A DNA stretch of 64,000 nt from an uncultured Gammaproteobacteria bacterium (GTDB lineage: Bacteria; Patescibacteriota; Microgenomatia; UBA1406; HO2-37-13b). The notes beneath the pieces are model-generated. The model made no database searches. It was not told the DNA's origin and saw nothing but the letters and a program-made list of their open reading frames with translations. The number at the start of each line of letters is the position of its first letter. Position 1 is the first letter of the stretch. Both the position numbers and the translations under genes were made by a program. This document shows, in pieces, positions 1-64,000 of the stretch. The stretch is from assembly GCA_964422025.1 (NCBI GenBank), contig CAYQYZ010000004.1, positions 7,768 through 71,767 on the forward strand, read 5' to 3'.

Positions 1-1
1 G

Positions 2-685
2 GGCATTGGAACATTGTTGATCGTGAATAAAAAAGGTTCGCTCGATGCGGTTGCCGCTATGAAAGCATCGCTTCCGCTTATAGTACCAATGGTATTTGCG
101 TATTTGCTCGTATCATTTTTAGTATTTGGGTCAATGGTATTATTATTCTTTCCGGGTCTTTTGGTGCTTATATTACTTTCTTTTGCACAGCTTGATGTAG
201 TACTGGGTAAGCATGAACCTTTTGCTGCATTGCGCCGATCGGCATTTATGGTGCAAACAAATTTTGGACAACTATTTGTTCACTTAGGTTCAATTTTCCT
301 CGTATACATCGCAGTTTTTATGATTCTCCCAAACATTCTTAGTAATGCGGCTCCTCAGTTGAAGGGGTTGATAAGTATTTTGTCGAGTGTGGGTGGCATT
401 GTGTGGGGATGGTTTATGGTTGCCTACATGGTACTTTTGTATAAAAAACTTTCAGCCGATGTGCGTGAGAAGAAAATATGGTGGATGTGGGTAATGGCAG
501 TAATTGGATGGGTGTTATTCTTCTTGCTCATGTCGACAATAATGCGTGTAGTTACTTCACCAGCATTTATGGATACGTTTAAAAAGCAGCGCCCAGGTAT
601 GCAAAATGAAAAAATGATGCAACAATATAAGCAACAAATGGAACAATACGACTCTTCGCAAGACTCAGATACGTATACACAGTAA
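2..685 (+). CDS. polytopic membrane protein, unknown function; frame is open to the window edge so the true start may lie upstream (track start at 14 is TTG)
   Basis: Long ORF with several hydrophobic helices (e.g. LPLIVPMVFAYLLVSFLVFGSMVLLFFPGLLVLILL) and a Q/M-rich C-terminal tail; no family motif recognised. Confidence 0.6.
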   Translation, partial: GIGTLLIVNKKGSLDAVAAMKASLPLIVPMVFAYLLVSFLVFGSMVLLFFPGLLVLILLSFAQLDVVLGKHEPFAALRRSAFMVQTNFGQLFVHLGSIFLVYIAVFMILPNILSNAAPQLKGLISILSSVGGIVWGWFMVAYMVLLYKKLSADVREKKIWWMWVMAVIGWVLFFLLMSTIMRVVTSPAFMDTFKKQRPGMQNEKMMQQYKQQMEQYDSSQDSDTYTQ

Positions 686-781
686 AGCTCAGTAAGGACT
701 ACTATAGATCTATTTGTACCCTTTGTTTCTACTTAATTCTACTTGAAATGACAATATAGATGTATGTACTCTTAAATGGTG

Positions 782-825
782 GTACGAGTGCTTAACAGAT
801 AGAACATAGTAATAAGCACGAGTAC
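782..825 (+). promoter_or_regulatory. 5' UTR stem-loop upstream of the 839 gene
   Basis: GTACGAGTGCTTA (782-794) pairs with TAAGCACGAGTAC (813-825): 13-bp stem with a 2-nt internal mismatch and an 18-nt loop, ending 5 nt before the GGAAGGAGG Shine-Dalgarno. Confidence 0.3.
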
Positions 826-838
826 TACACGGAAGGAG

Positions 839-1189
839 GTGAAAAATATGTCAATCAAAAGAACAATGCTTTCAATCGCTTCAGGAGTTGTTATGTTTGC
901 TCCTTTGGCCGGAAATGTGCATGCGGCAACAGTAAATTGTAGTAGTAATAAAACAACAGTTGTTACCGTAGTAAACAGTAATGTAAGCATGACCACACAA
1001 ACAGTAATGCAAAGTAACAATACTGGTGGAAATGTAACTATGGGTAATATTGGAGGAGGAGGAATTAGAACTGGAAGAACTCGATCGATGGCTAATTTGA
1101 GCACTGGTGGAAACACTAATGGAACGATGCTAACGTTAACCGGAGGAGGATCTTCAAATACCTGCAATGTAGTAAATACAGGGAACTAA
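839..1189 (+). CDS. small secreted Gly/Asn/Thr-rich protein, unknown function
   Basis: Strong SD (GGAAGGAGGTG) 5-8 nt upstream; signal peptide ending AGNVHA-AT; mature part has TGGN/GGGG repeats and one Cys near each end; followed by an intrinsic terminator. Confidence 0.75.
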   Translation: MKNMSIKRTMLSIASGVVMFAPLAGNVHAATVNCSSNKTTVVTVVNSNVSMTTQTVMQSNNTGGNVTMGNIGGGGIRTGRTRSMANLSTGGNTNGTMLTLTGGGSSNTCNVVNTGN

Positions 1190-1210
1190 GGATCTAAGAA
1201 TGATCATAAG

Positions 1211-1235
1211 GGGGAAGCGAAAGCTTCCCCTTTTT
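1211..1235 (+). terminator. rho-independent terminator of the 839..1189 gene
   Basis: GGGGAAGC-GAAA-GCTTCCCC perfect 8-bp hairpin followed by TTTTT. Confidence 0.85.
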
Positions 1236-1732
1236 CATTGGTTACTTGCTACGCATTCGCAGTCGCCACCTTGGCAGACCTTCACGGTTCCGGCAGAACA
1301 TGAAAATAGGACAGGGTTAGGAGTGATAGTCGGTTGGCCTGCTGAAGACGTGGTTGGATTGATGCCAGATGATGGAGTCGTTTTTGGACTCGTCCACGAA
1401 CAGAAGCCACTTATGCATGAACCTTGAGTACATTGACCAAGAGGTGGGCATTGCACGCATGCCGTGTCGCTTGTGCATGAAATTGATGATTCGGGCCCGG
1501 ATGTAGGTAGGCTCTCTAGGGGCTCTACGGTTGGCAATGGGCTCGGAATAACCGTTATAACGGGCGTCGCTTCAGGAGTTACTTCTTTAGGTGTAGAGTT
1601 TCGAAAATAGACATACGTAGTTCCAATTCCCAAAAACATGGCAATAAGAATCGTGGCCAAAGCTTTTTTGTAGGGGGAATGGGAGGTGGGTGTCTGAGTA
1701 AAGAGACTCGATGGTAATGGAGTGTAGTTCAT
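1235..1732 (-). CDS. membrane-anchored Pro/Thr/Ser-rich protein with Cys-rich C-terminal domain, unknown function
   Basis: N-terminal TM (ALATILIAMFLGIGTTYVYF), PT-rich linker, then 12 Cys in the last ~80 aa (CTSDTACVQCPPLGQCTQGSCISGFC...). Confidence 0.6.
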   Translation of the reverse strand: MNYTPLPSSLFTQTPTSHSPYKKALATILIAMFLGIGTTYVYFRNSTPKEVTPEATPVITVIPSPLPTVEPLESLPTSGPESSISCTSDTACVQCPPLGQCTQGSCISGFCSWTSPKTTPSSGINPTTSSAGQPTITPNPVLFSCSAGTVKVCQGGDCECVASNQ

Positions 1733-1767
1733 GAAATTTATTATACATAAATTTCATGATTCTTTTT

Positions 1768-1810
1768 GGCAACCTGGGAGGTGGAACGTGCGTGGCAACC
1801 TTCGAGGTTG
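1768..1810 (+). repeat. dispersed double-hairpin repeat, family 1, copy A
   Basis: GGCAACCTGGGAGGTGGAACGTGCGTGGCAACCTTCGAGGTTG; core palindrome CAACCT-TCGA-GGTTG; lies just 3' of the stop of the 1817..3025 gene. Confidence 0.8.
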
Positions 1811-1816
1811 TCAATA

Positions 1817-3025
1817 TTATTCGTAGCGGATTGCTTCAATTGGCGACAAGTTTGCAGCTTTGCGGGCAGGAAATACGCCGAAGATAATTCCAATGAGTGA
1901 AGATACGCCGAATGCGACTAAAACTGAAGTAAGATCAATATACGCTGGGAATACACGTTGGATAAAGAAAACAATTATGTATGAGATGGCGACTCCGCTA
2001 AATCCGCCGATAAGCGAAAGGATGACTGATTCAGCCAGGAATTGCGATAGAATATCTCGGCTTGTAGCCCCAATTGCTCTGCGTATTCCAATTTCACGAG
2101 TACGCTCCACAACTGATACATACATTATATTCATAATACCAATTCCACCGACGAGCAGGGAAATTCCTCCAATGAATACAAGGAGCGTGTTGAGTACTCC
2201 AAAGATCGAGCTTACTGCATTCAAAATCTCGGTTTGTTCGATAACGGAAAAATCATCTTCTTTATAGCGAATTAAGAGTGAATCGGTAACACGAGCTTTT
2301 GCGATGTTAACTGCATCTTCATTGGCGACTTTCACATAAATTCCCACAAAGTTTTTGTCGGGGTTAAAGCTGTATACCGACTTATACGGAGCGTATGTAA
2401 AACTGTCAAGATCGGGCCCTCCAAATCCACCGCCTCCTTTGGACTCAAGTACTCCGATTACTCGAAATGCCTGACCTTCGATTTGTACATTTCTGCCCAC
2501 AGCAGCCGCAGATGATCCAAAGAGCTTTTTTGCTAGAGTTGGGCCAATGACAACAATTTTAGACCGCTTATCTACGTCTGTCTTTTTAAATATGCGTCCT
2601 TGGTCAATGGTTAAGTTACGAATCGTAAACATGTCTGCGGTAGTACCATAGAGGTCGGAAACCTCTGTTTTTTTACCAGCGGTCATACTAACGGCTCGGC
2701 TAAAAATTGGCACTACATAGCTGACTGATGGTACTCGTTTTAGCTTTGCAACATCGCGCTCGTCGAATTTAACTCCTCCGAGTCCGCTTGAACCTCCACG
2801 AAAACTTCCACCCGAAAAAACTTTTCCCGGCAGTATGACAATTAAATTAGTTCCTAAACTCTCAAATTGATTTTTAATGTATTGTTTCAAGCCGAGCCCA
2901 AAAGCAATAAGAAGAACGACTGATGCTACGCCAATGAGAATTCCAAGCGATGTTAGAAAAGTGCGTAATTTGTTGCGCTTAAAGTCTTCCAAAGCCGTCT
3001 TGATTATAAATATAAAATAGTTCAT
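1817..3025 (-). CDS. ABC transporter permease, MacB/FtsX family
   Basis: N-terminal TM, large extracytoplasmic domain, then C-terminal FtsX-type 3-TM bundle (GGIGIMNIMYVSVVERTREIGIRRAIGA). Confidence 0.9.
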   Translation of the reverse strand: MNYFIFIIKTALEDFKRNKLRTFLTSLGILIGVASVVLLIAFGLGLKQYIKNQFESLGTNLIVILPGKVFSGGSFRGGSSGLGGVKFDERDVAKLKRVPSVSYVVPIFSRAVSMTAGKKTEVSDLYGTTADMFTIRNLTIDQGRIFKKTDVDKRSKIVVIGPTLAKKLFGSSAAAVGRNVQIEGQAFRVIGVLESKGGGGFGGPDLDSFTYAPYKSVYSFNPDKNFVGIYVKVANEDAVNIAKARVTDSLLIRYKEDDFSVIEQTEILNAVSSIFGVLNTLLVFIGGISLLVGGIGIMNIMYVSVVERTREIGIRRAIGATSRDILSQFLAESVILSLIGGFSGVAISYIIVFFIQRVFPAYIDLTSVLVAFGVSSLIGIIFGVFPARKAANLSPIEAIRYE

Positions 3026-3687
3026 GATATTTCTCCGTCGACAACTTTTATTTGGCGCTGTGCGCGTTTGGCAACATCGGCTTCGTGCGTAACAATAATA
3101 ACGGTAATTTTATCCTTTTTATTAAGCTCTTGAAGCAGGTCAAGGATCGTGTTCCCCGTTTTTGTGTCTAAATTTCCAGTAGGCTCATCGGCAAGAATAA
3201 ATGAGGGTTTCATAATTAACGCGCGGGCAATAGCTACGCGCTGTTGTTGACCTCCGGAAATTTTATTTGGAAATGAATCGGCTTTGCTGTCGATTCCGAA
3301 ACGCTTTAAAAGCTCCATTCCACGAACTTTTGGATCGTAATCGAGCTTTTTTCGTGCGTAAATGGTTGGAAGTAGTATATTTTCTAAAATCGTCAATTTA
3401 TTGATTAAATTAAACTGTTGAAACACGAATCCTACAAATTCACTGCGTAGTTGTGAAATTTCATCATCATTGAGCGTGGAAATGTCTACCCCGTTAATAA
3501 CGATCTTTCCGCTTGTAGGTTGATCTAGTAGCCCTAGAATATGCATAAGCGTTGACTTTCCGGAACCGGATGGCCCTAGAATAGCCACAAATTCTCCTTC
3601 CTTAATAGCTACTGAAACGTCTTTGAGGACCGTGAGTGATTCATCTTCGAGTTCGTACGTTTTGAATATCTTACTGAGTGAAATCAT
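3022..3687 (-). CDS. ABC transporter ATP-binding protein (MacB/LolD-type)
   Basis: Walker [10 protein letters not shown], signature [15 protein letters not shown], Walker [12 protein letters not shown]; ATG at 3687 (MISLSKIF...) preferred over track start 3750, which lies inside the upstream gene. Confidence 0.92.
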
Positions 3688-4702
3688 AAATAGTTTCGCC
3701 TTTGGACAGTCCAGATGTAATTTCGATGGTTTCATCGCCTTCAATGCCAATCTTTACAAATTTTTTATCTCTTTTGCCTTTCATAACCACATCGACGTAT
3801 TTTTTGCCATCAGCGTCTTCTTTAAGATAATTGGAAGGAATAGTGAGCGTGTCTTTTTTTTCGCGCATAGTAAATAAAACGTCACCCGTCATTCCCTGAC
3901 GATATTGCTCGTTCCATTCTCCGGATAACGGGAGTTTAATGGCATATACGGTAGAAGTTTCACCGGCCTTAGGTACGAAGGAAATGGATGAGACAGCTGA
4001 ATTAATGGTGTTATCCGAGAACGAATCAAGCGTAATAAGGCCTGTTTTGCCAATAGAAAGTTTGGTAACTTCGCTTTGATCAGCAGTTGAAGCAAAATAG
4101 ATTGATTCTGGGTTAATTATTTCAAACTGCGCAGTTGCCGGGGAAACATTAACGCCTGCGATAGGAGCGCTAATTGAAGTTACAATTCCTGCGATAGGAC
4201 TGTAAATATTGGCGTATTTAACTGCAATGTCAGTTAGTTCAACGTCGAGAACGGAATTATTTAATGTGTTTTGAGACTGATCAAGCGTGCGTGAAATGGC
4301 GTCGTTTAAGGCTACATCTTTATAATCTGCTTTTGTTTGGTCGAACACACTTCGGGAAATTGAATAGGTATTAAGCTGTTTTTGGAGCCGTTTCTTAAGA
4401 TCTCGTTGGTCAAGCGACGCAATGAATTGGCCCTTTTTGACATAATCGCCTTCTTTAACTGCTACTGCAGTAAGCATGCCGCCTGTTTGGAACGTAAGGA
4501 CAGTCTGTTCATCGGCATTAATGGTGCCAGAAAGTGTGAGCGTTTCTTTAATTGTTTCTTGTTTTACGGTTGTTTTTTGAACGCCTTCAAGTTCTGTGCC
4601 TGACTGCGCGCGATAAATAAGGAATACAAGGGCAAATGCAAGAACAGCAGTAACTTTTTTGTGAGTAAGTATCCATGTTTTTAGTGAAGTGATTTTGTTC
4701 AT
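3671..4702 (-). CDS. efflux transporter periplasmic adaptor (HlyD/MacA family membrane fusion protein)
   Basis: N-terminal TM anchor, lipoyl-like and coiled-coil segments, C-terminal beta-barrel; first gene of the adaptor-ATPase-permease operon. Confidence 0.8.
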   Translation of the reverse strand: MNKITSLKTWILTHKKVTAVLAFALVFLIYRAQSGTELEGVQKTTVKQETIKETLTLSGTINADEQTVLTFQTGGMLTAVAVKEGDYVKKGQFIASLDQRDLKKRLQKQLNTYSISRSVFDQTKADYKDVALNDAISRTLDQSQNTLNNSVLDVELTDIAVKYANIYSPIAGIVTSISAPIAGVNVSPATAQFEIINPESIYFASTADQSEVTKLSIGKTGLITLDSFSDNTINSAVSSISFVPKAGETSTVYAIKLPLSGEWNEQYRQGMTGDVLFTMREKKDTLTIPSNYLKEDADGKKYVDVVMKGKRDKKFVKIGIEGDETIEITSGLSKGETIYDFTQ

Positions 4703-4726
4703 ACTGCGCCATTATACCGTATATCT

Positions 4727-4735
4727 TGGTATAAT
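4727..4735 (+). promoter_or_regulatory. extended -10 box TGGTATAAT upstream of tRNA-Cys
   Basis: TGnTATAAT match, 24 nt upstream of tRNA position 1. Confidence 0.5.
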
Positions 4736-4759
4736 AAAAGTGGAAAGTTGCACTGCAAC

Positions 4760-4831
4760 GGCACGTTGGCGAAGTGGAAACGCGGGAGTCTGCAAAACTT
4801 CTATGCGCCGGTCCGATTCCGGCACGTGCCT
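4760..4831 (+). tRNA. tRNA-Cys (anticodon GCA)
   Basis: Hand fold: acceptor GGCACGT/ACGTGCC (7/7), D stem GCG/CGC, anticodon arm GGAGT-CTGCAAA-ACTTC, T arm GCCGG-TCCGATT-CCGGC, discriminator U; CCA not encoded. Confidence 0.9.
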
Positions 4832-4874
4832 CATAATCGACCGAACCCGCAAACTTGACTTGGGACCCCAAAAA

Positions 4875-4883
4875 TGGTATAAT
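4875..4883 (+). promoter_or_regulatory. extended -10 box TGGTATAAT upstream of the CAP-domain gene
   Basis: TGnTATAAT match ending 14 nt before the ATG at 4898. Confidence 0.5.
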
Positions 4884-4897
4884 ACCAGCTTGTCTTT

Positions 4898-5581
4898 ATG
4901 ACACTCGTAACGAAAGTTACCTTCCACATTCTTGTGGCGACAGTCGCCTCATTTATGCTGGGAACCATACCGATAGCACGGGCAAATCTGGATTCAAAAC
5001 CCACGACAATGGCATGTACGACGATCTCCCTGTGTCCTAAAACGCCCAAGATATGTAATGCACCTGTTGGCGACCCAAAGCCTGAACAAGTCATTTTTGC
5101 TGCTTTACAGGCCGAGTATGTACCTCCTGCGCCTGTTGAACCTGTCGTTCTTGGAGCAACCGCTCCAGTAGTCGCTCCCGCCACGCCCGAAACTCCTATT
5201 GTTCCTGTAGTACCTGGTTTTGACGCCAGTGGCCAAAACAATCCTGATTTGATTTTGCAGCTTATTAATGCTATTCGAACCCAGGCGGGATTGCCTGCTT
5301 TTGAGAAAAATGACGCGCTTTGCGCAGTAGCCGAATCACGCACGCCTGAAATTCCGGTAGAAGTCGCAAATGGACGATTCCACAGTGGTTTACATGCTAA
5401 AAACTTGCCATACTGGATTACCGAGAACATGAAATATGGAAGTAATGATGGCGGAACCGTGCAATGGTGGATGAATTCACCGATTCATCATGCTGCCATT
5501 ATGGGTAATTCTAAATATAGCTGTGGAAAATGTGTCGGAAATGCGTGTATTCAACTGTTTACGAGCTTTGAACCTAAATAA
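4898..5581 (+). CDS. secreted CAP/SCP (YkwD-like) domain protein
   Basis: Signal/anchor, Pro/Val-rich linker, then C-terminal CAP-like block (LINAIRTQAGLPAFEKNDALCAVAESR ... WWMNSPIHHAAIMGNSKYSCGKC). Confidence 0.8.
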   Translation: MTLVTKVTFHILVATVASFMLGTIPIARANLDSKPTTMACTTISLCPKTPKICNAPVGDPKPEQVIFAALQAEYVPPAPVEPVVLGATAPVVAPATPETPIVPVVPGFDASGQNNPDLILQLINAIRTQAGLPAFEKNDALCAVAESRTPEIPVEVANGRFHSGLHAKNLPYWITENMKYGSNDGGTVQWWMNSPIHHAAIMGNSKYSCGKCVGNACIQLFTSFEPK

Positions 5582-6709
5582 TTATAGGAAGGGTTTCCAA
5601 TCTGCGATGGGTGCTGCGTTGTGTCCAATGAAATTCCATGCATACAGGTAAATTGCAGGGAGAATGATGAGAGACGCGAGTAGGAACTTCTTAGAAGTAA
5701 TGATTTTTTCACCAGCAATTACGGCTAGTGGCCATAACGGCAAGCTATATCGGGCAATATCACGGTGTTCTACGAAGATTGTGGCTATAAAAAACGTAAC
5801 AGCAAAGTAAAAAAAGCTCCGGTGAATGCTGTGTCGCAGTGTAACAATTGTTGCTGCATATATTCCAAAGTAAAAAATAACGTCTTCGAGCCAAATTGTA
5901 CCTACCCATTTTGCTGCTTGGTTGAACACTGCGTAGGGTGAAACAAGTGGAACAACTGCATTTGTGTGGAAATAGGCGAAAAAGTCGTTATATTGACCTG
6001 CGTATATTCCAAAAACTCCCAAAAGACCCAAAGGAATTATGAGGGTGTACATAGATCGCCAGTTAAATTCACGGTTGCTCAGGTATCTCTCTGCATACAC
6101 CAGCCCATAGGCGACAAATAGCAAAATTCCCGGTAACTTTGTGGCTACTGCAAGCGCTCCCAATACACCTGACAGGACTAATTTATTCTTCTCGAAAAGA
6201 TACAGCGAGCCTAGAATTAGTAGCATAAATAAACTCTCTGGCGAACCAATAGAACGTACGACTAGGAATCGGGGCAAAAACAGGAAGACGCCGGTTAAAA
6301 GCAGTGGTCGGCGCGATAAATTAAAGTCCTTAACTACATAATGAAGCAAAAACGCCAGGGCAATCGTGAAAACAACATTAACCAAAATCATGGCTCTCAA
6401 ATAGCCTGTTACTGGTCCTACCATAGCTATAAATGCCGGATACAGTGGTAAATGGGCCGCAAAATATTCCGGATTCAGGTTAAGACCTACTTGTAGACTC
6501 TGGATTGCAGATGGATTATAAAACGTTTTGGCCACAATTATATATAAAGGGCCGTCGTAATTGGCGTAAACTGTTAGAAAATTACGCATAAATGGCACCC
6601 ATGCAAGTAGGGTACTTCCTAAAACTAAATAGAGTAGAGTAAAATAAGGGTATATGAGCCGTTTCATAGATGCGATAAAGATCATTGTAACAAAAAATTT
6701 GTTCTTCAC
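5582..6709 (-). CDS. polytopic GT-C-like membrane glycosyltransferase (family uncertain)
   Basis: 375 aa, almost entirely TM helices; early loop YDGPLYIIVAKTFYN resembles mannosyltransferase-type GT-C enzymes. Track start 6709 is GTG; ATG at 6667 (MKRLIYPYF) sits 16 nt downstream of a TGTTACAAT box and may be the real start. Confidence 0.65.
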   Translation of the reverse strand: MKNKFFVTMIFIASMKRLIYPYFTLLYLVLGSTLLAWVPFMRNFLTVYANYDGPLYIIVAKTFYNPSAIQSLQVGLNLNPEYFAAHLPLYPAFIAMVGPVTGYLRAMILVNVVFTIALAFLLHYVVKDFNLSRRPLLLTGVFLFLPRFLVVRSIGSPESLFMLLILGSLYLFEKNKLVLSGVLGALAVATKLPGILLFVAYGLVYAERYLSNREFNWRSMYTLIIPLGLLGVFGIYAGQYNDFFAYFHTNAVVPLVSPYAVFNQAAKWVGTIWLEDVIFYFGIYAATIVTLRHSIHRSFFYFAVTFFIATIFVEHRDIARYSLPLWPLAVIAGEKIITSKKFLLASLIILPAIYLYAWNFIGHNAAPIADWKPFL

Positions 6710-8135
6710 GAGCTTACTTTTGGCAGGAGCGTTTTTGAGATTTTATAAACTTCAGGAATTTACGATATTTTTGTCGGATCAGGGAAGAGACGCTCTAATA
6801 GTTAAAGATATCGTTACATTAACCCATTTGCCCCTTATTGGAGCACCAACTTCCATAGGGCAAGTATTTTTGGGTCCTGCGTACTATTACTTAATAGCGC
6901 CATTTTTGCCGCTATTTAATTTCAATCCGGTAGGGCTTTCGTATGGAGTCGCTGTGTATTCATTACTTGGAGCAATTGCCTGCTACGCTGTTATTAAGCG
7001 GGAAATTAACATAGCTGTTGCTTTACTATTCTCTGTTTTAGTGCTTTTTTCGAGCGTACAACTTGAGCTTTCCCGTTTTTCGTGGAATCCAAACTTGTTG
7101 CCTATTTCATCATTTTTTGCGCTGTATTTTTTGTACAAGCTCTTTAACTCTCCGAAGGTGCTATATGGAGCGTTATTTGGGTTCTTTTTGGGACTATCGC
7201 TTCAGTTTCACTATCTTGCGCTACTCTTGGGACCTGCGATTGCAGTGTTTTATGGTGTGTTTTATATGCAAAACAGCGGATCTCTCAAAAAAACACTCAA
7301 GGCCACGATCATCGCCCCTACAATCGCGCTCTTTATTAGCATAAGTCCACTTATTCTATTTGACTTGCGACACAATTTTATTAATAGTTCAAACTTCTTA
7401 AAACTATTTACTGAGCAAAAAGATATTCCCCACGAACTTCTTTCCACCCGTTTCCTAAATGTAAACAATGCATTTATGAATTTGTTTTTCCATCATCAAT
7501 TTAGTGTAAGTCAAGCATTGGCTCTGAGCATTACGCTGTTTGCTATATATATTGTAGTAAGTAAGCGCTGGAGAGTTCCATATTTCATTCACATGAACGC
7601 GATTGCCGTGTTTTTGTTTGTAATTTTCTTTGCATTTTTGCAAACCCCCAGACATATTCACTATTTCACGCCCATATATTTGAGCTTTTCATTAGTGCTT
7701 GCTTACCTGCTCTCCTTACTCACACGACTTAAGAAGTGGGGAGTAATCGTTCTTGCAATTCTTCTTTTTGCATACTTGCGACTTAATTTATACAACTTGC
7801 CTTTCTTGGTTCCTGCTGGAAACGGACAAATTAATCATGCACAGCGAGTTGCACAGTTTATTGGTTCAAAAGTAGGAAACGAGCCATACAATATTGCAAC
7901 ATGGCCGGTGTATTTTACCGAAGACAATTATATTTATTTCTTAAGTTTACAAGGACAAGCTCCGGCTGACCGTAAAAAGCTTGAGATAACGAATCAAATG
8001 ATTGTATTATGTGGCGAGGAGCCGTGCTTAGTGGAAAACTCTCCGTCATGGAATATTTCTATGTTTGGACCTGCAAAAATTGATACAATGTGGGAAATAG
8101 AAGGAATAAAAGTATATAAATTACTTCATAAATAA
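6654..8135 (+). CDS. polytopic GT-C-like membrane glycosyltransferase, paralog family II
   Basis: 493 aa multi-TM; shares DQGRD first-loop motif and [ED][IL][KR]H[ND]F motif (FDLRHNF) with the 27064 and 28547 genes. Confidence 0.7.
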   Translation: MSRFIDAIKIIVTKNLFFTSLLLAGAFLRFYKLQEFTIFLSDQGRDALIVKDIVTLTHLPLIGAPTSIGQVFLGPAYYYLIAPFLPLFNFNPVGLSYGVAVYSLLGAIACYAVIKREINIAVALLFSVLVLFSSVQLELSRFSWNPNLLPISSFFALYFLYKLFNSPKVLYGALFGFFLGLSLQFHYLALLLGPAIAVFYGVFYMQNSGSLKKTLKATIIAPTIALFISISPLILFDLRHNFINSSNFLKLFTEQKDIPHELLSTRFLNVNNAFMNLFFHHQFSVSQALALSITLFAIYIVVSKRWRVPYFIHMNAIAVFLFVIFFAFLQTPRHIHYFTPIYLSFSLVLAYLLSLLTRLKKWGVIVLAILLFAYLRLNLYNLPFLVPAGNGQINHAQRVAQFIGSKVGNEPYNIATWPVYFTEDNYIYFLSLQGQAPADRKKLEITNQMIVLCGEEPCLVENSPSWNISMFGPAKIDTMWEIEGIKVYKLLHK

Positions 8136-8141
8136 CCCGTC

Positions 8142-8891
8142 ATGACTATTTCACTCATCATTCCGTGCTACAACGAAGAAGCAAATATCCAAAAAGGAGT
8201 GTTAGATAGAATCGGAAATTACACTGGGGAAAGAAACTACTTTAAAGAGGTAATCATTGTTGATGATGGATCGAGCGATGATTCTGCAGCGATTGTTAAA
8301 AAAGAGTACTTAACTCATTTTCCTAAATTCCGATTAATCGAAAATGCACATGCTGGAAAAGGTGAAGCAGTAATTTCAGGTATTGAAGCAGCTAAGGGGG
8401 AATATATTTTGTTTGCTGATATTGATTTGGCAACTCCTTTGGAAGAAGCGGAAAAATTGATGGAAAAGGCTAGTGATGAATTTCCTATTGTTATTGGTTC
8501 AAGAAAAAGCGCTCGAGCTGGAGCGCCATTTTTACGAAAAGTGCAATCGGTAGGATTCATAATTATTCGTGATATTTTTTTAGGTTTAGGGGGACTGAAA
8601 GATACACAATGCGGATTTAAAATGTTTCGCAGAAAAGAGGCGCTTGAAATAATTTCTCGACTTGCGGTGTTTGAAAAAAATCATGTGGTCGATGGATCAT
8701 CGGTTTCTGCAGGGTTTGATTTGGAATTTTTATATATCGCGCGGCTGCTTGGATACGGCATTGCAGAAGTTCCGGTACGATGGAAACATGTTGAGACAAA
8801 GAATGTGAAGTTTATAAAAGATACCATTGAAACGCTTAAAGACTTGGCTCGAATCAAATATTATTCCATGACAGGAAAATATAAAAAATGA
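8142..8891 (+). CDS. GT2 glycosyltransferase, polyprenyl/dolichyl-phosphate sugar synthase-like
   Basis: SLIIPCYNEE, VIIVDDGSSDDS, ADIDLATP motifs typical of GT-A fold family 2 (Alg5/GtrB-like). Confidence 0.88.
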   Translation: MTISLIIPCYNEEANIQKGVLDRIGNYTGERNYFKEVIIVDDGSSDDSAAIVKKEYLTHFPKFRLIENAHAGKGEAVISGIEAAKGEYILFADIDLATPLEEAEKLMEKASDEFPIVIGSRKSARAGAPFLRKVQSVGFIIIRDIFLGLGGLKDTQCGFKMFRRKEALEIISRLAVFEKNHVVDGSSVSAGFDLEFLYIARLLGYGIAEVPVRWKHVETKNVKFIKDTIETLKDLARIKYYSMTGKYKK

Positions 8892-10300
8892 AAAAACTCC
8901 TTGTACTGCTTTTAGGTTTTGTACTGGTGATTTCACTCCTGAATCTCTCACGGACTTACTTGTACGACTGGGACGAGGCTATTTACGCGCAAGTTGGGAA
9001 AGAAATGGTCGCGTCGAACACTCCCTTTGGCATGTGGAACGGCCAACCGTGGCTTGAAAAACCACCACTCGTATCACTCCTGTCGGGCCTGTTTATGAGT
9101 ACGGGTTTGGGGTCGGTTGAGATGTTAGCTCGGCTTCCTTCATTTTTAGCAGGGCTTGGAGTACTTTATTTTATTTTTAAAATATTTAAAGAAAAGTTTG
9201 AAAAGAATTATGAATTGTATTTTTTAGGGACCGCAGTCTTTCTACTTGTTTCCCCGCCATTTTTAAATCGACTAACATCTCTGAATACCGATATGTTTTT
9301 AGTGCTCGGGTGGTTGGGTTTTTATTATTTTTTTAAAAAAAGTATTTCTCGTACCGCGCTCTTTTTATTTATCGGAGTTATGTCGAAATCAATTCTGGGA
9401 CTGTTTCCAATTTTTGTGGTGTTGGCAGAAGAGCTCTTTACAGTACGATCCGTAAGACCTCTGTTTACCCACACAAAGACGTTGTTGTTCTCGGTAGGAG
9501 TAAGTGTTGCTTGGTTTTTATTTGCCTACCTTAAATTCGGACAACTATTTATTCAAGAAAATTTCTATGACCATTTGATTTCACGAGTTGTTCGGCCCGT
9601 GGAATTACATTATGGCGGACTCTTTTTTTATCCGAAATTATTATTTAGTTATTATCATGTTTTTTTAGTCGCGATTGTACTCTCCACGCTCTACGTTATA
9701 TATACAATTGTAAAGAAGAAGCGATTTGAACTGCTTTTTATTCCACTCTTTTTGCTTTACAGTGTAGTAATTTCAATTCCCCAAACAAAATTGAATTGGT
9801 ACATGTTCCCTATTATTCCATTTTTAGGAATGAGTGTCGCGGTGGCCTTTATTGATTTGGGCCAGCGTTTCAAATTCTCCCAACGAACTCTCTACATTGT
9901 CCTTATTGGAGTGACGGTTGCCGGAATAATTGGAAACAAATCGTATGTTGTAAAAACGCAAAAAGATGAACCAGGAACACTAACCACACTTGCGTTAGTT
10001 GCAAAAAAAGAATGTAAAAGCGTAACAGTTGTTGCGAGTAATGAAGAGCAGAAATTTTACGATGTTATTAATGCTGCAAATGTACAAATCTCCTCGACCT
10101 TTAGATACGGAGGATCACCGGCATTTAGATTTTATGCTGATCAACCAGTGGTATATCGATATGATAAGAGTCCGAGCAGGGAAGTTATGGATAGTTCAGA
10201 TTGTTTGGTGTTACCGCAGGATACATCGTTTAAACTGACTTCGGAAATGTGGAAACCAGTTGTGAAAAAGGATGGGTTTATTTTGTATAAGAACAATTAG
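8888..10300 (+). CDS. ArnT/PMT-like (GT39/GT83-type) GT-C membrane glycosyltransferase
   Basis: 470 aa multi-TM; first-loop acidic motif YDWDEAIYAQVGKEM; ATGA overlap with the upstream GT2. Confidence 0.8.
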   Translation: MKKLLVLLLGFVLVISLLNLSRTYLYDWDEAIYAQVGKEMVASNTPFGMWNGQPWLEKPPLVSLLSGLFMSTGLGSVEMLARLPSFLAGLGVLYFIFKIFKEKFEKNYELYFLGTAVFLLVSPPFLNRLTSLNTDMFLVLGWLGFYYFFKKSISRTALFLFIGVMSKSILGLFPIFVVLAEELFTVRSVRPLFTHTKTLLFSVGVSVAWFLFAYLKFGQLFIQENFYDHLISRVVRPVELHYGGLFFYPKLLFSYYHVFLVAIVLSTLYVIYTIVKKKRFELLFIPLFLLYSVVISIPQTKLNWYMFPIIPFLGMSVAVAFIDLGQRFKFSQRTLYIVLIGVTVAGIIGNKSYVVKTQKDEPGTLTTLALVAKKECKSVTVVASNEEQKFYDVINAANVQISSTFRYGGSPAFRFYADQPVVYRYDKSPSREVMDSSDCLVLPQDTSFKLTSEMWKPVVKKDGFILYKNN

Positions 10301-10302
10301 TA

Positions 10303-10308
10303 TATAAT
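10303..10308 (+). promoter_or_regulatory. -10 hexamer TATAAT 6 nt upstream of the ATG at 10315 (predicted leaderless)
   Basis: TATAAT-ACACTT-ATG; no SD. Confidence 0.4.
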
Positions 10309-10314
10309 ACACTT

Positions 10315-11817
10315 ATGTTCGATATTTGGAATACCATTGCCGATATTAAAAAAAGATTTACGAAGAATGATTTTTTGGCTGCAGGCGCTCTCCTAGTAGG
10401 TTACATTGTAACCCGCACAGTTAATTTAACCAAATTCCCCATTTTTTCCGATGAAGCAATTTATATTCATTGGGCAAAGGTGGCTTGGCATGACGCGGCA
10501 TGGCGGTTTATATCGCTGACGGACGGAAAGCAGCCGCTGCAAACGTGGGGAACGATTCCTTTTTTGAAATTATTTCCAACCGATGCGCTTATGGCAGGAA
10601 GACTCTTTGCGGCTGCAAGCGGACTCTTCGCTCTGACGGGGCTCTTTTTACTGATTCGTTACTTGTTTGGAAAACGAGCAGCTTTTATTGGAGCATTTTT
10701 ATATGTAATAACTCCTTATTTTCTATTTTATGACCGTATGGCATTGGTAGATAGCGCGGTAAATGGATTCTTTATTTGGATTGTTTTATTAAGTTTAATT
10801 CTCTTTAACACGCTTCGATATGATGTTGCGCTTTTGTTCGGACTGATCTCTGGTTTAGGATTACTCGGGAAATCATCTGTACGACTGTTTATGTTGATTG
10901 GGTTTGGAGCGGTGGTAACCGGGAGAAAATGGAGCATAAAGAGAATCGCAAATTTTACCGTACTATTTGGTCTCGGCACGCTCCTCGCGTTAATCGTTTA
11001 CAACGTACAACGCCTATCGCCTTTTTTCCAATTTGTTTCTCAGAAGAATAATACATTCATCGTAACACTTCCGGAGCTCATGGAGAGTCCGTTCAGATAC
11101 TTTACAGAGAATATTGTAAATATTCCGTATTACGTTTTTTCAGAAATGGCATATATAGTTCCGACATTGGGAGTGCTGGGAATTGCACATTTATTGAAGA
11201 AAAAAAATACATATGGATTATTCTTATTATGCGCAATTCTTTTCCCAACAATTTTAATTGCATTTATTTCAAAAGTTTTGTTCCCTCGATACATCATTTT
11301 CTTAGGAACATTACTCCTTATACCGGCTTCATACGCAATTGCTCAAATTAGAACTACAAAAAAGCTGGTGGCGTTTATAGCTCTCATCGTACTCTCAGTT
11401 AGTTACTTTAACTATTCATTATTATTTAACCCTGCAAAAACTCCGTTTCCGGGTGTTGATCGAGGACAATATTTAGAAGGATGGCCGGCAGGATGGGGAG
11501 CACAAGAAATTGTGCAATATGCACGTGAACATGATACGGGAAAAAGAATTACGTTTTTAGCAGAAGGGGATTTTGGAATGGCTGGCGATGTTTTGGACGC
11601 ATTTATTAATCCGACTGATAATATGGGAATTAAAGGACATTGGCCACTTGGAGAAACACAGTTGTTTGCAGCCCAAGCGCTCCTAGAGAAAGAAGATGTA
11701 TACGTAGTATTTGGACATCAATCAGAATTCCCCGAACATTGGCCGATTAAATTAATTAAAAAGTTTGAAAAACCCAATAATAAATCTGCGATATATTTCT
11801 TTAAGCTTCAACCGTAA
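10315..11817 (+). CDS. ArnT/PMT-like GT-C membrane glycosyltransferase
   Basis: 500 aa multi-TM; first-loop motif FPIFSDEAIYIHWAK; soluble C-terminal domain. Confidence 0.8.
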   Translation: MFDIWNTIADIKKRFTKNDFLAAGALLVGYIVTRTVNLTKFPIFSDEAIYIHWAKVAWHDAAWRFISLTDGKQPLQTWGTIPFLKLFPTDALMAGRLFAAASGLFALTGLFLLIRYLFGKRAAFIGAFLYVITPYFLFYDRMALVDSAVNGFFIWIVLLSLILFNTLRYDVALLFGLISGLGLLGKSSVRLFMLIGFGAVVTGRKWSIKRIANFTVLFGLGTLLALIVYNVQRLSPFFQFVSQKNNTFIVTLPELMESPFRYFTENIVNIPYYVFSEMAYIVPTLGVLGIAHLLKKKNTYGLFLLCAILFPTILIAFISKVLFPRYIIFLGTLLLIPASYAIAQIRTTKKLVAFIALIVLSVSYFNYSLLFNPAKTPFPGVDRGQYLEGWPAGWGAQEIVQYAREHDTGKRITFLAEGDFGMAGDVLDAFINPTDNMGIKGHWPLGETQLFAAQALLEKEDVYVVFGHQSEFPEHWPIKLIKKFEKPNNKSAIYFFKLQP

Positions 11818-11822
11818 CGAGT

Positions 11823-13481
11823 ATGAAATTTGAATATAAAATCTTCTCGGTGATACTTGGCTTGATTCTGATATTTGTGTTAGGAGCAAAGCTGTTACCA
11901 ACAACCCGAACGATGTTTGAATTTCATGATCAAACCCAGGCCGCACGGATTGCGCAATTTACGGTGAATTTAGAAAATCTCAATATTCCTCCGCGAATGG
12001 CTCCGGACTTTTCATATGGTTTGGGATACCCGGTATTTAATTTTTATGCACCATTTGCGTATTGGGTGAGCTCACTCCTCTCCTTACTCGGCATGACGAC
12101 GATAGCCGCCTTAAAAACATCCTTTTTACTTGCGATTGTTGTTGCAGCTGGGGGAATGTATTTATTTTTGCGTGAGCAATTTGATGAGGCAGCATCACTC
12201 CTCGGTGCAACACTGTATGTAACGTCGAGCATCATTCCCTTAGAAATTTTTGTACGTGGAAATCTGGCTGAGATGTGGTTTTTAGCACTGTTTCCAACGG
12301 CTTTATATTTGCTTATGAGGAACGCAAGAGAGAGTTCTGAGAGGGTGTTTGTGATGACAGCCTTGACTCTGTCCTTTTTGCTAACAGTACACAACATAAT
12401 GTCGCTTTTAGCGGGAGTGTTAGTGGTGATATTTATTGGATTATTGAAGCATAAAAAACGAAACATTCTCGCGCTTTCACTCGGAGTCCTTGCTGGATCA
12501 TATTTTTTAATTCCCGCTTTGCTTGAGTCGCAACTTACTTACGCAACAACCGTTGCGGCGATGACAAATTATGCGGATCATTTTTTGTGTGCAAAACAAC
12601 TATGGAAAGGAATGTGGGGATTTGGAGGAAGTGTTCCCGGATGCGTAAGTGATGGAATGTCGTTTGCTTTGGGGAAAATGCAGTGGGTGCTAGGGCTTGT
12701 AGGCGGCGGAGCGTTGATGTTTACGTTTTATGAGAAGCGAAACTCTCTGAGAGCATATATTGAACACAATGTCCATTCGCGAATCTCACTCTACGTCGCT
12801 CTGTTAACAGGAGTCTCACTCTTTCTAACACTTTATCAATCTGCATTTATATGGAAAATCTTATATCCAATCCTTTCACTCTTCCAGTTTCCGTGGAGAT
12901 TTTTGGTATTTGGTGTATTTGGACTAGCTTATTTTGGAGCATATGGAGCGTACGTTTTGCGCGAAAGACTTCCAGTTATCTCTCACAAGGCTTGGGCCTT
13001 CATCCTTTTTGTCGTGAGTGTCGGACTAATGGCGAACGTCTGTACTCTCTTTAGAGGACAATCAGTAAATAATACGCTATACGAGAGTATGTATATTTCA
13101 GATAATTACATTCGTAATTCAGTCGCATACAAGATACCTGAGTACTTGCCCAAAACGGCAGATTACGCATTTTGGAGGAGCTTTGAAGACAAAAATACAG
13201 TACCATATAGTGATGGACAGTTTGAGAAGCAGACACTGAATATTCACTATTTTCCGTATTGGAAAATTAGAGTAGATGATGAGGAAGTTGTGCCAGATAA
13301 ATTTGATAGTTTTGGTCGGCCAATTATGGTGATTCCAAGTGGATCTGAACTCTTAGTCACCTATGAGCAAACGGCAATAGAGAAATTTGGAGATGGAATA
13401 ACGTTAGCGGCGATAATACTCTTACTGGGAATCGGTATTAACAACAAATTATGGATACGAATAAAGAACATCGAGAGTTAA
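11823..13481 (+). CDS. polytopic membrane protein, GT-C-like paralog family III
   Basis: 552 aa; shares FQFPWR and YFP.WK..VD..V blocks with the 19053..20741 gene. Confidence 0.65.
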   Translation: MKFEYKIFSVILGLILIFVLGAKLLPTTRTMFEFHDQTQAARIAQFTVNLENLNIPPRMAPDFSYGLGYPVFNFYAPFAYWVSSLLSLLGMTTIAALKTSFLLAIVVAAGGMYLFLREQFDEAASLLGATLYVTSSIIPLEIFVRGNLAEMWFLALFPTALYLLMRNARESSERVFVMTALTLSFLLTVHNIMSLLAGVLVVIFIGLLKHKKRNILALSLGVLAGSYFLIPALLESQLTYATTVAAMTNYADHFLCAKQLWKGMWGFGGSVPGCVSDGMSFALGKMQWVLGLVGGGALMFTFYEKRNSLRAYIEHNVHSRISLYVALLTGVSLFLTLYQSAFIWKILYPILSLFQFPWRFLVFGVFGLAYFGAYGAYVLRERLPVISHKAWAFILFVVSVGLMANVCTLFRGQSVNNTLYESMYISDNYIRNSVAYKIPEYLPKTADYAFWRSFEDKNTVPYSDGQFEKQTLNIHYFPYWKIRVDDEEVVPDKFDSFGRPIMVIPSGSELLVTYEQTAIEKFGDGITLAAIILLLGIGINNKLWIRIKNIES

Positions 13482-14899
13482 AACGAAATACGGTAATTAG
13501 TGCATTTAGTTTATTTTTTCAAAGTGGATTTAGTGCCGTGTTGGGGTTGGTAGCAAATTTGGTTTTAACAATCCTACTTGCTCCGGCTGTTTTTGGAATT
13601 TATATTACCGTTCTATCACTTATTTCATTACTCAATTATTTTTCCGATATCGGACTTGCGGCTTCACTTGTACAGAAACATGAAATTAGCGATGAGGATA
13701 TCTCAACGACGTTCACGCTTCAACAGCTCCTTATAATCACCATTATTGCAATTGGATTTTTAGGTACTAATTTTGTTACAGAATTTTATAAATTACCCGC
13801 AGCAGGAGTTCATTTGTATTGGGCGCTATTGTTTTCATTTTTTATATCATCGCTTAAAACAATTCCCTCGATATTGCTTGAACGCAAAATTCAATTTCAA
13901 AAAATTGCATTTGTTCAAATAACAGAAAATGTGGTTTTTTATTGCGCCGTAATTTTATTTGCATTATTAGGATATGATTTAGCAAGCTTTACATACGCCG
14001 TAATGTTACGAGCGATAACCGGACTTATTCTTATTTACACGATTTCATTTTGGAAACCAACATTTGGGATTTCAAAAAGTAGTCTACATACGCTGTTGTC
14101 ATTTGGTATTCCATTTCAGGCTAGTTCATTTTTAGCATTGTTTAAAGATGATTTAATAATTTTGTTTTTAAGTAAAGTATTAGGATTTGATGCAGTCGGG
14201 TATATAGGATGGGCGAAAAAGTGGGCGGAAACTCCGATACGGATTATTATGGATAACTTAAGTCGCGTGCTGTTTCCTGTGCTTGCGCGAATTCAGCATG
14301 ATAAAGAAAAAATTTCACGACTTATTGAAAAGATTTTATATTATCAGACAATGCTTTTGGCTCCGGCAATTTTTGGACTATTTATGACAATGCCGGTAAT
14401 GGTTCAGTTGATTCCAAAGTATGCCAAGTGGGAACCAGCGCTGCCATTATTTTACCTTTTCTGTATTAGTGCATTCTTCTCGTCGTATTCGACACCATTT
14501 ATGAACTTGTTCAATGCGCTAGGAAGAGTGAAGACGTCGTTTGCATTCATGTTATTCTGGACAGTAACTACATGGATTTGTACACCACTGTTTACTGCTA
14601 AATATGGAATGTTGGGATTCCCAATTACTCAACTAATATTAGCAACAAGCTCGCTGTTGGTGGCCGGACAAGCTAAGAAATTAGTTGAATTTAGATTTTG
14701 GCATTCAATCTATAAACCATTGATTGCAACAGTCGTTATGGTGATATGTATTTATGCTGGGTTGTCAATAATGCCAGTAACATACTTATCGCTATTACTT
14801 GCAGTAGTCGGTGGAGCGGGAGTATATTTTGGAGTCTTATTTTTCGTATTTAATGTGAACCCTATTAATGAAGTTAAATCACTATTTAATCATGAATAA
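13451..14899 (+). CDS. Wzx-like oligosaccharide/polysaccharide flippase (MOP superfamily)
   Basis: 482 aa, ~12-14 TM, N-terminal pattern KRNTVISAFSLFFQSGFSAVLGLVANLVL typical of polysaccharide biosynthesis (Wzx) proteins. Confidence 0.8.
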   Translation: MDTNKEHRELKRNTVISAFSLFFQSGFSAVLGLVANLVLTILLAPAVFGIYITVLSLISLLNYFSDIGLAASLVQKHEISDEDISTTFTLQQLLIITIIAIGFLGTNFVTEFYKLPAAGVHLYWALLFSFFISSLKTIPSILLERKIQFQKIAFVQITENVVFYCAVILFALLGYDLASFTYAVMLRAITGLILIYTISFWKPTFGISKSSLHTLLSFGIPFQASSFLALFKDDLIILFLSKVLGFDAVGYIGWAKKWAETPIRIIMDNLSRVLFPVLARIQHDKEKISRLIEKILYYQTMLLAPAIFGLFMTMPVMVQLIPKYAKWEPALPLFYLFCISAFFSSYSTPFMNLFNALGRVKTSFAFMLFWTVTTWICTPLFTAKYGMLGFPITQLILATSSLLVAGQAKKLVEFRFWHSIYKPLIATVVMVICIYAGLSIMPVTYLSLLLAVVGGAGVYFGVLFFVFNVNPINEVKSLFNHE

Positions 14900-15869
14900 T
14901 AATACAACCTCGAAGGTTGAACACGCACTACCAACCTCGAAGGTTGTCAAATCAGCCGTTATAGTAGTAAAAGATTACCCGGAACATATTTTCAAAACGC
15001 TCGATTCAGTTCGCTCTTTTGTAGATGAGGTAGTCATTGGCGATATTGGTATTGATGAGGAGCTGTTGGCGAAGCTGAAAAAGATTGAGAATATAAAAAT
15101 AGTTACTGTTACAAAAAAAGTTCCCTATGTTGAATTAATTCGTGAGGAGTTGCATGCGCAAGCAAAAGGAGACTATATTTTAGTTCTTGATTCGGATGAG
15201 ATTGTTCCATCTGCTCTCGCCACCCTGTTGGACTCGGCAGTAGGGAAGTATGACTATGTAAAAGTTCCCCGAAAGAATATTATTTTTGGAAAGTGGATTG
15301 AACATTCACGCTGGTGGCCTGATTATCAAGTGAGATTTTTTAAGAAAGGCTCAGTTGTATGGCCTAAGGTGCTTCATGCACAACCTAAAGCTGAAGGAAG
15401 CGAGCTCATAATCGAACCCAAGGAGGAGAATGCACTTGTTCATTATAATTACAGGGATCTGGATGAATACCTCTCAAAAGCTCCACGGTATGCAAAGGCA
15501 GAGGCGGCAGGGATCCTGAAACAAGTTCAGGATGACAATACTGCTCAAAGTGATACGAGCTTTACCTTCTTTGGTAAAAAAGCGCTGTCTGAGTTTGTTG
15601 GACGATACTTTGCGGATGATGGATATAAAGATGGCATGCATGGATTTGTATTGGCATTCTTGCAAATGATGTATTACTTTCTAGTGTATTTCTATGTATG
15701 GGAATTGGGAGGAAGAAAAGAAGTAGAACAAAAAAGTCTTTTACAGGGCACAGTGCAATTCTTTTCGGATGCATTGTATGAAATAAGTTTCTGGGGAAAG
15801 AAAAAAGGTTTGAGTAATATTTCATTTGTAAAATCGAAATTACATAACTTAGTCCGTAAGTTGTCATGA
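14892..15869 (+). CDS. GT2 glycosyltransferase (paralog of 30144..30998)
   Basis: DSDE (DxD) motif, PRKNIIFGKWIEHSRWWPDYQVRFF block shared with 30144; ATG at 14892 overlaps the flippase stop; contains family-1 and family-2 repeat copies in frame. Confidence 0.8.
   Translation: MNNNTTSKVEHALPTSKVVKSAVIVVKDYPEHIFKTLDSVRSFVDEVVIGDIGIDEELLAKLKKIENIKIVTVTKKVPYVELIREELHAQAKGDYILVLDSDEIVPSALATLLDSAVGKYDYVKVPRKNIIFGKWIEHSRWWPDYQVRFFKKGSVVWPKVLHAQPKAEGSELIIEPKEENALVHYNYRDLDEYLSKAPRYAKAEAAGILKQVQDDNTAQSDTSFTFFGKKALSEFVGRYFADDGYKDGMHGFVLAFLQMMYYFLVYFYVWELGGRKEVEQKSLLQGTVQFFSDALYEISFWGKKKGLSNISFVKSKLHNLVRKLS
14905..14946 (+). repeat. double-hairpin repeat, family 1, copy B (inside CDS)
   Basis: CAACCTCGAAGGTTG-AACACGCACTAC-CAACCTCGAAGGTTG; translated in frame as TTSKVEHALPTSKVV at the N-terminus of the GT2. 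Confidence 0.85.
15511..15537 (+). repeat. hairpin repeat, family 2, copy a (inside CDS)
   Basis: GGATCCTGAAACAAGTTCAGGATGACA; 8-bp inverted repeat ATCCTGAA/TTCAGGAT; read as GILKQVQDD. Confidence 0.85.
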
Positions 15870-17512
15870 AAAAAATATCTGACTATATCTCCTCGCATAA
15901 ACATTTATGTATTGCTGCGGTTGTGTTTTTTTTACTCCGACTACTTTTTTTAGATCAACTATTTTTACTGCATGATGAACGAGATATTGTTCTATCAGGG
16001 TACTCCGTTGCAAAAACTGGACACGATTTATTTGGGAACTTTTTACCAATAAGTTTTGCCGGAATTAGTCCAGATAATCCACTTGTATCGATTTATTATT
16101 CTGCCGTTTGGTGGCTTGTATTGCCGATTAAATCGGTCTTCTTTGCTCGTTTACCGTTTGTATTAATCTCCACGCTGCTCATGTTCTTGGTGTACGAGAT
16201 AGTACGAAGAATTTCGGATGATAAAAGATTGGCGTTTACTTCTGCACTTATATTCTGTTTTTCACCATGGGTGTTTCATGTAACACGACTTGCGATGGAT
16301 TTGCCCTTGGCCGCAGTCACTCTCTTTGGATCCATACTTTTTTACTTGAAGGGGAAAAGATGGTTATCGTATTTACTTTTTTTTCTTACATTTTATAATT
16401 ATCAGGGTTTTCGAGTAGTGATTCCATTCTTGATAGTGTATTTGGAATTGATTAAAGGTGAGTCGGAGATCCTTCGTTTCACTCAGGATGACATAAAGAT
16501 CTTTATACGAAGAAATATTACTAATGTGATGTTTATTGTTTTCCTTTTTGTATCGATTTCATTCATAGATAAAGCGGTTACTGCAAAACGATTTTCACAA
16601 GTAGCTTTCTTAAGTCCTGAACGGTTTACAGCAGAGGTGAATACTCGTCGTGCAGCATCGAACGTTCCATTATTAATTCGAGATGCATTTCATAATAAAA
16701 TAACCGTTGCAGCAGACTATGTAATTGATAACTTTGTTAAAGGGCAGGACATTTCATACTTATTTAAAACCGGGGATTATAGCCCAATTAATGGAAATGC
16801 AGTTGGAGGACAATTTTTCTTTGTATTCTTACTATTCTTTTATTTGGGAATCATGGCGCTCGGGCGTCGGCTTAACAGAAAAGATTTTTATTTAATTGGA
16901 TTTATTTTTCTGGGACTCCTTCCGGCAATGGCATCAGTAAATAGTGCAACGTATTCGATTAGGGGATTTGTGTCGGCACTAGGATATGCATATTTGTTGT
17001 CGTTGGGAGTTGATTTGGGAATTGATCTGACTAAAAGAATGACCAAGACTCCTCGCTACATACTCTACGCGCTCCTTATGATAGTGATGGTCGTTAACGG
17101 ATTGTATTTTACGTATAACTTTTATGAGAGAAAACAGGTAGCGGTGGGAGAGTTATTTAATGAGAGTGAAAAGAGAGTTTCACAATATTTGCTCGATCGT
17201 CCTGAAAAACAATTTACCGTGTATCACGACTTTCCAAAGAATGTCTATCTTTCATATATATTTATGGATAGTGGAAACTCTGCTCCACAAGTTACGGGTA
17301 AAGATGGTGAGGTAGATTCCTACGCATCCAACAATGTTGTATTTGTGAAGTGCCCAAAGCTTATTGACTACGCGACACTTACAAATACGCTCGTTTCCGA
17401 ATCGTGCATGAATCTGAAAACGCATGATCAATTAAATAGCCAAGTCGACTTACAACAAAAGATTCTGTATAAGGATTTATCGCTCAAGACTGCGTATTTT
17501 ATATTTGAGTAG
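15866..17512 (+). CDS. PMT_2/ArnT-like GT-C membrane glycosyltransferase
   Basis: 548 aa multi-TM; first loop LHDERDIVLSGYSVAKTGHDLFGNFLP; ATGA overlap with the upstream GT2. Confidence 0.75.
   Translation: MKKISDYISSHKHLCIAAVVFFLLRLLFLDQLFLLHDERDIVLSGYSVAKTGHDLFGNFLPISFAGISPDNPLVSIYYSAVWWLVLPIKSVFFARLPFVLISTLLMFLVYEIVRRISDDKRLAFTSALIFCFSPWVFHVTRLAMDLPLAAVTLFGSILFYLKGKRWLSYLLFFLTFYNYQGFRVVIPFLIVYLELIKGESEILRFTQDDIKIFIRRNITNVMFIVFLFVSISFIDKAVTAKRFSQVAFLSPERFTAEVNTRRAASNVPLLIRDAFHNKITVAADYVIDNFVKGQDISYLFKTGDYSPINGNAVGGQFFFVFLLFFYLGIMALGRRLNRKDFYLIGFIFLGLLPAMASVNSATYSIRGFVSALGYAYLLSLGVDLGIDLTKRMTKTPRYILYALLMIVMVVNGLYFTYNFYERKQVAVGELFNESEKRVSQYLLDRPEKQFTVYHDFPKNVYLSYIFMDSGNSAPQVTGKDGEVDSYASNNVVFVKCPKLIDYATLTNTLVSESCMNLKTHDQLNSQVDLQQKILYKDLSLKTAYFIFE
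16466..16493 (+). repeat. hairpin repeat, family 2, copy b (inside CDS)
   Basis: GAGATCCTTCGTTTCACTCAGGATGACA, read as EILRFTQDD. Confidence 0.75.
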
Positions 17513-17652
17513 CGAGCTAAGAGTCATTGAGAGATCTGCTCAGAACCGGCATTCCAGTCAGATGAAACAGGTGGTTTAATAAATTTGGTTAGGAGCTTGC
17601 TCCATAGATATTATCGAGCGTGAGATTGTCAATTCTCGAGGTTAGAGGACTT

Positions 17653-18975
17653 TTATTGATATAATTCAAGCCAGTAATGACCCTGTGCTGTCTGTACTGT
17701 TCCTGATTTTAATAATATTTTCAGTGTATCTTGAATTAATCTATTTGAAATCGATCTCCCCAGTATGCCGCTTGCAACTTCATGAATATGAGTTGTGGAA
17801 ACTGGTTCACCTAAGAGTTTAAGGGCTTCTATAATTAAACTACCTTTTTGTGCGCTGGTAAGAGTGTTCGCATGTGAAGAACTATTTCTCAGCTTGTCGA
17901 TGAGTGTCGAGACACTTACGGGTTGAGCTAATAGAAATTTACCTCTATATGCTTTATCTCGAAGTTCTTGATCTGATGCACTTTGAAATTCGTAGACTGT
18001 TGATACGAGATTGTAAATAGTACTGCGCTGTTGGGGCGTAAGACTAATTTGTGCAAATCCATCTTTTTTGTTAAGTAATCCTGTTTCAACCGTGCCTTGT
18101 AAAAGTTGTCTTTGAATAGTTTGCGTTACTGCTGTTCGTAATCTTGCTGGATCATGCTGATAATAATCTCCATATTGATCGTAGATACCGTCGCAAATTT
18201 GATCGATCGAAACATATTCATCCTGTGAACTAAGAAAGTCGATTACAGACTGTGTTAATCCTAAAGCGGTCTTTCTCTCAGCTTTAGGTTTGTCTGGATT
18301 GATTCTATACATCGTCTTTACTCCGTCTGTTTTTCGTGTAATTATATGATTAGCGCCAAGATTTTGTAGCTGAGCAATAAGCGAATCTTCTGGTGCTTCC
18401 AGGTCGTGATGTATTTGCACCTGACTAACAGGTAAAGTTGCAGTTACAAGTGCCCAATATATTTCGAACCTATTACTTGGCCCTCTTTTTTTCATTAAAA
18501 CCGTCTCACCTTCTACTACTCGTTCATATGCTGTTACAACTGATGCTGCACTTCCTAGCATATCCCGTAAGGATACGTGAGGATGGGCTAATGAATATGC
18601 AAGCATGTCGCTTGCAAATGGGATTCCATATTTTTTTCCAAATTCAGTAAGCTCATATCCGTTTGACCTTCCAGTTGTCGGATCAATAAGTTCTCTATCT
18701 AAGAAACCAACTCCAGCTAAAGTATCTAAATGAACTTGAACTAAATTATCCATAGGCCATCTTTCAGAATCTTCGCCGCGTAATTCATGTAGTCGTTTTG
18801 AAATTTCAGGAGGTGTCCAAATACCCGTTTCCATAACACATACAATTAGAGCTTTTATCTCATTATTTCCTGCACCCGCCAAAAGTAACTCCATACCTTC
18901 TTTCGAAATTCCTTTTTGGACTTCTGGATAACCTTCGGAATATTGATGTGGGACTGGACGAGATTCTAGAGGCAT
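17653..18975 (-). CDS. cytoplasmic protein with several winged-helix-like repeats, unknown function
   Basis: 440 aa, no TM; repeated helix-turn-helix-like units ending in short beta-hairpins (e.g. GYELTEFGKKY, TMYRINPDKP, GHYWLELYQ); monocistronic, flanked by non-coding DNA. Confidence 0.6.
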   Translation of the reverse strand: MPLESRPVPHQYSEGYPEVQKGISKEGMELLLAGAGNNEIKALIVCVMETGIWTPPEISKRLHELRGEDSERWPMDNLVQVHLDTLAGVGFLDRELIDPTTGRSNGYELTEFGKKYGIPFASDMLAYSLAHPHVSLRDMLGSAASVVTAYERVVEGETVLMKKRGPSNRFEIYWALVTATLPVSQVQIHHDLEAPEDSLIAQLQNLGANHIITRKTDGVKTMYRINPDKPKAERKTALGLTQSVIDFLSSQDEYVSIDQICDGIYDQYGDYYQHDPARLRTAVTQTIQRQLLQGTVETGLLNKKDGFAQISLTPQQRSTIYNLVSTVYEFQSASDQELRDKAYRGKFLLAQPVSVSTLIDKLRNSSSHANTLTSAQKGSLIIEALKLLGEPVSTTHIHEVASGILGRSISNRLIQDTLKILLKSGTVQTAQGHYWLELYQ

Positions 18976-19052
18976 AGTTTGGAATACTGTGGCGGGCTAA
19001 TTAATGCTCAATTATATCACAAGATATCAGATATGAAGGTGAGAGAGTGGAC

Positions 19053-20741
19053 TTAGTTTAGTTTTGGATAATGTAGGTATTTATTCAACAAATGAAACTT
19101 CTTTTCTAAGTAATATGCAAGAATAAATCCCAAGAAGGCTGCGACAGAAATGATATTACCCAATGTTCGAACTTTTGTATTGGTGAATTTGAGGTAAATA
19201 TCATGCTTGCCTGCAGGAACGTTATAGGTGATTACTCCTCGATAATCAGGGTCTTGGAATTGAATTTCGACTGGTTGGCCATCGACCCACACTTTCCACC
19301 CTGGAAAATAAAATGTGTAGTCGACCATTCGAGTTTCTGTTTCATTTTCTACAGTATATTTTCGCCAAGAATTTGACAGTTCGCTCTTTACCACCTTTCC
19401 AGTGCCTCCAATGATTCCAACTTTTTCAGGATGAACCGGATAATCGACTGTCTCTCCGGTCCACACGGTGTTCATGTTGGTGGAATGGAGATTAATTACG
19501 GTAAATAGATACCGACTCATTGGATGATTGGTGTTGTTTTTACTATATAGTTGTGGGAAACGCGTAATTGCAAAAAATGCGATTAAACAAAATGCCGCGA
19601 TATGCATGACTTTTACATTCGTCTTGTTGAGGAGGTATGCGACGATAATAGGTGGAAGGAAAATAAAGAGCGATAACATTCTCCAAGGAAACTGAATATT
19701 ACTTAGTAGATTTATTTTTTGATAAAAAATGAGGGCATAGTCCGTAGTGAAAATGAGCGTTACAAGGCTCACAAGAACGGTTAAATCGAGAAGATCGGGT
19801 TTCCATTTTCTATTGCGAAGAACTCTCCCTAATACGAACAACACTCCTACCGCGACAATAATAACTTCGAATAATCCTGGTGTTACAAAATGTCCGCGAT
19901 TCAAAATATCTCTTTCCAGATAGTAATACCAATTAGGATCTATGAAGTTATTCAAATGAAGGGTTTGTCCGGGTGTTAAATGATTTCCACGACCGTAATA
20001 AAAATACTTAATTTCAATTTGAAGGGGAAGTAAATAATAAGCCGCCATGAGAAGTCCCCATGCCATAAGAAATCCAGAGAGTAAAAAGGGTCGGATTTTA
20101 TCTTTTTCATCTTTTAATAAGAAGAAAAAGTATGGAACAACGATAAACATTGAAACAACTAACATCATGGGGTGACTTAACGCCAAGCCGGCCATGGCGA
20201 TTGTTAAAAATGGAATTGCCCACAATTTCCTCTCCTTTATTAGGTAGTATAGTGCCATGAGAACAAGGGGGAAAAATACGGATGCAAAAAATTCTGGTAA
20301 CGCCTCTCGAATGTACAAGTTAAGAATTCTGTACGGAGCGACGTTATACAAAAAGACTGCAACGAACGAGGCTAGCGGAACAAAGTAAATTCTAAGAAAT
20401 CGATAAAAAATGACGTTTGACAAAACAGTGGCGATAAGCGCAACAATTTTCCAGGAAGTTATGGTGTTATTGGTAATGAGCGTAATCCACGCTCCCAAGT
20501 ATGAAATTAGCTGGTGAGCGACCATAGGAACCGGCATGCCGTAATTTGCAAACCAATTTGACCAGGTGGGCTTTAAATCGCCTGAAAGCATGGCGCGGTA
20601 AAACTGGGTTATGGTGGTAATATGAACGCGGCCGTCCATGTGAGCACTGTGGCCGTTGTTAAAGAAGAGATCGAAGACAAGGAGAGCGGAAATGAGAACA
20701 ATCAGCGAGATGTAGATTTTGTCGATTTTTTCTTTGAACAT
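19053..20741 (-). CDS. polytopic membrane protein, GT-C-like paralog family III
   Basis: Paralog of 11823..13481 (FQFPWRMLSLFIF; YFPGWKVWVDGQPVEI); ATG at 20741 has GGAAG SD 6 nt upstream; track start 20753 is TTG. Confidence 0.7.
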   Translation of the reverse strand: MFKEKIDKIYISLIVLISALLVFDLFFNNGHSAHMDGRVHITTITQFYRAMLSGDLKPTWSNWFANYGMPVPMVAHQLISYLGAWITLITNNTITSWKIVALIATVLSNVIFYRFLRIYFVPLASFVAVFLYNVAPYRILNLYIREALPEFFASVFFPLVLMALYYLIKERKLWAIPFLTIAMAGLALSHPMMLVVSMFIVVPYFFFLLKDEKDKIRPFLLSGFLMAWGLLMAAYYLLPLQIEIKYFYYGRGNHLTPGQTLHLNNFIDPNWYYYLERDILNRGHFVTPGLFEVIIVAVGVLFVLGRVLRNRKWKPDLLDLTVLVSLVTLIFTTDYALIFYQKINLLSNIQFPWRMLSLFIFLPPIIVAYLLNKTNVKVMHIAAFCLIAFFAITRFPQLYSKNNTNHPMSRYLFTVINLHSTNMNTVWTGETVDYPVHPEKVGIIGGTGKVVKSELSNSWRKYTVENETETRMVDYTFYFPGWKVWVDGQPVEIQFQDPDYRGVITYNVPAGKHDIYLKFTNTKVRTLGNIISVAAFLGFILAYYLEKKFHLLNKYLHYPKLN

Positions 20742-20785
20742 ATTGACTTCCAAATTCTTAAAAACAATTATATACTACATACAGA

Positions 20786-21376
20786 ATGAAAAATATAGAG
20801 AGAAAATATGTGCTGATTGTTGGGATCGTGATTCTGGGATTATTTGTGTTTACGCAGCCCAAGCTCTCAGCCTACCTGTTCCCATTTAAGCGACAGGCTA
20901 TGTGGAGAGAGTTTAAGCAGACTGTCATTGATGCTCGTGGTATTGAAGGACAAACCTTCTGGAAATTTCGCGAATTTTATTACCCCGGGTCATTTACATT
21001 TGAGCCAAATGGGTTTGGGAAAGAACTAACTGCGCAAAAGGCAAAAGAACTCTCTATTACTCTCTTGCCACAGGCAACCGCAAGTGCATTTTTGATTTAC
21101 GAATCAGGGAAGTTTAATAGCTTGGAAGCGCTGGTGAATCCAGGAGACTTGGCTGCAACCGTGAAAGATAATGGACCAATCCAATCATCAAATGAAGGAT
21201 CTTTTGATGGATCGTACACTATGTATGTGTCAGGTAATAAAGCGCGCATTATGTTTATAAAGCCAGTTTCTGAAATGGTAAAGGCGAACGGGTATTTTGA
21301 TTTGAAAAATAAACAGGATGCCGCGAGAATTGAGGGGAAATATTGGCTGAGCGTAAGCGAAGTTGAATTAGATTAA
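20786..21376 (+). CDS. membrane-anchored/secreted hypothetical protein
   Basis: N-terminal TM (YVLIVGIVILGLFVF) then a soluble domain; TATACT box (20771-20776) 9 nt upstream of the ATG. Confidence 0.65.
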   Translation: MKNIERKYVLIVGIVILGLFVFTQPKLSAYLFPFKRQAMWREFKQTVIDARGIEGQTFWKFREFYYPGSFTFEPNGFGKELTAQKAKELSITLLPQATASAFLIYESGKFNSLEALVNPGDLAATVKDNGPIQSSNEGSFDGSYTMYVSGNKARIMFIKPVSEMVKANGYFDLKNKQDAARIEGKYWLSVSEVELD

Positions 21377-21378
21377 TT

Positions 21379-21513
21379 ATGGAATATCCATTATTAAACA
21401 ATACGCCTAAGGGGCTTGACAGTTCCCGTAGGAAGCCCTTATTAATCCTAATACTTGTTTTCTTCGCAATGATAATCCTTGGAGTTATTCTTAATTTGCC
21501 TTATATATGGTAA
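21379..21513 (+). CDS. possible 44-aa single-TM micro-protein (below the ORF-track cutoff)
   Basis: ATG 2 nt after the stop of the 20786 gene; MEYPLLNNTPKGLDSSRRKPLLILILVFFAMIILGVILNLPYIW; basic stretch then a clean TM helix. Confidence 0.35.
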   Translation: MEYPLLNNTPKGLDSSRRKPLLILILVFFAMIILGVILNLPYIW

Positions 21514-23188
21514 CTGTCTTATTCTGAAAGATCTGCTCGATACTCCCTTGGCAACCTTCGAGGTTAGTAATCGGGCGCGATGTAAGTTCATAGAGATAGT
21601 CGACTTCATTAAGTACTTCGCAATTCCAGTCTAAGCTTTTCTCCATACGCTCCTGGTAGTCGACTCCTGTTAATTGTAATTGAACTTCATCGGCGATGTA
21701 TTGTTGTTTGCCCGAAAACGCAGCAATATATGCGGAGTCATTCATGTGCGAAAGGGGAATTGGCGCTTGTGTAGCTAGTCTGTTAATTTCTTTATTCGGG
21801 AGAGGTGAGAAAATAACACCGGATGGTTGGGTTTTAAGGAATGAAAGCGCGGCAAGCTCCTGTTCCGGAATATATGAGTGTGCTGGGAACTGTGCGAACG
21901 TTTTGAAAATGTCGATAGATGAGGGAATAGTGAGAAGGATAATGAAAAGAGTAATTATAACTCCCCCGCGCTTAAACCTCTTTACAAGTTCGTAGAGTGC
22001 GCTTGCCGTAAATATGTTCGCTAAGAAAAACGCATAGTAACTAAACTGAACCGTGTTCCACCACTGCCCTTTTTGAACAAAGAATATATTCAAGAACATA
22101 GCAAAAATAATAGTGAGCGTGATAAGGAAATGAAATGTCGTAAACTCTCTCTTAACGAGCAACTTGAGAACGTAGAGGAGTCCGAGGATTCGGGTTCCAA
22201 AATTGAGAAGTAAGAAGAGTGCTATTACTTGAAATTGGATTAAGACAAGACGCGGGCTGAACTTTCCAGAATTTTCAAGAAAATATTTTGCATTAACTTT
22301 GTCGGGCATGTACAGGAGGTTTGGATCCTCGATAAGCGGATACACAGTGGCCAGAGGTTTAAATGTCATAATTGCACCACCAGTTGTGGGTGCGAAAGGA
22401 TTATAAAAAAGGAGAACGGAAAGTGCAGCAAACGCTCCCAAAAGCCCAAAACGCGTTACAAACGAGCTCAGTTTTCGCTCCTTTATAGACTGAATGAGAA
22501 AGTATGTCCCAACAATGAATAGACTAATTACTCCTCCGTAGAATTTAAGTGCGATGTTAAGAGCAACAAGAAGACTTAAAAGAAAAATCGAACGTGCATC
22601 ACTCTTGCCTACCTTAATCATGATAAGGATGTACAGGAGGACACACAGCGAGAATCCGAATTGCACGTTGGTAAGCGTAAGAAGCGACTGCATTGCCAGT
22701 AACGCTCCCGATCCTTCGATGGTTTTATCTTTTAAGAGTGTAATGAAATACGAAAATGAGCCAGAAAAATACATGAAAAAAAGAAGAAGCCCAACGAATA
22801 GACTCGAATCATGCAATTTGCGCCCGAGTTTAATAACGAGCGCGGTAAAGAGTGTAAACCACATTAGTGGAAGAATCTTAAAGTACGTAATAAGAGCGGG
22901 GATTCCAAGTTTAGAAAATACAAAGATAACGATATCAAGAAAAAAATTGTAACCTGAAAGTTGAGCTCCTGAAAATGTGGGAGCAACAAAAGGTAAATCG
23001 GTAAATGAGGCGACCACAATTGCTAAATGCCAGATTGCATCGTGTCCATGGGCTCCCCAGAAAAAAAGTCCGCACGAATCCTTAAAGCAGTATTCACTTC
23101 CACTGGGCATAATAGTAAGCATGTATGAAACAAAGGCAACAAGGATAAGCAAAAGTAGTGCGGGGTATTTTTTGATATAATCGATCAT
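21491..23188 (-). CDS. polytopic membrane protein, GT-C/O-antigen-polymerase-like (family uncertain)
   Basis: 565 aa, >10 TM plus soluble C-terminal domain; located in the glycosylation cluster; no diagnostic motif recognised. Confidence 0.6.
   Translation of the reverse strand: MIDYIKKYPALLLLILVAFVSYMLTIMPSGSEYCFKDSCGLFFWGAHGHDAIWHLAIVVASFTDLPFVAPTFSGAQLSGYNFFLDIVIFVFSKLGIPALITYFKILPLMWFTLFTALVIKLGRKLHDSSLFVGLLLFFMYFSGSFSYFITLLKDKTIEGSGALLAMQSLLTLTNVQFGFSLCVLLYILIMIKVGKSDARSIFLLSLLVALNIALKFYGGVISLFIVGTYFLIQSIKERKLSSFVTRFGLLGAFAALSVLLFYNPFAPTTGGAIMTFKPLATVYPLIEDPNLLYMPDKVNAKYFLENSGKFSPRLVLIQFQVIALFLLLNFGTRILGLLYVLKLLVKREFTTFHFLITLTIIFAMFLNIFFVQKGQWWNTVQFSYYAFFLANIFTASALYELVKRFKRGGVIITLFIILLTIPSSIDIFKTFAQFPAHSYIPEQELAALSFLKTQPSGVIFSPLPNKEINRLATQAPIPLSHMNDSAYIAAFSGKQQYIADEVQLQLTGVDYQERMEKSLDWNCEVLNEVDYLYELTSRPITNLEGCQGSIEQIFQNKTVTIYKAN
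21549..21566 (+). repeat. family 1 half-element, copy G (inside CDS, opposite strand)
   Basis: TTGGCAACCTTCGAGGTT; read on the minus strand as NLEGCQ near the C-terminus of the 21491 gene. Confidence 0.6.
23173..23181 (+). promoter_or_regulatory. extended -10 box TGATATAAT 7 nt upstream of the ATG at 23189 (predicted leaderless)
   Basis: The box lies within codons 3-6 of the divergent 21491..23188 gene; start codons abut as CAT|ATG at 23186-23191. Confidence 0.5.
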
Positions 23189-24037
23189 ATGGCAGGAATC
23201 GCAATCATAACGGTGGTGTATAAGAATTATACGGTACTTGAGGACTTCATGGAGAGTATTCGAAAGCAGAAAGATACGGATTTTAAGTTGTTTATCGTGG
23301 ATCTAACTGAGAATGCGGTGAGTGTGCTTGATGCGAAAACCTTCGAGGATCCTAAAAAGGGATCCCGAAACGAGTTCGGGATGACAGTTCTACACTCTGC
23401 GAACAAAGGCTATGCGCATGGAATTAACGTCGGTTTAAAAAAAGCGATCGATGAAGGGTTTGAAAAATTCTGCGTAATGAATAGCGATACGTATTTTAAA
23501 GAAAACTTTGTGTCGTCAATTTCTGATTTTTTGATTGCGCATCCACGAACAATTGGAGGCGGGAAAATATACTATGCTGATGGTTTTGAGTATCACAAAG
23601 AATATGCAAAAAATGATTTGGGAAATGTGATTTGGTTTGCCGGGGGGAAAATAGATTGGAATCACGTAATCACCTCTCACGTGGGCGTTGATGAGGTGGA
23701 CGAAGGGCAGTTTAATGAAGAAAAAGAAGTGGATTTTTTAACGGGGTGTATGATGTTTTTTGACAAAGCTGCGTTGGATGTAGTGGGTTTTTGGGACGAG
23801 TCGTACTTTTTATATTATGAAGATGCAGATTGGAGTGTTCGCGCAATAAAGGCGGGCGTACGACTGGTGTACACTCCACGGGTTACCTTGTGGCATAAGA
23901 ATGCACAATCGACTGATGGGGCGGGTTCAAGTATTCATACAAAATATCAGGAAAAGAATCAGGTTAAATTTGGACTTGCGTACGCTCCTTTGCGAACTAA
24001 ACTACACTTACTAAAAAACTTATTCTGGCACAATTAG
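23189..24037 (+). CDS. GT2 glycosyltransferase (rhamnosyltransferase-like subfamily)
   Basis: IAIITVVYKNY start, NSDT (DxD-equivalent), YYEDADWSVRAIKAGV block shared with 32028..32864 (YWEDVDLSLRAKKRGW). Confidence 0.85.
   Translation: MAGIAIITVVYKNYTVLEDFMESIRKQKDTDFKLFIVDLTENAVSVLDAKTFEDPKKGSRNEFGMTVLHSANKGYAHGINVGLKKAIDEGFEKFCVMNSDTYFKENFVSSISDFLIAHPRTIGGGKIYYADGFEYHKEYAKNDLGNVIWFAGGKIDWNHVITSHVGVDEVDEGQFNEEKEVDFLTGCMMFFDKAALDVVGFWDESYFLYYEDADWSVRAIKAGVRLVYTPRVTLWHKNAQSTDGAGSSIHTKYQEKNQVKFGLAYAPLRTKLHLLKNLFWHN
23338..23386 (+). repeat. composite repeat: family-1 half site plus family 2 copy c (inside CDS)
   Basis: AACCTTCGAGG-ATCCTAAAAAGG-GATCCCGAAACGAGTTCGGGATGACA; read as TFEDPKKGSRNEFGMT. 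Confidence 0.75.
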
Positions 24038-24520
24038 CGTTTGTCCGGGTTCAAGTTCAAATGTATTGGGGCTTTTAAACGAATTAAACGGATAGTTTAC
24101 GATATTCATAGGATCAACTTTGTATTTGTCTGCAATCGTATAAACGGTCTCTCCTTGTGCGACGGTATGTAAGTATCCAGATACCGGCAAAATAGTGAGT
24201 TTCATTCCTGGTTCAACTTCTGAGTCAGTAGGAATTTCATTTGCTTTTGTTATTGTAGACTGCGAAATAGTAAAGGCTTTTGCAATTGCCTCAAGTGAAT
24301 CACCGTGTTGAGTTGTATAAAAGATAACTTCCCGACGGGGGGTTACAGATGTGGGTATGACGTGTTTAATTGATGGAGAAGCTTCTTCAACTTTGGTGGT
24401 AGGATTACTAGTTAATTTTCCCACGAAAAATACAAATGTTGCGACTAAAAGCATAAGAAGAAAAAAAGGAGTATTGTCTCCGCTCGAACCCCCGCTGTCA
24501 TGAGAACCGTGAGTTGCCAT
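24020..24520 (-). CDS. membrane-anchored protein with two LysM domains
   Basis: TM (FFLLMLLVATFVFFV), then two LysM-like units (YTTQHGDSLEAIAKAF...ANEI; HTVAQGETVYTIADKYKV...IVNYP). Confidence 0.85.
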   Translation of the reverse strand: MATHGSHDSGGSSGDNTPFFLLMLLVATFVFFVGKLTSNPTTKVEEASPSIKHVIPTSVTPRREVIFYTTQHGDSLEAIAKAFTISQSTITKANEIPTDSEVEPGMKLTILPVSGYLHTVAQGETVYTIADKYKVDPMNIVNYPFNSFKSPNTFELEPGQTLIVPE

Positions 24521-25604
24521 ATGTTATTTTACGCCTTTTCTTGAACAGAAAATAGACAAGATTTACAATGAAAAAAATCCATATAATGTCGTGTTTTTGG
24601 GAAATCGTTTGCGCTGTCCAATCGCCATACCGCACAAATGGGTAATAGGCAAACACAAGTCCAGTGAAAAAAAGAGAAAAGTTCATGAGTAGATCTTTGT
24701 AGAAAGGAAGGAAAATAAGAAGATTTAGAAAATACCAGGGTTGGATCTCGGAAGTGTAAGAAATGTAAAGAATGAGAAGTAACGTAGAGATAAAAGAAAT
24801 TAGCATGTTTCGCTCTCTAAAGTGTTTGCTCTTAATGGGGAGCGCTAGTAAAAGAAGTGGAGCGGTAAGGTATTTAATTCCTGCGGAAAGCGCAAACATG
24901 AGTGCAGACTTTTTTGAGATATTCTCGAGGAAATAATAAACTCCAATAACTCCTAGCGAGACGGCAATGAGATCGTTATGGGAGTTAATTAAGCCTTCAA
25001 CAATAATAAGTGGTTGGGTTGCAAAAAAAACGGCGACTTTTTTATCGACTTTATTAAGAAAATATACAGCAAGAAAGTAGAATGCGGCAAACATACTTTT
25101 AAAGAACCACATGTTTAGAATAAATTTTCCAAAAGCTAGAAATGACGGAACAAGTGTTATAGGCAAAAATGTTGGGCCATACGGATACACTCGAATTGTC
25201 CAATGCATAAAGCGAAGCCAGGGGTCAGTAGGGAAATCGATGGCTTTATGAAGATATGGATTTTGGTGATAAAACGTAAGTATTTTTGCATCGAATAAAT
25301 AGTTAAAAAAATCGTGGGAGAGGAATGGGTAACTTATTAGTGAGACGAGGGCTGCTCCTAACGCAAGTTTTAGAACGTTGATCCGTTTATACTCTTTAGT
25401 TGCGAAATAGTTGAATACGCCGAGTGCCGCGACTAACAATGTGAAGTATAGTGCAGAATTATACCTTTGATGATATCCGAGTTGCACCATAACATTTCTA
25501 AAATTTGTCCAGATTGGGTGCGAAATTAACGTAATATTCGGATCGATTAGTGCATACGAGTACAAGCTAAACAGTGAAAGTAGAATTATAAATATAGCTA
25601 TCAT
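24498..25604 (-). CDS. polytopic GT-C-like membrane protein (DUF2029/GT87-like)
   Basis: 368 aa multi-TM; loop motif SHDFFNYLFDAKILTFYHQNPY resembles the D..Y....G.NPY loop of GT87-type mannosyltransferases. Confidence 0.6.
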   Translation of the reverse strand: MIAIFIILLSLFSLYSYALIDPNITLISHPIWTNFRNVMVQLGYHQRYNSALYFTLLVAALGVFNYFATKEYKRINVLKLALGAALVSLISYPFLSHDFFNYLFDAKILTFYHQNPYLHKAIDFPTDPWLRFMHWTIRVYPYGPTFLPITLVPSFLAFGKFILNMWFFKSMFAAFYFLAVYFLNKVDKKVAVFFATQPLIIVEGLINSHNDLIAVSLGVIGVYYFLENISKKSALMFALSAGIKYLTAPLLLLALPIKSKHFRERNMLISFISTLLLILYISYTSEIQPWYFLNLLIFLPFYKDLLMNFSLFFTGLVFAYYPFVRYGDWTAQTISQKHDIIWIFFIVNLVYFLFKKRRKITYGNSRFS

Positions 25605-25605
25605 A

Positions 25606-27084
25606 TTATCGGGTTACAATTACAAATGTGCTGTTTTCTTTAATAATTTTATAGGGAATTTTTTCACTATCTAAATTTCCCGTGGCCCATTTGCGAGTAA
25701 TAACGGCAAAGTTTTTTTCTTTTGATTTGAAAAGAGAAACAAGTGTTTCGTCATCGATGTTAAATCCATAGTAGCGCAATTCGCGAATCGGGTATACCAC
25801 TCTGTCAGCATAATACACAGCCATGGGCAAAAAATCATCGTCTAAAAATACTCTCTGTTTGAGTAAGTGAGATGCTTGGGCAATTGCAACATCGTCGGGG
25901 ATGTATTTGTCAGCTTGAATAACTTCTGGTTTGAATGTTTTTATTTGTAAGAAAGCGACAAATAGAAATGCTCCCAAATATGCAAGAGCTCGAATTCTGA
26001 ATGGGGGGATAAAGGAAATCTTCGGGACTCTCCTAGCGAGCCATTTAGGTAAGACAATATCATAGGGAAACCACCCATATGCGGTTATGAGCGCAATGGG
26101 AATATACACCGGAATTAAATGCCACAGCTGTGTTTGTGTCGTAGTTAAAAATGGGTACAAGACAAGTGCATTCCAAGAAAGTAATAATGCGACTTCTTTT
26201 TTTAGGAAATCTCGACGGACAAAAATAATTCCCAAAGCCGCTATCCATAAGTAATACCATTTTCGAATTCCCATATGTAAATAATAAAGAGGCTGGGTGG
26301 CATTGAGCTGAAAATATGAGGTGAGGGTTTTGTTGCGCGTTCCAATGTCGACAAAATGATGCTGAATGAAGTTGTGATACGAAAGCCAATGAATGGTATA
26401 CCAAGGCAGGATGATGACGGCCGCAGCTAAAATTCCTATTACAATGAAACGAAGGCCCGCAACTTTCCGCTCCCGTACACTCCTTATGAGGTGATTACTA
26501 TTAATAAGTATGACCAACGCGATTGCAGATGCCCCCACAAGCGTCTTGGTCATAAAAAGAAGCGCAAAACTAATCATGGTGGGAACAAACCAACGAATAT
26601 CCATACGTGAGCGAATAGCGCTGTAAATGGTGAGTAGATAAAAGAATACAAAAGGCGAATCTAAATTTCCAGACCTCACCCTGAGCACAAACCACACGCA
26701 TGTGCCTAATATAGAAGCAGCAACGAAGGCCTGTGTTTTACTCCGGAACAGTCTGAGACTTAGTAAGTATGTAAGAGCTATCGATCCAATTCCAAACAAA
26801 ACACCAGGTAACCGCGTCGAAAATTCACTCACGCCCAATAGCTTGTACGATAGCGCCATAAACCAAAATCCTGCTGGCGGATGATCGAAAAACGGGAGCG
26901 AATTAAAATGCATTCGCAAAAAATCGCCCCGTGAAAGCATGTCGCGTGCAATAACAGCGTACCAGGCTTCATCCCATGAAGAAAGGGTGCTATAATTAAC
27001 GTGAAAGAAAAAAAGTATGCTGAAAAAGACTAAAAGTATATACAATCCTATATTGTTTTTAACATGACTACTAATAAACTTCAT
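25606..27084 (-). CDS. ArnT/PMT-like GT-C membrane glycosyltransferase
   Basis: 492 aa multi-TM; first-loop motif LSSWDEAWYAVIARDMLSRGDF. Confidence 0.8.
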   Translation of the reverse strand: MKFISSHVKNNIGLYILLVFFSILFFFHVNYSTLSSWDEAWYAVIARDMLSRGDFLRMHFNSLPFFDHPPAGFWFMALSYKLLGVSEFSTRLPGVLFGIGSIALTYLLSLRLFRSKTQAFVAASILGTCVWFVLRVRSGNLDSPFVFFYLLTIYSAIRSRMDIRWFVPTMISFALLFMTKTLVGASAIALVILINSNHLIRSVRERKVAGLRFIVIGILAAAVIILPWYTIHWLSYHNFIQHHFVDIGTRNKTLTSYFQLNATQPLYYLHMGIRKWYYLWIAALGIIFVRRDFLKKEVALLLSWNALVLYPFLTTTQTQLWHLIPVYIPIALITAYGWFPYDIVLPKWLARRVPKISFIPPFRIRALAYLGAFLFVAFLQIKTFKPEVIQADKYIPDDVAIAQASHLLKQRVFLDDDFLPMAVYYADRVVYPIRELRYYGFNIDDETLVSLFKSKEKNFAVITRKWATGNLDSEKIPYKIIKENSTFVIVTR

Positions 27085-28560
27085 GGGTGGAAAGTGTGGT
27101 TGCCATACATAATTTTGTTCCTTCTATTCGTTTATTTTAGAGCAAAACCCATTCATTATCAAACGGTACCGTACACGTACGACCAGGGGCGCGATTTTTT
27201 AAAGGCTGAAGAAATTGTGCGATTCAAAAATCCTACATTTATTGGACCGACTACTGGAATCGCCGGAGTGAATCATGGGGTGTGGTGGTATTACTTTTTG
27301 GCGGGAAACTATGCGGTGTTTGGTGGAAACCCAAGCGGATTTTATTGGGGAGTGCTCATTATGATGCTTATTAGTACAATTTTGTTTACCGCTTTTTTGA
27401 AAAAGGAATTCGGGAACTATATCGCATTGATCTTTTTATTAGTAGTAACAGTATCGCCGTACTTTGTTGGGATTTCGATATTTGCAGGAAATAATATTTT
27501 GGCACCTCCGTTTGTTTTACTATTTATTTATAGTGCGTATAACCTCTTCAAGTACGGTGGCGGTAAGTATATTTTTTTGACAGCGTTCTCACTAAGTATG
27601 ATCTTCGAATCAGAAATGCCATTTGGGATTTTTATAATTCCATCTTTCTTCGTAGCGAGCATTCTCTTTGCGGAGCTACGAAAAGTATATAGAAGTCGAA
27701 ATTCTCTTCTCGCACTCCTTGCAGGACTTATGCTGCCATTCGCTTTCAGAATTCTGTTCGAAATTAAACACAATTTTTCACAGATAAAAGGCATTATTGC
27801 ATTTTTTAATAATCCGTCGGCTACACATACGCAGAAATTCAGCGGTATTGTTCATGATCGGGCAGTATTATTCTTGAGTTATTTTAAGGAGATTTTTTAT
27901 GATAATAATTCATTATTGGTCTTTTCGGCAATATTACTCATACTGTCGCTATTAATTTGTCGATTCAAAACACTTTCTTCATTCAATCAAAAAATATTCA
28001 GATTCTTTATGAGCATGATCGCGCTTATTTTTATGTTCTCACTTGTATACCGAAACAATTTTTTCTGGGACTATTATTTAGAAGGAATCCAGTATTTACT
28101 CCTATTCCCTATGTTGTTACTTTTGTACAGTATTAAAGAATCAAAGAAGTTAATTGTCGCTGTACTCATTTTTTACTCAGTGCTAGTGGGAGCGAAAACT
28201 CATTACGAGTTGAACAACCATGCGGTACCAACAGTCGGGCTGCGAGCTGATATTGCAACGGTCGAGCAGGTATATTTAATAGTAGGAAAAGAAGATTTCT
28301 GTGCGCGAATTTATACTCCGCCCGTGGTTCCCAATACTTATAATTATTTGTTTCATTACTACAATTTAAGAGGGTATAAAGTTCCGCTTGAGAATCCGGT
28401 CAATGACAAATGCATGATTATTGTAGATTCTGATGAATATGTATTTCGGATCGACGAGTGGCGTAAGATGAATATTCCAAATAACTATGTAATGGTATCG
28501 AGTCACAGAATGCAGAACAAAACGCTAATTGAGTTGTGGCAGAAACCTAACGGAAAATAA
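27064..28560 (+). CDS. polytopic GT-C-like membrane glycosyltransferase, paralog family II
   Basis: YTYDQGRDFLKAEEIV and LFEIKHNF motifs shared with 6654 and 28547; 5' end overlaps the divergent 25606..27084 gene by 21 nt. Confidence 0.7.
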   Translation: MTTNKLHGWKVWLPYIILFLLFVYFRAKPIHYQTVPYTYDQGRDFLKAEEIVRFKNPTFIGPTTGIAGVNHGVWWYYFLAGNYAVFGGNPSGFYWGVLIMMLISTILFTAFLKKEFGNYIALIFLLVVTVSPYFVGISIFAGNNILAPPFVLLFIYSAYNLFKYGGGKYIFLTAFSLSMIFESEMPFGIFIIPSFFVASILFAELRKVYRSRNSLLALLAGLMLPFAFRILFEIKHNFSQIKGIIAFFNNPSATHTQKFSGIVHDRAVLFLSYFKEIFYDNNSLLVFSAILLILSLLICRFKTLSSFNQKIFRFFMSMIALIFMFSLVYRNNFFWDYYLEGIQYLLLFPMLLLLYSIKESKKLIVAVLIFYSVLVGAKTHYELNNHAVPTVGLRADIATVEQVYLIVGKEDFCARIYTPPVVPNTYNYLFHYYNLRGYKVPLENPVNDKCMIIVDSDEYVFRIDEWRKMNIPNNYVMVSSHRMQNKTLIELWQKPNGK

Positions 28561-30091
28561 TGGTATGAAGTAGATTGGGATCCGGGGCAACTCGGACTTC
28601 TTCGGGTGTAAGGTCGTACTCCTCAATATAAAAATTGGAATTGTATTTATGTATTAGGTTGGGTTTGCGATCAATTTTAACTTGTCCAGCCTTCCACCAC
28701 TTTTCATTTGTATACGGGTGGTCATGAGCAGGGAATGTAAGTAGATATGTTTTCTCGCTTTTTTGAAACGGTTTAGCGATCTTGTTTTCATTCGCCTTTT
28801 GAGCATAATTCATAGCGTATCGTGACGAATAACCAAATTGGTCAGCAGTGTAAATAAAATATCCGAACTCCGACGGGGCCGACGCAAAAATATCTTGGGC
28901 AGGTTTGTAGTAGTATTGCCACGTTCCACCTGTTTTTCCGGTTCCAATATACGCACTAGCCTTATAGCTATCTTTTGTAAGATTAATAACATTGAATCCT
29001 AGTAATAATATATATGCTACGAAAAAAATTCTTTTGTCGATCAACTTATACGTTGATGCAATAAGGATAATAAGCAGAGGAGTAAGTGGCCAATAATAAT
29101 AACTCCAAATGACTCCTTTAAAGATTAGAGTACATGCCCAAAAGCCAATATAGAAACTTCCAATAAGAAAATATATGAGCTTGTCATTAAAGGTTTTCTT
29201 GTGACTCACGAGGCCGGCAATAATTGTGGTCCATGTTGCTGCAATTAATAGCGGGAAGTTATGTCCGATAAATGAAATGCCACTTCTAGTGAATCCCTGC
29301 ATTCTGTCATATAGAAATTTACTCGTTGAGGTGTGTACCTTCCCAGCGTTTTCAACCCCAGTGAGGAAATTAATGACTGATCGTACTTGAAGGAAGTCGT
29401 GTTTTATTTCGAATAAAATGTAACTTGAAAGAGGTAGGATAATTGTAGACATAAAAAGAATGTGTTTAAACTCTTTCTTTTTGCCAATGTGAAACAGTAC
29501 TATGCATGTGGTGATAAGTGCAATTGGCACCCCAAAAGCCATTTGGAATTGAATTAGGAGACCGAGTATGAAATATGTTACCGCAAGATAAACTCCTTTA
29601 TTTTCCTTAATATACAAGTATAAAAAATACAGAAAAAGTGGACTTAGGTATACGGCCCCAGAAGGATTAAAAGAATCTTTTACCAATCCCGCAGTTGTAA
29701 ATGTATATAGCAAAGTGCTTAAGTACGCAACTTCTGCTCCAAACATTTTTTTTGAAACATGCCACATTCCCCAGACGCTCGCAATGAAAAATAATAGCCA
29801 GCCCCACGCTACTATGACTGGATTACCATTTCCAATTACAAATGCAGGAATGTTAATATATAGCCATAACGGGCCATGAAAAACTCCTGGAATACCCCCT
29901 GCCCGTGGGCCGATCAATGTAAGAGGCTTTACGTGTACAATGTCTTCTAGTAACAAAAAATCACGAGCAATGTCGGTATGAAAAGTGAGATCGTTATGTA
30001 AGAAAAACCATGATCCTAAAAAAATACCAAACAGAATAAGTATAAGCGATAGTTTTTGAGGCAAAGACGAGATGTTTCTTATTTTGTGCAT
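28547..30091 (-). CDS. polytopic GT-C-like membrane glycosyltransferase, paralog family II
   Basis: FHTDIARDFLLLEDIV and LFEIKHDF motifs; 514 aa multi-TM. Confidence 0.7.
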   Translation of the reverse strand: MHKIRNISSLPQKLSLILILFGIFLGSWFFLHNDLTFHTDIARDFLLLEDIVHVKPLTLIGPRAGGIPGVFHGPLWLYINIPAFVIGNGNPVIVAWGWLLFFIASVWGMWHVSKKMFGAEVAYLSTLLYTFTTAGLVKDSFNPSGAVYLSPLFLYFLYLYIKENKGVYLAVTYFILGLLIQFQMAFGVPIALITTCIVLFHIGKKKEFKHILFMSTIILPLSSYILFEIKHDFLQVRSVINFLTGVENAGKVHTSTSKFLYDRMQGFTRSGISFIGHNFPLLIAATWTTIIAGLVSHKKTFNDKLIYFLIGSFYIGFWACTLIFKGVIWSYYYWPLTPLLIILIASTYKLIDKRIFFVAYILLLGFNVINLTKDSYKASAYIGTGKTGGTWQYYYKPAQDIFASAPSEFGYFIYTADQFGYSSRYAMNYAQKANENKIAKPFQKSEKTYLLTFPAHDHPYTNEKWWKAGQVKIDRKPNLIHKYNSNFYIEEYDLTPEEVRVAPDPNLLHTIIFR

Positions 30092-30143
30092 GTATAGAGT
30101 AGAATAATACTATCAATGCGATTCGTGATTATCAATAAGTAAA

Positions 30144-30998
30144 ATGGACAAAAAAATAACCGTCTTAATTCAAGCGTATAACGAGCAAGAGGAGATTGTG
30201 GAGTGTATAAAAAGCGCCCGTTTACTCAGTCACACTATAATTGTAGTAGATACCGAGAGTACTGATAAAACAGTTTCGTTGGCCAAAGAGCAGAATGTTA
30301 CGGTACATTCATTCCCGTATTCACGGTATGTAGAGCCTGCGAGAAACTTTGGTATCGAAAAGGTTAAGACCGAATGGGTATTTTTGTTGGATGTGGATGA
30401 GAGATTGACAGAGGAGTTGGCGGGGGAGATTGTGGGGATCCTGATCCGCCATGGGCGGAAAGTTCAGGATGACAAGGGTGTGGCTCAAGGTGACCCTCCT
30501 TCGCTCTCCGAGCTACGGGAGGGCAAGCAAGATATTACGTACTACAAACTCCGACGGAAAAATATTTTTGCTGGGAAAAAATGGCTTCAGTATGGCGGGT
30601 GGAATTCAGTAACGGATTATCAGACACGTCTGATTAAAAAAAGCGCATTTAAAGAATGGCCACAAGCGATTCACTCGACTCCTATTATTGAGGGTGAAGC
30701 GGGCCTGCTCAAAGAGCCATTACTACATTATTTTCACAAGAATTTAGAAACGATGGTTGCAAAAACTGCGGTGTATGAAGATGTTGAATCGGATCTTTTA
30801 TTTAAGGCAGGAAAGCCGGTTTCAACCGCCACGTTCTTTAGAAAGTTTTTAGGGGAATTATATCGACGTTTTTTTAAGTTTCAAGGATTTCGGGACGGAA
30901 CATTGGGAGTTATTGAATCGGTGTATCAGGCTTTTTCAAAAACAATAACCTATTTATTTTTGTATGAAAAGTATCATGAAAAAAATTCTAATCGTTGA
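30144..30998 (+). CDS. GT2 glycosyltransferase (paralog of 14892..15869) carrying a ~30-aa repeat-derived insertion
   Basis: ITVLIQAYNEQEEI, VVDTESTDKT, LLDVDE motifs; insertion IRHGRKVQDDKGVAQGDPPSLSELREGKQ is absent from the paralog. Confidence 0.85.
   Translation: MDKKITVLIQAYNEQEEIVECIKSARLLSHTIIVVDTESTDKTVSLAKEQNVTVHSFPYSRYVEPARNFGIEKVKTEWVFLLDVDERLTEELAGEIVGILIRHGRKVQDDKGVAQGDPPSLSELREGKQDITYYKLRRKNIFAGKKWLQYGGWNSVTDYQTRLIKKSAFKEWPQAIHSTPIIEGEAGLLKEPLLHYFHKNLETMVAKTAVYEDVESDLLFKAGKPVSTATFFRKFLGELYRRFFKFQGFRDGTLGVIESVYQAFSKTITYLFLYEKYHEKNSNR
30436..30523 (+). repeat. hairpin repeat, family 2, copy d, long form (inside CDS)
   Basis: GGATCCTGA-TCCGCCATGGGCGGA-AAGTTCAGGATGACA nested hairpins, then CCCTCC...GGGAGGG hairpin. 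Confidence 0.8.
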
Positions 30999-32031
30999 TC
31001 CATATTTAGATGTTTTTGGAGGAGGGGAGAAACATATTCTTTCGATTGGAAAAGTATTTGAAAAACATGGATATGAGGTATCGTTGTATTGGAATGATGA
31101 AAAGATTCTTACGCAACTCTCTGAAACGCTTAAAATCGACACGCACTCTTTTACCATCGAAAAAGAGAAAAGAAAAGGGGAAGGGTATGATGTTTTGCTA
31201 TATGTAACCGATGGAAGTTATTTTATTCCAAAAGCTAAAAAGAATTATGTATTTTGCATGTATCCTCAAAAATCAATTTATGCGAGTTCCCTACTGAATA
31301 AAGTGAAATGGAGAGGGTGGAATTTTTTTGCAAATTCAGAATTTACTGCCAGTTACATTTCTAAATGGGTGGGGAAGAAGACGGGAGTTGTACACCCATT
31401 TATTGAAGATGCAATTTTTGATGCGTACTCTCCTATTGAAAAAAAAGAAAAAGTGATTTTGTCGGTGGGAAGATTTTTTAGACATTTACATGCAAAAAAT
31501 CAGCATTTGTTAGTTGAGGCGTTTAACTTTCTGCAATCACGTCACTCAGAGTTTGAGGATTTCAAATTGGTATTAGTTGGTTCAGTAAAAAAAGAAGATG
31601 AAGAATATTTTGAAGAAGTGAAATTATTGGCACAGGGAAATGAGAATATTGTTTTGGTAAAAAACGCGCCATATTCAGAATGGTTACAGCATTACAAGAC
31701 TTCCATATTTTATTGGCACGCAGCGGGGTTGGGAGCGGATTTGAATGTACATCCGGAAGCGACGGAGCACTTAGGAATTTCAGTTTTGGAAGCAATGATT
31801 GCCGGGTGTATTACATTTGCTCATAATTCCGGTGGTCCAAAAGAAACAATTGAAAATGGAAAGACAGGGTTTTTGTATGATACGATTGAAGAGTTAGTTA
31901 GTAAGACGGCGGAAGTGCTCTCTAAGAGCCCTGCTCTCCAAGAAGTATCAACAGCGGCAAAGGAATATGGAGAACAAAATTTTTCAAGTGAGGGGTTTAA
32001 AAGAAAAGTTGAAGAATATTTTAATCTATGA
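30964..32031 (+). CDS. GT4 (group 1) glycosyltransferase
   Basis: GT-B C-terminal signature EHLGISVLEAMIAGCITFAHNSGGPKETIENGKTGFLY; start may be the ATG at 30976 (MKKILIVD). Confidence 0.88.
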   Translation: MKSIMKKILIVDPYLDVFGGGEKHILSIGKVFEKHGYEVSLYWNDEKILTQLSETLKIDTHSFTIEKEKRKGEGYDVLLYVTDGSYFIPKAKKNYVFCMYPQKSIYASSLLNKVKWRGWNFFANSEFTASYISKWVGKKTGVVHPFIEDAIFDAYSPIEKKEKVILSVGRFFRHLHAKNQHLLVEAFNFLQSRHSEFEDFKLVLVGSVKKEDEEYFEEVKLLAQGNENIVLVKNAPYSEWLQHYKTSIFYWHAAGLGADLNVHPEATEHLGISVLEAMIAGCITFAHNSGGPKETIENGKTGFLYDTIEELVSKTAEVLSKSPALQEVSTAAKEYGEQNFSSEGFKRKVEEYFNL

Positions 32032-32864
32032 AAATTTCAGTAATCATTCCGGTTTATAAAAATAAGGAACTTTTGAAAAAAAGTTTTGAAAATAATTATG
32101 AATTTTTGAAAGGATGTGAAATTATTGTGGTAAACGATTTTCCGGATGAGTCGATTGCGGATGTGTTTGAAAAATATTCTGATGTGAAACAAATTGTGAA
32201 TGAAAAAAATATGGGATTTGCAAATACCGTGAATCGTGGTGCAAAAGAAGCTTTGGGTGATTTATTATTCTTGTTAAATTCAGATGTCATTTTGAAAAAT
32301 GATTCATACAAAAAAGCAATAAAACATTTTGAAGAAAATGAAAAATTATTCGCAGTAAGTTTTGCACAAATTGAGCAAGACGGAAAAACAGTAGGAAAGA
32401 ATAGGGTATTTTTTCAGAATGGATTTATTATGCATGAGAAAGCCAGAGATCTCTTATTTGGACCTACCGGTTGGGCGGAAGGTGGAACGTGTGTTATACG
32501 GAGAGTATATTTTGAAAAACTTGGCGGATTTGATGGGGCATACTCCCCTTTTTATTGGGAGGACGTTGACCTATCGTTGCGAGCTAAAAAGCGTGGGTGG
32601 GATGTTATTTTTGATCCGGAGATATTAGTCGAACATCATCACGCTTCAACAATTGGAAAATATTACAAAGATGATTTTCGAGAACTGATCTCTTATCGGA
32701 ATCAGTTTATATGTACATGGAAGAATGCGATGGGTTCACAGAGAATTTCACATGCACTCCATTTGCCGTTTATATTGGTAAAATCTATAATCACCGGAAA
32801 TTGGAATTTAGTGAAAGGATTTTTTAAGGCAATTCTGGTAACCTCGGAGGTGGAACATGCCTAG
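32028..32864 (+). CDS. GT2 glycosyltransferase
   Basis: ISVIIPVYKNKELL, VVNDFPDES, LNSDV, YWEDVDLSLRAKKRGW; the last 8 codons and the TAG stop lie in family-1 repeat copy C. Confidence 0.88.
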   Translation: MKISVIIPVYKNKELLKKSFENNYEFLKGCEIIVVNDFPDESIADVFEKYSDVKQIVNEKNMGFANTVNRGAKEALGDLLFLLNSDVILKNDSYKKAIKHFEENEKLFAVSFAQIEQDGKTVGKNRVFFQNGFIMHEKARDLLFGPTGWAEGGTCVIRRVYFEKLGGFDGAYSPFYWEDVDLSLRAKKRGWDVIFDPEILVEHHHASTIGKYYKDDFRELISYRNQFICTWKNAMGSQRISHALHLPFILVKSIITGNWNLVKGFFKAILVTSEVEHA

Positions 32865-32880
32865 TCAACCTCGGAGGTTG
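32837..32880 (+). repeat. double-hairpin repeat, family 1, copy C
   Basis: GGTAACCTCGGAGGTGGAACATGCCTAGTCAACCTCGGAGGTTG followed by TTTT; ends 10 nt before the ATG at 32890. Confidence 0.85.
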
Positions 32881-32889
32881 TTTTAGCAT

Positions 32890-34518
32890 ATGAAAACAAA
32901 ATTAATACTACTTGGAATAATTGTTTTGACAGTCCTTTTACATGTTGTGAAAGTAAAGTCGCTTCCTGTCTGCTTGAATGCAGATGAGGCTGCATTTGGA
33001 TATAACGCGTATAGTCTCTTGAAGACGGGAAAAGATGAATATGGCGCCATGCTCCCATTAAGACTTAAATCCTTTGGAGATTATAAACTTCCATTATATT
33101 CATATCTCTCAGTTCCCTTTATTGGTGCAATGGGACTCACAGAAACTTCAACCCGCGCACTTGCGATGCTGATTGGAATTCTATTCCCATTAGTAGTATA
33201 TTTTTTGACAAAAGAATTATTTGAGGATGAACGGATTTCTTTGCTTGCGGCGTTTCTAACAGGCGTTTCCCCGTGGATCCAAATCACCGCTCGGCATGCA
33301 CATGAAGCACCATTGGCAGTATTTCTACTAACCATAGCCGCAACGTTACTGCTAAGATTTATTAAAACTAGTGAGAAAAAATATTTGTATTGGTTTGCGT
33401 TTGTAGAATTGATGAGTTTATTTGCATATCACTTAAGCAGACCAATTGTATTGGGGATGATTGTGTATTTGGGAGTTGTACTCTTATTAAGGAGAAAACA
33501 CCTAGATCCTTCGACTCGTCGTACCTCCTCGCTCAGGATGACAAGCCGACTTATTGCCGCGGCATTATTACCTTTAGTGGTATTTACGTTTACTGACGTT
33601 TTATATAATCCAACTCGGTTAAAAAATTTGATTTTCTTTAATGACGGGGGATTCAAACTTTCAATTAAACAAAAGTTGACAGAAAAGAATTTGCCAATTA
33701 TTTACAATCCGGTAACACAAAGCTTGTTGGATTTACCTAAAGAATACATAAAGTATTTCTCACCAGAATTTTTAGTTGTTCATGGTGACACGAATTATCG
33801 ATTTGGCTATCCGGGAATCTCTCTCATCTCTCTCGTCGAGTACGGCATGGTGTTTGTGGGGTTATATTTCCTAATAAATAAGCGGCCAAAAAATATGTCG
33901 TACATCCTCTTTTTACTCCTCATTGGACCTGTTGCCGCGTCACTTTCTTTTTTTGAATATTCAGCAACACGATCGATATTCATGGTGGTTCCGATGTTAA
34001 TTATTGCATCATATGGAGCGATTTCATTAGTCAATTCTCTTACTCGCCGTTACAGAGTATGGGCGGCTGTACTTCTTTTTGTTGCATTTGGATTCTTTAA
34101 TTTTATGACCTGGGACTTTTACTTTTTTCATTACCCATACAGAGCGGTCACTGTACGATCGTGGCAATGTGGATACAAAGAACTTGCACAATATGTAAAT
34201 ACTAATTACGATAAATTTGAGAAATTTAATATTACAACTCGAAATGGGGAACCATATATTTTCATGCTGTTTTATTCAAAGTATCCACCGGAATTATATC
34301 AGAAACAGGCCACACTCTCTCCACCTGACGAGTATGGGTTTGGACAAGTATGGAAGTTTGATAAATACGATTTTCAATTTAATGTAGATCATCCAAAAGA
34401 GGGGACTTCGTATATTGGATATCCGGAGCATTTCAAAGATAAAGCAGATATTGACACTTCTAAGATTCAGAAAATAACTGCAGGGACAGAAGAGATGTTT
34501 TATATATACGAACCGTAA
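32890..34518 (+). CDS. PMT/ArnT-like (GT39-type) GT-C membrane glycosyltransferase
   Basis: 542 aa multi-TM; first-loop motif CLNADEAAFGYNAYSLLKTGKDEYG; soluble C-terminal domain. Confidence 0.8.
   Translation: MKTKLILLGIIVLTVLLHVVKVKSLPVCLNADEAAFGYNAYSLLKTGKDEYGAMLPLRLKSFGDYKLPLYSYLSVPFIGAMGLTETSTRALAMLIGILFPLVVYFLTKELFEDERISLLAAFLTGVSPWIQITARHAHEAPLAVFLLTIAATLLLRFIKTSEKKYLYWFAFVELMSLFAYHLSRPIVLGMIVYLGVVLLLRRKHLDPSTRRTSSLRMTSRLIAAALLPLVVFTFTDVLYNPTRLKNLIFFNDGGFKLSIKQKLTEKNLPIIYNPVTQSLLDLPKEYIKYFSPEFLVVHGDTNYRFGYPGISLISLVEYGMVFVGLYFLINKRPKNMSYILFLLLIGPVAASLSFFEYSATRSIFMVVPMLIIASYGAISLVNSLTRRYRVWAAVLLFVAFGFFNFMTWDFYFFHYPYRAVTVRSWQCGYKELAQYVNTNYDKFEKFNITTRNGEPYIFMLFYSKYPPELYQKQATLSPPDEYGFGQVWKFDKYDFQFNVDHPKEGTSYIGYPEHFKDKADIDTSKIQKITAGTEEMFYIYEP
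33504..33544 (+). repeat. hairpin repeat, family 2, copy e (inside CDS)
   Basis: AGATCCTTCGACTCGTCGTACCTCCTCGCTCAGGATGACA, read as LDPSTRRTSSLRMT in a predicted loop. Confidence 0.75.
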
Positions 34519-34551
34519 TGTTCAAATAAGTTGAATAGTTAATTCTTTCTT

Positions 34552-34595
34552 GGCAACCTGCGGGATTTGATAGGCACTGGCAACCTTCGAGGTTG
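34552..34595 (+). repeat. double-hairpin repeat, family 1, copy D (terminator-like)
   Basis: GGCAACCTGCGGGATTTGATAGGCACTGGCAACCTTCGAGGTTG followed by TTTT, between convergent genes. Confidence 0.8.
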
Positions 34596-34599
34596 TTTT

Positions 34600-35088
34600 C
34601 TACGCCTTTCCAATAAATGGAAGGGGAAACGGCTGGGAAAGATATTTTTTGTACAATTCCAAATCATCGCCATGATCGAAAGCTATTTCCTCAGCCGGAG
34701 GTAAGGTGTCGATCGAAAACCATGCGAGTTGTTTAACTTCCTCATCGCCTTCAGTAAAGTCAGAATCAGTCTTTACAATATATACAAATTCAATAATTTG
34801 TCGATCTTCGGCAGGACGATCAGGGTTGTCTTTAATATGCATAAGTGTCATGTCGCCCGCCATGCAACTGGTTTCTTCTAGGATTTCTCGGGCAAGCGCT
34901 TGATGCAAATTTTCATCGCGATTTACAAATCCGCCAATTAGCCCCCATTTTCCATATTCAAGCATTGGTTTCCCATGAACGGTTCCCCGTTTTCCTAGAA
35001 GGATTTTTCCGTCTTTTATAAGAATCGCGTTAACAGTGACATGTCGTAAAAGAGCGGACCCGCCGTCTTCAAAAGTGCATGTGATCAT
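34600..35088 (-). CDS. NUDIX hydrolase
   Basis: Nudix box GGFVNRDENLHQALAREILEETS. Confidence 0.9.
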   Translation of the reverse strand: MITCTFEDGGSALLRHVTVNAILIKDGKILLGKRGTVHGKPMLEYGKWGLIGGFVNRDENLHQALAREILEETSCMAGDMTLMHIKDNPDRPAEDRQIIEFVYIVKTDSDFTEGDEEVKQLAWFSIDTLPPAEEIAFDHGDDLELYKKYLSQPFPLPFIGKA

Positions 35089-35747
35089 ATATACAGAATT
35101 ATCGACAGATTATAAAGCGCATGGATGAGGATTGGGGGAACGAGACTCCTTCGGCTCAGGAAAATAAATGAGCAGATAAGACTTAATATAAAATCGGTTG
35201 CCATAAACCAAATAAGAACAGACCCAGTAAGTTTAAGGTTAGTAAGTAAAATTGGAATGTGTAAAATTAAAAAAAGGACACTTGCTAAAAATGATGAAGT
35301 ATATGCATTTCCCGATTCTTCATACAGGCGTTTAAGAACAAATCCGCGCGAAACGACTTCTTCACAAAAGGCGGTAAAAAGGGCAATGACAATTGCAAGG
35401 ACTAATGACTGTGCTGTAGCGCTTGAAAGCGTTTCTCCAAATGAAAATGTACCGAACTTTCCGTAATTTGCCATGAGTGCCGAAAGTGCAAAAATTGCTC
35501 CGATAAAAAAAGAAAGATAGATGTTGCTAAATAATTTTGCTGTAGTAAGCCATACGGCTGGTGCAAAATCCTTTTTTTCAGTATTTTTAATGTATAAATA
35601 AACGGGAAGTAAAAAAACAAATGGTTTGGCAATTAGTTCATCGATTATTTCGGGAAGTTGGAATTTTGCACGATACACACTCCACATAATAAGCACAATG
35701 GCCCATACGTTAAGCATTGATTGGGTTTTTGAAATCGCCTTTTTCAT
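35085..35747 (-). CDS. CPBP (CAAX/Abi) family intramembrane metalloprotease
   Basis: Multi-TM with EEVVSRG (EExxxR), FLILH and HALYN motifs. Confidence 0.85.
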   Translation of the reverse strand: MKKAISKTQSMLNVWAIVLIMWSVYRAKFQLPEIIDELIAKPFVFLLPVYLYIKNTEKKDFAPAVWLTTAKLFSNIYLSFFIGAIFALSALMANYGKFGTFSFGETLSSATAQSLVLAIVIALFTAFCEEVVSRGFVLKRLYEESGNAYTSSFLASVLFLILHIPILLTNLKLTGSVLIWFMATDFILSLICSFIFLSRRSLVPPILIHALYNLSIILYI

Positions 35748-35804
35748 TACTATACAATATAGGAGGTTATGGGGGAAATATCAAGGAGAAGAAGCTGTAA
35801 AATT

Positions 35805-35813
35805 TGATATACT
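35805..35813 (+). promoter_or_regulatory. extended -10 box TGATATACT 6 nt upstream of position 1 of the tRNA-like gene
   Basis: TGnTATACT; the spacing places the predicted start at G35820. Confidence 0.45.
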
Positions 35814-35819
35814 TTGCCT

Positions 35820-35892
35820 GATGCGGTTGTCGAGTGGTCAGGCGCCCCGCCGTGAAGGTGGGGAGACGGAGGTTCAATTCCTCCCCGCATCT
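35820..35892 (+). tRNA. tRNA-like gene with atypical anticodon arm; isotype undetermined
   Basis: Acceptor GATGCGG/CCGCATC 7/7; D stem GTC/GGC with loop GAGTGGTCA; T arm GGAGG-TTCAATT-CCTCC; anticodon region folds as a 6-bp stem with loop CGUGAAG (no U33). Confidence 0.55.
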
Positions 35893-35897
35893 CATAT

Positions 35898-36884
35898 ATG
35901 ACTCCAAAAGATTATATTCTATCGCAACTGAAGAGCTTGAATGAACCTTTGCCATTGGGTCTACAACCCGAAGGTGATTCTGAAATGGCTGACGCAATCT
36001 TCAAAGTCCTTTTGTCAAAAAAATTTAGGAAGTTCTCAATTCCCGAAGGCAATCAAGCTATAATTAGGGCGGCTATAGAAAAGAATATAGCCAATAAAGA
36101 GCCTATAAAAATCTCATGGCCTTTTGGAGGTTACAAGCTTTGGCGTCTTGCGGAAGCCCCTGAGGCCGATTGGGCAGAGCTCTTTACAATGATGTATATT
36201 GCGCAGTGGCTAAAAGCAGCATGTGCAATGTATTCACCCGGGATTGATTTCACATTCTGGGAAGATGAGGTTGTCATAAGTAAGATGAACAATATTCCTC
36301 AGCATGAATTGGATACTTACCAACAGAGCTTTATAGATCTGCTGAACTTTATTAGTCCTTATCTTCCAACAAATTTAAAATTTGACTTTTTTTTGGAGAG
36401 ATCACAATACGAGAGTGCTGATGTTTTTGAGGCAGAGTTAAAGATTGAGATGGAAAAGCTTAAGCAAGCTCGTGCTAAAAACCCCCAGCCATTATCGGAT
36501 GAGGCGAGACGCTCGATAGAGTTGAATGTGAAGGTTACACCCGATCAAGCTCTTGATCCTCTGTGGAGAGAAAAAATAGACCTTATGCACTATGCATACT
36601 ATAATCTTCAAGAGAGTAAAAGTACTGTGCGCAAAGCTTATTCAACCGAAAATATTACAGCTTTTACAACATTTTTCGAGCCAAATGTAATACCTATTGG
36701 TAGTACAAAAACATCCATTGTTAGATTTTGGGTGGGTGTTGGAGCGCTTCAAAGAAGAGGGGACAGTTTCATCGAGACTATTCTTTCCCCGTCACAGATT
36801 GAGAAAGCTCAGTTTGAGTGGGAAACTGTAGAAATAAAAGAACTAGTGGGAAAAAACTTCAAAAAGATACGTATTTTGGAATAA
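35898..36884 (+). CDS. hypothetical cytoplasmic protein (328 aa), no family recognised
   Basis: Long ORF with non-repetitive composition; ATG 5 nt after the tRNA-like discriminator base; no SD. Confidence 0.7.
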   Translation: MTPKDYILSQLKSLNEPLPLGLQPEGDSEMADAIFKVLLSKKFRKFSIPEGNQAIIRAAIEKNIANKEPIKISWPFGGYKLWRLAEAPEADWAELFTMMYIAQWLKAACAMYSPGIDFTFWEDEVVISKMNNIPQHELDTYQQSFIDLLNFISPYLPTNLKFDFFLERSQYESADVFEAELKIEMEKLKQARAKNPQPLSDEARRSIELNVKVTPDQALDPLWREKIDLMHYAYYNLQESKSTVRKAYSTENITAFTTFFEPNVIPIGSTKTSIVRFWVGVGALQRRGDSFIETILSPSQIEKAQFEWETVEIKELVGKNFKKIRILE

Positions 36885-36900
36885 AATATACGATGCTAAT

Positions 36901-38010
36901 TCAATCCTTCTTCTTCCAAACCACCTTGTTGTACAGATAGTATGAGTACGGGATAATTACAAGTGCGATGATGATTATTTTGTAAATATACCAGTAGTCT
37001 TTAGGGAAGATCACGGTGGCTGTTTGCAGGAGCACGGCTTGAATGAGAATGTTTCCAATTGAAATAGTGTTGAATTGGACTAATGACTGCAGCATTGACT
37101 TAAGCGAATTATCGACTTTTTTATACGAAAAACTCCAGTAATTATTCAGGAAAAAGTTTGAGATAATCGCAAGTTCTGCGCTGATAACGGTCGCAAGCCA
37201 CACCGGGAAAATAAATCGTTCAATTAACAAAAATGAGGTTCCAAAATCAAGAATAGCGCCAATAAGGCCAACAATTCCAAATTTAATAAATGAAGAATTT
37301 TGGAAAATGTACGTAATGATATCGAAAATGTAGCGGCCTGAGCTGATTTTGGAAGAACCGGCATTGCGTTCTTGAAAGTTAATTGGAACTTCCCCGATTT
37401 TATTATGTAATTTTACCGCGCGATCAAGCAGCGCAATTTGGAAAACGTAGCCGTTATAGTTGTCGAGGTGATCAAGAATTTCATGAAGAAAGTTGGTTCG
37501 AATCACACGGAAACCGTTGGTCCAATCGTGAATTGAGGGATGCATAAAGCCTAGACGAACGACCAGATTTCCACAGAACGAAAATATTTTGCGATACAGC
37601 GCCCAGTTTTTAGGAATGGATCCTCCGTTAACATAGCGAGCGCCGATGACTATGTCGAATCCTTCATCCAGTTTAGCAAGGAGGGGAGGAATGGAGTTGG
37701 GATCGTGGGAAAGATCGGCATCCATTTCAAAAATAGCATCGGCAGAAAGACTCTCTAGAACGTGTCGAAAGCCTCGGACATACGCTTTGCCTAAGCCTTC
37801 TTTTTGACCGGAAATAAGATGAAGGTTTTTATACTTTTTTTGCAGATCTTTTATTTTATCGGCAGTATTATCGGGTGAATTGTCGTCGACAACTAAAATT
37901 CCTAATTCCCAGCCGGGGGTATTCTTTTGTTGTTCAAGAATTTGAGGAATGATGATTCCCACGTTTCCGGCTTCATTATATGTTGGAAGAATGACGATGG
38001 CTTTTTTCAT
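36901..38010 (-). CDS. polyprenyl-phosphate glycosyltransferase (Dpm1/Ppm1-like GT2) fused to a GtrA-like membrane domain
   Basis: AIVILPTYNEAGN, LVVDDNSPDNT, MDADLSHDP; C-terminal 4-TM GtrA-like block (FIKFGIVGLIGAILDFG...ISNFFLNNYWSF). Confidence 0.88.
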   Translation of the reverse strand: MKKAIVILPTYNEAGNVGIIIPQILEQQKNTPGWELGILVVDDNSPDNTADKIKDLQKKYKNLHLISGQKEGLGKAYVRGFRHVLESLSADAIFEMDADLSHDPNSIPPLLAKLDEGFDIVIGARYVNGGSIPKNWALYRKIFSFCGNLVVRLGFMHPSIHDWTNGFRVIRTNFLHEILDHLDNYNGYVFQIALLDRAVKLHNKIGEVPINFQERNAGSSKISSGRYIFDIITYIFQNSSFIKFGIVGLIGAILDFGTSFLLIERFIFPVWLATVISAELAIISNFFLNNYWSFSYKKVDNSLKSMLQSLVQFNTISIGNILIQAVLLQTATVIFPKDYWYIYKIIIIALVIIPYSYYLYNKVVWKKKD

Positions 38011-38011
38011 A

Positions 38012-38980
38012 TTACAGGTTAAAACGATTTTTAAAATAGGGTATTGTTTTTGTTATACCATCTTCAAACGATGTTGTGGGATTGTAGTTTAGTTGCGAGC
38101 GGGCTTTTGAAAGGTCGGGGCAGCGGCGTTGGGGGTCATCGCCCGGAACATTATCGGGGTATGGAATGGGGGTAATTGTTGAATTTGAATTGGTGAGTTG
38201 TTTTACAGTGGCGGCAACATCGGAAATAGTGCGTTCTGTGTCGTTTCCAATGTTGTAGATTTCTCCGGCTTTTCCGTTTTCAGAAAGCGCAATAAGACCA
38301 TCAACTGTATCAGAAACATATGAGAATGATCGGGTTTGTTTGCCTTCGTTATAGACTGTAATTGGTTGATTTTGCAGGGCTTGCACAATGAAATTCGAAA
38401 CGACTCGGCCGTCTTCGCGTTCCATATTAGGACCGTAGGTGTTGAAAAGACGCGCAATGCGAATGTCGAGTGCGTGCTGACGAAAATACGATATGCATAA
38501 TGCTTCGCCAAAACGCTTGGATTCATCGTAGCATGATCTTTCTCCAACTGGGTTTACGTGTCCCCAATAGGTTTCTTTTTGTGGATGTTCAAGCGGATCG
38601 CCATACACCTCGGAAGTGGACGTGAAGACGACATTTCCCGATTTGCTTTGCTTTAGAAAACTAAGCACATTAAGAGTGCCGACAGAATTGACGAGTAGCG
38701 TTTCAGTTTGATGAGTGTAATATTGTTTCGGTGAAGCAGGTGAAGCTAGATGAAAAATTGTGTCGAATTTTTGCTCGTGTAATGCATCTAGCCAATCGGT
38801 TGAGATAATATCAGCTTGGAGGAATTTAAAGTTTGGATTAGAGGAAAAAGGCTCAATATTCTGCCGCGATCCGGTAAGTAGATTATCGACAACCGTTACG
38901 TGGTGGCCTTCATCGAGGAGTTTTTGGGTAAGATTCGAGCCAATGAATCCGGCTCCTCCGGTTATTAAATAGTTTTTCAT
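38012..38980 (-). CDS. UDP-glucuronate decarboxylase (UDP-xylose synthase-like SDR)
   Basis: GGAGFIGSNL Rossmann motif, YDESKRFGE (YxxxK), overall UXS-like layout; overlaps ugd by 4 nt. Confidence 0.85.
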   Translation of the reverse strand: MKNYLITGGAGFIGSNLTQKLLDEGHHVTVVDNLLTGSRQNIEPFSSNPNFKFLQADIISTDWLDALHEQKFDTIFHLASPASPKQYYTHQTETLLVNSVGTLNVLSFLKQSKSGNVVFTSTSEVYGDPLEHPQKETYWGHVNPVGERSCYDESKRFGEALCISYFRQHALDIRIARLFNTYGPNMEREDGRVVSNFIVQALQNQPITVYNEGKQTRSFSYVSDTVDGLIALSENGKAGEIYNIGNDTERTISDVAATVKQLTNSNSTITPIPYPDNVPGDDPQRRCPDLSKARSQLNYNPTTSFEDGITKTIPYFKNRFNL

Positions 38981-40263
38981 CTTCCAACTGATTCATAGGT
39001 AAATCCTGCTTCTTTCATTTCGCGTGGGTGGTATACGTTGCGGCCATCGAAAATGTGGGGGGATTTCATTGCACTTTTAACTTTAGCCAGATCCGCTTGT
39101 TTGAATTCATTCCATTCAGTAAGAATTAGAAGGGCATCGGCGTCTGTTACAGCGTCATAAGCTGAATCGACGAACTCTACAACATCACCAAAAAGTTTTT
39201 GAGAGTTCGCTCGGGCTTCCGGATCATACGCGCTTACGGTATAGCCTTTTTCAAGGAGCTTTTTAATGATGTACGTTGATGGAGCGAATCGGATATCGTC
39301 GGTATTAGGTTTGAATGCAAGTCCCCATATGGCGATTTTTCCAGGCTTAATGTTTGTGAGAATTTTTTCGAGAAAATTATCTTTCGCATGTTTATTAATA
39401 TCCTCAACAGCTGATAGCAGCGACATATCGACTCCATATGAAGTTCCGGTACTAATGAGCGCTTTTACATCTTTAGGAAAACAGCTTCCTCCGTAACCAA
39501 CGCCAGGATCAAGGAAAATTCTCCCTATTCTACGATCTAGGCCAACACCTTCCAAAACTTCGTCAATATTGCCACCCGTCTTTTCACATAAGAATGAAAT
39601 CATGTTGGCAAATGAGATTTTGGTTGCAAGAATGGAATTTGCTGCGTATTTAATAATTTCAGCTGACTCTAAGCCTACGATCACTCTCTCGCCCGGCAAC
39701 GGTTCGTGAAGTTTTAGTAGCGCAGAAACTGCTTTTTGAGAATCTGAACCGATAATCACTCTATCCGGCTCGAAAGTATCGGAAAGGGCACTGCCTTCAC
39801 GCAGGAACTCGGGGCATGAAGCCATGTCGAATGTTGCGCCTGCAGGCTTGACTTCTTCAATTTTTTTAGCAATTGTTCGATTAGTACTTACAGGAACGGT
39901 GCTCTTGCACGAAACGACGGTGTATTTGTTTCCCAAATTTTTTCCAATATTTTCAGCAACATCGAGTACTGTTGAAAGATCTGCCTCACCATTTTCCTTA
40001 GGAGGTGTGCCGACAGCAATAAAAACGACATCTGAGTCAGGAATAGCTTTAGCGTACTCGTTGGTGAAATGAAGACGATTTGCAGCAAGGTTTTTTTTGA
40101 GCAGTTCTTGAAGGCCCGGCTCAAAAATTATGGGGTCTCCATTGCGTAGGCGATCTAATTTTTCAGGCGTGTGACCGACTACATGAACGGTGTTTCCCAG
40201 ATCGGCAAAAACACACGCGGTAACCAGCCCAACATATCCGTGTCCAATAAAGGTGATTGTCAT
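38977..40263 (-). CDS. ugd: UDP-glucose 6-dehydrogenase
   Basis: N-terminal GHGYVGLV Rossmann motif, catalytic GGSCFPKDV, 428 aa. Confidence 0.92.
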   Translation of the reverse strand: MTITFIGHGYVGLVTACVFADLGNTVHVVGHTPEKLDRLRNGDPIIFEPGLQELLKKNLAANRLHFTNEYAKAIPDSDVVFIAVGTPPKENGEADLSTVLDVAENIGKNLGNKYTVVSCKSTVPVSTNRTIAKKIEEVKPAGATFDMASCPEFLREGSALSDTFEPDRVIIGSDSQKAVSALLKLHEPLPGERVIVGLESAEIIKYAANSILATKISFANMISFLCEKTGGNIDEVLEGVGLDRRIGRIFLDPGVGYGGSCFPKDVKALISTGTSYGVDMSLLSAVEDINKHAKDNFLEKILTNIKPGKIAIWGLAFKPNTDDIRFAPSTYIIKKLLEKGYTVSAYDPEARANSQKLFGDVVEFVDSAYDAVTDADALLILTEWNEFKQADLAKVKSAMKSPHIFDGRNVYHPREMKEAGFTYESVGR

Positions 40264-40300
40264 AAAAGTACATAGTATCGGATTTTACGCAAAAAAACAA

Positions 40301-40411
40301 TTACTTCTTTTTGGAAGGGTGTTTGGGAAAAAAGTTTCTGAAGGCAGCTATGTAGCTAAATACCAATACAAAAATAGTGACAATGGTGAGGTTTACTGCA
40401 ACTTCATTCAT
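40301..40411 (-). CDS. possible 36-aa single-TM micro-protein
   Basis: MNEVAVNLTIVTIFVLVFSYIAAFRNFFPKHPSKKK; its ATG overlaps the stop of the 40404..40607 ORF (ATGAATGA coupling). Confidence 0.3.
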   Translation of the reverse strand: MNEVAVNLTIVTIFVLVFSYIAAFRNFFPKHPSKKK

Positions 40412-40607
40412 AGGTGTCATGGTGTTTTGCAAATAATAAACTGCTTAATAATAAAAGTGTAGCACAAAATAAGAAAACTGTTTTAAGTATGGTAAGAGAT
40501 CCATCGACAAGCAGTGGATTGATTACAAAGCCTAGAAAAATGGCCAAAGCTAGATTGGCCTGAAAGTCAGCCAATTTATCGAGTTGTGAGGGAGAGAGTG
40601 ATCTCAT
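40404..40607 (-). CDS. small two-TM membrane protein (67 aa)
   Basis: Two hydrophobic helices (LALAIFLGFVINPLL; VFLFCATLLLLSSLLF). Confidence 0.45.
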   Translation of the reverse strand: MRSLSPSQLDKLADFQANLALAIFLGFVINPLLVDGSLTILKTVFLFCATLLLLSSLLFAKHHDTYE

Positions 40608-40701
40608 AATTCCGGATCATACAGGATTGGAAAACTCAAGTCAACGGTATATAAGCCGCAAAAATGCATGTTTAGCTCTTCAGGACAATATAAAAATTGC
40701 G

Positions 40702-41544
40702 TTATACCATCTGCTTCTTTAGCTCTAGGAGGCCGTCGTGGAGCGTCTTCATGGGGTAGAAATTATTTTTGGTTGAAATGGTAGTGCCATTTTTAGGGCG
40801 GGCAGCTCTGTTTGCATAGAATTCACCGTACGTTGTTTGATCGACTTTTGATTTGTCGAGGCCAAAGACGTCACAGATTTGCAAAATAGAATCATATCCA
40901 TTCTGACTATCCGCACCAACGACATGATAAATCTCTGGGGAAAAATTAGTGAGCAAGTGTTTTAGAGAAAAGGCAATGTCATCAATAAAAGTGTAGGTAA
41001 GAATCTGATCGGTGATTCCTTTAATTCGAGTTCCACTCTTTAATAGGTCAATAATACTGCGAACAACATCTTTTTTTTGATCGAACACAGCTCTATACGG
41101 GTAACTTATGCGCACGATCATGCCGTTATGGCCAACAATTTGTTCTCCTTCTAATTTAGTTCTTCCGTAAATGGAAATGGGATTGGGCGCAGAACTCTCT
41201 GTCGCCGGTGCATGCTGCCCATCGAACACAAAGTCTGTAGAAATGTACATGAATTTCTTGCGTTTATTGGTAACAGTCTCAAAAACATTCTTAGTTCCGG
41301 TGACATTTAAGTTGTATGCGGTGTCGTGATCTTGCTCGGCGCCATCTACATTAGTATATGCAGCGGCATGCAGAAAAATATCAAAATCGGTTTCAAAAAG
41401 CTTGCGGTTTACGGCGTCTTTGTTAGTAATATCCATATCGGAAAATGGAATGGGTGTGAAATCGAAGTCATCCTTCAAAAGCTCTACTATTCGAGAACCT
41501 ACCAGGCCTGTAAGCCCAGTTCCGGAGATTTTAAGTTTGTCCAT
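40702..41544 (-). CDS. RmlD-like NAD(P)-dependent sugar-nucleotide reductase/epimerase
   Basis: ISGTGLTGLVGSRIVELL Rossmann motif, DITNKDAV, HAAAYTNVDGAEQD typical of the RmlD substrate-binding family; ATG at 41544 (MDKLKISG) preferred to the track start. Confidence 0.75.
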   Translation of the reverse strand: MDKLKISGTGLTGLVGSRIVELLKDDFDFTPIPFSDMDITNKDAVNRKLFETDFDIFLHAAAYTNVDGAEQDHDTAYNLNVTGTKNVFETVTNKRKKFMYISTDFVFDGQHAPATESSAPNPISIYGRTKLEGEQIVGHNGMIVRISYPYRAVFDQKKDVVRSIIDLLKSGTRIKGITDQILTYTFIDDIAFSLKHLLTNFSPEIYHVVGADSQNGYDSILQICDVFGLDKSKVDQTTYGEFYANRAARPKNGTTISTKNNFYPMKTLHDGLLELKKQMV

Positions 41545-41609
41545 GCGATTATTGTAGCAGATTTGCGCAACGGTTGACATTCCTAACAAATTCTGCCAAA
41601 ATGGGACAT

Positions 41610-41876
41610 ATGATTGACATATCACAAGTATTTATTGCATCTGCGATTACCATTATGACGGTGGTTTTGGTGGTAGTGGGAATTAATTTGATTATTTTCT
41701 TGCGAAATATGAGTAAAATCATTGCTCGGGTTAACGGAATTGTTGACGAACTTCAAAAGATTGGCATGCATGTAGGACAAGGAGCCGGAGAAATTGTTGG
41801 ATTTGTTTCAGGAATCAAGGGGTTCTTTAGAATTGTAGATCTATTATCGAAAAAAAAGAAGAATGACAAAAAATGA
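41610..41876 (+). CDS. small membrane protein (DUF948-like)
   Basis: N-terminal TM (FIASAITIMTVVLVVVGINLIIF) followed by a helical region; track start 41574 is the TTG of a TTGACA box; ATG at 41601 or 41610 more likely. Confidence 0.55.
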   Translation: MIDISQVFIASAITIMTVVLVVVGINLIIFLRNMSKIIARVNGIVDELQKIGMHVGQGAGEIVGFVSGIKGFFRIVDLLSKKKKNDKK

Positions 41877-42174
41877 ACACGATACACATAATAAATCCTT
41901 TTGGTCGGGACTTTCGCTCGGCGTAATCGTTGGTGCTTCGGGACTTGCCCTGTTTGGAACAAAAAAAGGACGGGAATTGGTACATAAACTTCTGGAAGTA
42001 ACCGATAATTTTGAAGAAACTGCTGGGGGATTTATTAATGATATGGAACACGAGATTGAAAGTCATGAAGGCCTAGGCGCCGCCAAAAAAGCCGGATTTA
42101 CCGCTATTGAGTCATTGTTGGATAAAATTCAATCAATAATGCCCGACAGAAATCCTCCGAAGGTGTTGAAATAA
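41863..42174 (+). CDS. YtxH-like small membrane-associated protein
   Basis: FWSGLSLGVIVGASGLALFGTKKGRE motif characteristic of the YtxH family. Confidence 0.65.
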   Translation: MTKNEHDTHNKSFWSGLSLGVIVGASGLALFGTKKGRELVHKLLEVTDNFEETAGGFINDMEHEIESHEGLGAAKKAGFTAIESLLDKIQSIMPDRNPPKVLK

Positions 42175-42184
42175 GGAAAAAGTT

Positions 42185-42230
42185 GGCAACCTCCGGGCCG
42201 GATCAGGCACGTTCAACCTCTTAGGTTGAA
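42185..42230 (+). repeat. double-hairpin repeat, family 1, copy E (doubles as terminator)
   Basis: GGCAACCTCCGGGCCGGATCAGGCACGTTCAACCTCTTAGGTTGAA then TTTTG; the right half is identical to copy F. Confidence 0.85.
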
Positions 42231-42246
42231 TTTTGCAAAATGGTGC

Positions 42247-42275
42247 TTGACAAGAATAATGGCTTGTAGTATCAT
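42247..42275 (+). promoter_or_regulatory. sigma-70-type promoter for the rpoB operon
   Basis: TTGACA (42247-42252), 17-nt spacer, TATCAT (42270-42275); about 120-nt leader to the rpoB ATG. Confidence 0.6.
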
Positions 42276-42348
42276 ATCGTTATCTTTTGATAATACCTAG
42301 GTAATAAATTGGATAGTAACATCGTATTCAAAAAATAGTTTCAGGCTT

Positions 42349-42379
42349 AAATAGGTCTTTACGGCCTATTTGTTTTGTT
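42349..42379 (+). terminator. terminator-like hairpin in the rpoB leader (possible attenuator)
   Basis: AAATAGGTC-TTTAC-GGCCTATTT 9-bp stem (one G-U) followed by GTTTTGTT, 20 nt before the rpoB ATG. Confidence 0.45.
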
Positions 42380-42399
42380 AAAAAAACGCTTTTACGCAC

Positions 42400-45300
42400 A
42401 TGCCCGCAAAACAAACCAATTCAAAAAAAACAGAACCAGCCGAACGAACATTTTTTGGCATGAAAGACGAGGTTGATCATATTGACCTTATTAAAATCCA
42501 AAAAGACTCCTGGAACAACTTTTTAGAAGTTGGCCTCACCCAAATCCTGCACGAATTCTTTCCAATCGAAGATTACACAAAAAAGAACTTCTCACTCGAA
42601 CTTAAAGACATTTATTTTGGCGAACCCCGATATACATTAGCAGAATGTATTGAAAAAAAACTCTCATATTACTTCCCAGTATATGTAAAAGTAAATTTGA
42701 TTAATAAGCGTCGAAATGTTTCCAAAACACAAGATGTGTATTTTTTCAATTTGCCACGAATGACTGATCGGGGAACATTTGTTATTAATGGTATTGAACG
42801 AGGCGTTATTAGCCAAATTTCACGTTCACCGGGAATTTACTTTACTGCAGAAGTTGATAAAACAACCGGTGCAACGGTATATAATGCCGAAGTTCGACCA
42901 TATATTGGATCATGGCTTGATTTCTCGATTGCAAAAAACAATTTAATTGAGGCAAAAATTAACAAACGCCGAAAATTTTTGGCAAGCTCATTCTTGCGCT
43001 CATTTAAAGATATGAGTAATAACGAGATTCTTGCTCTATTTTCTGACGTCGATAAAGAATTGGTTAACAAATACATTGTTCCAACGCTTGAACGAGATAG
43101 CGCAAAAACGAAAGATGAAGCGGTGTTGGAAATTTACAAGAAATTGCGACCAGGTGAACCATTAGTATTGAATAATGCCTATGAAACACTCGAAAACCTT
43201 TTTTTCAACCCACGACGATACACGCTTGACGCCGTTGGACGATACAAGATCAACAAGAAACTAGGACTCGACATTCCCGTTGAAAAAGAAAATTATGTCA
43301 TTACACTTAAAGATGCTGTTGAAACAATCAAATATTTAATTAATTTGACTGCTAAAAAGGGTAAATTCGATGATATTGATCATTTAGCAAACCGACGACT
43401 TCGAACTGTTGGAGAATTAATCGGCATGTACGGGGTTCGTGTTGGAATGGTCCGAACAGAACGAGATATTAAAGCTCGCATGAGCATGACGATGACCGAC
43501 GTTGACGTGCTTCCTTCGCAAATTATTAATAGTAAATCGCTTATTGCAACAATTAACTCCTTTTATAGAACTTCACAACTTTCAACAATCATCGATCAAA
43601 CCAACCCGCTTTCAGAAATTGACAACCTCCGACGATTTACGGTAGGAGGCCCGGGAGGACTTGAAAAAGAACGTGCGTCATTCTCGATTCGAGACATTTC
43701 TTCGTCACAATATGGAAGAATTTGTCCAATTCGATCACCTGAAGGACCTAATATTGGAGTCGTAACCTATATGGCTTTGTACGCAAAAATTAATGCCTAT
43801 GGATTCCTTGAAACACCATATAGAAAAGTTATTGAAGTAAAAGAAGGTAAAAAAACTCGCGCAAAAGTAACGGATGACATTATTTACTTACAACCTGATG
43901 ATGAAGAAGCATTTTATATTACGCATAGTAGTGTAACGGTTGATGAAAAAGGATTTTTGACCGATGAACGCGTTCCAGTTAGATATAACGGAGATATGGC
44001 TCAAGTTCCTGCTGAAAAAGTACAATTAATTGATATTTCACCTCGACAAGTCGTAGGACTTGCTGCTGCGTGTATTCCTTTCTTGCAACACGATGATGCT
44101 TCACGTGCGCTTATGGGCACGCACATGTTATGTCAGGCAGTACCGCTCGTGAAACCACAGGCTCCTGTCGTGGGAACAGGTATGGAAGGTAAAGTAGCAA
44201 GCGCACTTGGCCGAACACTTAGCGCTCCTGAAGACGCAAACGTAGAATATGTAGATGCAACAAAGATTTTACTTAAAGGAAAGAGCGGAAAATCGTATCA
44301 GTATGATTTGGAACGCTTCAACAAGACAAATAAAGACGTTGTATTTGATCAGCGACCATTAGTATCCCTTGGGCAGTCAATTAAAAAGGGAGAAACGATT
44401 ATTGATGGACCTGCGACTGACCATGGTGAACTGTCACTCGGACAGAATTTAGTTGTAGCCTATGCGTCACTTGATGGTTTAGGATACGAAGACGGTTTCG
44501 TAATTTCTGAACGCCTCGTAAAACAAGACCTCTTTACATCAGTTGTAATGGAAGAATTCATTGCTGACGTTGTTGATACTAAACTTGGCGCAGAAGAATT
44601 AACTCGAGATATTCCAAATGTTCGAGAAGAAATTTTAGCCAACCTTGATAAAGACGGTTTAGTAACAATTGGAGCTGAAATGCACCCAGGAGATGTATTA
44701 GTTGGAAAAGTCGCTCCTAAAGGTGAAAAAGAATTATCAGCCGAAGAACGATTGTTACGTGCAATTTTCGGAGAAAAAGCAAAAGACGTAAAAGATACAT
44801 CACTTCGTATGCCATATGGTAAAAAAGGAACGGTTGTTGATGTACAAATTATTGACGCTAAAAAAGATCCAAATGAACTTGAACCAGGCGTGTTAAAGAG
44901 AATTATTGTTACACTTGCACAACTTCGAAAGATTAAAGTCGGAGACAAATTGGCCGGTCGACACGGAAACAAAGGTATTATCTCAAAGATTCTACCTGAA
45001 CACGACATGCCATATTTGGAAGATGGAACACCGGTTGATGTTGTCCTCTCTCCTCACTCTGTGCTTGCTCGTATGAACCTTGGTCAGCTCTATGAGACTA
45101 TGTTAGGACTTGCAACCATGGGTACTGACAAGAAATTCGCATTACCTGTATTTGACCCTGAAAGTGAGAAAGTCATTCGAACCCAATTAACATTAGCGGG
45201 CAAAGCAGAAGATGGAAAAGTAAAACTCTACGACGGTCGAACCGGTATGGAATATGAAAAATCAGTATTAGTAGGAATTGGATACATTTTGAAGTTGGTC

Positions 45301-45618
45301 CACATGGTGGAAGACAAATTCCACGCACGATCAACCGGTCCATACTCATTAGTCACTCAACAGCCACTTGGTGGAAAGAGCCAAATGGGAGGACAACGAT
45401 TTGGAGAAATGGAAGTGTGGGCGCTTGAAAGCCACCGAGTTCCTTACGCATTGCAAGAAATGTTGACGATTAAATCAGATGATGTGCAGGGTCGACGCAA
45501 GGCTTTTGAAGCTATAATTAAAGGAATCGATATTCCACAATCAGCAGTACCAGAATCATTTAATGTTCTTACAAAGGAACTTAATGCGCTGGGGTTACAT
45601 ATAGAAGCAATTCAATAA
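42400..45618 (+). CDS. rpoB: DNA-directed RNA polymerase subunit beta
   Basis: 1072 aa; conserved blocks RRLRTVGELI, GRHGNKG, GGQRFGEMEVWALE. Confidence 0.98.
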   Translation: MPAKQTNSKKTEPAERTFFGMKDEVDHIDLIKIQKDSWNNFLEVGLTQILHEFFPIEDYTKKNFSLELKDIYFGEPRYTLAECIEKKLSYYFPVYVKVNLINKRRNVSKTQDVYFFNLPRMTDRGTFVINGIERGVISQISRSPGIYFTAEVDKTTGATVYNAEVRPYIGSWLDFSIAKNNLIEAKINKRRKFLASSFLRSFKDMSNNEILALFSDVDKELVNKYIVPTLERDSAKTKDEAVLEIYKKLRPGEPLVLNNAYETLENLFFNPRRYTLDAVGRYKINKKLGLDIPVEKENYVITLKDAVETIKYLINLTAKKGKFDDIDHLANRRLRTVGELIGMYGVRVGMVRTERDIKARMSMTMTDVDVLPSQIINSKSLIATINSFYRTSQLSTIIDQTNPLSEIDNLRRFTVGGPGGLEKERASFSIRDISSSQYGRICPIRSPEGPNIGVVTYMALYAKINAYGFLETPYRKVIEVKEGKKTRAKVTDDIIYLQPDDEEAFYITHSSVTVDEKGFLTDERVPVRYNGDMAQVPAEKVQLIDISPRQVVGLAAACIPFLQHDDASRALMGTHMLCQAVPLVKPQAPVVGTGMEGKVASALGRTLSAPEDANVEYVDATKILLKGKSGKSYQYDLERFNKTNKDVVFDQRPLVSLGQSIKKGETIIDGPATDHGELSLGQNLVVAYASLDGLGYEDGFVISERLVKQDLFTSVVMEEFIADVVDTKLGAEELTRDIPNVREEILANLDKDGLVTIGAEMHPGDVLVGKVAPKGEKELSAEERLLRAIFGEKAKDVKDTSLRMPYGKKGTVVDVQIIDAKKDPNELEPGVLKRIIVTLAQLRKIKVGDKLAGRHGNKGIISKILPEHDMPYLEDGTPVDVVLSPHSVLARMNLGQLYETMLGLATMGTDKKFALPVFDPESEKVIRTQLTLAGKAEDGKVKLYDGRTGMEYEKSVLVGIGYILKLVHMVEDKFHARSTGPYSLVTQQPLGGKSQMGGQRFGEMEVWALESHRVPYALQEMLTIKSDDVQGRRKAFEAIIKGIDIPQSAVPESFNVLTKELNALGLHIEAIQ

Positions 45619-45619
45619 T

Positions 45620-48600
45620 ATGGAAGAAAATTTAAAAGACGCAAAATTCGTAGATTTCTCAGGACTTAAGATTACATTGGCTTCACCAGAAGTTATGACC
45701 CAGTGGTCATACGGAGAAGTCACCAAGCCTGAAACAATTAATTATCGAACATTTAAGCCTGAAAAAGATGGTTTGTTTGACGAGCGCATTTTCGGACCTA
45801 CCAAAGATTACGAGTGTTACTGTGGAAAATACAAACGAATTCGATACAAGGGAATTATTTGTGACCGCTGTGGAGTTGAAATTACCACAAACACCGTTCG
45901 TCGTGAACGAATGGGACACATTAAATTAGCTGCTCCAATTGCTCATATTTGGTATTTTAAAGGCGCATCGTCACCATTGAGCGTATTGCTCGATATTACC
46001 TCTAACAACCTAGAACGCATCATCTATTACGCTCTGTACCTCGTTAAAGACGTTGATGAAACCAAACGAGACGCAGCACTTTCAATCGTTAACAACCTAA
46101 AAGACGATGAAGTTAAAGTACTTGAAGAATGGAAAAAAGTTGAAGAAGATAAAGTAGAAGTAGAGCTTGCCAAAGCTAAAGAAGGGGTTGAGAAAAAAGT
46201 AAAAAACGTAGAACAAAGAGAATTGATGATGCATGAAACTGAATTTAAATTCAGAGAGCGAATAACCTCAATTACCCAGGTATTCAATGAGAAAAAAACC
46301 GAAAAAGGCATTTTTTATGAAAGAATCTTGAAGGTTATTAAAGGCGCAATGTCACTTTCCGTTGTAGAAGAAGAAGATTTCATGTTCTTACGAGAAAATG
46401 AAGCACATGAATTCTTGCAAGTAGGCATGGGATCAGAAGTAATTCTGGAAGTACTTTCTGCAATGGACCTTGACGGCATGTACAACGAATTTGTTAAAAA
46501 ACTCATTAAAGCTAAAGGCGATAAACGAACACGACTGCTTAAAAAAGTACGATTAGTTGAATCATTCATAAAATCTGGTGTTTCGCCAAAATGGATGGTA
46601 CTCGTAGTGCTTCCAATTATTCCTCCAGATTTGCGCCCAGTAGTGCAACTTTCAGGTGGAAAATTTGCAACAAGCGATTTGAATGATTTTTATCGACGCG
46701 TTATTAACCGAAATAACCGATTGAAGCATTTGATTGAACTTGGTGCTCCTGAAATTATTCTTCGAAACGAAAAACGAATGTTACAGGAATCAGTTGATTC
46801 ACTTATTGACCTTTCAAAGTCACGAGGTGGAAAAACTGCGCAATCACGAAGCAAAGCCCTTAAGTCACTCTCAGATGTTCTTAAAGGTAAGAGTGGACGA
46901 TTCAGACAAAACTTGCTTGGAAAACGTGTAGATTATTCCGGACGATCAGTTATTATTGTCGGACCAGAACTGGCCTTAAATCAATGTGGTATTCCAAAAG
47001 AAATGGCATTGGAATTGTTTAAGCCATTCTTACTTCGTGAAGTAATTATTCGTGGACATGCTCAAAATATTAAGAGCGCTAAAAATTTCTTGGAAACAAA
47101 AGATCCAATTATTTATGACATTTTGGAAGAGATTACTCGAAATCACCCGGTTATTTTGAACCGAGCACCAACCTTGCATAAACTTTCAATCCTAGCATTC
47201 TACCCAGTACTAACTGATGATTATGCTATCAAACTGCATCCAACTGTATGTCAAGGGTACAATGCCGACTTTGATGGAGATCAAATGGCTATTTTCGTTC
47301 CACTTTCTGAAAAATCAATTGAAGAAGTAGAAACACGCATGATGCCGCAGCAAAATTTGCTCAAACCATCTGATGGTACTCCAATCGTAGTTCCAAACAA
47401 AGAAATGGCGTTGGGAGCCTATTATTTGACCACATTTGATGCTACGTACGACAAACTTAAAGACGAAGAGTTGATGCACTTTAGTGGTGCCGATGAAGCT
47501 TTGCTTGCTCATGCGAGTGGATCTATTCAAACTCGACAACCAATGAAAGTAAAAATTGGCGATGAGATTCTAAAAACCACTGTTGGACGCATTATTTTTA
47601 ACGCACGACTTCCAGAAGCCTTGCAATTCCATAATGAGCCCGTAAAAGCAGCTGATTTGAAGAGCATTGTAGTTGCCGCAACGACATTATTCGCAGGCGA
47701 TGAAGCACTATTAATCACCCTGATTGACAACTTGAAAGAGATTGGTTTTATGGGAGCAACCATTTCTGGAGGAGTTTCAGTATCGCTGTTCGACTGTATT
47801 ACGGTTCCGGAACGCGAAGGATTGATTAAGATTGCTGAAGGAAAAGTAAAAGAAATTGAAGATAATTACTTTAATGGACTTATTACCGAAGAAGAGAAGA
47901 AAAGACTTTCAAATAACGTGTGGATCGATGTAACCGAAGACATGGCTAATCGAACATGGGATGCGATTGATGAAGAAAATCCAGTAAAAATCATTATTAA
48001 CTCAGGAGGAGCTCGTGCTTCGCGTGAAAACATGAAGCAATTGTCAGCCATGAAAGGACTCGTTATAGATCCGTTGGGAAAGATTATTGAAGTTCCAACA
48101 AAATCGAATTACCGAGCAGGATTGACCATTTTTGAATACGTAATTAATGCTCGAGGAGCCCGAAAAGGACTTATTGACTCGGCTCTTAAAACTGCTGATG
48201 CAGGATACTTAACTCGACGATTGGTTGACGTTTCGCATGACATGATTATTCGTGAAGAATTATGTACAACAACCGAAGGACTCGTTATTACTAAAGAAGG
48301 CGAACGAGGAGAAAAATTCAATGATCGAGTAAAGGGACGAATGCTATTGAAAGACGCTACTGGCGCCAAGAACAAAGTAATCGTAAAAGCAGGAGCTATT
48401 ATTACTGATGAAGAACTTGCTGACATGAGCAAGAATGAGGTTACACGTGTAACAGTACGAAGTGCTCTGCATTGTAAGACTGAATACGGAGTTTGCCAAG
48501 GCTGTTATGGAGTTGACCTTTCAACACATAAATTAGCCGATGTTGGAGTTCCAACGGGTGTGGTTGCTGCACAATCAATTGGAGAACCAGGAACTCAGTT

Positions 48601-49690
48601 GACGATGCGGGTTCGACATTTTGGAGGAATTGTTATTGCCGACGTTACCCAAGGGTTGCCACGAGTCGAAGAATTATTTGAAACTCGAACACCAAAAGTA
48701 TTCTCACCAATTTCAGATGTATCTGGAAAAGTGAGTATTATGGAAGACACTGACCGCGCAGTATTTGTAATCAAAGTGCAGTCGGATGTAGATGGTGCTG
48801 GAAATGAACGAGAATTTATTGTTCCAAGCAATCGAAAATTGAAAGTAAAGCATGGACAATTAATTGCTTCAGGACAGTCGCTGTGCGAAGGATACTTGGA
48901 TATTAAAGAAGTACTCTCAATCAAAGGACTTGAAGAAGCGCAAACATACTTGTTAAACGAAATTCAAAAAGTGTATGAATCACAAGGAATTGCGATTCAC
49001 GATAAGCATTTTGAAGTCATTATTCGAAAAATGAGCGACAAGGTTATTATTGAAAACGAAGGAGACACTAAATTTATTGTCGGAGAAGTCGTTTCAATGT
49101 ACCGGTTTGAACGTGAAAACAAAAAAGTATTGGCTCAAGGTGGTCGACCAGCCGTTGGAAGAGTATCAATTCTTGGAATTACTCGAGCCGCTATGTATTC
49201 GGATTCATGGTTGTCATCGGCATCATTCCAGGGCACGACAACTATCTTAACTGAGGCTTCAATTAAGGGTCAAGTTGATGGGTTGCTGGGACTGAAAGAA
49301 AATGTTATAATTGGGCGTTTGATACCGGTGACTGCGCAACTATTAGATAAATACTATGGTGCGGGAGGAACATCAGAACTTTCAAAGTCACTTCCGGTAG
49401 AGGCCGTTGTACCAAGTGCAGAAGTGATCTCTGAGCTCTCTGCAGCACCTTTGATGGCAGATATGGCCGAAGAAGGAATGGGAGAAGTAGAAGCGGGAAC
49501 CGAAATGGTTGATAACGACGGAGCACCACTTGAAGAGAATTTGGATGAAGATATCGCGGTTGACGCGCTTGAAAGTGACGCAGACGACGCTCCCGATGCT
49601 CTCGACGAGGCCAGTGGAGACATGACGCAAGCTGAGGTTGCAGAGGAAGCGACGGAAGTAGAAGGAGATTCCGAAACAAGTTCGGAATGA
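45620..49690 (+). CDS. rpoC: DNA-directed RNA polymerase subunit beta-prime, with acidic C-terminal extension
   Basis: 1356 aa; Zn finger [22 protein letters not shown], catalytic [10 protein letters not shown]; starts 1 nt after the rpoB stop. Confidence 0.98.
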
Positions 49691-49713
49691 CGTATGAGTA
49701 AGTTGAGACAGGC

Positions 49714-49744
49714 GGAGATTCTTCGCTAACGCTCAGAATGACAA
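49714..49744 (+). repeat. hairpin repeat, family 2, copy f (rpoC-rpsL spacer)
   Basis: GGAGATTCTTCGCTAACGCTCAGAATGACA, degenerate copy of the GAGATCCTTCG...CTCAGGATGACA form. Confidence 0.6.
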
Positions 49745-49753
49745 ACAAAGATT

Positions 49754-50176
49754 ATGCCAACAATAAATCAATTAATTAAGCACAAAAGAAAACCAAAAGT
49801 TCGACATGGACGTGCTATGGCCTTAAAAACGACCATTAATACTGTTCGACGAACCAAAAGCATTGTTCCTTCCGCTCTTAAACGAGGAGTGTGTGTCGTT
49901 GTACGTACCATGACGCCTAAAAAGCCAAACTCGGCTTTGCGAAAAGTGGCTCGTGTAAAATTGTCAAACGGCATGGAAGTAACTGCTTACATTCCTGGTG
50001 CAGGACATCAATTATCGGAACACTCGATTGTATTAGTTCGCGGAGGTCGTGTGAAAGATTTACCAGGAGTAAAATACCACATTGTTCGCGGAGTGTACGA
50101 CACCACGGGTGTTGACGGACGAAAAGTTTCACGTTCTAAATACGGAACGCGTCTACCTAAAGCTAAAACAGCTTAA
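49754..50176 (+). CDS. rpsL: 30S ribosomal protein S12
   Basis: MPTINQLIK...[14 protein letters not shown]... Confidence 0.98.
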
Positions 50177-50181
50177 TACTT

Positions 50182-50655
50182 ATGCCACGACGATCATATA
50201 AACGAATTCCAACAAAAAAAGATCCTGTGTACGACAGCTTAGAAATCTCAAAGCTTATTAACTATGTAATGCTTGATGGAAAAAAGACAGTTGCTACAAA
50301 ATTGGTATACAAAGCCTTGGAATCAATTAAAGCTGAAGATTTAAATCCATTGGAAGTAGTTTCTCAGGCGCTCTTAAATGTTGCTCCACAGTTTGAAGTA
50401 AAACCAAAACGAGTTGGAGGAGCATCATATTTGGTTCCAATTGAAACCCGAGCTGCCCGAAAGATCTTTTTGGCATTCAACTGGATTGTAGACGCTGCAA
50501 ATGCTCGATCAAACAAAGAATTCCATTCATTTGATAAAAAATTAGCTGCAGAATTAACGAGTGCGGCAAAAAGTGAAGGGGAAGCATTTAACAAACGTAA
50601 GCAGGTTGAGAAATTGGCTGAACAGAACAAAGCGTTCGCACATTTTAAGTGGTAA
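50182..50655 (+). CDS. rpsG: 30S ribosomal protein S7
   Basis: MPRRSYKRIP...; 157 aa; canonical position after rpsL. Confidence 0.97.
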   Translation: MPRRSYKRIPTKKDPVYDSLEISKLINYVMLDGKKTVATKLVYKALESIKAEDLNPLEVVSQALLNVAPQFEVKPKRVGGASYLVPIETRAARKIFLAFNWIVDAANARSNKEFHSFDKKLAAELTSAAKSEGEAFNKRKQVEKLAEQNKAFAHFKW

Positions 50656-50664
50656 TATTCATTT

Positions 50665-52761
50665 ATGGTTAATATAGTAACAAAAGATCGAGTAGTTTCT
50701 TCTGACAAAATCCGAAATATTGGGATTATTGCTCATATTGATTCTGGAAAAACGACTACAACTGAACGTATTCTGTTTTACACCGGTCGTTCATACAAGA
50801 TTGGCGATATTGACGATGGAGACACACAAATGGACTGGATGGAACAGGAACGTGAACGAGGAATTACGATTGTTTCGGCTGCAACCACCACATTCTGGAA
50901 AGACATGCGTATTAACATTATTGATACTCCAGGCCACGTAGACTTTACCGCTGAAGTAGAACGCTCACTGCGAGTCCTTGACGGGGGAGTCATGATTTTT
51001 GACGCAGAAGAAGGCGTACAATCACAATCTGAAACCGTGTGGCGACAAGCTGATAAATATAAAGTACCTCGAATTTGTTTCATTAACAAAATGGATAAAA
51101 TTGGAGCTGACTTTTTTAAGACGGTTGATGATATTAAAAACCGACTTGGTGCAAAACCAGCGGTTATGGTATACCCAATTGGTGCAGAAAATGACTTTGT
51201 TGGAGTAGTTGACCTTATTACACTTCAATCATACGTATGGGGAGAAGATCCAACAGGCGTAAAATACAAGATCTCTGATGAAATTCCTGCTGATTTGAAG
51301 GATGGCGTTATGAAAAAACGTGCAGAACTCATCGAGTTGGTGGCTGAAAATGATGATATGCTTTTGGAGAAATTCTTAGCAGGCGCAGAAATTAGTAATG
51401 AAGAATTAAAAGCGGCATTGCGACGAGTAACGATTGCATACAAATTAGTGCCTGTGTATGCCGGAACATCACTGAGAAACAAAGGAGTACAACCAGTATT
51501 AGATGCTGTTGTTGATTATTTACCTTCACCAGAAGATTTGAAAGAGGTTATCGGTATAAATCCTGACACTAAAGAAGAAGAAAAACGACAATTAACGAAT
51601 GATGAAGATTTAACCGCCATTGCGTTTAAGATTCAACTTGATCCACACGTAGGAAAACTTACGTATGCGCGTGTGTACTCTGGAACCCTGCAATCAGGCT
51701 CATACGTATACAACGTAAACCGCCGAACCCGTGAACGTATTGGTCGTATTTTGTTGATGCATGCTAATCAGCGTGAAGAAATTGATAAAGCTTATGCCGG
51801 AGAGATTGTGGGACTAATTGGTCCAAAAGACACCCGAACTGGTGACACGTTGGCTGTTGAAGGAAAACCAATCATTTTGGAACAAATTACGTTCCCAGAA
51901 CCAGTTATTTCACTTGCTATTGAACCAAAAACAAAAGCTGATCAAGAAAAGCTTTCATACACCTTACAAAGACTTTCAGAAGAGGACCCAACATTCCATG
52001 TAAAAGTTGACCAAGAAACGGGACAAACCATTATTTCAGGAATGGGAGAATTGCATTTGGAAATTTTGGTTGATCGTATGAAACGTGAAATGGGCATGAA
52101 TGCTAACGTAGGTAAGCCACAAGTTGCCTATCGCGAGACGATTACTAAAAATGCACAAGCTGAAGGTAAATACATTAAACAATCCGGAGGTCATGGTCAA
52201 TATGGTCACTGTTTGATTCGCGTTGAACCATTGGCTCGGGGAGAAGGATTTAAGTTTGTAAGTGCCATTAAAGGAGGATCGATTCCAAATGAATTTATTG
52301 CACCAGTCGAAAAGGGAGTTATTGAAGCGCTTGAAAAGGGTGTACTGTTAGGGTTCCCAATGAGCGACGTTCAGGTTACCCTGTACGACGGTACCTACCA
52401 CGATGTCGACTCGTCAGACTTAGCATTTAAGATTGCCGGTTCAATGGCTATGCAAGCTGCAGCAAAATTGGCAGGTATGGCGCTTTTGGAACCAATCATG
52501 AAAATGGAAGTTGTGGTGCCTGACGAATTCATGGGAACTGCTATTGGCGACTTATCCTCACGAAGAGGTAAAGTGCTTGGAACTGACAAACGTGGAAATG
52601 TAACAGTTATTAAAGCCTATGCTCCACTCGCAGAGATGAGTGGATATGCTACGACCATCCGATCACTTACGCAGGGACGAGGGTTCTTCTATATGGAACC
52701 TTCACATTATGAGGAAGTGCCTCAGGCAATTATTGCCAAACTTCAGAGCGAACGAGCGTAA
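50665..52761 (+). CDS. fusA: translation elongation factor G
   Basis: [34 protein letters not shown] GTPase motifs; 698 aa. Confidence 0.98.
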
Positions 52762-52798
52762 GATTCTCCGTTTAGCACTCAAAGCATTAGTCTGCTAA

Positions 52799-53521
52799 TT
52801 ACTGTATTGCTGGATTGAACCCGGTAAGCGTTGCTTTTACCCCTGCAATGGTCATTGAACTCACGCCGACCCCTTTGGTGAGCGTGTATTGCAGAATGTC
52901 TCCATTTTTATCGGCTTGTATATTTCCGGGAAGAAGGCTTGTTCCCATATTGATACTTGATCCAACAGTAACAGAATCGTCGGCATACTCCCTAATCGTG
53001 CTGTGAATTGCAATGCCACCTTCGGCGAAGGGAATTTGTACGCCAACATCAATGGTGCTGTCCCACTCGGCTGTTTTTGTAAGTTGTGCATCGGGTGGAA
53101 TAAACAAAATAGCATCCATAATGGAAGCAGGGATACTTTTTGACGTAATGGGAACAAAAGGAAGTCCATAGATGCCGGATTTTTTACACGTAAGTGTTGA
53201 TTTGACGGGCTCTTTTACCGACTGAATTTTGGTGGAAATAGTGACCGAGGACTCTGTGCTCTCCACGACAGTACTGGTGAAGGTTGTTCCAGCTGACATT
53301 TTATATTTCCAGGTGCTCCCTTTTTCGAAATTAAAGTATGAACTTTTGCAGGGAACGAAGGGGTCAGGAGCTGGACTCGGCGTGCTCTCTACGGCAGTCG
53401 CTTGGGCACTGGCAACTTGGGGAGTAGCTACCGGTATTGGAAAAAATCGCTCTTTCAGTAGAACTCCTGTAATGCCAATAATTGATAGCGCGATAATGAA
53501 ATTCAAAAATCGAGGGGACAT
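52799..53521 (-). CDS. membrane-anchored extracytoplasmic hypothetical protein
   Basis: N-terminal TM (FLNFIIALSIIGITGVLL), Pro/Ala linker, beta-rich S/T-rich domain. Confidence 0.6.
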   Translation of the reverse strand: MSPRFLNFIIALSIIGITGVLLKERFFPIPVATPQVASAQATAVESTPSPAPDPFVPCKSSYFNFEKGSTWKYKMSAGTTFTSTVVESTESSVTISTKIQSVKEPVKSTLTCKKSGIYGLPFVPITSKSIPASIMDAILFIPPDAQLTKTAEWDSTIDVGVQIPFAEGGIAIHSTIREYADDSVTVGSSINMGTSLLPGNIQADKNGDILQYTLTKGVGVSSMTIAGVKATLTGFNPAIQ

Positions 53522-53542
53522 GAGTTAAGTATAGCAGGAAAC

Positions 53543-53743
53543 TTATTCCTGTCCAAGATGCGAAAGATCATCCTCTTCGTATCGGGTCCCTGTTGGAGGC
53601 ACAGAATCCTTTGGTTGTACGTCAAACAAATCGTGCCCATTAAGCGTGACCCGAACTCCTTCTGGCGCGTTAGGATCGGGACGAAGCACATCTCTCATAA
53701 AACCCGAACCTTGACTTTGTGGACCTCTATCTGGATTTGCCAT
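53543..53743 (-). CDS. possible small acidic/Pro-rich protein (66 aa)
   Basis: ORF only; non-repetitive polar sequence; no SD and no family. Confidence 0.3.
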   Translation of the reverse strand: MANPDRGPQSQGSGFMRDVLRPDPNAPEGVRVTLNGHDLFDVQPKDSVPPTGTRYEEDDLSHLGQE

Positions 53744-53806
53744 ATATTTTTATTCTAAATAAGTAATAAGAATATTCTAGAAACATGTTTCATAGTTGTC
53801 AACCCC

Positions 53807-54055
53807 CTAAAATACCCAATAATTTAGCACTCCATACAAAATTATTATAGAAATAATGATAGTCGTTATAAATATTCTTATTTGACCCGCGGTTTTCCAG
53901 GCTTTATACCCTGAATACAACCAGAATATTTCAGAGGCTAGATTGAAAATGAGTCCCAGTTCCGGTTTTTTCATGGAAGTAAGCGTAAATCCTAAAATTG
54001 TAGTTACTGGGAGCATGACTTGCGTTAGTTTATCGAACCAGTTAGTTTTGTTCAT
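53807..54055 (-). CDS. small three-TM membrane protein
   Basis: ATG at 54055 (MNKTNWFDKL) preferred because the first 9 codons of the track ORF are read through repeat copy g. Confidence 0.5.
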   Translation of the reverse strand: MNKTNWFDKLTQVMLPVTTILGFTLTSMKKPELGLIFNLASEIFWLYSGYKAWKTAGQIRIFITTIIISIIILYGVLNYWVF

Positions 54056-54067
54056 ATGATTAGAGCT

Positions 54068-54139
54068 GAGATCCTGAAACAAGTTCAGGATGACCCGACT
54101 TCGTTATGTTCAAGATGACAAAGGTATGATTCAAGACGA
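54068..54139 (+). repeat. hairpin repeat, family 2, copy g, plus two degenerate tail boxes (intergenic)
   Basis: GAGATCCTGAAACAAGTTCAGGATGAC (identical core to copy a), then GTTCAAGATGACA and ATTCAAGACGAT. Confidence 0.8.
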
Positions 54140-54733
54140 TTAGAGTTTATAATCGCTTTGCATTTTCGTCACAAAATTCTCAAAATCCGTATAAAGTTCT
54201 GCGTGAATGCCAAAGTGCTTGGCGACGTCGACATTTTTTTCAGTGTCGTCCCAGAACATGATTTGATCTTTCTTGAGTTTTAACGACGCCACCACCATTT
54301 CATAAAATTGCACCGTTGGCTTTTTGTGGCCAATGTGCGACGATGCAAACACGCCATCGAATGCGTCGGCAAATCCCATATTTTTTAACATATATTCGAT
54401 CCGATTTTTTTCTTGATTGGTAGCAACGTAACACATAATATTTTTCGCTCGAAGTTCCTGAATATACCCAATTAGTGCTTCATCGATTTTGTGTTCTGAC
54501 TCAAACCAATATTGCAAAAATGCATCCACTCCCCCCTGCCAATTCCATTTGGCTAAAAATGGCGGCAAAATATCGCGCAGATCCTTTTTTCCCACAATTG
54601 TGTCTTTAAACGGGCCTTTAAAAAATTCATGTGTAGTTTCCTCTGTGAGGCCTTTTTCTTTAGCCAGAACGCGAGAAAACTTTTCACCGTTTAATAACAC
54701 CCCATCCGCATCAAACAATATTGCTTTAATCAT
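54140..54733 (-). CDS. HAD-superfamily hydrolase
   Basis: Motif I LFDADGVLL at the N-terminus (ATG at 54733), motif IV-like FWDDTEKNV. Confidence 0.85.
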   Translation of the reverse strand: MIKAILFDADGVLLNGEKFSRVLAKEKGLTEETTHEFFKGPFKDTIVGKKDLRDILPPFLAKWNWQGGVDAFLQYWFESEHKIDEALIGYIQELRAKNIMCYVATNQEKNRIEYMLKNMGFADAFDGVFASSHIGHKKPTVQFYEMVVASLKLKKDQIMFWDDTEKNVDVAKHFGIHAELYTDFENFVTKMQSDYKL

Positions 54734-54757
54734 GCAGAAAGTATACACCTTAATTTA

Positions 54758-56509
54758 TTATTCAACAATAAATCCTTTCACCTGGTGTTCCCACATACGC
54801 TTAAATTCACTGTGTGGATTTTTGAGCAGGTCTTCGACCGGACCGTCTTCGATGACTTTCCCGTGGCGCATAATTACGATTCGATCCATTTCTTTTAACG
54901 TGGAAAGTCGGTGCGCGATTGCAATAACAGTTCTGCCTTTCATAAGGCTTCGCAAGGATGTTTGAATTGCTTGCTCACTTTCGCTATCTAAACTACTCGT
55001 AGCTTCGTCGAGCACTAAAATAGGGGAATCTTTCAGGAATGCCCGGGCAATCGCCAAGCGTTGACGCTGCCCGCCCGATAATTTAACTCCTCGTTCGCCA
55101 ATAATAGTGTCGTATTGTTTGGGAAGTTTTGAAATAAAACCGTGCGCAAGTGCGAGTTTTGCAGCTTGTTCAACCTGTTGCTGGGTTGCGTTGGGATTGC
55201 TACTGGCAATATTTTCTCGGATGCTGCGATGAAACAAACTTGAGTCCTGGGGAACGACAGCAATCGATCGACGTAAACTTTCAAGCGTTAGCTGATTTAT
55301 GGGATGCCCGCCAATTGAAATTGTTCCGTCGGAAACATCAAAATGACGAAGGAGTAACGAAACAAACGTGGTTTTACCGGCTCCACTGTGGCCAATTAGT
55401 CCAACTTTTTGACCTGCTGGAATATGAAGTGAAAAATTCCGGTAAATAGGCGATCGTTCGTAGCTAAAATTGACTGAATCAAAAACAATTTCACTATTTT
55501 CAATGATGCCGTCATACGCTTCCGGATCTGTAACTACGTCATGATCTTGCAGGACTTCTTGCAATCCTTCATTTATTTGTCCATACGTGCGTCCAGCCTC
55601 TTTTAGTTCCTGACCCAAAAAAAACAACTGATGCGAAATATCGCGAATGATTGCAATGACCATAATAACTACTCCAACGGTTATGAGTTTCAGTTGTAGT
55701 AAATATACTGTCGTTACTAACATTGATGCCGTAAAAATTAAAATCAAAAAACCATTTGCTACCAAAAACCACTCAGAAAGCCACCATTCACTTAAATCTG
55801 CCTTCTTTCGCTTGCTTAAAAACGAGAAAATATGCTCATGCTCGTTTCGTAAATATGCATTTTCATGTACTAAGGAAATATTTGATATCGAATCAATAAC
55901 CACTCCTCGCAAGTTTGAATTGGATGCTGCCTGTTTTCGCGCACGAACCTGAATTTTTTTTGCAAAGACAATATTTAAAAGAAAATAGAGCGTTGTCCAG
56001 ATTAATATAATGAGACCAAGGCGGTAATCGCTTTGCCACGCAATTCCTACGTATATAAGTGCCCCCATGCACGTCGGAAAAAAATTCCATAACAAGCGCC
56101 CTACCAAATGATCTGAGCCGTCGGCCGCATTAGAAATTTTATTTTCAAGGGAACCAGCAAACCGATTGTTAAAATAATCTTTGCTATGATGCGTTATGTA
56201 TTGATACAAATCTCGATACGCGGTAACTTTTAAATTCACAATCCAGCGCATGCCCGCAAACCCGCTTAGTCGCCAAATATTTTCATTAACAAGGTCGAAA
56301 ATTGAATAAAACAGCACCCAGTGCCAAATATCGGAAAAGCCATTCTGATAATTAGCTAGCGCATCAGTCAGGTTTCTTAAGATTATTACGGTATATCTTC
56401 CAAGAAAATTTGCGACAATAACCGTAAATATAGCCGCAAACGCCCATCGTTTGTGAAAACGTGAAGCATACAGAACAAATTTTATAGGACTTTGGGGAAT
56501 TTCGGACAT
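54758..56509 (-). CDS. ABC exporter, fused permease/ATPase (MsbA-like type I exporter)
   Basis: 6-TM N-terminal domain; Walker A GHSGAGKTT, signature LSGGQRQRLAIARAF, Walker B ILVLDEATSSLD. Confidence 0.92.
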   Translation of the reverse strand: MSEIPQSPIKFVLYASRFHKRWAFAAIFTVIVANFLGRYTVIILRNLTDALANYQNGFSDIWHWVLFYSIFDLVNENIWRLSGFAGMRWIVNLKVTAYRDLYQYITHHSKDYFNNRFAGSLENKISNAADGSDHLVGRLLWNFFPTCMGALIYVGIAWQSDYRLGLIILIWTTLYFLLNIVFAKKIQVRARKQAASNSNLRGVVIDSISNISLVHENAYLRNEHEHIFSFLSKRKKADLSEWWLSEWFLVANGFLILIFTASMLVTTVYLLQLKLITVGVVIMVIAIIRDISHQLFFLGQELKEAGRTYGQINEGLQEVLQDHDVVTDPEAYDGIIENSEIVFDSVNFSYERSPIYRNFSLHIPAGQKVGLIGHSGAGKTTFVSLLLRHFDVSDGTISIGGHPINQLTLESLRRSIAVVPQDSSLFHRSIRENIASSNPNATQQQVEQAAKLALAHGFISKLPKQYDTIIGERGVKLSGGQRQRLAIARAFLKDSPILVLDEATSSLDSESEQAIQTSLRSLMKGRTVIAIAHRLSTLKEMDRIVIMRHGKVIEDGPVEDLLKNPHSEFKRMWEHQVKGFIVE

Positions 56510-56554
56510 GAATTAAGTATAGCAGGAATGGCGGTAGACGCTCAGCCACTTTTT

Positions 56555-56563
56555 TGGTACAAT
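56555..56563 (+). promoter_or_regulatory. extended -10 box TGGTACAAT upstream of tRNA-Lys
   Basis: TGnTACAAT ending 13 nt before tRNA position 1. Confidence 0.5.
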
Positions 56564-56576
56564 AGAGGGGTAATTT

Positions 56577-56648
56577 GGGTCGGTAGCTCAGTGGTAGAGC
56601 AGGAGCCTTTTAAGCTCTTGGTCGTGGGTTCGAACCCCACCCGACTCA
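56577..56648 (+). tRNA. tRNA-Lys (anticodon UUU)
   Basis: Acceptor GGGTCGG/CCGACTC (one G-U), D arm GCTC-AGTGGTA-GAGC, anticodon arm GGAGC-CTTTTAA-GCTCT, T arm GTGGG-TTCGAAC-CCCAC, discriminator A. Confidence 0.92.
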
Positions 56649-56662
56649 CAAGAATATCTTCG

Positions 56663-56687
56663 CACACACACCTCAAAGGCGTGTGTG
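56663..56687 (+). terminator. hairpin downstream of tRNA-Lys
   Basis: CACACACACCT-CAA-AGGCGTGTGTG 11-bp stem with one mismatch; no U-tract, so terminator function is uncertain. Confidence 0.35.
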
Positions 56688-56721
56688 AATAACTGACTCT
56701 ATCCTTCTCCAACAGTCCGCA

Positions 56722-56730
56722 TGGTATAAT
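56722..56730 (+). promoter_or_regulatory. extended -10 box TGGTATAAT 5 nt upstream of the ATG at 56736 (predicted leaderless)
   Basis: Part of the conserved box AACAGTCCGCATGGTATAAT, which recurs at 58911-58930. Confidence 0.55.
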
Positions 56731-56735
56731 GCGGT

Positions 56736-57248
56736 ATGACAGAAAAATCACCAATACCTACACCTGAAATTCCATGGAGAGATCAGGCCAATATTGTATC
56801 TGCATTAGTTCGAACTGGATTAACAGCATCTGAATTATCCTCTGATGAGCTATCGCCAGAAGGGCATGCTGCTCTTTGGCAGCGATACAGAGATATAGCG
56901 CCGAAATTTGCCGATATAGTAACTTTGTGCGAAGGTGTAGCTCGTGTAACAGAAGGCACTGCAAGACGCTATGTAGACGACTCAGATTTTAGAAGGATAG
57001 CTATCCAGAAGTACGATGATGACGCGCGTGATCTTGTAATGCGTATAGCACATTACAATGCTGCAGCTACTAATCCAGAAAAAGCTGTGGATGAACAACG
57101 TTATTGGCGTGCACTTAATGATGTCGTTGGAACACTACAAGGCAGTCACTTTTATCCAATGCCTCCTGTTACCGTAAATACGGTCATGCATTCTATATTT
57201 AGTAAAAAAGGTTTTTTAGTGAGGTCACCCGAAGAGCCAGAAGAATGA
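56736..57248 (+). CDS. hypothetical cytoplasmic protein (170 aa)
   Basis: ORF with helical, charged composition; N-terminus MTEKSPIPTPEIP resembles that of the 58939 gene. Confidence 0.6.
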   Translation: MTEKSPIPTPEIPWRDQANIVSALVRTGLTASELSSDELSPEGHAALWQRYRDIAPKFADIVTLCEGVARVTEGTARRYVDDSDFRRIAIQKYDDDARDLVMRIAHYNAAATNPEKAVDEQRYWRALNDVVGTLQGSHFYPMPPVTVNTVMHSIFSKKGFLVRSPEEPEE

Positions 57249-57282
57249 GCTAAGCCTAATTATCCTTTCCTAACGCTCTGTG

Positions 57283-57291
57283 TGATATAAT
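57283..57291 (+). promoter_or_regulatory. extended -10 box TGATATAAT 5 nt upstream of the ATG at 57297 (predicted leaderless)
   Basis: GTGTGATATAAT-TGTGT-ATG; track start 57291 is a TTG that begins at the last base of the box. Confidence 0.55.
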
Positions 57292-57296
57292 TGTGT

Positions 57297-58151
57297 ATGC
57301 CAAATAGACTGAGAACCACACCCTTACCAGATGAAATTAGAGCTCTTGTTGTGGCTTTTGATGAGGGTAACATTGACTGGCTTGCTTATTCTGAAAATGC
57401 GCTTTTATTAAGTGCTCGTAAACTAGATGGTGATTTGCCAGTTGGGTCGGATCTTCGTCACGAACGTGCACTTACAGACCAGATACAATCGCCATTGGCT
57501 GCTGTAAGCTATGAAGCGGGGGAGAGCGGTTTACCTGCTCGTAGAATTGGTTCCGGAAGACATCCTGTTCAAAAGCTTGACAGAATTCAGTCTTTGATTG
57601 AAAGTCGATTTGGTTATGGTTATACGCCGGATGGCATTATACAGCGGTTATTTGCATCGGGTAACAGTCGAAATGTTCAAGATAGAACTGAAGCTATTAC
57701 ACGACAAAGATTACCCGAAGAGCTTGAAGCGATATTTATGGTTGCATTGTTGGGACGTGTTGCGGAAGAAGAAGTGCATGCTCAATACTCTACACTACTT
57801 GATACAGATATTCGTACGCAAATTCCACCAGAAAATACTACAGTTTTTTGGGCAACTAAAGTTGATAAAGTCAAAAGAAATACGGCGTTTGCACAAAAAG
57901 CTCTGAGCAGTGCGCAGGTAAAAGCAGAGGAGTTATATGGAGCAGACGGTGAGCGCATTATGAGTATTTTTGATGCGATAGTTATGCTTCGAGCAAACAC
58001 TTTCAATCGATCGGATCGTGGACAGTTTCGCAACGCTGTGTTGCGAAAAATTAATGAAGGTAATTTGGATGAAGCGGAACGAATAATTACTGTTTTGATT
58101 CAACAACATCCGGCTTCTTTTACCGGTAGAGCAAGAAAACTGTTTTCTTAA
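57297..58151 (+). CDS. hypothetical protein, paralog of 58939..59796
   Basis: Shared blocks PLPDEIRAL/PLSEEILAY, GNIDW/GHIDW, FGYGYTP..IIQRLF/FGIGYTP..LIDRLF, EGNLDEAERI/EGRVDDAEAI, FTGRARKLF/FNGRALKMY. Confidence 0.7.
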   Translation: MPNRLRTTPLPDEIRALVVAFDEGNIDWLAYSENALLLSARKLDGDLPVGSDLRHERALTDQIQSPLAAVSYEAGESGLPARRIGSGRHPVQKLDRIQSLIESRFGYGYTPDGIIQRLFASGNSRNVQDRTEAITRQRLPEELEAIFMVALLGRVAEEEVHAQYSTLLDTDIRTQIPPENTTVFWATKVDKVKRNTAFAQKALSSAQVKAEELYGADGERIMSIFDAIVMLRANTFNRSDRGQFRNAVLRKINEGNLDEAERIITVLIQQHPASFTGRARKLFS

Positions 58152-58804
58152 TGGTCGATCTCAATCGCTCCCCGATCATCCACTCGAAGGGTTCTGCTAC
58201 AGCTGTCAAATTCTCCGGTTACCAGCACTTTCTGTTTGTTAAATAGGCTCATATCTACTTCCTTGTTATACGGAATATATATCGTGTCGCTGCCATCCGT
58301 TTGGAGAATTGCGCGGGGATGCTTTGTGTCAATGCTCCCCGGGTGCATGAAATTTTTGTAGTATTCGACTACCGGTTGTATAAGTGGCCATTGGTAATCA
58401 ATCTCATCTGCGGTTCCTAACACTCTGACCACGCCTACGTGCGTTTGGCGGCCTTTGTCGCATAGTAGTTTTGCTCCTCCGAAAATTCCAAAGGTGGATA
58501 ACACGAGGCCGACCCCCATAATTCCCAGAGATCCTTTGAGCGTAAATGAGAAGGCTTTTTGTTTTTTGATGTCTTGCAGAAGCTGGGTGATGCGGGCAAG
58601 GGGATTGCCGACGTGAATATCGAGAAGGTCGTCGTGTTTCTTATCGTAACGGGTGTTGTTGGCGATGTATTGGTGAAGGGGGTGAGACGAGTTACTCTCT
58701 GCGGGAGAGGAATCGGAACTTGGAGAAGATTTGGGGATAAAATGGCCATTTTCGTCATGCGGCTGTGATTGGGCGGCCTTTTCATGATTTGAAAGATCAT
58801 CCAT
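58148..58804 (-). CDS. single-pass membrane protein with polar His/Ser-rich N-terminus and beta-rich C-terminal domain
   Basis: TM GSLGIMGVGLVLSTFGIFGGA; stop codon shares the TTAA tetranucleotide with the convergent 57297 gene. Confidence 0.6.
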   Translation of the reverse strand: MDDLSNHEKAAQSQPHDENGHFIPKSSPSSDSSPAESNSSHPLHQYIANNTRYDKKHDDLLDIHVGNPLARITQLLQDIKKQKAFSFTLKGSLGIMGVGLVLSTFGIFGGAKLLCDKGRQTHVGVVRVLGTADEIDYQWPLIQPVVEYYKNFMHPGSIDTKHPRAILQTDGSDTIYIPYNKEVDMSLFNKQKVLVTGEFDSCSRTLRVDDRGAIEIDH

Positions 58805-58921
58805 GAAATAGTTTTACTGGATATTGTGGAGAAAATCAACCATATCATTTACTCATCGGGCGCTTTTACTGGAACCACCATGCCTTTCGAACTCATTTTT
58901 AGCTTTTCACAACAGTCCGTG

Positions 58922-58930
58922 TGATATAAT
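58922..58930 (+). promoter_or_regulatory. extended -10 box TGATATAAT 8 nt upstream of the ATG at 58939 (predicted near-leaderless)
   Basis: Conserved box AACAGTCCGTGTGATATAAT (17/20 identical to 56711-56730). Confidence 0.55.
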
Positions 58931-58938
58931 AGGTTCGT

Positions 58939-59796
58939 ATGTCAGGCGAAGCACCTATTCCCGTTCCCCTTAGCGAAGAAATTTTAGCATATCAGATAGC
59001 GTATGATGCAGGTCACATAGATTGGTCGGATTTTTCACAAGATGCGATTCGGTTGGCTGCGCGTCGGCTTGATGAGGGGCTTGTTGCGAGTGGACAAGAT
59101 CCTATTCATGTAGACATGTTGCAACAACATTTAAATTCCCGACAAGCACAACAGAGCTATGATTATGGCTTGAGCGGACTTTCACCGCGCGAAATTGAGC
59201 CTGTTGAGTATGATCCTCGTAGAGATGTAGTTCGCGAAACGGTGTTGGCAGAATTTGGGATAGGATATACTCCCAAATACTTGATTGATCGACTTTTTAC
59301 TGATCATGATAAAGGTCATACGCGATCGCGTACGCTTGCGGTTTTAGATTCAAATGTCCCACAAGAATATGGTGCGTTATTTTTTACGGATCTTCTTGCA
59401 TGGCAAAGCGTAGCGAAAGTGCATCGGCAATACAATGCGTTGATTGATCCTGACATTACGTCACGCGTACCTACTGATAAGGCAGATGAGTTTTGGCGTA
59501 ATCGAGTTTCTGATTTTAATCGCTATTCGGGGTTTGCCGTGCGTGCACTTATGGCATCTTCAAAGCAAGCAGAGAAGTTGTTTGGTAATGACGGGCCACG
59601 TGCCATGAGTGCTTTTCGAGCAATAACTTTTCTGAAAAAAGGGGTGTTTCATAACGCGATGACTCACCGGAAAAGTGTTATACAGGCGTTGGCCGAAGGA
59701 AGGGTTGATGATGCGGAGGCTATCGTTGTAGATCTTGTAGCACGCAATCCAACTGCTTTTAATGGAAGAGCTTTGAAAATGTATGCAGTCAAATAA
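58939..59796 (+). CDS. hypothetical protein, paralog of 57297..58151
   Basis: See the shared blocks listed for 57297; 285 aa, no TM, no family recognised. Confidence 0.7.
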   Translation: MSGEAPIPVPLSEEILAYQIAYDAGHIDWSDFSQDAIRLAARRLDEGLVASGQDPIHVDMLQQHLNSRQAQQSYDYGLSGLSPREIEPVEYDPRRDVVRETVLAEFGIGYTPKYLIDRLFTDHDKGHTRSRTLAVLDSNVPQEYGALFFTDLLAWQSVAKVHRQYNALIDPDITSRVPTDKADEFWRNRVSDFNRYSGFAVRALMASSKQAEKLFGNDGPRAMSAFRAITFLKKGVFHNAMTHRKSVIQALAEGRVDDAEAIVVDLVARNPTAFNGRALKMYAVK

Positions 59797-60122
59797 GTAG
59801 TTTTTATAGTGCTTTCAGAAAACTCACAGATTCTATTCATGCGTGCGGAATATATGTATTTTATGGTGGTAGAATAAGATTTAGGATGGGTGATTTTGGG
59901 GAAGCGTAATTGTGAGATTTGAAAGAATTGGACATATCTTTACGGGTGTATTTTGCCTATGACTATATATTGATATATCGCAAATTTGTGCCTAGTTTGA
60001 GGCGACTTTTGTGCCTGAATTCGGGGCAAAAAAATAGGATATCAATATGTTGACATGGTCGGAAAAAGGAGACATATATTGAAAATATCTTACTTTCTTA
60101 GCTATTTCCACATGACCTATTA

Positions 60123-60131
60123 TGATATAAT
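60123..60131 (+). promoter_or_regulatory. extended -10 box TGATATAAT upstream of the 60158 gene
   Basis: TGnTATAAT ending 26 nt before the ATG. Confidence 0.45.
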
Positions 60132-60157
60132 AGAGCATTACAAAAGTCTAAAACTGT

Positions 60158-60997
60158 ATGCCAAAAGAACATATGGGTCGCAATTTACTGGCAACTGGTC
60201 TTACGATTGCGGGTGTTGCTTTGGGACTTCAGAAGCACAAATCCATTCAGGAACAGCTTAATGCAGAAGCTCATGGAGCAATTCCTCCGATTGTTGAACA
60301 TCTTAGTGGACGATATGGCGTTGATCTTGCACTTCAAATTTCCGAATACGAAAGAGACTTGGGTTTCCCTTTTGAAGAACCCTTGCCCGTTGATAGCTTA
60401 CGAGCTGCACGTGTAATTCAAGATGAACTTTCAATATTACCACCTGATCTAGTAAAAAAGATTGGCCCCAAACGTATTGTTCTATCAGATAGGTTTGGGT
60501 ATGTTGGTTTTGGTGAAATGACTGGCTTTACGTTTCCAAAGTGTGCCTTTGTATATATATCTACTCATAAAGGCGATCTAACAAGAGATAATTCTCACAG
60601 ACTCACCCTAGGACATGACGTGCAGCATGAGTTTCATCATGTGGCTGACGCATCAGATGATATATGGGTCGATGATCAAGCATGGAATCAGCTTTCCTCT
60701 AAGTCTAACAAATTTCATATTTTTGGGCATCCTGGTTTTATATCTGAATATGCTCAGGCAGGTCCCAATGAAGATCAGGCTGAAATTGCCGCATTACTTT
60801 TCAAACAAAATACGCCTCAAGGACGTGAGGCATATGATCAAATTGATGACCCCATAGTTCTTGCTAAAGTAGAAGAGATGAAACGTCGGTATGAGGAATG
60901 GAGTGATGGACTGATTAGTGATCAATATTGGATCGATTTGCGCGCGGGAATTGTTGGTGAGGCGTATTGGAATGAACGCGATGTAAATCGCGATTAA
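60158..60997 (+). CDS. membrane-anchored putative zinc metallopeptidase (HExxH, gluzincin-like)
   Basis: N-terminal TM (LLATGLTIAGVALGL); HEFHH motif; downstream GPNEDQAEIAALLF helix could supply the third ligand Glu. Confidence 0.6.
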   Translation: MPKEHMGRNLLATGLTIAGVALGLQKHKSIQEQLNAEAHGAIPPIVEHLSGRYGVDLALQISEYERDLGFPFEEPLPVDSLRAARVIQDELSILPPDLVKKIGPKRIVLSDRFGYVGFGEMTGFTFPKCAFVYISTHKGDLTRDNSHRLTLGHDVQHEFHHVADASDDIWVDDQAWNQLSSKSNKFHIFGHPGFISEYAQAGPNEDQAEIAALLFKQNTPQGREAYDQIDDPIVLAKVEEMKRRYEEWSDGLISDQYWIDLRAGIVGEAYWNERDVNRD

Positions 60998-61338
60998 CTT
61001 TCTTTGCTAGTGTCCGATTCGCTTGAGGTAGGTTCCATTTTATTCTTTCTTCCTTTCAAAATCATTCCCCAATGATAGAGATATAGCGGTAGGCCGACGG
61101 CAAGCATGGAAATAGATGAGGACATTTGGCGTTGTCGGGTTTTTTCTGCTTCATCACGAGAGCGTGTTTCATTTTCCTCTTTTGTCAGCATAGTGTCGTT
61201 GTAAGTGTAGACATCGACGTTGGGGAAAAAGTACGTTTTGATTCCGAGGTCAATGAGCTGGCTGGTTCCAAAGACGATGATAATGAGTCCCACGAAAGAG
61301 AAGAGGTATAGGTAAAGGAGGCGAAGTGAGAGTTTCAT
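60994..61338 (-). CDS. small two-TM membrane protein with charged loop
   Basis: TMs LLYLYLFSFVGLIIIVFG and ISMLAVGLPLYLYHWGMIL separated by an E/R-rich loop. Confidence 0.55.
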   Translation of the reverse strand: MKLSLRLLYLYLFSFVGLIIIVFGTSQLIDLGIKTYFFPNVDVYTYNDTMLTKEENETRSRDEAEKTRQRQMSSSISMLAVGLPLYLYHWGMILKGRKNKMEPTSSESDTSKES

Positions 61339-61395
61339 GAGATGAGTGTAAATGAGGGAGGAGGTGAATGCAAGGGGAAAATTTGGACCGTTTCG

Positions 61396-61441
61396 TGCAA
61401 CCTGCGGGCTAAGCTAGGCACGTTCAACCTCTTAGGTTGAA
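61396..61441 (+). repeat. double-hairpin repeat, family 1, copy F
   Basis: TGCAACCTGCGGGCTAAGCTAGGCACGTTCAACCTCTTAGGTTGAA; the right 27 nt are identical to copy E. Confidence 0.85.
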
Positions 61442-61443
61442 TT

Positions 61444-62925
61444 CTAGGCCTTCTCCGTAACCTTATATTCCAAATTCTTTCCTAAAATAAGCCGTGTGTG
61501 GGCTTCCAGAGCAGGAAGAGATGAAAATACAAACGAAACAATCGGCATTAAATACCACTGAATAAAGAGGAGGGGTACGTTGCGAAGCGACGTTTTAATG
61601 TTCACTTTTTCACGGAGTTTGTGGTCGAAATAGAGGGTGATTACCATGGTAAGTGTTCCAAGCGTTAGAATTGCGGATGACATTTGGGGAAGCAGATAGC
61701 CAAGTACCGTGCGGCCGAATGACGGGTTTACCCAGCCGGGAACCCAGGCGGATAGGGTGAGAATGAAAAATGACGTTGGCCATAGCAGGTGGGGTTCTGC
61801 GAGGAGTATTATGCGACGTAGTTTTGGCCACCAGGCAATGTGGGGGGTTTGCAGCGATTGTTTGATGGCGTAGGGAATGTCGGTGGCGCCCCATGCCCAG
61901 CGGCGTTCTTGCTCGTAGCGATTTTGAAAAGCGCTAATCATGCTGCCGGTGTACACCGGGTCGCCAATGACGGGCAAATAAATAGGAAGTGTGCGGACTT
62001 TTTCACCGTGTTTAAAAAACGCTTGTAGCCAAATATGCCAATCTTCGGGAATAATATCTACGTCCCAAAATCCTACGCTATGAAGTAACCATAAATTGGT
62101 GGAGTACGTTGAAACTTGAATCAGGTCGTCGCGCTGGGGCAACATAGAGACGCGGATTATTGAATGTAAAATTGCTTGCATGCGAATAGGTAGGCTCAAT
62201 TTCCAGAAATTGTTGTATAGCAAAATAGGAGCCCAATAAAAATGGAAATCGCGATCCTTGTCTTTTAAAAATTCTAGACTTAAATACGCCAAGTATGCTG
62301 GGGGAAATAGGCTGTCGGCATCGGCGATCGTAATAATTGCCTGTTTTGGATTGGTATGGTGCTCTTTAGCGTGTTCATAAATTACTTTCCCCGCGTGTGC
62401 TTCGTTACTTGCTTTACCAACGATTTCTCCTTCGATCAATGGATGATACGTTGTAATAATTTCTCCAAAAACATGCCCAAATTTTTTAGTCAGCGCTTCG
62501 CTACGGATTCGGGCTGGCTCGCCTTCGCGTTGTTCCATAGCCAAAACAACAATGACTTTTTTTAAGTCATACTGTTGCGCGGAAAGTTTTTCGAGCGACA
62601 AAGAAACTTTTTCGACTGTTTCTTTGTAATTTGCGACAACAATGTAATGAGCTAAATCTTGCCATCCTGGGGTTTTGAGCAGTCTTTTGTGCCAATCTAT
62701 TGTATCGGCTTTTTCCATTAACTGATAGGCAATTGATGCAAAATAGACCCCTTTGATTGTTTTGTACAAAAAATACAAAAAGTACGCCAAAATAAAATAT
62801 GAAACAACGGCAGGACGAAACGGGGAAAGATACACGGGCATTAAAATAATGAGCCACGCAAAAATAGGAATGAGCATTTCGGCAATTCGGTAGAATAATC
62901 GCGTCTCGACAATCTTATTGATCAT
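61444..62925 (-). CDS. membrane-embedded processive-type GT2 glycosyltransferase (cellulose/chitin-synthase-like)
   Basis: N- and C-terminal TM bundles flanking a GT-A domain with ADADS and QERRWAWG (Q..RW-type) motifs. Confidence 0.8.
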   Translation of the reverse strand: MINKIVETRLFYRIAEMLIPIFAWLIILMPVYLSPFRPAVVSYFILAYFLYFLYKTIKGVYFASIAYQLMEKADTIDWHKRLLKTPGWQDLAHYIVVANYKETVEKVSLSLEKLSAQQYDLKKVIVVLAMEQREGEPARIRSEALTKKFGHVFGEIITTYHPLIEGEIVGKASNEAHAGKVIYEHAKEHHTNPKQAIITIADADSLFPPAYLAYLSLEFLKDKDRDFHFYWAPILLYNNFWKLSLPIRMQAILHSIIRVSMLPQRDDLIQVSTYSTNLWLLHSVGFWDVDIIPEDWHIWLQAFFKHGEKVRTLPIYLPVIGDPVYTGSMISAFQNRYEQERRWAWGATDIPYAIKQSLQTPHIAWWPKLRRIILLAEPHLLWPTSFFILTLSAWVPGWVNPSFGRTVLGYLLPQMSSAILTLGTLTMVITLYFDHKLREKVNIKTSLRNVPLLFIQWYLMPIVSFVFSSLPALEAHTRLILGKNLEYKVTEKA

Positions 62926-62953
62926 TATCGTTAATTATACCGCGATTGAAGGA

Positions 62954-63232
62954 TTAAAGGGCGAGTAAACTGGCACCGAGCAGGAGTGTAATAAGTACGT
63001 TAAGGGGAGTTAGAACATGGAGTATTTGGAGCGTTAAAATGAGAAAAACGAGAATTCCAGTAATAATTCCAAGTTTGCGCTTTTTACTTACGACCTGCGC
63101 TATCAATCCGCAGAGTGAGGCTGCAAGTAACGAGAATAGAGCGACTATTCCCCAATGAAGCGGAGGAATAAAGAATAGTATGCCAAGGAGCAAAATAGAG
63201 AGAATGATTATCACAGTGATATAGTTATTCAC
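62954..63232 (-). CDS. small three-TM membrane protein
   Basis: 92 aa, almost entirely hydrophobic helices. Confidence 0.5.
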   Translation of the reverse strand: MNNYITVIIILSILLLGILFFIPPLHWGIVALFSLLAASLCGLIAQVVSKKRKLGIITGILVFLILTLQILHVLTPLNVLITLLLGASLLAL

Positions 63233-63256
63233 CTTGTTATTCTACCATTCATTCGT

Positions 63257-63262
63257 TAGAAT
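63257..63262 (+). promoter_or_regulatory. -10 hexamer TAGAAT 6 nt upstream of the metK ATG (predicted leaderless)
   Basis: TAGAAT-CTTCCA-ATG; no SD and no room for a riboswitch. Confidence 0.4.
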
Positions 63263-63268
63263 CTTCCA

Positions 63269-64000
63269 ATGTCAAAAAGCGTTTTTTCTTCCGAATCGGT
63301 CTGTGCAGGCCATCCTGATAAAGTGTGTGATGCAATTTCCGACTCCATTTTAGATGCCGTTTTAGCCAAGGATCCGTTTGGGCGAGTGGCGGTAGAAACG
63401 CTGGTTACTACAAACCGAGTGGTAATTGCGGGCGAATTAACTACTGATGCAAAAATTAATATTGAAAAAATTGCCCGCGAACAAATTAAGCGACTCGGAT
63501 ACACAAAAGCCAGCTACGATTTTAGCCATAAATCAGAAATTGAAGTTTTGCTACATCAACAATCCCCCGAAATTGCCCAGGGTGTCGATAACGACGGAGC
63601 CGGTGACCAGGGAATGATGTTCGGGTACGCGTGTTCAGAAACCAACGAGCTTATGCCGCTTCCCATAACACTTGCGCATCGACTTGCCCAACGCATTGAT
63701 CACGCGCGGGAAAAAGAATTAATTCCGTATCTTCGCCCCGACGGAAAAAGCCAAGTGTCAGTAACATATGAAAATGGAAAACCGGTGGGAATTGCAGCTG
63801 TGGTCATTGCAGTACCGCACAAAGAGAGTATACAGCTCGAACAGGTTAAACACGACATCTACAAAAAAGTCGTTGCACCAGTACTTGCAAAATATGGATA
63901 CTCTTTTCCTGAAAAAGATGTAATCGTTAACGGAACCGGCGCATGGTACAACGGAGGTCCGGCAAGTGACACGGGGCTAACAGGGAGGAAAATTGTGGTT
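63269..64000 (+). CDS. metK: S-adenosylmethionine synthetase (3' end beyond the window)
   Basis: My translation: MSKSVFSSESVCAGHPDKVCDAISDSILDA..., GAGDQGMMFGYA, GGPASDTGLTGRKIVV; not in the ORF track because no stop occurs in the window. Confidence 0.95.
   Translation, partial: MSKSVFSSESVCAGHPDKVCDAISDSILDAVLAKDPFGRVAVETLVTTNRVVIAGELTTDAKINIEKIAREQIKRLGYTKASYDFSHKSEIEVLLHQQSPEIAQGVDNDGAGDQGMMFGYACSETNELMPLPITLAHRLAQRIDHAREKELIPYLRPDGKSQVSVTYENGKPVGIAAVVIAVPHKESIQLEQVKHDIYKKVVAPVLAKYGYSFPEKDVIVNGTGAWYNGGPASDTGLTGRKIVV

Follow-up and report, generated by a model that had tools for sequence, protein, structure and literature searches.

Short tagged hairpin repeats in an ultra-small bacterium, probably REP-type elements of a RAYT-like Y1 transposase encoded elsewhere in the genome

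The window, by which we mean the whole 64-kb stretch of DNA analysed here, carries six full copies of a repeat of 42-45 bp, each built on a 15-nt hairpin core with a 6-bp stem and a 3-nt loop, CAACCT-NNN-AGGTTG. Allowing at most one mismatch, this hairpin occurs at 9 sites (18 strand-hits), against an expectation of about 0.5 sites (0.93 strand-hits), and not one of 100 shuffles matched the observed count; likewise, GGCAACCT occurs 6 times where 1.15 occurrences are expected. A repeat at these positions had been reported in a preliminary description, and its excess over chance bears that report out. The core had been given a 4-nt loop there, however, and the pattern as written, CAACCTNNNNAGGTTG, finds nothing. 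A covariance model of tag plus hairpin (R1), run with filters off, returned exactly six loci in the window with E-values of 4e-7 to 6e-4 (Table 1), rather than the seven copies originally counted. What had been taken for a half copy at 21549 is the doubtful solo hairpin of Table 1, which falls within the ORF at 21491-23188 and may be either the remnant of a decayed copy or a coincidental match, and the model did not find the half site proposed at 23338.

Table 1. Repeat copies in the window, with their tag strand, score against covariance model R1 and component parts.
Feature	Position	Strand	R1 match	Parts
Copy A, type I doublet	1768..1812	-	35.9 bits on -	degenerate hairpin CAACCT-GGG-AGGTGG, spacer AACGTGCGTGG, perfect hairpin CAACCT-TCG-AGGTTG; GCAC on - strand
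Copy B, type I doublet	14905..14946	+	35.5 bits on +	two perfect CAACCT-CGA-AGGTTG hairpins, spacer AACACGCACTAC between
Copy C, type I doublet	32837..32880	-	25.7 bits on -, 21.9 on +	TAACCT-CGG-AGGTGG, spacer AACATGCCTAGT, CAACCT-CGG-AGGTTG
Copy D, type II	34552..34595	+	35.3 bits on +	CAACCT-GCGGGATTTGAT-AGGCAC-TGG-CAACCT-TCG-AGGTTG
Copy E, type II	42185..42228	+	38.3 bits on +	
Copy F, type II	61396..61439	+	39.7 bits on +	
Solo hairpin, doubtful	21550..21566	.	E ~2	GGCAACCT-TCG-AGGTTA; one mismatch, no tag

The repeat unit is 27 bp long and consists of a 12-nt spacer, which holds an asymmetric tag TA[CG]GCAC, followed by the hairpin. The distance from the first to the second CAACCT is 27 nt in the full copies, with 26 nt in copy A. 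The recognisable module extends over about 30 nt, comprising the unpaired tag, 3 nt, the hairpin and often CCA. In a logo of 44 such modules the tag spans positions -10 to -4, with three variable nucleotides between tag and stem; G-7, A-5 and the stem are invariant, and C-6 and C-4 are each kept in at least 39 of the 44 units. Modules are arranged in three ways: as type I doublets (hairpin-spacer-hairpin, with a 27-bp period), as type II doublets in which one hairpin has decayed (CAACCT-nCGGG-N7-AGGCAC-KKK-hairpin), and as short arrays. Copies A, B and C, all of type I, each form a single long, imperfect hairpin when folded (-10 to -11.3 kcal/mol, z -3.4 to -4.7). Copies E and F share an identical 27-nt right half, as had been noted before.

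All six full copies lie between ORFs and none is wholly inside a gene; the copies that had been described as sitting inside coding sequence were the two non-significant half sites. Copy A sits between two minus-strand genes, 5 nt from the stop of a MacB/FtsX-like gene (1817-3025), and copy B starts 6 nt past the stop of a polysaccharide-synthesis gene (13451-14899). Copy C alone overlaps a gene, covering the last 8 codons and the stop of a glycosyltransferase gene (32028-32864), whose TAG stop codon lies within the tag of the repeat, and the next gene begins 10 nt beyond it. Copy D is placed between the convergent genes 32890-34518 (+) and 34600-35088 (-). Copy E follows the stop of a YtxH-like gene (41863-42174) by 11 nt, and 19 nt downstream of it is the -35 box of an rpoB promoter-like site (42247-42275). 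Copy F again has a minus-strand gene on either side, and the stop of one of them (61444-62925) is 5 nt away. Across the window, the contigs of the same sequencing run and the loci of a sister genome, some 34 of 40 elements fall between genes; among the other six, assigned to coding sequence, at least two are artefacts of ORF extension. The single orientation claimed for all copies held only in the alignment from which it was read: judged by the strand of the tag (GCAC/GTGC), the copies divide 4:2, and a further copy just outside the window (L001 3509-3550) has the opposite orientation to E and F. Nor did orientation correlate with local GC skew (18:12, p = 0.36), a bias that had been put forward for checking.

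The sister genome, CAYPSA01, is syntenic with the window at 78-88% nucleotide identity and holds at least 25 copies; in 0.92 Mb, 25 fit the strict pattern, and among them is an array of four 27-bp units. Further copies occur on contigs of the window's own sequencing run, SRR12762304, which includes a contig 100% identical to the window. Had no further copies existed, the repeats would have been open to the reading that they are chance palindromes; the many copies of the sister genome tell against it. Thus the family has the form expected of REPs, a short palindromic repeat with many dispersed copies per genome, six of them in 64 kb in addition to those of the same run and the sister genome. 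Copy A has its ortholog at L011 2340-2381, copy E at a site ending at L008 6690, and copy F at L018 1790-1831, where 1 of 46 positions differs and the flanking DNA is about 81% identical. Copy D is missing from the orthologous sister site, which has a different hairpin, and conversely a copy at L008 2164-2205 is found in the sister genome only. Loop sequences differ between orthologous sites of the two genomes. The ortholog of copy C (L056 3069-3110) is of type II and its reverse complement aligns slightly better; the element was probably inverted in place. Between the two related species, copies persist, arise or are lost, and possibly flip. The 12-nt spacer of copy B recurs identically in a same-run element, L069 1598-1639.

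No transposase or RAYT gene lies within the window, in agreement with the preliminary description of a REP/MITE-like family without one. It had proposed a search for a RAYT- or IS200-like gene elsewhere, and such a gene is found in the sister genome at L012 5214-5858, encoding a Y1 transposase (PF01797, 29.3 bits against a gathering cut-off of 23); the sister loci, about 176 kb in all, showed no second one. Within 2-110 nt it is flanked by a type II element on the left (5063-5104) and a type I element on the right (5860-5901), which are inverted with respect to one another (tags GTGC and GCAC, loops CTT and AAG). An ortholog with 65% identity, P0004, is encoded on a same-run contig at L069 4958-5596, between two doublets in direct orientation (4805-4846 and 5598-5639). 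L012 and L069 share the neighbour order ABC_tran, FtsX, Y1 gene, LTD, and the syntenic position of the gene is unchanged across three related genomes (L012, L068 and L069). Given the same-run contig and the synteny with the sister genome, the window's genome itself appears to encode a RAYT-like gene outside the window.

The protein is about 212 aa long with a conserved C-terminal extension. Among 20 sequences the motifs CLMPNHFH (H89-F-H91) and SRYIHxNP (Y149) are invariant, and these provide the HUH and tyrosine motifs expected of a Y1 transposase. Their form resembles that of TnpA-Y1 class 2 subclasses such as 2.4 and 2.6 (NH[IFV]H, with YIHxNP or YIxNNP), defined in a survey of 1354 complete genomes whose text contains no CPR name (Quentin et al. 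2018, PMC6006769). Among the NCBIfam models, NF047646, "REP-associated tyrosine transposase", fits best, at 35-70 bits, whereas the IS200 model NF033573 gives at most 20 bits. Scores against NF047646 were 59.1 bits for P0004, 47.9 for P0001 and 70.5 for the L046 protein, all below the curated cut-off of 80 bits, and on its sequence we classify the protein as a divergent relative, not an equivalog. An AF2 model (pLDDT 89.5) had as its top Foldseek match 4er8, the E. coli TnpA-REP bound to a REP (E 4e-8, TM 0.72, rmsd 2.8 A); weaker matches were the transposases of IS608 and ISDra2 (E ~1e-4, 7e-5 or weaker, rmsd >5 A). Profile and modelled fold therefore both place the protein closer to TnpA-REP than to the TnpA of IS200/IS605.

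At least 583 metagenome relatives of the Y1 protein were found, many with matched 3-nt-loop hairpins on their flanks, as were homologs from Berkelbacteria, Uhrbacteria and Beckwithbacteria that have them too. Matched hairpins stood on both sides of the gene at 19 of 70 metagenome loci and in none of 32 control regions. A hairpin apex of ACCT-NNN-AGGT is common to the closest relatives, and across the clade the stems change along with the Y1 protein. The association between hairpin and Y1 gene is a general one.

We consider it likely that the repeats are REP-type elements of a RAYT-like Y1 HUH transposase encoded elsewhere in the genome, a reading supported by the repeat-flanked Y1 gene of the syntenic sister and its ortholog on the same-run contig. 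By analogy with E. coli TnpA-REP and with IS200/IS605 (PMC3479197), the transposase would bind the folded hairpin on single-stranded DNA and read the unpaired tag near its foot, the predicted single-stranded target of P0004 being TA[CG]GCAC-NNN-CAACCTNNNAGGTTG. The catalytic tyrosine would then cut and rejoin DNA nearby, with the result that copies would be made, lost or flipped. This would be a known kind of system in an uncultured, ultra-small bacterium of the CPR (Candidate Phyla Radiation, Patescibacteria); we found no earlier description of a REP/RAYT system in the Candidatus Roizmanbacteria-like group to which this bacterium belongs.

The REP/BIME and RAYT systems of Escherichia coli, Pseudomonas and Stenotrophomonas are similar in several respects. 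There too, short palindromes recur many times outside genes, a conserved tag that stays unpaired precedes the hairpin on its 5' side, and a short linker joins the two halves of a doublet. As in those systems, an apparently single gene for a Y1 HUH transposase occupies a conserved locus with repeats on its flanks (as at L012 and L069), and the fold of the protein is closest to 4er8. There are nonetheless differences of detail. E. coli REPs are 35-40 nt long, whereas the hairpin here has only 15 nt; the classical arrangement is inverted, whereas the doublets here are often direct, and 27-bp tandem arrays occur; the protein, with its length and C-terminal extension, scores under the NCBIfam RAYT cut-off; and the host is a CPR bacterium with a genome of about 1 Mb. 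In members of the GTAG-tagged REP superfamily, one end of the palindrome bears a GTAG (or CGTC) that is left unpaired (Di Nocera 2013, PMC3733652). Here the conserved tag is a different one and stands 3 nt from the foot instead of abutting it; GTAG is confined to a subset (L014, L054) in which the complementary strand reads GTGCGTAG-T-hairpin. REPINs (Bertels and Rainey, PMC3116915, PMC3337134), pairs of inverted REPs that form a single long hairpin, are similar in that the doublet appears to be the replicating unit, in that the type I fold has the 12-nt spacer as its loop, and in the apparent vertical inheritance of elements and RAYT gene. However, each REP here is a perfect mini-palindrome, such that two folds are open to a doublet, a pair of small hairpins or a single long hairpin, and the complementary loops that a true inverted pair needs are present in only a few doublets (e.g. 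L066 5492).

Another way to view the Y1 gene and its two flanking hairpins is as an autonomous IS200/IS605-type insertion sequence, with the short elements as its non-autonomous MITE- or PATE-like derivatives. IS608 and ISDra2 likewise have a Y1 HUH transposase whose gene is flanked on either side by subterminal hairpins, and single-strand DNA chemistry is expected here as well; the flanking hairpins are mostly direct, as IS200/IS605 ends are (loops the same in 14 metagenome relatives and flipped in 3, and direct also at L069), the Pfam class is Y1_Tnp, "Transposase IS200 like", and the score falls short of the RAYT equivalog level. We nevertheless regard this as unlikely. The gene is apparently single-copy at one syntenic locus in L012, L068 and L069, the RAYT model clearly outscores the IS200 model, the fold is nearest TnpA-REP, and the dispersed elements consist of hairpin modules alone, with no pair of IS ends enclosing a deleted interior. 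In the loci examined, in an unsystematic look, hundreds of the metagenome relatives also stand without a tnpB alongside. Much more remote, and to our minds scarcely credible, is the idea that the elements are arrays of sites for a dimeric dsDNA-binding protein (a regulator, a nucleoid protein or a parS-like system) with CAACCT/AGGTTG half sites. The perfectly palindromic half sites, variable centre and fixed 27-bp spacing would suit such a protein, but there is no preference for promoter-proximal positions, loops flip and copies are gained or lost between the sister species, and the same kind of hairpin flanks Y1 genes throughout the clade with stems that follow the protein.

It is also very improbable that the elements are non-mobile hairpins with which the host regulates its genes, be it as intrinsic terminators or as 3' structures that stabilise mRNA, and that they are alike through shared function. 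Copies do lie 2-20 nt from gene ends, copy D is in a convergent setting, TTTT follows copies C and D, and E. coli REPs are known to acquire such roles (PMC3479197). Copies C, D and E had indeed been presented as intrinsic terminators, but a consensus terminator scan covering 30-45 kb of the window called none of the three, and terminator-like sites there were not commoner than in shuffles (8 against 12.2). Copies A and F are antisense to both neighbouring genes, and five elements (the L001 copy and four sister copies) lie between divergent genes. The stem has just three G-C pairs, and as a family the repeats lack the combination of G+C-rich stem, T-run and sense orientation that defines a Rho-independent terminator. 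Regulatory function would moreover leave the conserved unpaired tag and the flanking of the transposase gene unexplained. Individual copies, C or D for example, may possibly have a secondary role such as that of an RNA hairpin at a 3' end, which would not be a property of the family.

The repeat is built around a core palindrome, CAACCT-NNN-AGGTTG, in which a 6-bp stem encloses a 3-nt loop. At one mismatch or fewer this core occurs at nine sites in the window (18 strand-hits, where 0.93 would be expected), no shuffled sequence out of 100 came close to this number, and GGCAACCT occurs six times where 1.15 occurrences are expected, confirming that the repeat family announced in the preliminary description is real. 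The core had been drawn there with a 4-nt loop, as the pattern CAACCTNNNNAGGTTG, which has no match in the window, and seven copies had been counted. We built a covariance model (R1) from 37 modules, each comprising a hairpin and the asymmetric tag that precedes it, and scanned the window with filters off. The six loci A to F were significant and nothing further was; a supposed half copy at 21549 scored E ~2 and a half site at 23338 was not recovered, reducing the count from seven to six. Some copies had been thought to lie within coding sequence, but all six are between ORFs, with an overlap onto a gene only at copy C. The tag of copy C (CCTAGT) contains the TAG stop (32862-32864) of the glycosyltransferase gene 32028-32864, and the element encodes this gene's last 8 codons. 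The distance from the first to the second CAACCT is constant at 27 nt (26 in copy A), and the identical 27-nt right half noted earlier for E and F was borne out on inspecting the sites.

Full copies of the repeat in the window, and loci with the same hairpin in MAGs of other phyla
Feature	Position (nt) or locus	Type	Tag strand	Source
Copy A	1768-1812	I	-	window
Copy B	14905-14946	I	+	window
Copy C	32837-32880	I	-	window
Copy D	34552-34595	II	+	window
Copy E	42185-42228	II	+	window
Copy F	61396-61439	II	+	window
Same-hairpin loci	L055 868-1010, L067 3727-3875, L059, L065, L002			Thermoanaerobaculia MAG
Same-hairpin loci	L013, L030, L050			Promineifilum and Ardenticatenaceae
Same-hairpin loci	L023; L024; L062; L063; L007			Omnitrophota (L023), Chitinophagales (L063), Actinomycetota (L007)

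The window by itself offers too little sequence to define the family, and we therefore sought relatives. A Logan contig from run SRR12762304 (L001) shares 5.1 kb with the window at 100% identity, encodes the protein at the window's end and reaches 7.5 kb beyond it, where a seventh copy (L001 3509-3550) lies between divergent genes. When one genome from each species was scanned with the pattern, 66 loci emerged. Twenty-two of them, numbered within L008-L066, came from a single MAG, CAYPSA01 (eight contigs, 0.92 Mb in total), which is syntenic with the window at 78-88% identity, holds 25 strict-pattern elements and is called the sister genome here. Across the window, same-run and sister copies the unit is 27 bp, a 15-nt hairpin and a 12-nt spacer, and at L014 1241-1336 four units form a tandem array. 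The spacer 5' of the hairpin is asymmetric, reading (C/T)-A-(C/G)-G-C-A-C-K-G-K in 44 modules; G-7 and A-5 never vary, and C-6 and C-4 are each kept in 39 or more of the 44. The module can be laid out as cTA[CG]GCAC-KGK-CAACCTNNNAGGTTG-CCA. The loops seen are CTT/AAG, TCG/CGA, CGG, GGA and GAC, in either orientation relative to the tag. Type I copies (A, B and C) are arranged as hairpin-spacer-hairpin, and as ssDNA are predicted to fold into a single long, imperfect hairpin whose loop is the spacer. Type II copies (D, E, F and the L001 copy) consist of a decayed hairpin, CAACCT-nCGGG-N7, followed by AGGCAC-KKK-hairpin, and are predicted to form a single 6-8-bp hairpin. A longer stem was considered and rejected: positions -1 to -3 and +15 to +17 lack consistent covariation on inspection, and the core is 6 bp.

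A transposase outside the window had been proposed for this family, and the proposal is supported: phmmer with --max found no Y1 transposase in the window, and a Y1 gene flanked by the repeats is present in the sister genome and on a same-run contig. Our first queries, IS608 TnpA and E. coli RAYT sequences, served as leads only, with every hit re-tested against Pfam, NCBIfam and the PDB. In a Candidatus Berkelbacteria MAG, a Y1_Tnp ORF adjoining a matching hairpin (L046 5296-5973; PF01797, 43.6 bits) is flanked by two hairpins with the apices ACCT-CGT-AGGT and ACCT-ACG-AGGT. The sister genome has a homolog of it (L012 5214-5858; phmmer 7.8e-34; PF01797, 29.3 bits, above the cut-off of 23) that is directly flanked by a type II copy (5063-5104) and a type I copy (5860-5901), with tags inverted and loops flipped. 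A search of protein collections gave 86 relatives, and those that are named belong to Patescibacteria, Uhrbacteria and Beckwithbacteria, save two distant Bacteroidetes proteins. The orthologous protein P0004 (65% identity) is encoded on a further SRR12762304 contig (L069 4958-5596), in the neighbourhood also found in the sister genome (ABC ATPase, FtsX, the Y1 gene itself, then an LTD protein) and between doublets at 4805-4846 and 5598-5639. From the same-run contig and synteny with the sister genome, rather than from physical linkage to the window, we infer that the window's organism carries its own copy of the RAYT-like gene. A third doublet on this contig has a spacer identical to that of copy B.

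The family is probably a REP/RAYT system. The main rival, which we consider improbable, takes the Y1 gene for an IS200-like element that has stayed autonomous and has MITE-like derivatives. The CLMPNHFH (HUH) and SRYIHxNP (catalytic Tyr) motifs are invariant in 20 family members. Among NCBIfam models NF047646, 'REP-associated tyrosine transposase', scores best, at 35-70 bits, which is below its equivalog cut-off of 80 and well above the score of the IS200 model; by sequence profile the PDB is reached weakly, through ISDra2 TnpA as well as 4er8 (E ~0.003-0.005). An AlphaFold model of P0004 (pLDDT 89.5, pTM 0.88) finds its best fold match in 4er8, E. coli TnpA-REP with a REP hairpin (E 4e-8, TM 0.72, rmsd 2.8 Å), and the IS608, ISDra2 and IS200 transposases come next at E 7e-5 or weaker and with much worse rmsd. 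REPs are hairpins with a conserved 5' tetranucleotide that occur in doublets, RAYTs are Y1 HUH enzymes encoded at a single species-specific locus flanked by REP doublets, and ssDNA cleavage needs both tag and hairpin (Messing et al. 2012, PMC3479197). The window family is alike in kind. However, its hairpin measures 15 nt, its GCAC-type tag stands 3 nt from the foot whereas the classical GTAG is at the foot, direct doublets and arrays are frequent, and its protein is longer and divergent. Unlike in the classical picture, the flanking hairpins of metagenome relatives are also mostly direct, the loops being the same at 14 loci and flipped at 3. A 2018 phylogenomic survey of Y1 proteins in 1354 complete genomes contains no CPR name in its text (PMC6006769), 'REP-associated tyrosine transposase' and a CPR term occur together in one preprint, solely for a gene match in an archaeon, and 'repetitive extragenic palindromic' was not found in the best-ranked CPR literature. 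Thus, from the match in kind and the comparison with the literature, we conclude that this REP/RAYT system is of a known kind rather than a new one.

Other identities were weighed against the placement and orientation of the copies. Elements lie 2-20 nt from gene ends, in 22 co-directional, 6 convergent and 5 divergent contexts, and A and F lie antisense to the genes on either side of them. Copies C, D and E had been taken for intrinsic terminators, but a consensus scan of 30-45 kb called none of them and found fewer terminator-like sites (8) than in shuffles (12.2); with the antisense and divergent contexts, this leads us to reject a terminator family. A terminator or RNA-stabilising role is possible for single copies such as D, and leaves the family unexplained. 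A known riboswitch, leader or sRNA is rejected, since Rfam at gathering thresholds returned three tRNAs only. The termini do not fit integron attC sites, whose R''/R' consensus is RYYYAAC and GTTRRRY, and neither do the copies' synteny and their placement between genes of both strands; CRISPR is rejected because the spacers of the L014 array are identical.

The single polarity claimed for the copies came from aligning the intact hairpin rightmost. Judged by the asymmetric tag, orientation in the window is mixed (4:2), and E and F face the opposite way to the L001 copy. The whole window has positive GC skew. Set against local skew, the tag strand splits 18:12 across window, same-run and sister loci (p = 0.36), revealing no replication-linked polarity. 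On these grounds we reject a strand or replication polarity motif (Chi-, KOPS- or uptake-sequence-like), and with about one copy per 10-37 kb the repeats are also much too sparse for an uptake sequence. The preliminary description is partly confirmed, with six copies in place of seven and no common polarity, and its REP reading is supported. Judged by the local value around L001 3524, GC skew appears to flip sign within the 7.5 kb past the window's right end, which could be a gene-orientation change or a replication landmark.

We then compared orthologous intergenic regions between the window and the sister genome. Four copies (A, C, E and F) have a counterpart at the orthologous site. In F a single position out of 46 differs, against flanks that are ~81% identical, and in A and E the loops and spacers differ between the two species. 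Copy C, type I in the window, has a type II ortholog, which aligns at 34/47 positions when inverted against 32/48 when direct, with 12/13 tag positions matching in the inverted alignment, a modest difference suggesting that the copy may have flipped in place. D is missing from the sister, where an unrelated G+C-rich hairpin takes up the orthologous site, and a sister-only element (L008 2164-2205) is found where two window genes abut. These site-by-site differences indicate that copies are gained, lost and remodelled over the timescale of species divergence. Similarity between window and sister (window 37990-38020 against L008 2150-2220) ends exactly at L008 2164-2205, and this repeat thus sits at a synteny breakpoint. 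In the interval from LytR_C to the release factor one strain has a single doublet (L069 1598-1639), as against two doublets in another strain (L068 6016-6682) that bracket an extra 181-aa ORF with no Pfam match; the difference is a gene insertion or deletion bounded by repeats. The G+C-rich hairpin belongs to a second small sister repeat, ACGAGCTCCGGGGGCTCGT, present at the D-orthologous site (L056 ~1380-1420) and again beside the E ortholog (L008 ~6585-6610), and not found in the window. Just past copy E, upstream of rpoB, lies a near-consensus promoter-like TTGACA-17-TATCAT (window 42247-42275); in the sister (L008 ~6700-6800) a 71-bp insertion splits this site and supplies its own TTGACA, correctly spaced from the same TATCAT.

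The window's RpoB is 1072 aa long, its best solved-structure matches are not the E. coli-type RpoBs (1340-1359 aa), which score lower, and its closest named relative is from Candidatus Roizmanbacteria (84% identity), followed by Microgenomates and Patescibacteria. These affinities identify the host as a CPR bacterium, and, together with the identity and synteny between CAYPSA01 and the window, make the 'Gammaproteobacteria' title of CAYPSA01 appear a misassignment. To our knowledge, nearly all work on REP/RAYT systems has dealt with Proteobacteria, Cyanobacteria and Bacteroidetes, and their occurrence in CPR widens the known host range. The argument has been made that such systems are long-lived replicators passed on by vertical inheritance, as opposed to ordinary selfish elements, and CPR genomes are among the most streamlined known. 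With its 15-nt hairpin and 7-nt tag, this is an unusually small and simple REP in which to study target recognition by RAYTs. Many RAYT contigs are just 1-2 kb long, so the repeats probably break CPR assemblies and offer a practical marker.

In metagenomes, the family alignment picked up at least 583 relatives. Perfect same-stem hairpins with 3-nt loops stand on both sides of the gene at 19 of the 70 fetched loci with enough flank, against 0 of 32 control regions 1 kb away. The stems of the closest relatives end in (C)ACCT-NNN-AGGT(G), like the window family, and those of more distant ones in AGGT-NNN-ACCT or GGC-CAG-GCC; the Uhrbacteria and Beckwithbacteria genes are likewise hairpin-flanked, the Uhrbacteria hairpin even being preceded by CTAGGCAC. 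We put forward tentatively, at rather less than even confidence, that the window family may represent a large undescribed RAYT clade spanning the Patescibacteria (at least 583 metagenome loci), with a ~215-aa protein bearing a conserved C-terminal extension. Its REPs would be minimal hairpins with 3-nt loops, and their apex (ACCT-NNN-AGGT in closer relatives) would diversify together with the protein. These repeats would persist vertically in streamlined genomes of ~1 Mb, forming much of their intergenic DNA, supplying stop codons and marking synteny breakpoints, and the same module would recur in 26-27-bp arrays of Acidobacteriota, Chloroflexota, Omnitrophota and Bacteroidota MAGs. If true, the module's presence in other phyla would mean either that the clade has spread horizontally or that hairpin recognition is under a common structural constraint.

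Doublets and tandem arrays of CAACCT-NNN-AGGTTG with a 26-27-bp period do occur in MAGs of several unrelated phyla. The search pattern did not require a complete second hairpin, so these doublets are more than ascertainment. The unit in the Thermoanaerobaculia MAG, GGTGTAGGG-CAACCTCTCAGGTTG-CC, is a GTAG-tagged REP, and no Y1 gene was found within the 8 kb fetched around the other-phyla loci. Five loci from Clostridia MAGs (L006, L016, L037, L042 and L048) look unrelated to the repeat family: they are without a second hairpin, and the pattern falls in a conserved stretch (…CAACCTCTTCGATATCAGTAATACCGTCAACCTCAAAGGTTG…) common to several gut Clostridia. L037 also carries an unrelated IS200-like ORF.

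Follow-up and report, generated by a model that had tools for sequence, protein, structure and literature searches.

Short hairpin units in glycosyltransferase genes of a Roizmanbacteria-like genome are probably CGTC-tagged REPs that are kept where tolerated and turn over in place

How does one short palindromic sequence come to lie in frame within five glycosyltransferase genes of a Roizmanbacteria-like bacterium, and what sort of element is it? An earlier note on this DNA had listed seven copies in the window (the whole 64-kb stretch that was analysed) as a hairpin 'family 2', all in one orientation. Its coordinates are correct, and with two copies that it overlooked (49665-49692, which is perfect, and 54096-54120, which is degenerate) the total is nine units, all of them indeed on the + strand and none on the - strand. 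A search of the window for TCAGGATGACA with one mismatch or fewer returns eight matches, all on the + strand, where 0.85 are expected and none of 100 shuffles gives eight; ATCCTGA..TCAGGAT is matched three times against an expectation of 0.01. With their bounds set as tail, stem-loop-stem and GACA, the units are as follows.

15510-15537, + strand: type A unit GGGATCCTGAAACAAGTTCAGGATGACA, in frame in the GT2 gene 14868-15869; encodes GILKQVQDD.
16466-16493, + strand: type B unit GAGATCCTTCGTTTCACTCAGGATGACA, in frame in the PMT_2/GT39-like gene 15866-17512; encodes EILRFTQDD.
23359-23386, + strand: type A unit GGGATCCCGAAACGAGTTCGGGATGACA, in frame in the GT2 gene 23189-24037; encodes GSRNEFGMT.
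30435-30474, + strand: 40-nt composite, type A whose loop contains the nested palindrome TCCGCCATGGGCGGA, within the GT2 gene 30144-30998; encodes GILIRHGRKVQDD.
33503-33543, + strand: type B unit of 41 nt whose loop is enlarged, within the PMT_2 gene 32890-34518; encodes LDPSTRRTSSLRMT.
49665-49692, + strand: perfect type A unit GAGATTCCGAAACAAGTTCGGAATGACG, overlapping the rpoC-like ORF 45620-49690 at the 3' end.
49715-49743, + strand: type B unit GAGATTCTTCGCTAACGCTCAGAATGACA, 10 nt upstream of the rpsL start.
54068-54095, + strand: type A unit GAGATCCTGAAACAAGTTCAGGATGACC, between two minus-strand ORFs and thus antisense to the neighbouring transcripts.
54096-54120, + strand: degenerate partial unit (..CGACTTCGTTATGTTCAAGATGACA), abutting the 54068-54095 unit.

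The units fall into two subtypes, each 28 nt long. Type A is GAT-YCY-GAAACRAGTTC-RGR-ATGAC, with a perfect 8-bp stem (ATCCTGAA/TTCAGGAT) and a 5-nt loop (ACAAG or ACGAG); type B is GAGAT-YCT-TCG..CTC-AGR-ATGACA. Read on the minus strand the unit is TGTC-ATCCTGAA-CTTGT-TTCAGGAT-CTC, and the general layout is TGTC or CGTC followed by an 8-bp stem starting AT, a 5-nt loop and a 3-nt tail (consensus TGTC-ATYCYGAA-CTYGT-TTCRGRAT). The minus-strand tag is TGTC in seven of the nine units (counting the degenerate 54096-54120), CGTC at 49665 and GGTC at 54068; the 3-nt flank is conserved, being CTC, CCC or CTA in window units, and the loops of units 30435 and 33503 are enlarged. As single-stranded DNA, type A folds with z-scores of -3.2 to -4.0 (15510, dG -6.5 kcal/mol and z -3.5; 54068, z -4.0), the 30435 composite reaches -11.7 kcal/mol and z -4.6, and no stable fold was found for the degenerate 54096-54120. 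Type B is predicted to form 5 bp only and folds no more stably than shuffled sequence (z about 0). Judged by eye, its stem may comprise ATCCT/AGGAT together with G.A, A.G and G-C if non-canonical pairs are allowed, and type B would then be a same-length variant whose stem holds a tandem G.A/A.G mismatch.

CGTC-tagged REPs were defined by Di Nocera, De Gregorio & Rocco (2013, BMC Genomics 14:522, PMC3733652), and that text describes a CGTC tag, often TGTC or CCTC, a stem of 8-9 bp starting A-T/T-A (8 bp in families 1-2), a loop of 4-5 nt (5 nt in families 2-4, with enlarged loops reported for some species), a 3-nt unpaired tail of consensus CCA, and no associated transposase. We consider it probable that the copies in the window are CGTC/TGTC-tagged REPs of this superfamily, kept only where they are tolerated and turning over in place. 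On sequence grounds type A appears to match family CGTC-2, both by the published text description (TGTC/CGTC tag, 8-bp stem starting A-T/T-A, 5-nt loop, 3-nt tail) and by a peptide: RHSELVSGS, given there for an intragenic CGTC-2 copy in a ferredoxin-like protein of Sulfurovum (SUN_0512), is the antisense translation of the GATCCTGAAACAAGTTCAGAATG core. Copies in other genomes yield the same antisense peptides, and the best plasmid match lies within a Sulfurovum 4Fe-4S protein gene. The likeness to CGTC-2, as that text presents it, extends to shared carriers (Sphingomonads, Sulfurovum, Bacteroidetes, Spirochaetes and Chlorobi/Ignavibacteria), to intragenic copies and to the absence of a transposase association in both. 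Measured against the same text, the differences are that Patescibacteria/CPR, Melainabacteria and Elusimicrobia fall outside its five phyla; that the window tail is CTC/CCC rather than CCA; that units in the window stand alone or as direct pairs, the published ones being mostly inverted dimers; that the genic share is high, with five of the nine fully within a CDS and a sixth overlapping the rpoC 3' end; and that the type B, enlarged-loop and composite forms are not obviously within the four published families. This Roizmanbacteria-like member of the candidate phyla radiation is a new host and a clear example of a kind of element already described.

The comparison with Rickettsia palindromic elements that had been drawn earlier exceeds analogy, since PMC3733652 places RPE-6 (as CGTC-1) and RPE-4 (as CGTC-4) in the CGTC superfamily. 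These elements (Ogata et al., 2000, 2002, as cited in PMC3733652 and PMC10969869) are, like the window units, palindromic repeats read through in frame in functional genes; the window likewise has in-frame palindromic repeats within conserved genes that are missing from orthologues, and relatives of the 15866 protein have CGTC-1 peptides (DSRFRGN.., SFPRRRES) in the orthologous loop. As these sources describe the Rickettsia elements, the window units differ in being CGTC-2-like, a distinction drawn through the published correspondence, and in having a free-living or episymbiotic host rather than an obligate intracellular alpha-proteobacterium; RPE-1 type elements of ~100-150 bp have no counterpart in the window. 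With GTAG REPs and REPINs the units share the form of short tagged hairpins (20-40 nt), dispersed, often in inverted doublets or arrays, with termini able to donate stop codons, and recognition of a single-stranded DNA hairpin, as in REPIN-RAYT systems, would be the natural working model. However, the window tag is TGTC/CGTC and not GTAG/GTGG, neither a RAYT nor any other recurrent gene was found beside CGTC-type units in the loci compared, and where REPINs are lineage-specific and co-diverge with their RAYT, the CGTC-type sequence is conserved between phyla. MITEs (Correia/NEMIS, ERIC, RUP, Nezha and others; PMC10969869) are also non-coding, multi-copy and hairpin-forming, with occasional in-frame fusion to an ORF, but they are 70-300+ bp long with IS-derived terminal inverted repeats and target-site duplications, whereas the window unit is a single 28-nt hairpin for which no relationship to terminal inverted repeats or an IS, and no duplication, was found.

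Exact copies of the 25-nt core are found in many phyla, in more than 120 stretches of species-representative genomes; among the carriers are Patescibacteria, Treponema, Sphingomonadaceae, Bacteroidota, Ignavibacteria, Melainabacteria and Elusimicrobia. The core lies in unrelated genes and in intergenic DNA. It is contained as well in 66 IMG/VR contigs with genes for terminase, portal, capsid and tail, and 38 viral contigs contain type B. Of 135 copies compared across phyla, 69 are tagged TGTC and 51 CGTC (together 89%), an inverted partner lies within 90 nt of 62, and 15, sphingomonad copies among them, have the CCA tail (TGG on the plus strand); elsewhere this CGTC-2-like family forms inverted doublets and an 82-nt tandem array. 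No RAYT (Y1 HUH transposase) was found in the window or beside the 135 copies, Pfam found no transposase among ten otherwise unassigned ORFs of the window, and no recurrent neighbouring gene was found at 120 genome loci, nor at 186 loci when viral ones were included.

The genes that carry units in the window, all on the + strand, are listed next; the five glycosyltransferases were assigned with Pfam, some scores being near the cut-off.

14868-15869, + strand: GT2 gene.
15866-17512, + strand: PMT_2/GT39-like gene.
23189-24037, + strand: GT2 gene.
30144-30998, + strand: GT2 gene.
32890-34518, + strand: PMT_2/GT39-like gene.
45620-49690, + strand: rpoC-like gene, with its last eight codons and stop codon supplied by the unit.

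That five copies lie in frame within long glycosyltransferase ORFs (three GT2 and two PMT_2/GT39-like) is thus confirmed; Pfam domains run across the units and the reading frame is open throughout. Homologue alignments place each of the five inserts in a variable loop missing from more distant orthologues: the 14868 protein is 7 aa longer at the insert than all 35 aligned homologues, the insert of the 15866 protein is absent from more than 40 homologues, several Roizmanbacteria homologues of the 30144 protein have none, and the 30435 unit occupies a hotspot of hypervariability flanked by DADERIT..EI and THYKIPRKNIF. Two hosts have AlphaFold models that are confident except for a dip at the insert; in the AF2 model of the 15866 protein, insert residues 200-209 are predicted at the turn that joins helices 181-204 and 207-234, with pLDDT down to 71 there, and in that of the 30144 protein residues 112-127 have pLDDT below 50. 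It is supported that the units are additions to real genes and are translated through, and alignment to insert-free orthologues with mapping onto structures, as had been proposed, puts them in variable, low-confidence loops or turns.

The frames assigned earlier are right: QDD at 15510, 16466 and 30435, and GMT/RMT at 23359 and 33503, the ATCCTGA variant having a single open sense frame. The third frame, which reads TGA and was said never to be used, is in fact in use, as TGA 49688-49690 of unit 49665 is the rpoC stop codon and a TGA-frame copy supplies the stop of a GT1 gene in the relatives L134 and L122. Selection for preserving the ORF had been read from these frames. The argument from frames is largely circular, because a TGA-frame copy cannot sit 'inside' an intact CDS, and since that frame is found exactly where a stop is tolerated, the pattern reflects survivorship, through loss of disruptive copies, and not a property of the element. 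Nor are these simple, clean in-frame insertions: unit lengths of 28, 40 and 41 nt occur, none divisible by three, and the net gains relative to empty sites are 12 and 21 nt.

It had also been suggested that all the hosts are surface-glycan enzymes and that the insertions could diversify glycosylation. The first part fails at unit 49665, which overlaps the 3' end of the rpoC-like ORF 45620-49690. As to the second, if the units were selected protein modules, whose peptides or recombination diversify the surface-glycan machinery, one might cite the five of six genic copies in glycosyltransferase genes and the different inserts that the same loops carry across relatives, which can be read as diversifying selection. 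However, the enrichment is not significant (glycosyltransferase-like genes occupy ~26 kb of the window, P about 0.07), the peptides depend on frame and have no common property (QDD versus GMT/RMT), and conservation is at the nucleotide level, a unit being 28/28 identical where the gene is 88% identical. The inserts are modelled as low-confidence loop or turn segments distant from conserved motifs, and the same 25-mer occurs in unrelated genes, intergenic DNA and phages across phyla; diversification is therefore unsupported, and we regard selection for protein modules as highly improbable.

Comparison with close relatives shows how the occupied sites change. At site 15510, L131 has an 18-nt loop insertion and L132 and L133 hold a type B unit; 13 of 28 unit positions differ between the window and L132 against 15% divergence gene-wide (P about 8e-5). 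Unit 16466 is identical at 28/28 positions in L131 and L132, and the same loop in close relatives of the 15866 protein holds other REP peptides, DSRFRGNE and SFPRRRES among them. At site 23359 no unit is present in L131, L124 or L126, the window being net 12 nt longer with the 28-nt unit taking the place of about 16 nt, and L134 has a 40-nt composite; at site 30435, L122, L124 and L126 have a type B unit at the exact position. Site 33503 has a longer version in L122 and an equally long loop lacking a recognisable unit in L124 and L126. At the 32028 junction L134, L122 and L126 each have a different unit, and the window and L124 have none; the composite with TCCGCCnnnGGCGGA recurs at three or more sites. 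Occupied sites are hotspots, at which close relatives have swapped the subtype, gained a nested palindrome in the loop or duplicated the unit in tandem, and the finding of another subtype, a nested palindrome or nothing at an identical site points to turnover targeted at occupied sites. Simple insertion does not fit every site, as the replacement at 23359 and the equally long unit-free loop at 33503 illustrate, and comparison of filled with empty sites gave no clean junction with a target-site duplication; at site 23359 and at the rpoC-rpsL and 32028 junctions no duplication could be seen.

Such replacement invites the thought that the hairpins form in situ, repeatedly and without any element moving, by template-switch correction of quasi-palindromes or by short-patch conversion. 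Units do replace sequence and not merely add to it, and some 'empty' sites are already part unit-like: opposite GGATCCT...GGGATCCCGAAAC of the window, L131 and L124 read GGATCCTG, and opposite its GAAACAAGTTCGGAATGA, L127 reads GAAACAGAATAA. However, local palindrome correction is insufficient because identical 25-mers, with conserved loop and unpaired flanks, are found in more than 120 genome stretches of unrelated phyla, and distinct subtypes, such as the TCCGCCnnnGGCGGA composite, recur at several loci. We give this origin very little credence.

Another alternative is that the units are cis-acting nucleic-acid signals selected by the host and retained for function, neither selfish nor neutral: mRNA stabilisers or processing sites, translation pauses, or gyrase or nucleoid-protein sites, as proposed for E. 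coli REP/BIME. Stem covariation (both variable stem positions are Watson-Crick paired in 129 of 135 copies) and the conservation of the unpaired tag and tail across phyla would suit such a role, as would the frequent placing of units just past genes: one follows rpoC, one precedes rpsL and, in relatives, one lies where the GT1 gene ends. According to PMC3733652, REPs are mostly downstream of ORFs. Yet relatives at 85-95% nucleotide identity differ in having or lacking units and show no compensating feature, units point either way with respect to transcription, and neither copy number nor position is conserved. L127 and L128 have neither the 49665 nor the 49715 unit and an rpoC-rpsL spacer of just 7 nt or 1 nt, and a signal needed at that junction would not be missing there. 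We judge a cis-acting role unlikely, if somewhat less so than the two preceding alternatives. The reading as REPs remains the preferred one: the units persist in this gene-dense genome solely at tolerated places, namely variable loops of GT-A/GT-C glycosyltransferases, the rpoC acidic tail, which is dispensable, and short spacers.

How the units move is a more tentative matter. They may spread as non-autonomous DNA, a trans-acting enzyme recognising the tagged hairpin on single-stranded DNA, by analogy with RAYT for GTAG REPs, and new units may land preferentially in existing ones or replace them, perhaps by homing or by short-patch conversion at the conserved GAGA...TGACA ends. At non-orthologous sites in the window and relatives, 17 units lie on the plus strand and two on the minus strand (P 7e-4), and GC skew is positive throughout the window; insertion coupled to replication would explain this bias in the Roizmanbacteria-like lineage, an idea based on one lineage and one roughly 40-kb syntenic region. 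Across phyla, orientation is unrelated to local GC skew (60:71) or to coding strand (64:67). The full proposal, that CGTC-type units are exchanged in place, with existing units as targets on one strand during replication and a missing mobilising enzyme that could be found, is speculative, and we offer it as a doubtful possibility.

In summary, the main value of the analysis lies in correct placement: the earlier 'family 2' belongs with the CGTC-tagged REP superfamily, which includes Rickettsia RPE-4 and RPE-6. Beyond what the text of 2013 describes are the occurrence in CPR/Patescibacteria, other unlisted phyla and bona fide phage contigs, the in-place swapping of subtypes in close relatives, and the near-exclusive use of one strand in the Roizmanbacteria-like lineage. 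Papers of 2013, 2018 and 2025 name no enzyme that spreads CGTC REPs. For annotation, the units account for recurrent odd peptides in predicted proteins (ILKQVQDD, EILRFAQDD, SRNKFGMT and DSRFRGND) and for shifted stop codons. CPR genomes are typically only about 1 Mb. With the small gene set usual in such bacteria and visible recent turnover, this is therefore a practical lineage in which to look for that enzyme, and if exchange in place is true, it could be traceable by intersecting CPR or phage gene sets with the presence of units across phyla.

The short hairpin repeat proposed by the earlier note is confirmed in the window: TCAGGATGACA, with one mismatch at most, has eight matches, all on the + strand, against 0.85 expected, a number attained in none of 100 shuffles, and the form bounded by ATCCTGA and TCAGGAT occurs three times against 0.01 expected. 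The seven copies claimed there are all present, although the total, obtained by reading the sites and scanning the window for hairpins followed by ATGAC, is nine. A relaxed scan of the window for hairpins with TGAC gave matches only at the level of shuffled sequence and no further units, and we therefore limit the claim to the nine listed here.

Repeat units in the window (site reading and hairpin scan)
15510-15537, + strand, unit
16466-16493, + strand, unit
23359-23386, + strand, unit
30435-30474, + strand, composite unit of 40 nt
33503-33543, + strand, unit
49665-49692, + strand, unit, previously overlooked
49715-49743, + strand, unit
54068-54095, + strand, unit
54096-54120, + strand, degenerate part of a unit, previously overlooked

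The units are 28, 40 or 41 nt long, never a multiple of three, and there are two subtypes. Type A (28 nt) reads GAG/GGG-ATYCYGAA-ACRAG-TTCRGRAT-GACA, with a perfect 8-bp stem and a 5-nt loop, and folds as ssDNA at -6.5 to -7.7 kcal/mol (z -3.2 to -4.0); the composite at 30435, a type A unit with a nested palindrome in its loop, reaches -11.7 kcal/mol (z -4.6). Type B (28 nt), GAG-ATYCT-TCG...CTC-AGRAT-GACA, has flanks, stem start and length in common with type A, and under standard parameters its ssDNA fold does not exceed shuffled sequence in stability. Scanning the window for inverted repeats in general was uninformative, an Rfam scan at gathering thresholds matched only three tRNAs, and a permissive Rfam run on 49600-49800 yielded nothing beyond chance resemblances to C/D boxes; readings of the sequence as a tRNA T-arm, a C/D box or K-turn, a promoter (ATGACA being -35-like) or an SD-ATG were dropped as unsupported. 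Immediately 3' of the composite, at 30475-30530, the insert in the GT2 gene goes on with GGTGTGGCTCAAGGTGACCCTCCTTCGCTCTCCGAGCTACGGGAGGG (GVAQGDPPSLSELREG), including CTCAAGGTGAC and then CCCTCCTTCG, which look like remnants of more units with an ACCCT/AGGGT stem and are possibly the 'family 1' of the earlier note. The 91-aa ORF listed at 53807-54082 (- strand) starts at a TTG within the 54068 unit (N-terminus MFQDLSS..); the ATG further downstream (MNKTNW..) is more likely its true start, and it is an example of ORF calls being distorted by units.

The units match the CGTC-tagged REPs described by Di Nocera et al. (2013; PMC3733652), whose text gives a CGTC tag, often TGTC, an 8-9 bp stem starting A-T/T-A, a 4-5 nt loop, a 3-nt tail and a mostly inverted dimeric arrangement, with intragenic copies, no dedicated transposase, and hosts among the alpha-Proteobacteria, Chlorobi, Bacteroidetes, Spirochaetes and Thermotogae. 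Among the intragenic units tabulated in that paper is a CGTC-2 copy that gives the peptide RHSELVSGS within a ferredoxin-like protein of Sulfurovum. The type A core, translated in antisense, yields this peptide, and from it and the text description we identify type A as CGTC-2. Type B is placed in the same superfamily, without a match to a published family as these are described there. The kinship with Rickettsia palindromic elements (RPEs) suggested previously is real, in that the same paper equates CGTC-1 with RPE-6 and CGTC-4 with RPE-4, both from Rickettsia conorii. Literature searches with exact nucleotide strings and signature peptides found nothing, and those on CPR bacteria and palindromic repeats were uninformative.

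Among the matches listed, more than 120 genome stretches from species representatives hold the exact 25-nt type A core; their sources include Patescibacteria, Treponema, Sphingomonadaceae, Bacteroidota, Ignavibacteria, Melainabacteria, Elusimicrobia and Sulfurovaceae. In 135 copies, both variable stem positions are Watson-Crick paired in 129, and ATGAC is followed by A in 69 and G in 51, so that the minus strand opens with TGTC or CGTC in 89%; a partner within 90 nt is inverted in 62 copies and direct in just 12. An Ignavibacterium MAG carries units in a tandem array that repeats every 82 nt (L025, 1440-1680), each period holding two units of opposite orientation with different covarying stems (GCT/AGC and CCC/GGG). 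This array is BIME-like; its regular spacing might suggest a CRISPR array, a reading we rejected on account of the identical 'spacers' and the two opposed hairpins in every period. BLAST searches with a 30-mer matched sphingomonad, Treponema and Sulfurovum replicons among plasmids and nothing convincing among GenBank phages, while in IMG/VR the exact type A core is found in 66 viral contigs and the exact type B core in 38, several with two to four copies (e.g. L157); terminase, portal, capsid and tail genes recur on the type A contigs (L135-L200). Phage carriage offers a route between phyla but does not itself show transfer. No cis-encoded enzyme was found: no gene family recurs beside the copies in neighbour-gene enrichment over 120 genome loci (186 with viral loci), and Pfam finds no transposase among 10 otherwise unassigned ORFs of the window.

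By protein similarity, the window appears to come from a Microgenomates (CPR) bacterium that resembles Roizmanbacteria: ribosomal protein S12 shares 83% identity with that of one source-named Candidatus Roizmanbacteria, and the GT39-like protein 96% with that of one source-named 'Microgenomates group bacterium'. Three S12 homologues of odd length (P0121, P0123 and P0129) were considered as unit-derived extensions and rejected, S12 being internally duplicated instead; they sit on very short contigs and are probably assembly chimeras. Five ORFs in the window, as assigned by Pfam, each hold one unit.

Host genes of intragenic units
14868-15869, GT2 gene with one unit inside
23189-24037, GT2 gene with one unit inside
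30144-30998, GT2 gene with one unit inside
15866-17512, PMT_2/GT39-like gene with one unit inside
32890-34518, PMT_2/GT39-like gene with one unit inside

The Pfam domain match runs across the unit in two of the five. Enrichment of units in glycosyltransferase genes within the window is not significant (P ~0.07), and the glycan-diversifying role once suggested for them is unsupported. Between a GT39-like gene and the next GT-C gene lies a 440-aa ORF (17653-18975, - strand) with no Pfam family and only a sub-threshold DUF4777 match; it is missing from the syntenic loci L131, L124 and L122 of relatives, in which the flanking genes are adjacent, and looks like a recent gene insertion.

Alignment with orthologues bears out the idea that the intragenic units are insertions, in the sense that orthologues lack them. 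More than 40 homologues of the 15866 protein (~45% identity) pass directly from ..LIYLELFF.IK. to K...FIK.N., and inserts at this site are confined to close relatives and differ among them (EILRFTQDD, EISHYVRDD.., ILHRHPAVQND.., IRKQVQDD.., SFPRRRES in antisense, and MDSRFRGNE); the CGTC-1 peptides tabulated in PMC3733652 (DSRFRGND, VIPAKAGI and WIPAFTGMT) are those found in these loops. The 14868 protein has seven additional residues relative to all 35 aligned homologues, and the 30144 protein has a hypervariable hotspot, from DADERIT.ELA.EI to THYKIPRKNIF, which in Roizmanbacteria homologues is empty in some and holds one or two units of varied subtypes in others. The 23359 unit is absent from L131, L124 and L126, and the 33503 site has a longer version in L122 and an unrelated loop of the same length in L124 and L126. 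In AlphaFold models that are confident overall (pLDDT 86 for GT2, 88 for GT39-like), the insert of the 30144 protein occupies an extended helix and a disordered segment (residues 112-127, pLDDT <50) and that of the 15866 protein lies at a turn between two long helices, with a pLDDT dip to 71. Changes at sites with an empty counterpart are not clean insertions: at 23359 the 28-nt unit stands in place of ~16 nt of the empty site, and no target duplication is visible there, at the rpoC-rpsL junction or at the 32028 junction.

The reading frames assigned earlier to the five intragenic units are correct, and the ATCCTGA variant has a single open sense frame, but the assertion that the third (TGA) frame is never used is wrong. 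The rpoC-like ORF takes its stop codon (TGA, 49688-49690) from the 49665 unit, which overlaps its 3' end. In the window this junction has two units and the spacer before rpsL is 63 nt, whereas in L127 and L128 the unit is absent, rpoC is shorter and rpsL is just 7 or 1 nt downstream. The acidic C-terminal tail of RpoC (window 49200-49690; L127, L128) is highly variable, the proteins being 1288, 1336 and 1356 aa long; it is a tolerant region in which a unit has been turned into a new gene end. Similarly, the junction equivalent to 32028 is empty in the window and L124, the two genes overlapping at ATGA, and in L134 and L122 the GT1 gene upstream ends at a TGA that a unit donates. Since the TGA frame is in use at gene ends, the frame distribution reflects the survivors of selection rather than a property of the element; in-frame tolerance is real, but the argument from frames is circular. 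Units survive where they are tolerated, in loops, gene ends and spacers.

Comparison of syntenic loci in relatives (~80-95% nucleotide identity) reveals turnover of units at hotspots. Site 15510 holds type A in the window, the same unit with its loop enlarged by an 18-nt palindrome in L131, and type B in L132 and L133, where the stem is another, covarying one (GAGACTCTTCGCTCTGCTCAGAGTGACA); the window and L132 units differ at 13 of 28 positions against 15% divergence gene-wide (P ~8e-5). Site 30435 holds the composite in the window and L134 and type B in L122, L124 and L126, the last with an extra tandem copy whose stem covaries (ACCCT/AGGGT vs ATTCT/AGAAT); the composite with TCCGCCnnnGGCGGA in its loop occurs at three or more different loci, and at the 32028 junction three relatives have three different units. 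In contrast, three genomes share the 16466 unit without a difference at any of its 28 positions, against 88-95% identity between their host genes. A cassette of ~1.4-1.7 kb (L131 2213-3896, L132 2566-3977, corresponding to window 10300-10315) is absent from the window and contains small membrane-like ORFs with no Pfam family and no transposase by Pfam; superfamily units, including one inverted pair, lie on both flanks in L131 and were detected at the right end only in L132. Units may mark indel hotspots.

All nine units in the window share the + strand orientation claimed earlier for seven, and two of them (54068 and 54096) lie between minus-strand ORFs. Over non-orthologous sites in the window and its relatives, 17 are plus and two minus (P 7e-4). 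GC skew is positive across nearly the whole window, which makes the + strand the probable leading strand. Orientation across phyla is unbiased with respect to local GC skew or coding strand; the strand bias is therefore particular to this lineage, or else to units that stand singly rather than in inverted dimers. We suggest that units would spread as non-autonomous DNA, a trans-acting enzyme recognising the tagged hairpin in ssDNA, by analogy with RAYT and the GTAG REPs; existing units would be preferred targets for insertion or replacement, and insertion in this lineage would be coupled to replication. This is an already known kind of element, clearly exemplified in a new host, and the swapping of subtypes in place and the strand bias are leads worth pursuing.

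Follow-up and report, generated by a model that had tools for sequence, protein, structure and literature searches.

A 64-kb stretch of DNA (hereafter the window) encodes two GT2 glycosyltransferases that bear near-identical peptides at opposite ends, and both peptides are read from copies of one short palindromic repeat, termed family 1. This locus raises the question of how a repeat became part of two enzymes, and whether its presence there serves the proteins, the operons or neither. The window has a G+C content of 40%, and its genes have homologs assigned by name to Microgenomates or Roizmanbacteria. Our results suggested that family 1 is quite probably a REP/REPIN-type repeat with a RAYT-like Y1 partner, the copies of which intrude into the junctions of overlapping genes.

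The unit of family 1 is a palindrome of 15 nt, CAACCT-N3-AGGTTG, with a perfect 6-bp stem and a free 3-nt centre. Searching the window with this 15-mer at up to three mismatches gave 19 strand-matches against 1.25 expected, a count reached in 0/100 shuffles, and the copies were also grouped by a repeat search of the window. The units are mostly paired at a 27-nt period, with a 12-nt spacer of consensus ACAGTGCSTRKT between them. Since each unit is palindromic, a doublet is a direct repeat and an inverted repeat at once; the asymmetry of the element resides in the 12-nt spacer, from which the orientation of doublets was therefore taken. The oriented consensus of 32 doublets from the window and its relatives reads (tgg)CAACCT-NNN-AGGTTG-ACAGTGCSTRKT-CAACCT-NNN-AGGTTG, with an invariant TGC core and spacers of 11-12 nt. 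Spacer positions 8-11 are GTAG in a subset of copies only (for example GCGTAG-T-CAACCT), the others having GTGT, CTGT, CTAG, GTGG or GGAG. Besides doublets there is a tail-type variant, in which the half unit CCCGCAGGTTGC takes the place of the second unit. The matches in the window are as follows.

1770..1810, plus strand: copy A, doublet; the FtsX/MacB-type gene 1817..3025, on the minus strand, has its stop 6 nt away
14905..14946, minus strand (canonical spacer GTAGTGCGTGTT on the minus strand): copy B, doublet, translated as GT2-B residues 5-19
32839..32880, plus strand: copy C, doublet, forming the GT2-C tail and TAG stop
34553..34595, minus strand: copy D, tail type, with full unit, spacer and half unit CCCGCAGGTTGC
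42186..42228, minus strand: copy E, tail type, beginning 11 nt past the stop of the small ORF 41863..42174
61397..61439, minus strand: copy F, tail type; the stop of gene 61444..62925, on the minus strand, is 4 nt away
21552..21566, no strand assigned: match G, a unit-like 15-mer inside ORF 21491..23188 (TNLEGCQ), doubtful

The two halves start 26-27 nt apart in all six copies A to F. A uniform plus-strand bias of all seven matches turned out to be an artefact of the palindromic unit, and the spacer gives a mixed orientation (A+, B-, C+, D-, E-, F-). Match G was rejected as an insertion: it belongs to conserved coding sequence, and the protein has the same length in the element-free relative L071, whose sequence at this point is unrelated; a perfect unit occupies the position in L072 and L075. 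In the sister genome GCA_964413645.1 (80% nt identity to the window), a pattern scan using one genome per species revealed about 25 doublet loci, one of which is a five-unit array with four units of the consensus form and one variant. No part of the repeat was matched by Rfam over the whole window at the gathering threshold, the only matches being tRNA-Cys, tRNA-Ser and tRNA-Lys.

The six genuine copies all lie 0-11 nt from a stop codon (6/6), and in the wider set many copies are 0-12 nt from a stop or reach 3-16 nt into the 3' end of an ORF. Copy D occupies a convergent spacer, with the stop codon of a NUDIX gene 4 nt away, and further copies in such spacers are L041, L042 and L064; four copies of the wider set lie between divergent genes. 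Several abut TATAAT boxes or stand just upstream of promoters (E, L036, L064 and L017), copy E being immediately upstream of the promoter-like TTGACA-N17-TATCAT of rpoB. The gene arrangement around them is tight: many window genes have TATAAT 6-9 nt upstream of the ATG, and operon genes overlap (ATGA, ATGAATAA). No Shine-Dalgarno motif was found at any gene in the window, and the idea that the 3' arm (GGAGGT) mimics such a motif was dropped on that ground.

At the first of the two glycosyltransferases, the features concerned are:

13451..14899, plus strand: polysaccharide flippase-type gene (Polysacc_synt), from Pfam matches on orthologs
14892..15869, plus strand: GT2-B, a glycosyltransferase of GT-A fold, from the ORF, its homologs and an AlphaFold model

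The flippase TAA (14897-14899) overlaps the region of the GT2-B ATG at 14892 (ATGAATAA), and copy B begins 5 nt past this TAA. Copy B consists of CAACCTCGAAGGTTG-AACACGCACTAC-CAACCTCGAAGGTTG, that is, identical 15-nt palindromes 27 nt apart, and its in-frame reading is TTSKVEHALPTSKVV; translation from 14892 would be expected to give the N-terminal peptide MNNNTTSKVEHALPTSK or its Met-cleaved form. GT2-B homologs usually start with MNNISAIIVVK, and extra residues occur here only in the closest relatives, differing in kind: NTTSKVEHALPTSKVVK in the window, NTTSKVV from a single unit in P0004, a doublet with another hairpin as its first half in P0001, and a single degenerate unit in P0003 and P0005. 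P0002, P0006 and P0009 have GT2-B without extra residues. In the empty site (L074, L075), ATGAATAAT is followed directly by ATATCT and the protein begins MNNISAV; the closest relative (91% nt identity) likewise has no insert at site B. Relative to the empty state, the fillings measure +21 nt (L004), +24 (L003), +48 (window) and +60 (L001/L002), the last of these found in two independent samples. All four are multiples of 3 and stop-free, so coding constraint acts on this segment. The exact GT2-B protein of the window, with either start, has no record in the public protein collection searched, so the exact copy B is without an independent assembly.

That copy B is a translated extension of GT2-B, as the original prediction had it, agrees with the sequence and ORFs and with the in-frame variants at this site. 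One may ask instead whether GT2-B starts downstream at a non-canonical codon, which would leave copy B as an untranslated 5' leader. According to PMC3733652, N-terminal REPs elsewhere are often artefacts of start prediction, and gene callers differ at this gene (MKLNHY... in P0001 and P0004, MNN... elsewhere). Against this, we found no in-frame ATG, GTG or TTG from GT2-B codon 2 (14895) to the conserved SAVIVVKD strand, again as had been predicted, and the MNN start overlapping the flippase stop is conserved in filled and empty genomes alike. Together with the four in-frame, stop-free fillings, these observations make an untranslated copy B very improbable. The AlphaFold model of GT2-B (mean pLDDT 91.3) places residues 1-19 as a low-confidence coil ahead of strand E20-28, which would be consistent with a tolerated tail.

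The second glycosyltransferase shows the opposite arrangement, with the repeat at its C-terminus:

32028..32864, plus strand: GT2-C, a glycosyltransferase whose last ~8 residues and stop come from copy C
32890..34518, plus strand: GT-C, a PMT_2-type glycosyltransferase whose ATG overlaps the GT2-C stop (ATGA) in element-free relatives

Copy C has the structure TAACCTCGGAGGTGG-AACATGCCTAGT-CAACCTCGGAGGTTG. As originally proposed, it is read as VTSEVEHA and supplies the GT2-C stop: its first unit, TAACCTCGGAGGTGG, forms the tail of GT2-C, and the spacer AACATGCCTAGT provides the TAG at 32862-32864 (CTAG in the spacer); the expected C-terminal peptide is ...KAILVTSEVEHA. The empty site in L071 reads gcaattgcaagaatATGA (also rendered ...gcaagaatATGA / ...gcaattgcaagaatATGAaaac), where the protein ends in ...AIARI* and the TGA stop overlaps the next ATG as ATGA. 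Site C is filled in four genomes including the window, each time in a different form: L073 has one 18-nt in-frame unit, keeps the ATGA overlap and ends in VTSEVTKI*; L072 has a doublet with AAG loops, a TAA derived from the loop and the tail ILAT*; and L059 has a tail-type copy with a TAG stop and the tail AATCGLS*. The loop sequence bears on these outcomes: CTT and AAG loops introduce a stop (TAG or TAA) in one of the frames, L072 being an example, and CGA, TCG and CGG, the loops of copies B and C, are open in all frames.

The comparison of ortholog termini showed that the extra ends vary with the element and that the peptide shared by the two enzymes is not conserved. The near-identity of TSKVEHA and TSEVEHA, noted in the original prediction, is real, and the two GT2 enzymes that carry these peptides belong to adjacent glycosylation clusters, as would be expected if TS(K/E)VEHA were a selected protein tag for sorting or interaction on two enzymes of one pathway. 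The ortholog tails at site C (ILAT*, AATCGLS*, VTSEVTKI* and AIARI*) are, however, unrelated to it or lack it, disorder is predicted for the segment, and the same DNA is non-coding at the four other window copies. A selected tag is therefore extremely unlikely, and the peptides do not hold up as meaningful tags. The likeness of TSKVEHA and TSEVEHA follows simply from reading a DNA palindrome in one and the same frame, and the shared peptide is a by-product.

A function of the hairpins themselves deserves more weight. The second unit of copy C ends 9 nt before the GT-C ATG (32890), rather than 10 nt as first described, and the TTTT assigned to it is present, though only 4 T follow. A stem-loop just past a stop codon, with TTTT after copies C and D, resembles a Rho-independent terminator; the stem, however, is short and not GC-rich, and the T-run is missing in most copies and orthologs (absent at B, at A on the minus strand, at F and at L072, and differing among the orthologous C copies). 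A consensus terminator scan of 30000-36000 returned 0 sites. With no fixed orientation and with copies between divergent genes as well, the proposal of a terminator-like hairpin within the operon found little backing, and family 1 was rejected as a set of Rho-independent terminators.

A broader version would have the elements kept as cis-acting RNA or DNA signals in operons, which uncouple or throttle translation of the following gene, protect the 3' end of the preceding message or cause partial termination; B and C would then adjust how much of each glycosylation gene product is made, a reading compatible with a REP origin. Copies C, E and F are retained at orthologous junctions in genomes of about 80% nt identity (that of F in L021, and that of E in the sister genome at L011 6676), and retention across ~20% nt divergence could mean upkeep for function rather than neutrality. 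All six window copies are within 11 nt of a stop codon, and copy C replaces an ATGA overlap with a hairpin-bearing gap of 25 nt in a genome without Shine-Dalgarno motifs. RNA folding predicted one long hairpin each for the doublets A and B, at -17.8 to -25.7 kcal/mol, with z of -2.9 for B and -3.8 for A (the plus-strand RNA of A folding at -25.7 kcal/mol), whereas the fold z-scores of C, D, E and F are unremarkable. Several findings tell against such a role. Relatives without elements are found at B, C and D: the L071/L074 contig (76% nt identity to the window) has 0 units in ~27 kb of syntenic sequence, and site D in L071 is a convergent spacer of 21 nt. The element is thus dispensable at these three junctions. 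L073 retains the ATGA overlap despite its unit, the T-run and terminator scan offer nothing in its favour, the orientation relative to transcription is variable, and four copies stand between divergent genes. In addition, the stem is conserved in sequence beyond mere pairing, which points to recognition by a protein. We consider maintenance as cis-acting signals rather unlikely, although not negligible.

Another reading takes CAACCT-N3-AGGTTG as the operator of a dimeric DNA-binding regulator of the neighbouring genes. The 6-3-6 inverted repeat with a conserved half-site and a free centre has the typical form of an operator, and several copies are close to TATAAT boxes or promoters (E before rpoB, L036, L064 and L017). 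Yet copies are also present in convergent spacers (D, L041, L042 and L064) and in coding sequence, in tandem arrays of up to five units with a conserved spacer, and on both flanks of a transposase gene, and their presence varies between close relatives. An operator function for family 1 accordingly has a very low probability.

The transposase gene just mentioned is central to the REP/REPIN-type interpretation. In the sister genome, ORF 5214..5858 of L015 has family-1 elements on both flanks in inverted spacer orientation, one of them starting directly past the stop of the ORF. Its product contains HUH (PNHFHF) and Tyr (SRYVHRNP) motifs and passes the cut-off of Pfam Y1_Tnp (29.4 bits against 23). 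The best NCBIfam match is REP_Tyr_transpos (E 1.2e-12), at 47.9 bits below the curated cut-off of 80, and a second match to this model reaches 70.4 bits (E 1.4e-19) against the same cut-off; the NCBIfam IS200 model is much weaker or absent. P0244, a homolog with 65% identity to the L015 transposase, lies in the same gene neighbourhood with doublets on both sides, the arrangement seen at ORF 4958..5596 of L077. The gene order ftsX-RAYT-LTD is common to L015 and L076/L077, at 77% nt identity. Both flanks were available for 65 metagenomic relatives of the transposase, and in 29 of these a triloop hairpin with a 6-bp stem stands in identical form on either side of the gene; stems of the form ACCT-N3-AGGT occur in 18/80.

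A search of the window with an HMM of CPR RAYT proteins yielded no match, and a Pfam scan of ten of its small ORFs gave no Y1_Tnp. No accession link was found between the RAYT P0244 and the assembly of the window. The RAYT is linked to the window's own genome through a contig from the same sample and through synteny with the sister genome: L077 derives from sample SRR12762304, another contig of which encodes the exact GT2-C protein of the window and is identical through copy C into the start of the next gene.

Family 1 shares the main traits of the REP/REPIN-RAYT systems of E. coli and Pseudomonas. These systems likewise comprise many short palindromic units, mostly at gene ends and often in doublets or clusters that can form larger hairpins, and such units also border a Y1 (IS200-like) transposase gene on either side. 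Their copies extend into ORF ends, where they provide stop codons, and here the transposase gene is syntenic in two diverged genomes. Regarding the traits by which REPs are recognised, family 1 is repeated far above chance, is mainly extragenic at gene 3' ends, forms doublets and flanks a Y1 gene. It differs in its host, a Microgenomates/Roizmanbacteria-type CPR bacterium, in its 15-nt unit, shorter than classical REPs, in the strict 27-nt period, in the degenerate GTAG tag and in a transposase that scores under the NCBIfam RAYT cut-off. The element-flanked transposase gene corresponds to the REPtron, the arrangement reported for REPs with their RAYTs (PMC5581495 and PMC3733652), and REPINs are known to flank single-copy, vertically inherited RAYTs (PMC5581495). 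According to Di Nocera et al. (2013, PMC3733652), REPs lie within ORFs at N- and C-termini, form unit clusters with loops of 2-4 nt, and often supply through their termini the TAG stop of flanking ORFs. The gene-end overlap and TAG supply of the GTAG- and CGTC-tagged superfamilies described there are exactly those observed here, with the difference that only some copies of family 1 are GTAG-tagged and that the stop in copy C stems from CTAG in the spacer. CPR bacteria are absent from the phyla named in the passages concerned, and no paper linking REP, RAYT or REPIN to CPR/Patescibacteria was found in the literature searched.

Other repeat classes fit less well. A MITE (70-300 bp, with TIRs and target-site duplications) was rejected because the element is too short, and comparison of the empty and filled states of sites B and C revealed no consistent pattern of target-site duplication. 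Rickettsia palindromic elements (RPE) are CGTC-tagged in-frame inserts of 100-150 bp, often in the middle of genes, and they are not known to have a dedicated transposase. Like family 1, they are palindromic repeats in frame within still functional genes, to which they add surface or terminal peptide segments; the inserts here, by contrast, are 18-60 nt long and confined to extreme gene ends at junctions. With elements of 15-42 nt and no CGTC end, identity with RPE was discarded, in-frame behaviour being the only common trait. In the BIMEs of E. coli, oppositely oriented Y and Z types of REP alternate, and IHF, gyrase or Pol I bind to them. Family 1 resembles BIME clusters in its tandem units with conserved linkers between genes; the alternation of Y and Z and the protein binding are BIME features that it is not known to share.

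The repeat family, the sites with and without it, the variants that keep the frame and the element-flanked transposase were all observed; built on these, the REP/REPIN-type reading suggests the following course of events. Family-1 elements would be the non-coding counterparts of an IS200-like Y1 transposase of RAYT type, presumably single-copy, which probably mobilises them and presumably made or spread them via single-stranded DNA hairpins. The operon genes of this genome overlap by a few bases and hence leave no spare intergenic DNA, and the copies that survive would be those about 0-11 nt from stops; with overlaps such as ATGA or ATGAATAA, an insertion at a junction necessarily falls into coding sequence. 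Copy B would have inserted 5 nt past the flippase stop; since the GT2-B start overlaps that stop, this point already falls at codon 4-5 of GT2-B. At this site only an in-frame, stop-free version (with CGA loops) could persist, and the product would be a disordered N-terminal tail of 15 residues. Copy C would have entered 8 nt before the ATGA at which GT2-C and GT-C overlapped and displaced the old GT2-C stop, so that the frame now ends at the spacer TAG and the GT-C ATG lies 25 nt from the GT2-C stop. The translated repeat segments would be neutral passengers.

The translation of REP elements at gene ends is already known in other bacteria, and family 1 is no new kind of element. What is new is the CPR host, the very short perfect unit with its 27-nt period, and the series of empty and filled sites at overlapping junctions. 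For annotation, this means that in these CPR genomes short palindromic repeats extend proteins variably at their N- and C-termini and move stop codons, and that the termini of glycosyltransferases, and even those of rpoC, are not to be taken as functional motifs. A REP/RAYT-type system in a genome of ~1 Mb with nearly no intergenic DNA, where insertions must suit coding sequence, provides a compact natural test case for the persistence of elements and for the effect of hairpins on translational coupling at stop/start overlaps.

A further-reaching view, which we regard as doubtful, is that the REPIN-RAYT partnership is native to reduced CPR genomes and has long been kept there, with junctions held across ~20-25% nt divergence. 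Loops, unit number and spacer orientation would then have been remodelled repeatedly, and the elements might act as translational uncouplers in operons lacking Shine-Dalgarno motifs. A unit of the form GTAG-N-(G)CAACCT-N3-AGGTTG(C), with a period of 26-27 nt, is also present in GC-rich genomes of Acidobacteriota and Chloroflexi, which on this view would mean that a RAYT lineage has conserved its DNA specificity or that the system has crossed from one phylum to another.

Comparison of GT2-B (the glycosyltransferase gene 14892..15869, translated through the family-1 doublet copy B near its N-terminus) with its relatives showed that the closest relative, L075, lacks copy B (L075 8473-8610 vs. window 14892-15030) at 91% nucleotide identity to the window overall. 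The first ~45 residues of the L075 GT2-B are far more divergent than the remainder and resemble those of two related proteins, P0008 and P0009, suggesting that the 5′ end of the gene is a mosaic produced by recombination, and not the outcome of precise excision of copy B. P0008, from a 2.1-kb Logan contig, carries at the copy B site of its N-terminus a different 23-residue insert (VTRPITRPPGSRYVRHEPTPGVT), probably derived from another palindromic element.

A second hairpin repeat, GATCCTGAAACAAGTTCAGGATGAC, is distinct from family-1 and occurs four times in the window, each time on the + strand:

15512-15536, + strand, second hairpin repeat
23361-23385, + strand, second hairpin repeat
49667-49691, + strand, second hairpin repeat
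54070-54094, + strand, second hairpin repeat

GT2-B holds one copy as the lineage-specific in-frame insert ILKQVQDD, which has a variant form in close homologs and is missing from distant ones. Of the other three, one falls within GT2 23189..24037, another provides rpoC with its final seven residues and TGA stop (DSETSSE*), and one is intergenic.

No Shine-Dalgarno motifs were found upstream of any of ~50 window genes (e.g., 4702, 10315, 23189, 56736, 58939, and 62925). In many window genes TATAAT stands 6-9 nt 5′ of the ATG, which suggests that their mRNAs are leaderless; operon genes overlap in the form ATGA. A promoter-like repeat 32 nt long, with TGATATAAT at its end, has copies at 56699, 57260, and 58899. 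TAT(A/T)AT also directly follows, on the 3′ side, ~8 of 26 family-1 doublets in canonical orientation (AGGTTG|TATAAT). Doublets adjoining it include:

window 14892-14904, at copy B, as the complement of AAT AAT codons
related loci L012, L028, L036, L064, and L069

This adjacency could reflect a target preference of family-1 for −10-like sequences, or the element could lend TG to neighbouring promoters.

Tandem arrays of the family-1 stem were also found in unrelated, GC-rich phyla:

L005, L058, L062, L068, and L070, Thermoanaerobaculia (63-64% GC)
L016, L033, and L053, Chloroflexi
L026, L027, L065, and L066, further loci

One example consists of GGCAACCTGAGAGGTTGCC and CTACACCG repeated eight times with a 27-nt period, its opposite strand reading GTAG-G-hairpin. 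These arrays may be due to RAYTs of common specificity, to movement from one phylum to another, or to chance. In another CPR lineage, Candidatus Berkelbacteria, L049 5299-5995 encodes a strong member of the RAYT-like transposase family (Y1_Tnp, 43.6 bits), with GTACACCTCGTAGGTGTAC before the gene and CCAACCTACGAGGTTGG directly after it.

A coding 15-mer similar to the family-1 unit, read TNLEGCQ, lies at window 21552-21566. The positions compared are:

window 21552-21566
L072 1103
L075 13438
L003 16730
L071, orthologous ORF of the element-free relative

In two relatives the 15-mer matches the family-1 unit perfectly (CAACCTGTCAGGTTG), with protein length unchanged, and L071 has unrelated sequence there (TSKSGCQ). 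Sequence conversion by family-1 repeats is possible, as is chance.

The sister genome GCA_964413645.1 (CAYPSA01; L003, L011-L069) is titled 'uncultured Gammaproteobacteria bacterium'. Its synteny with the Microgenomates-type window, with 80% of nucleotides identical, makes this label look wrong.
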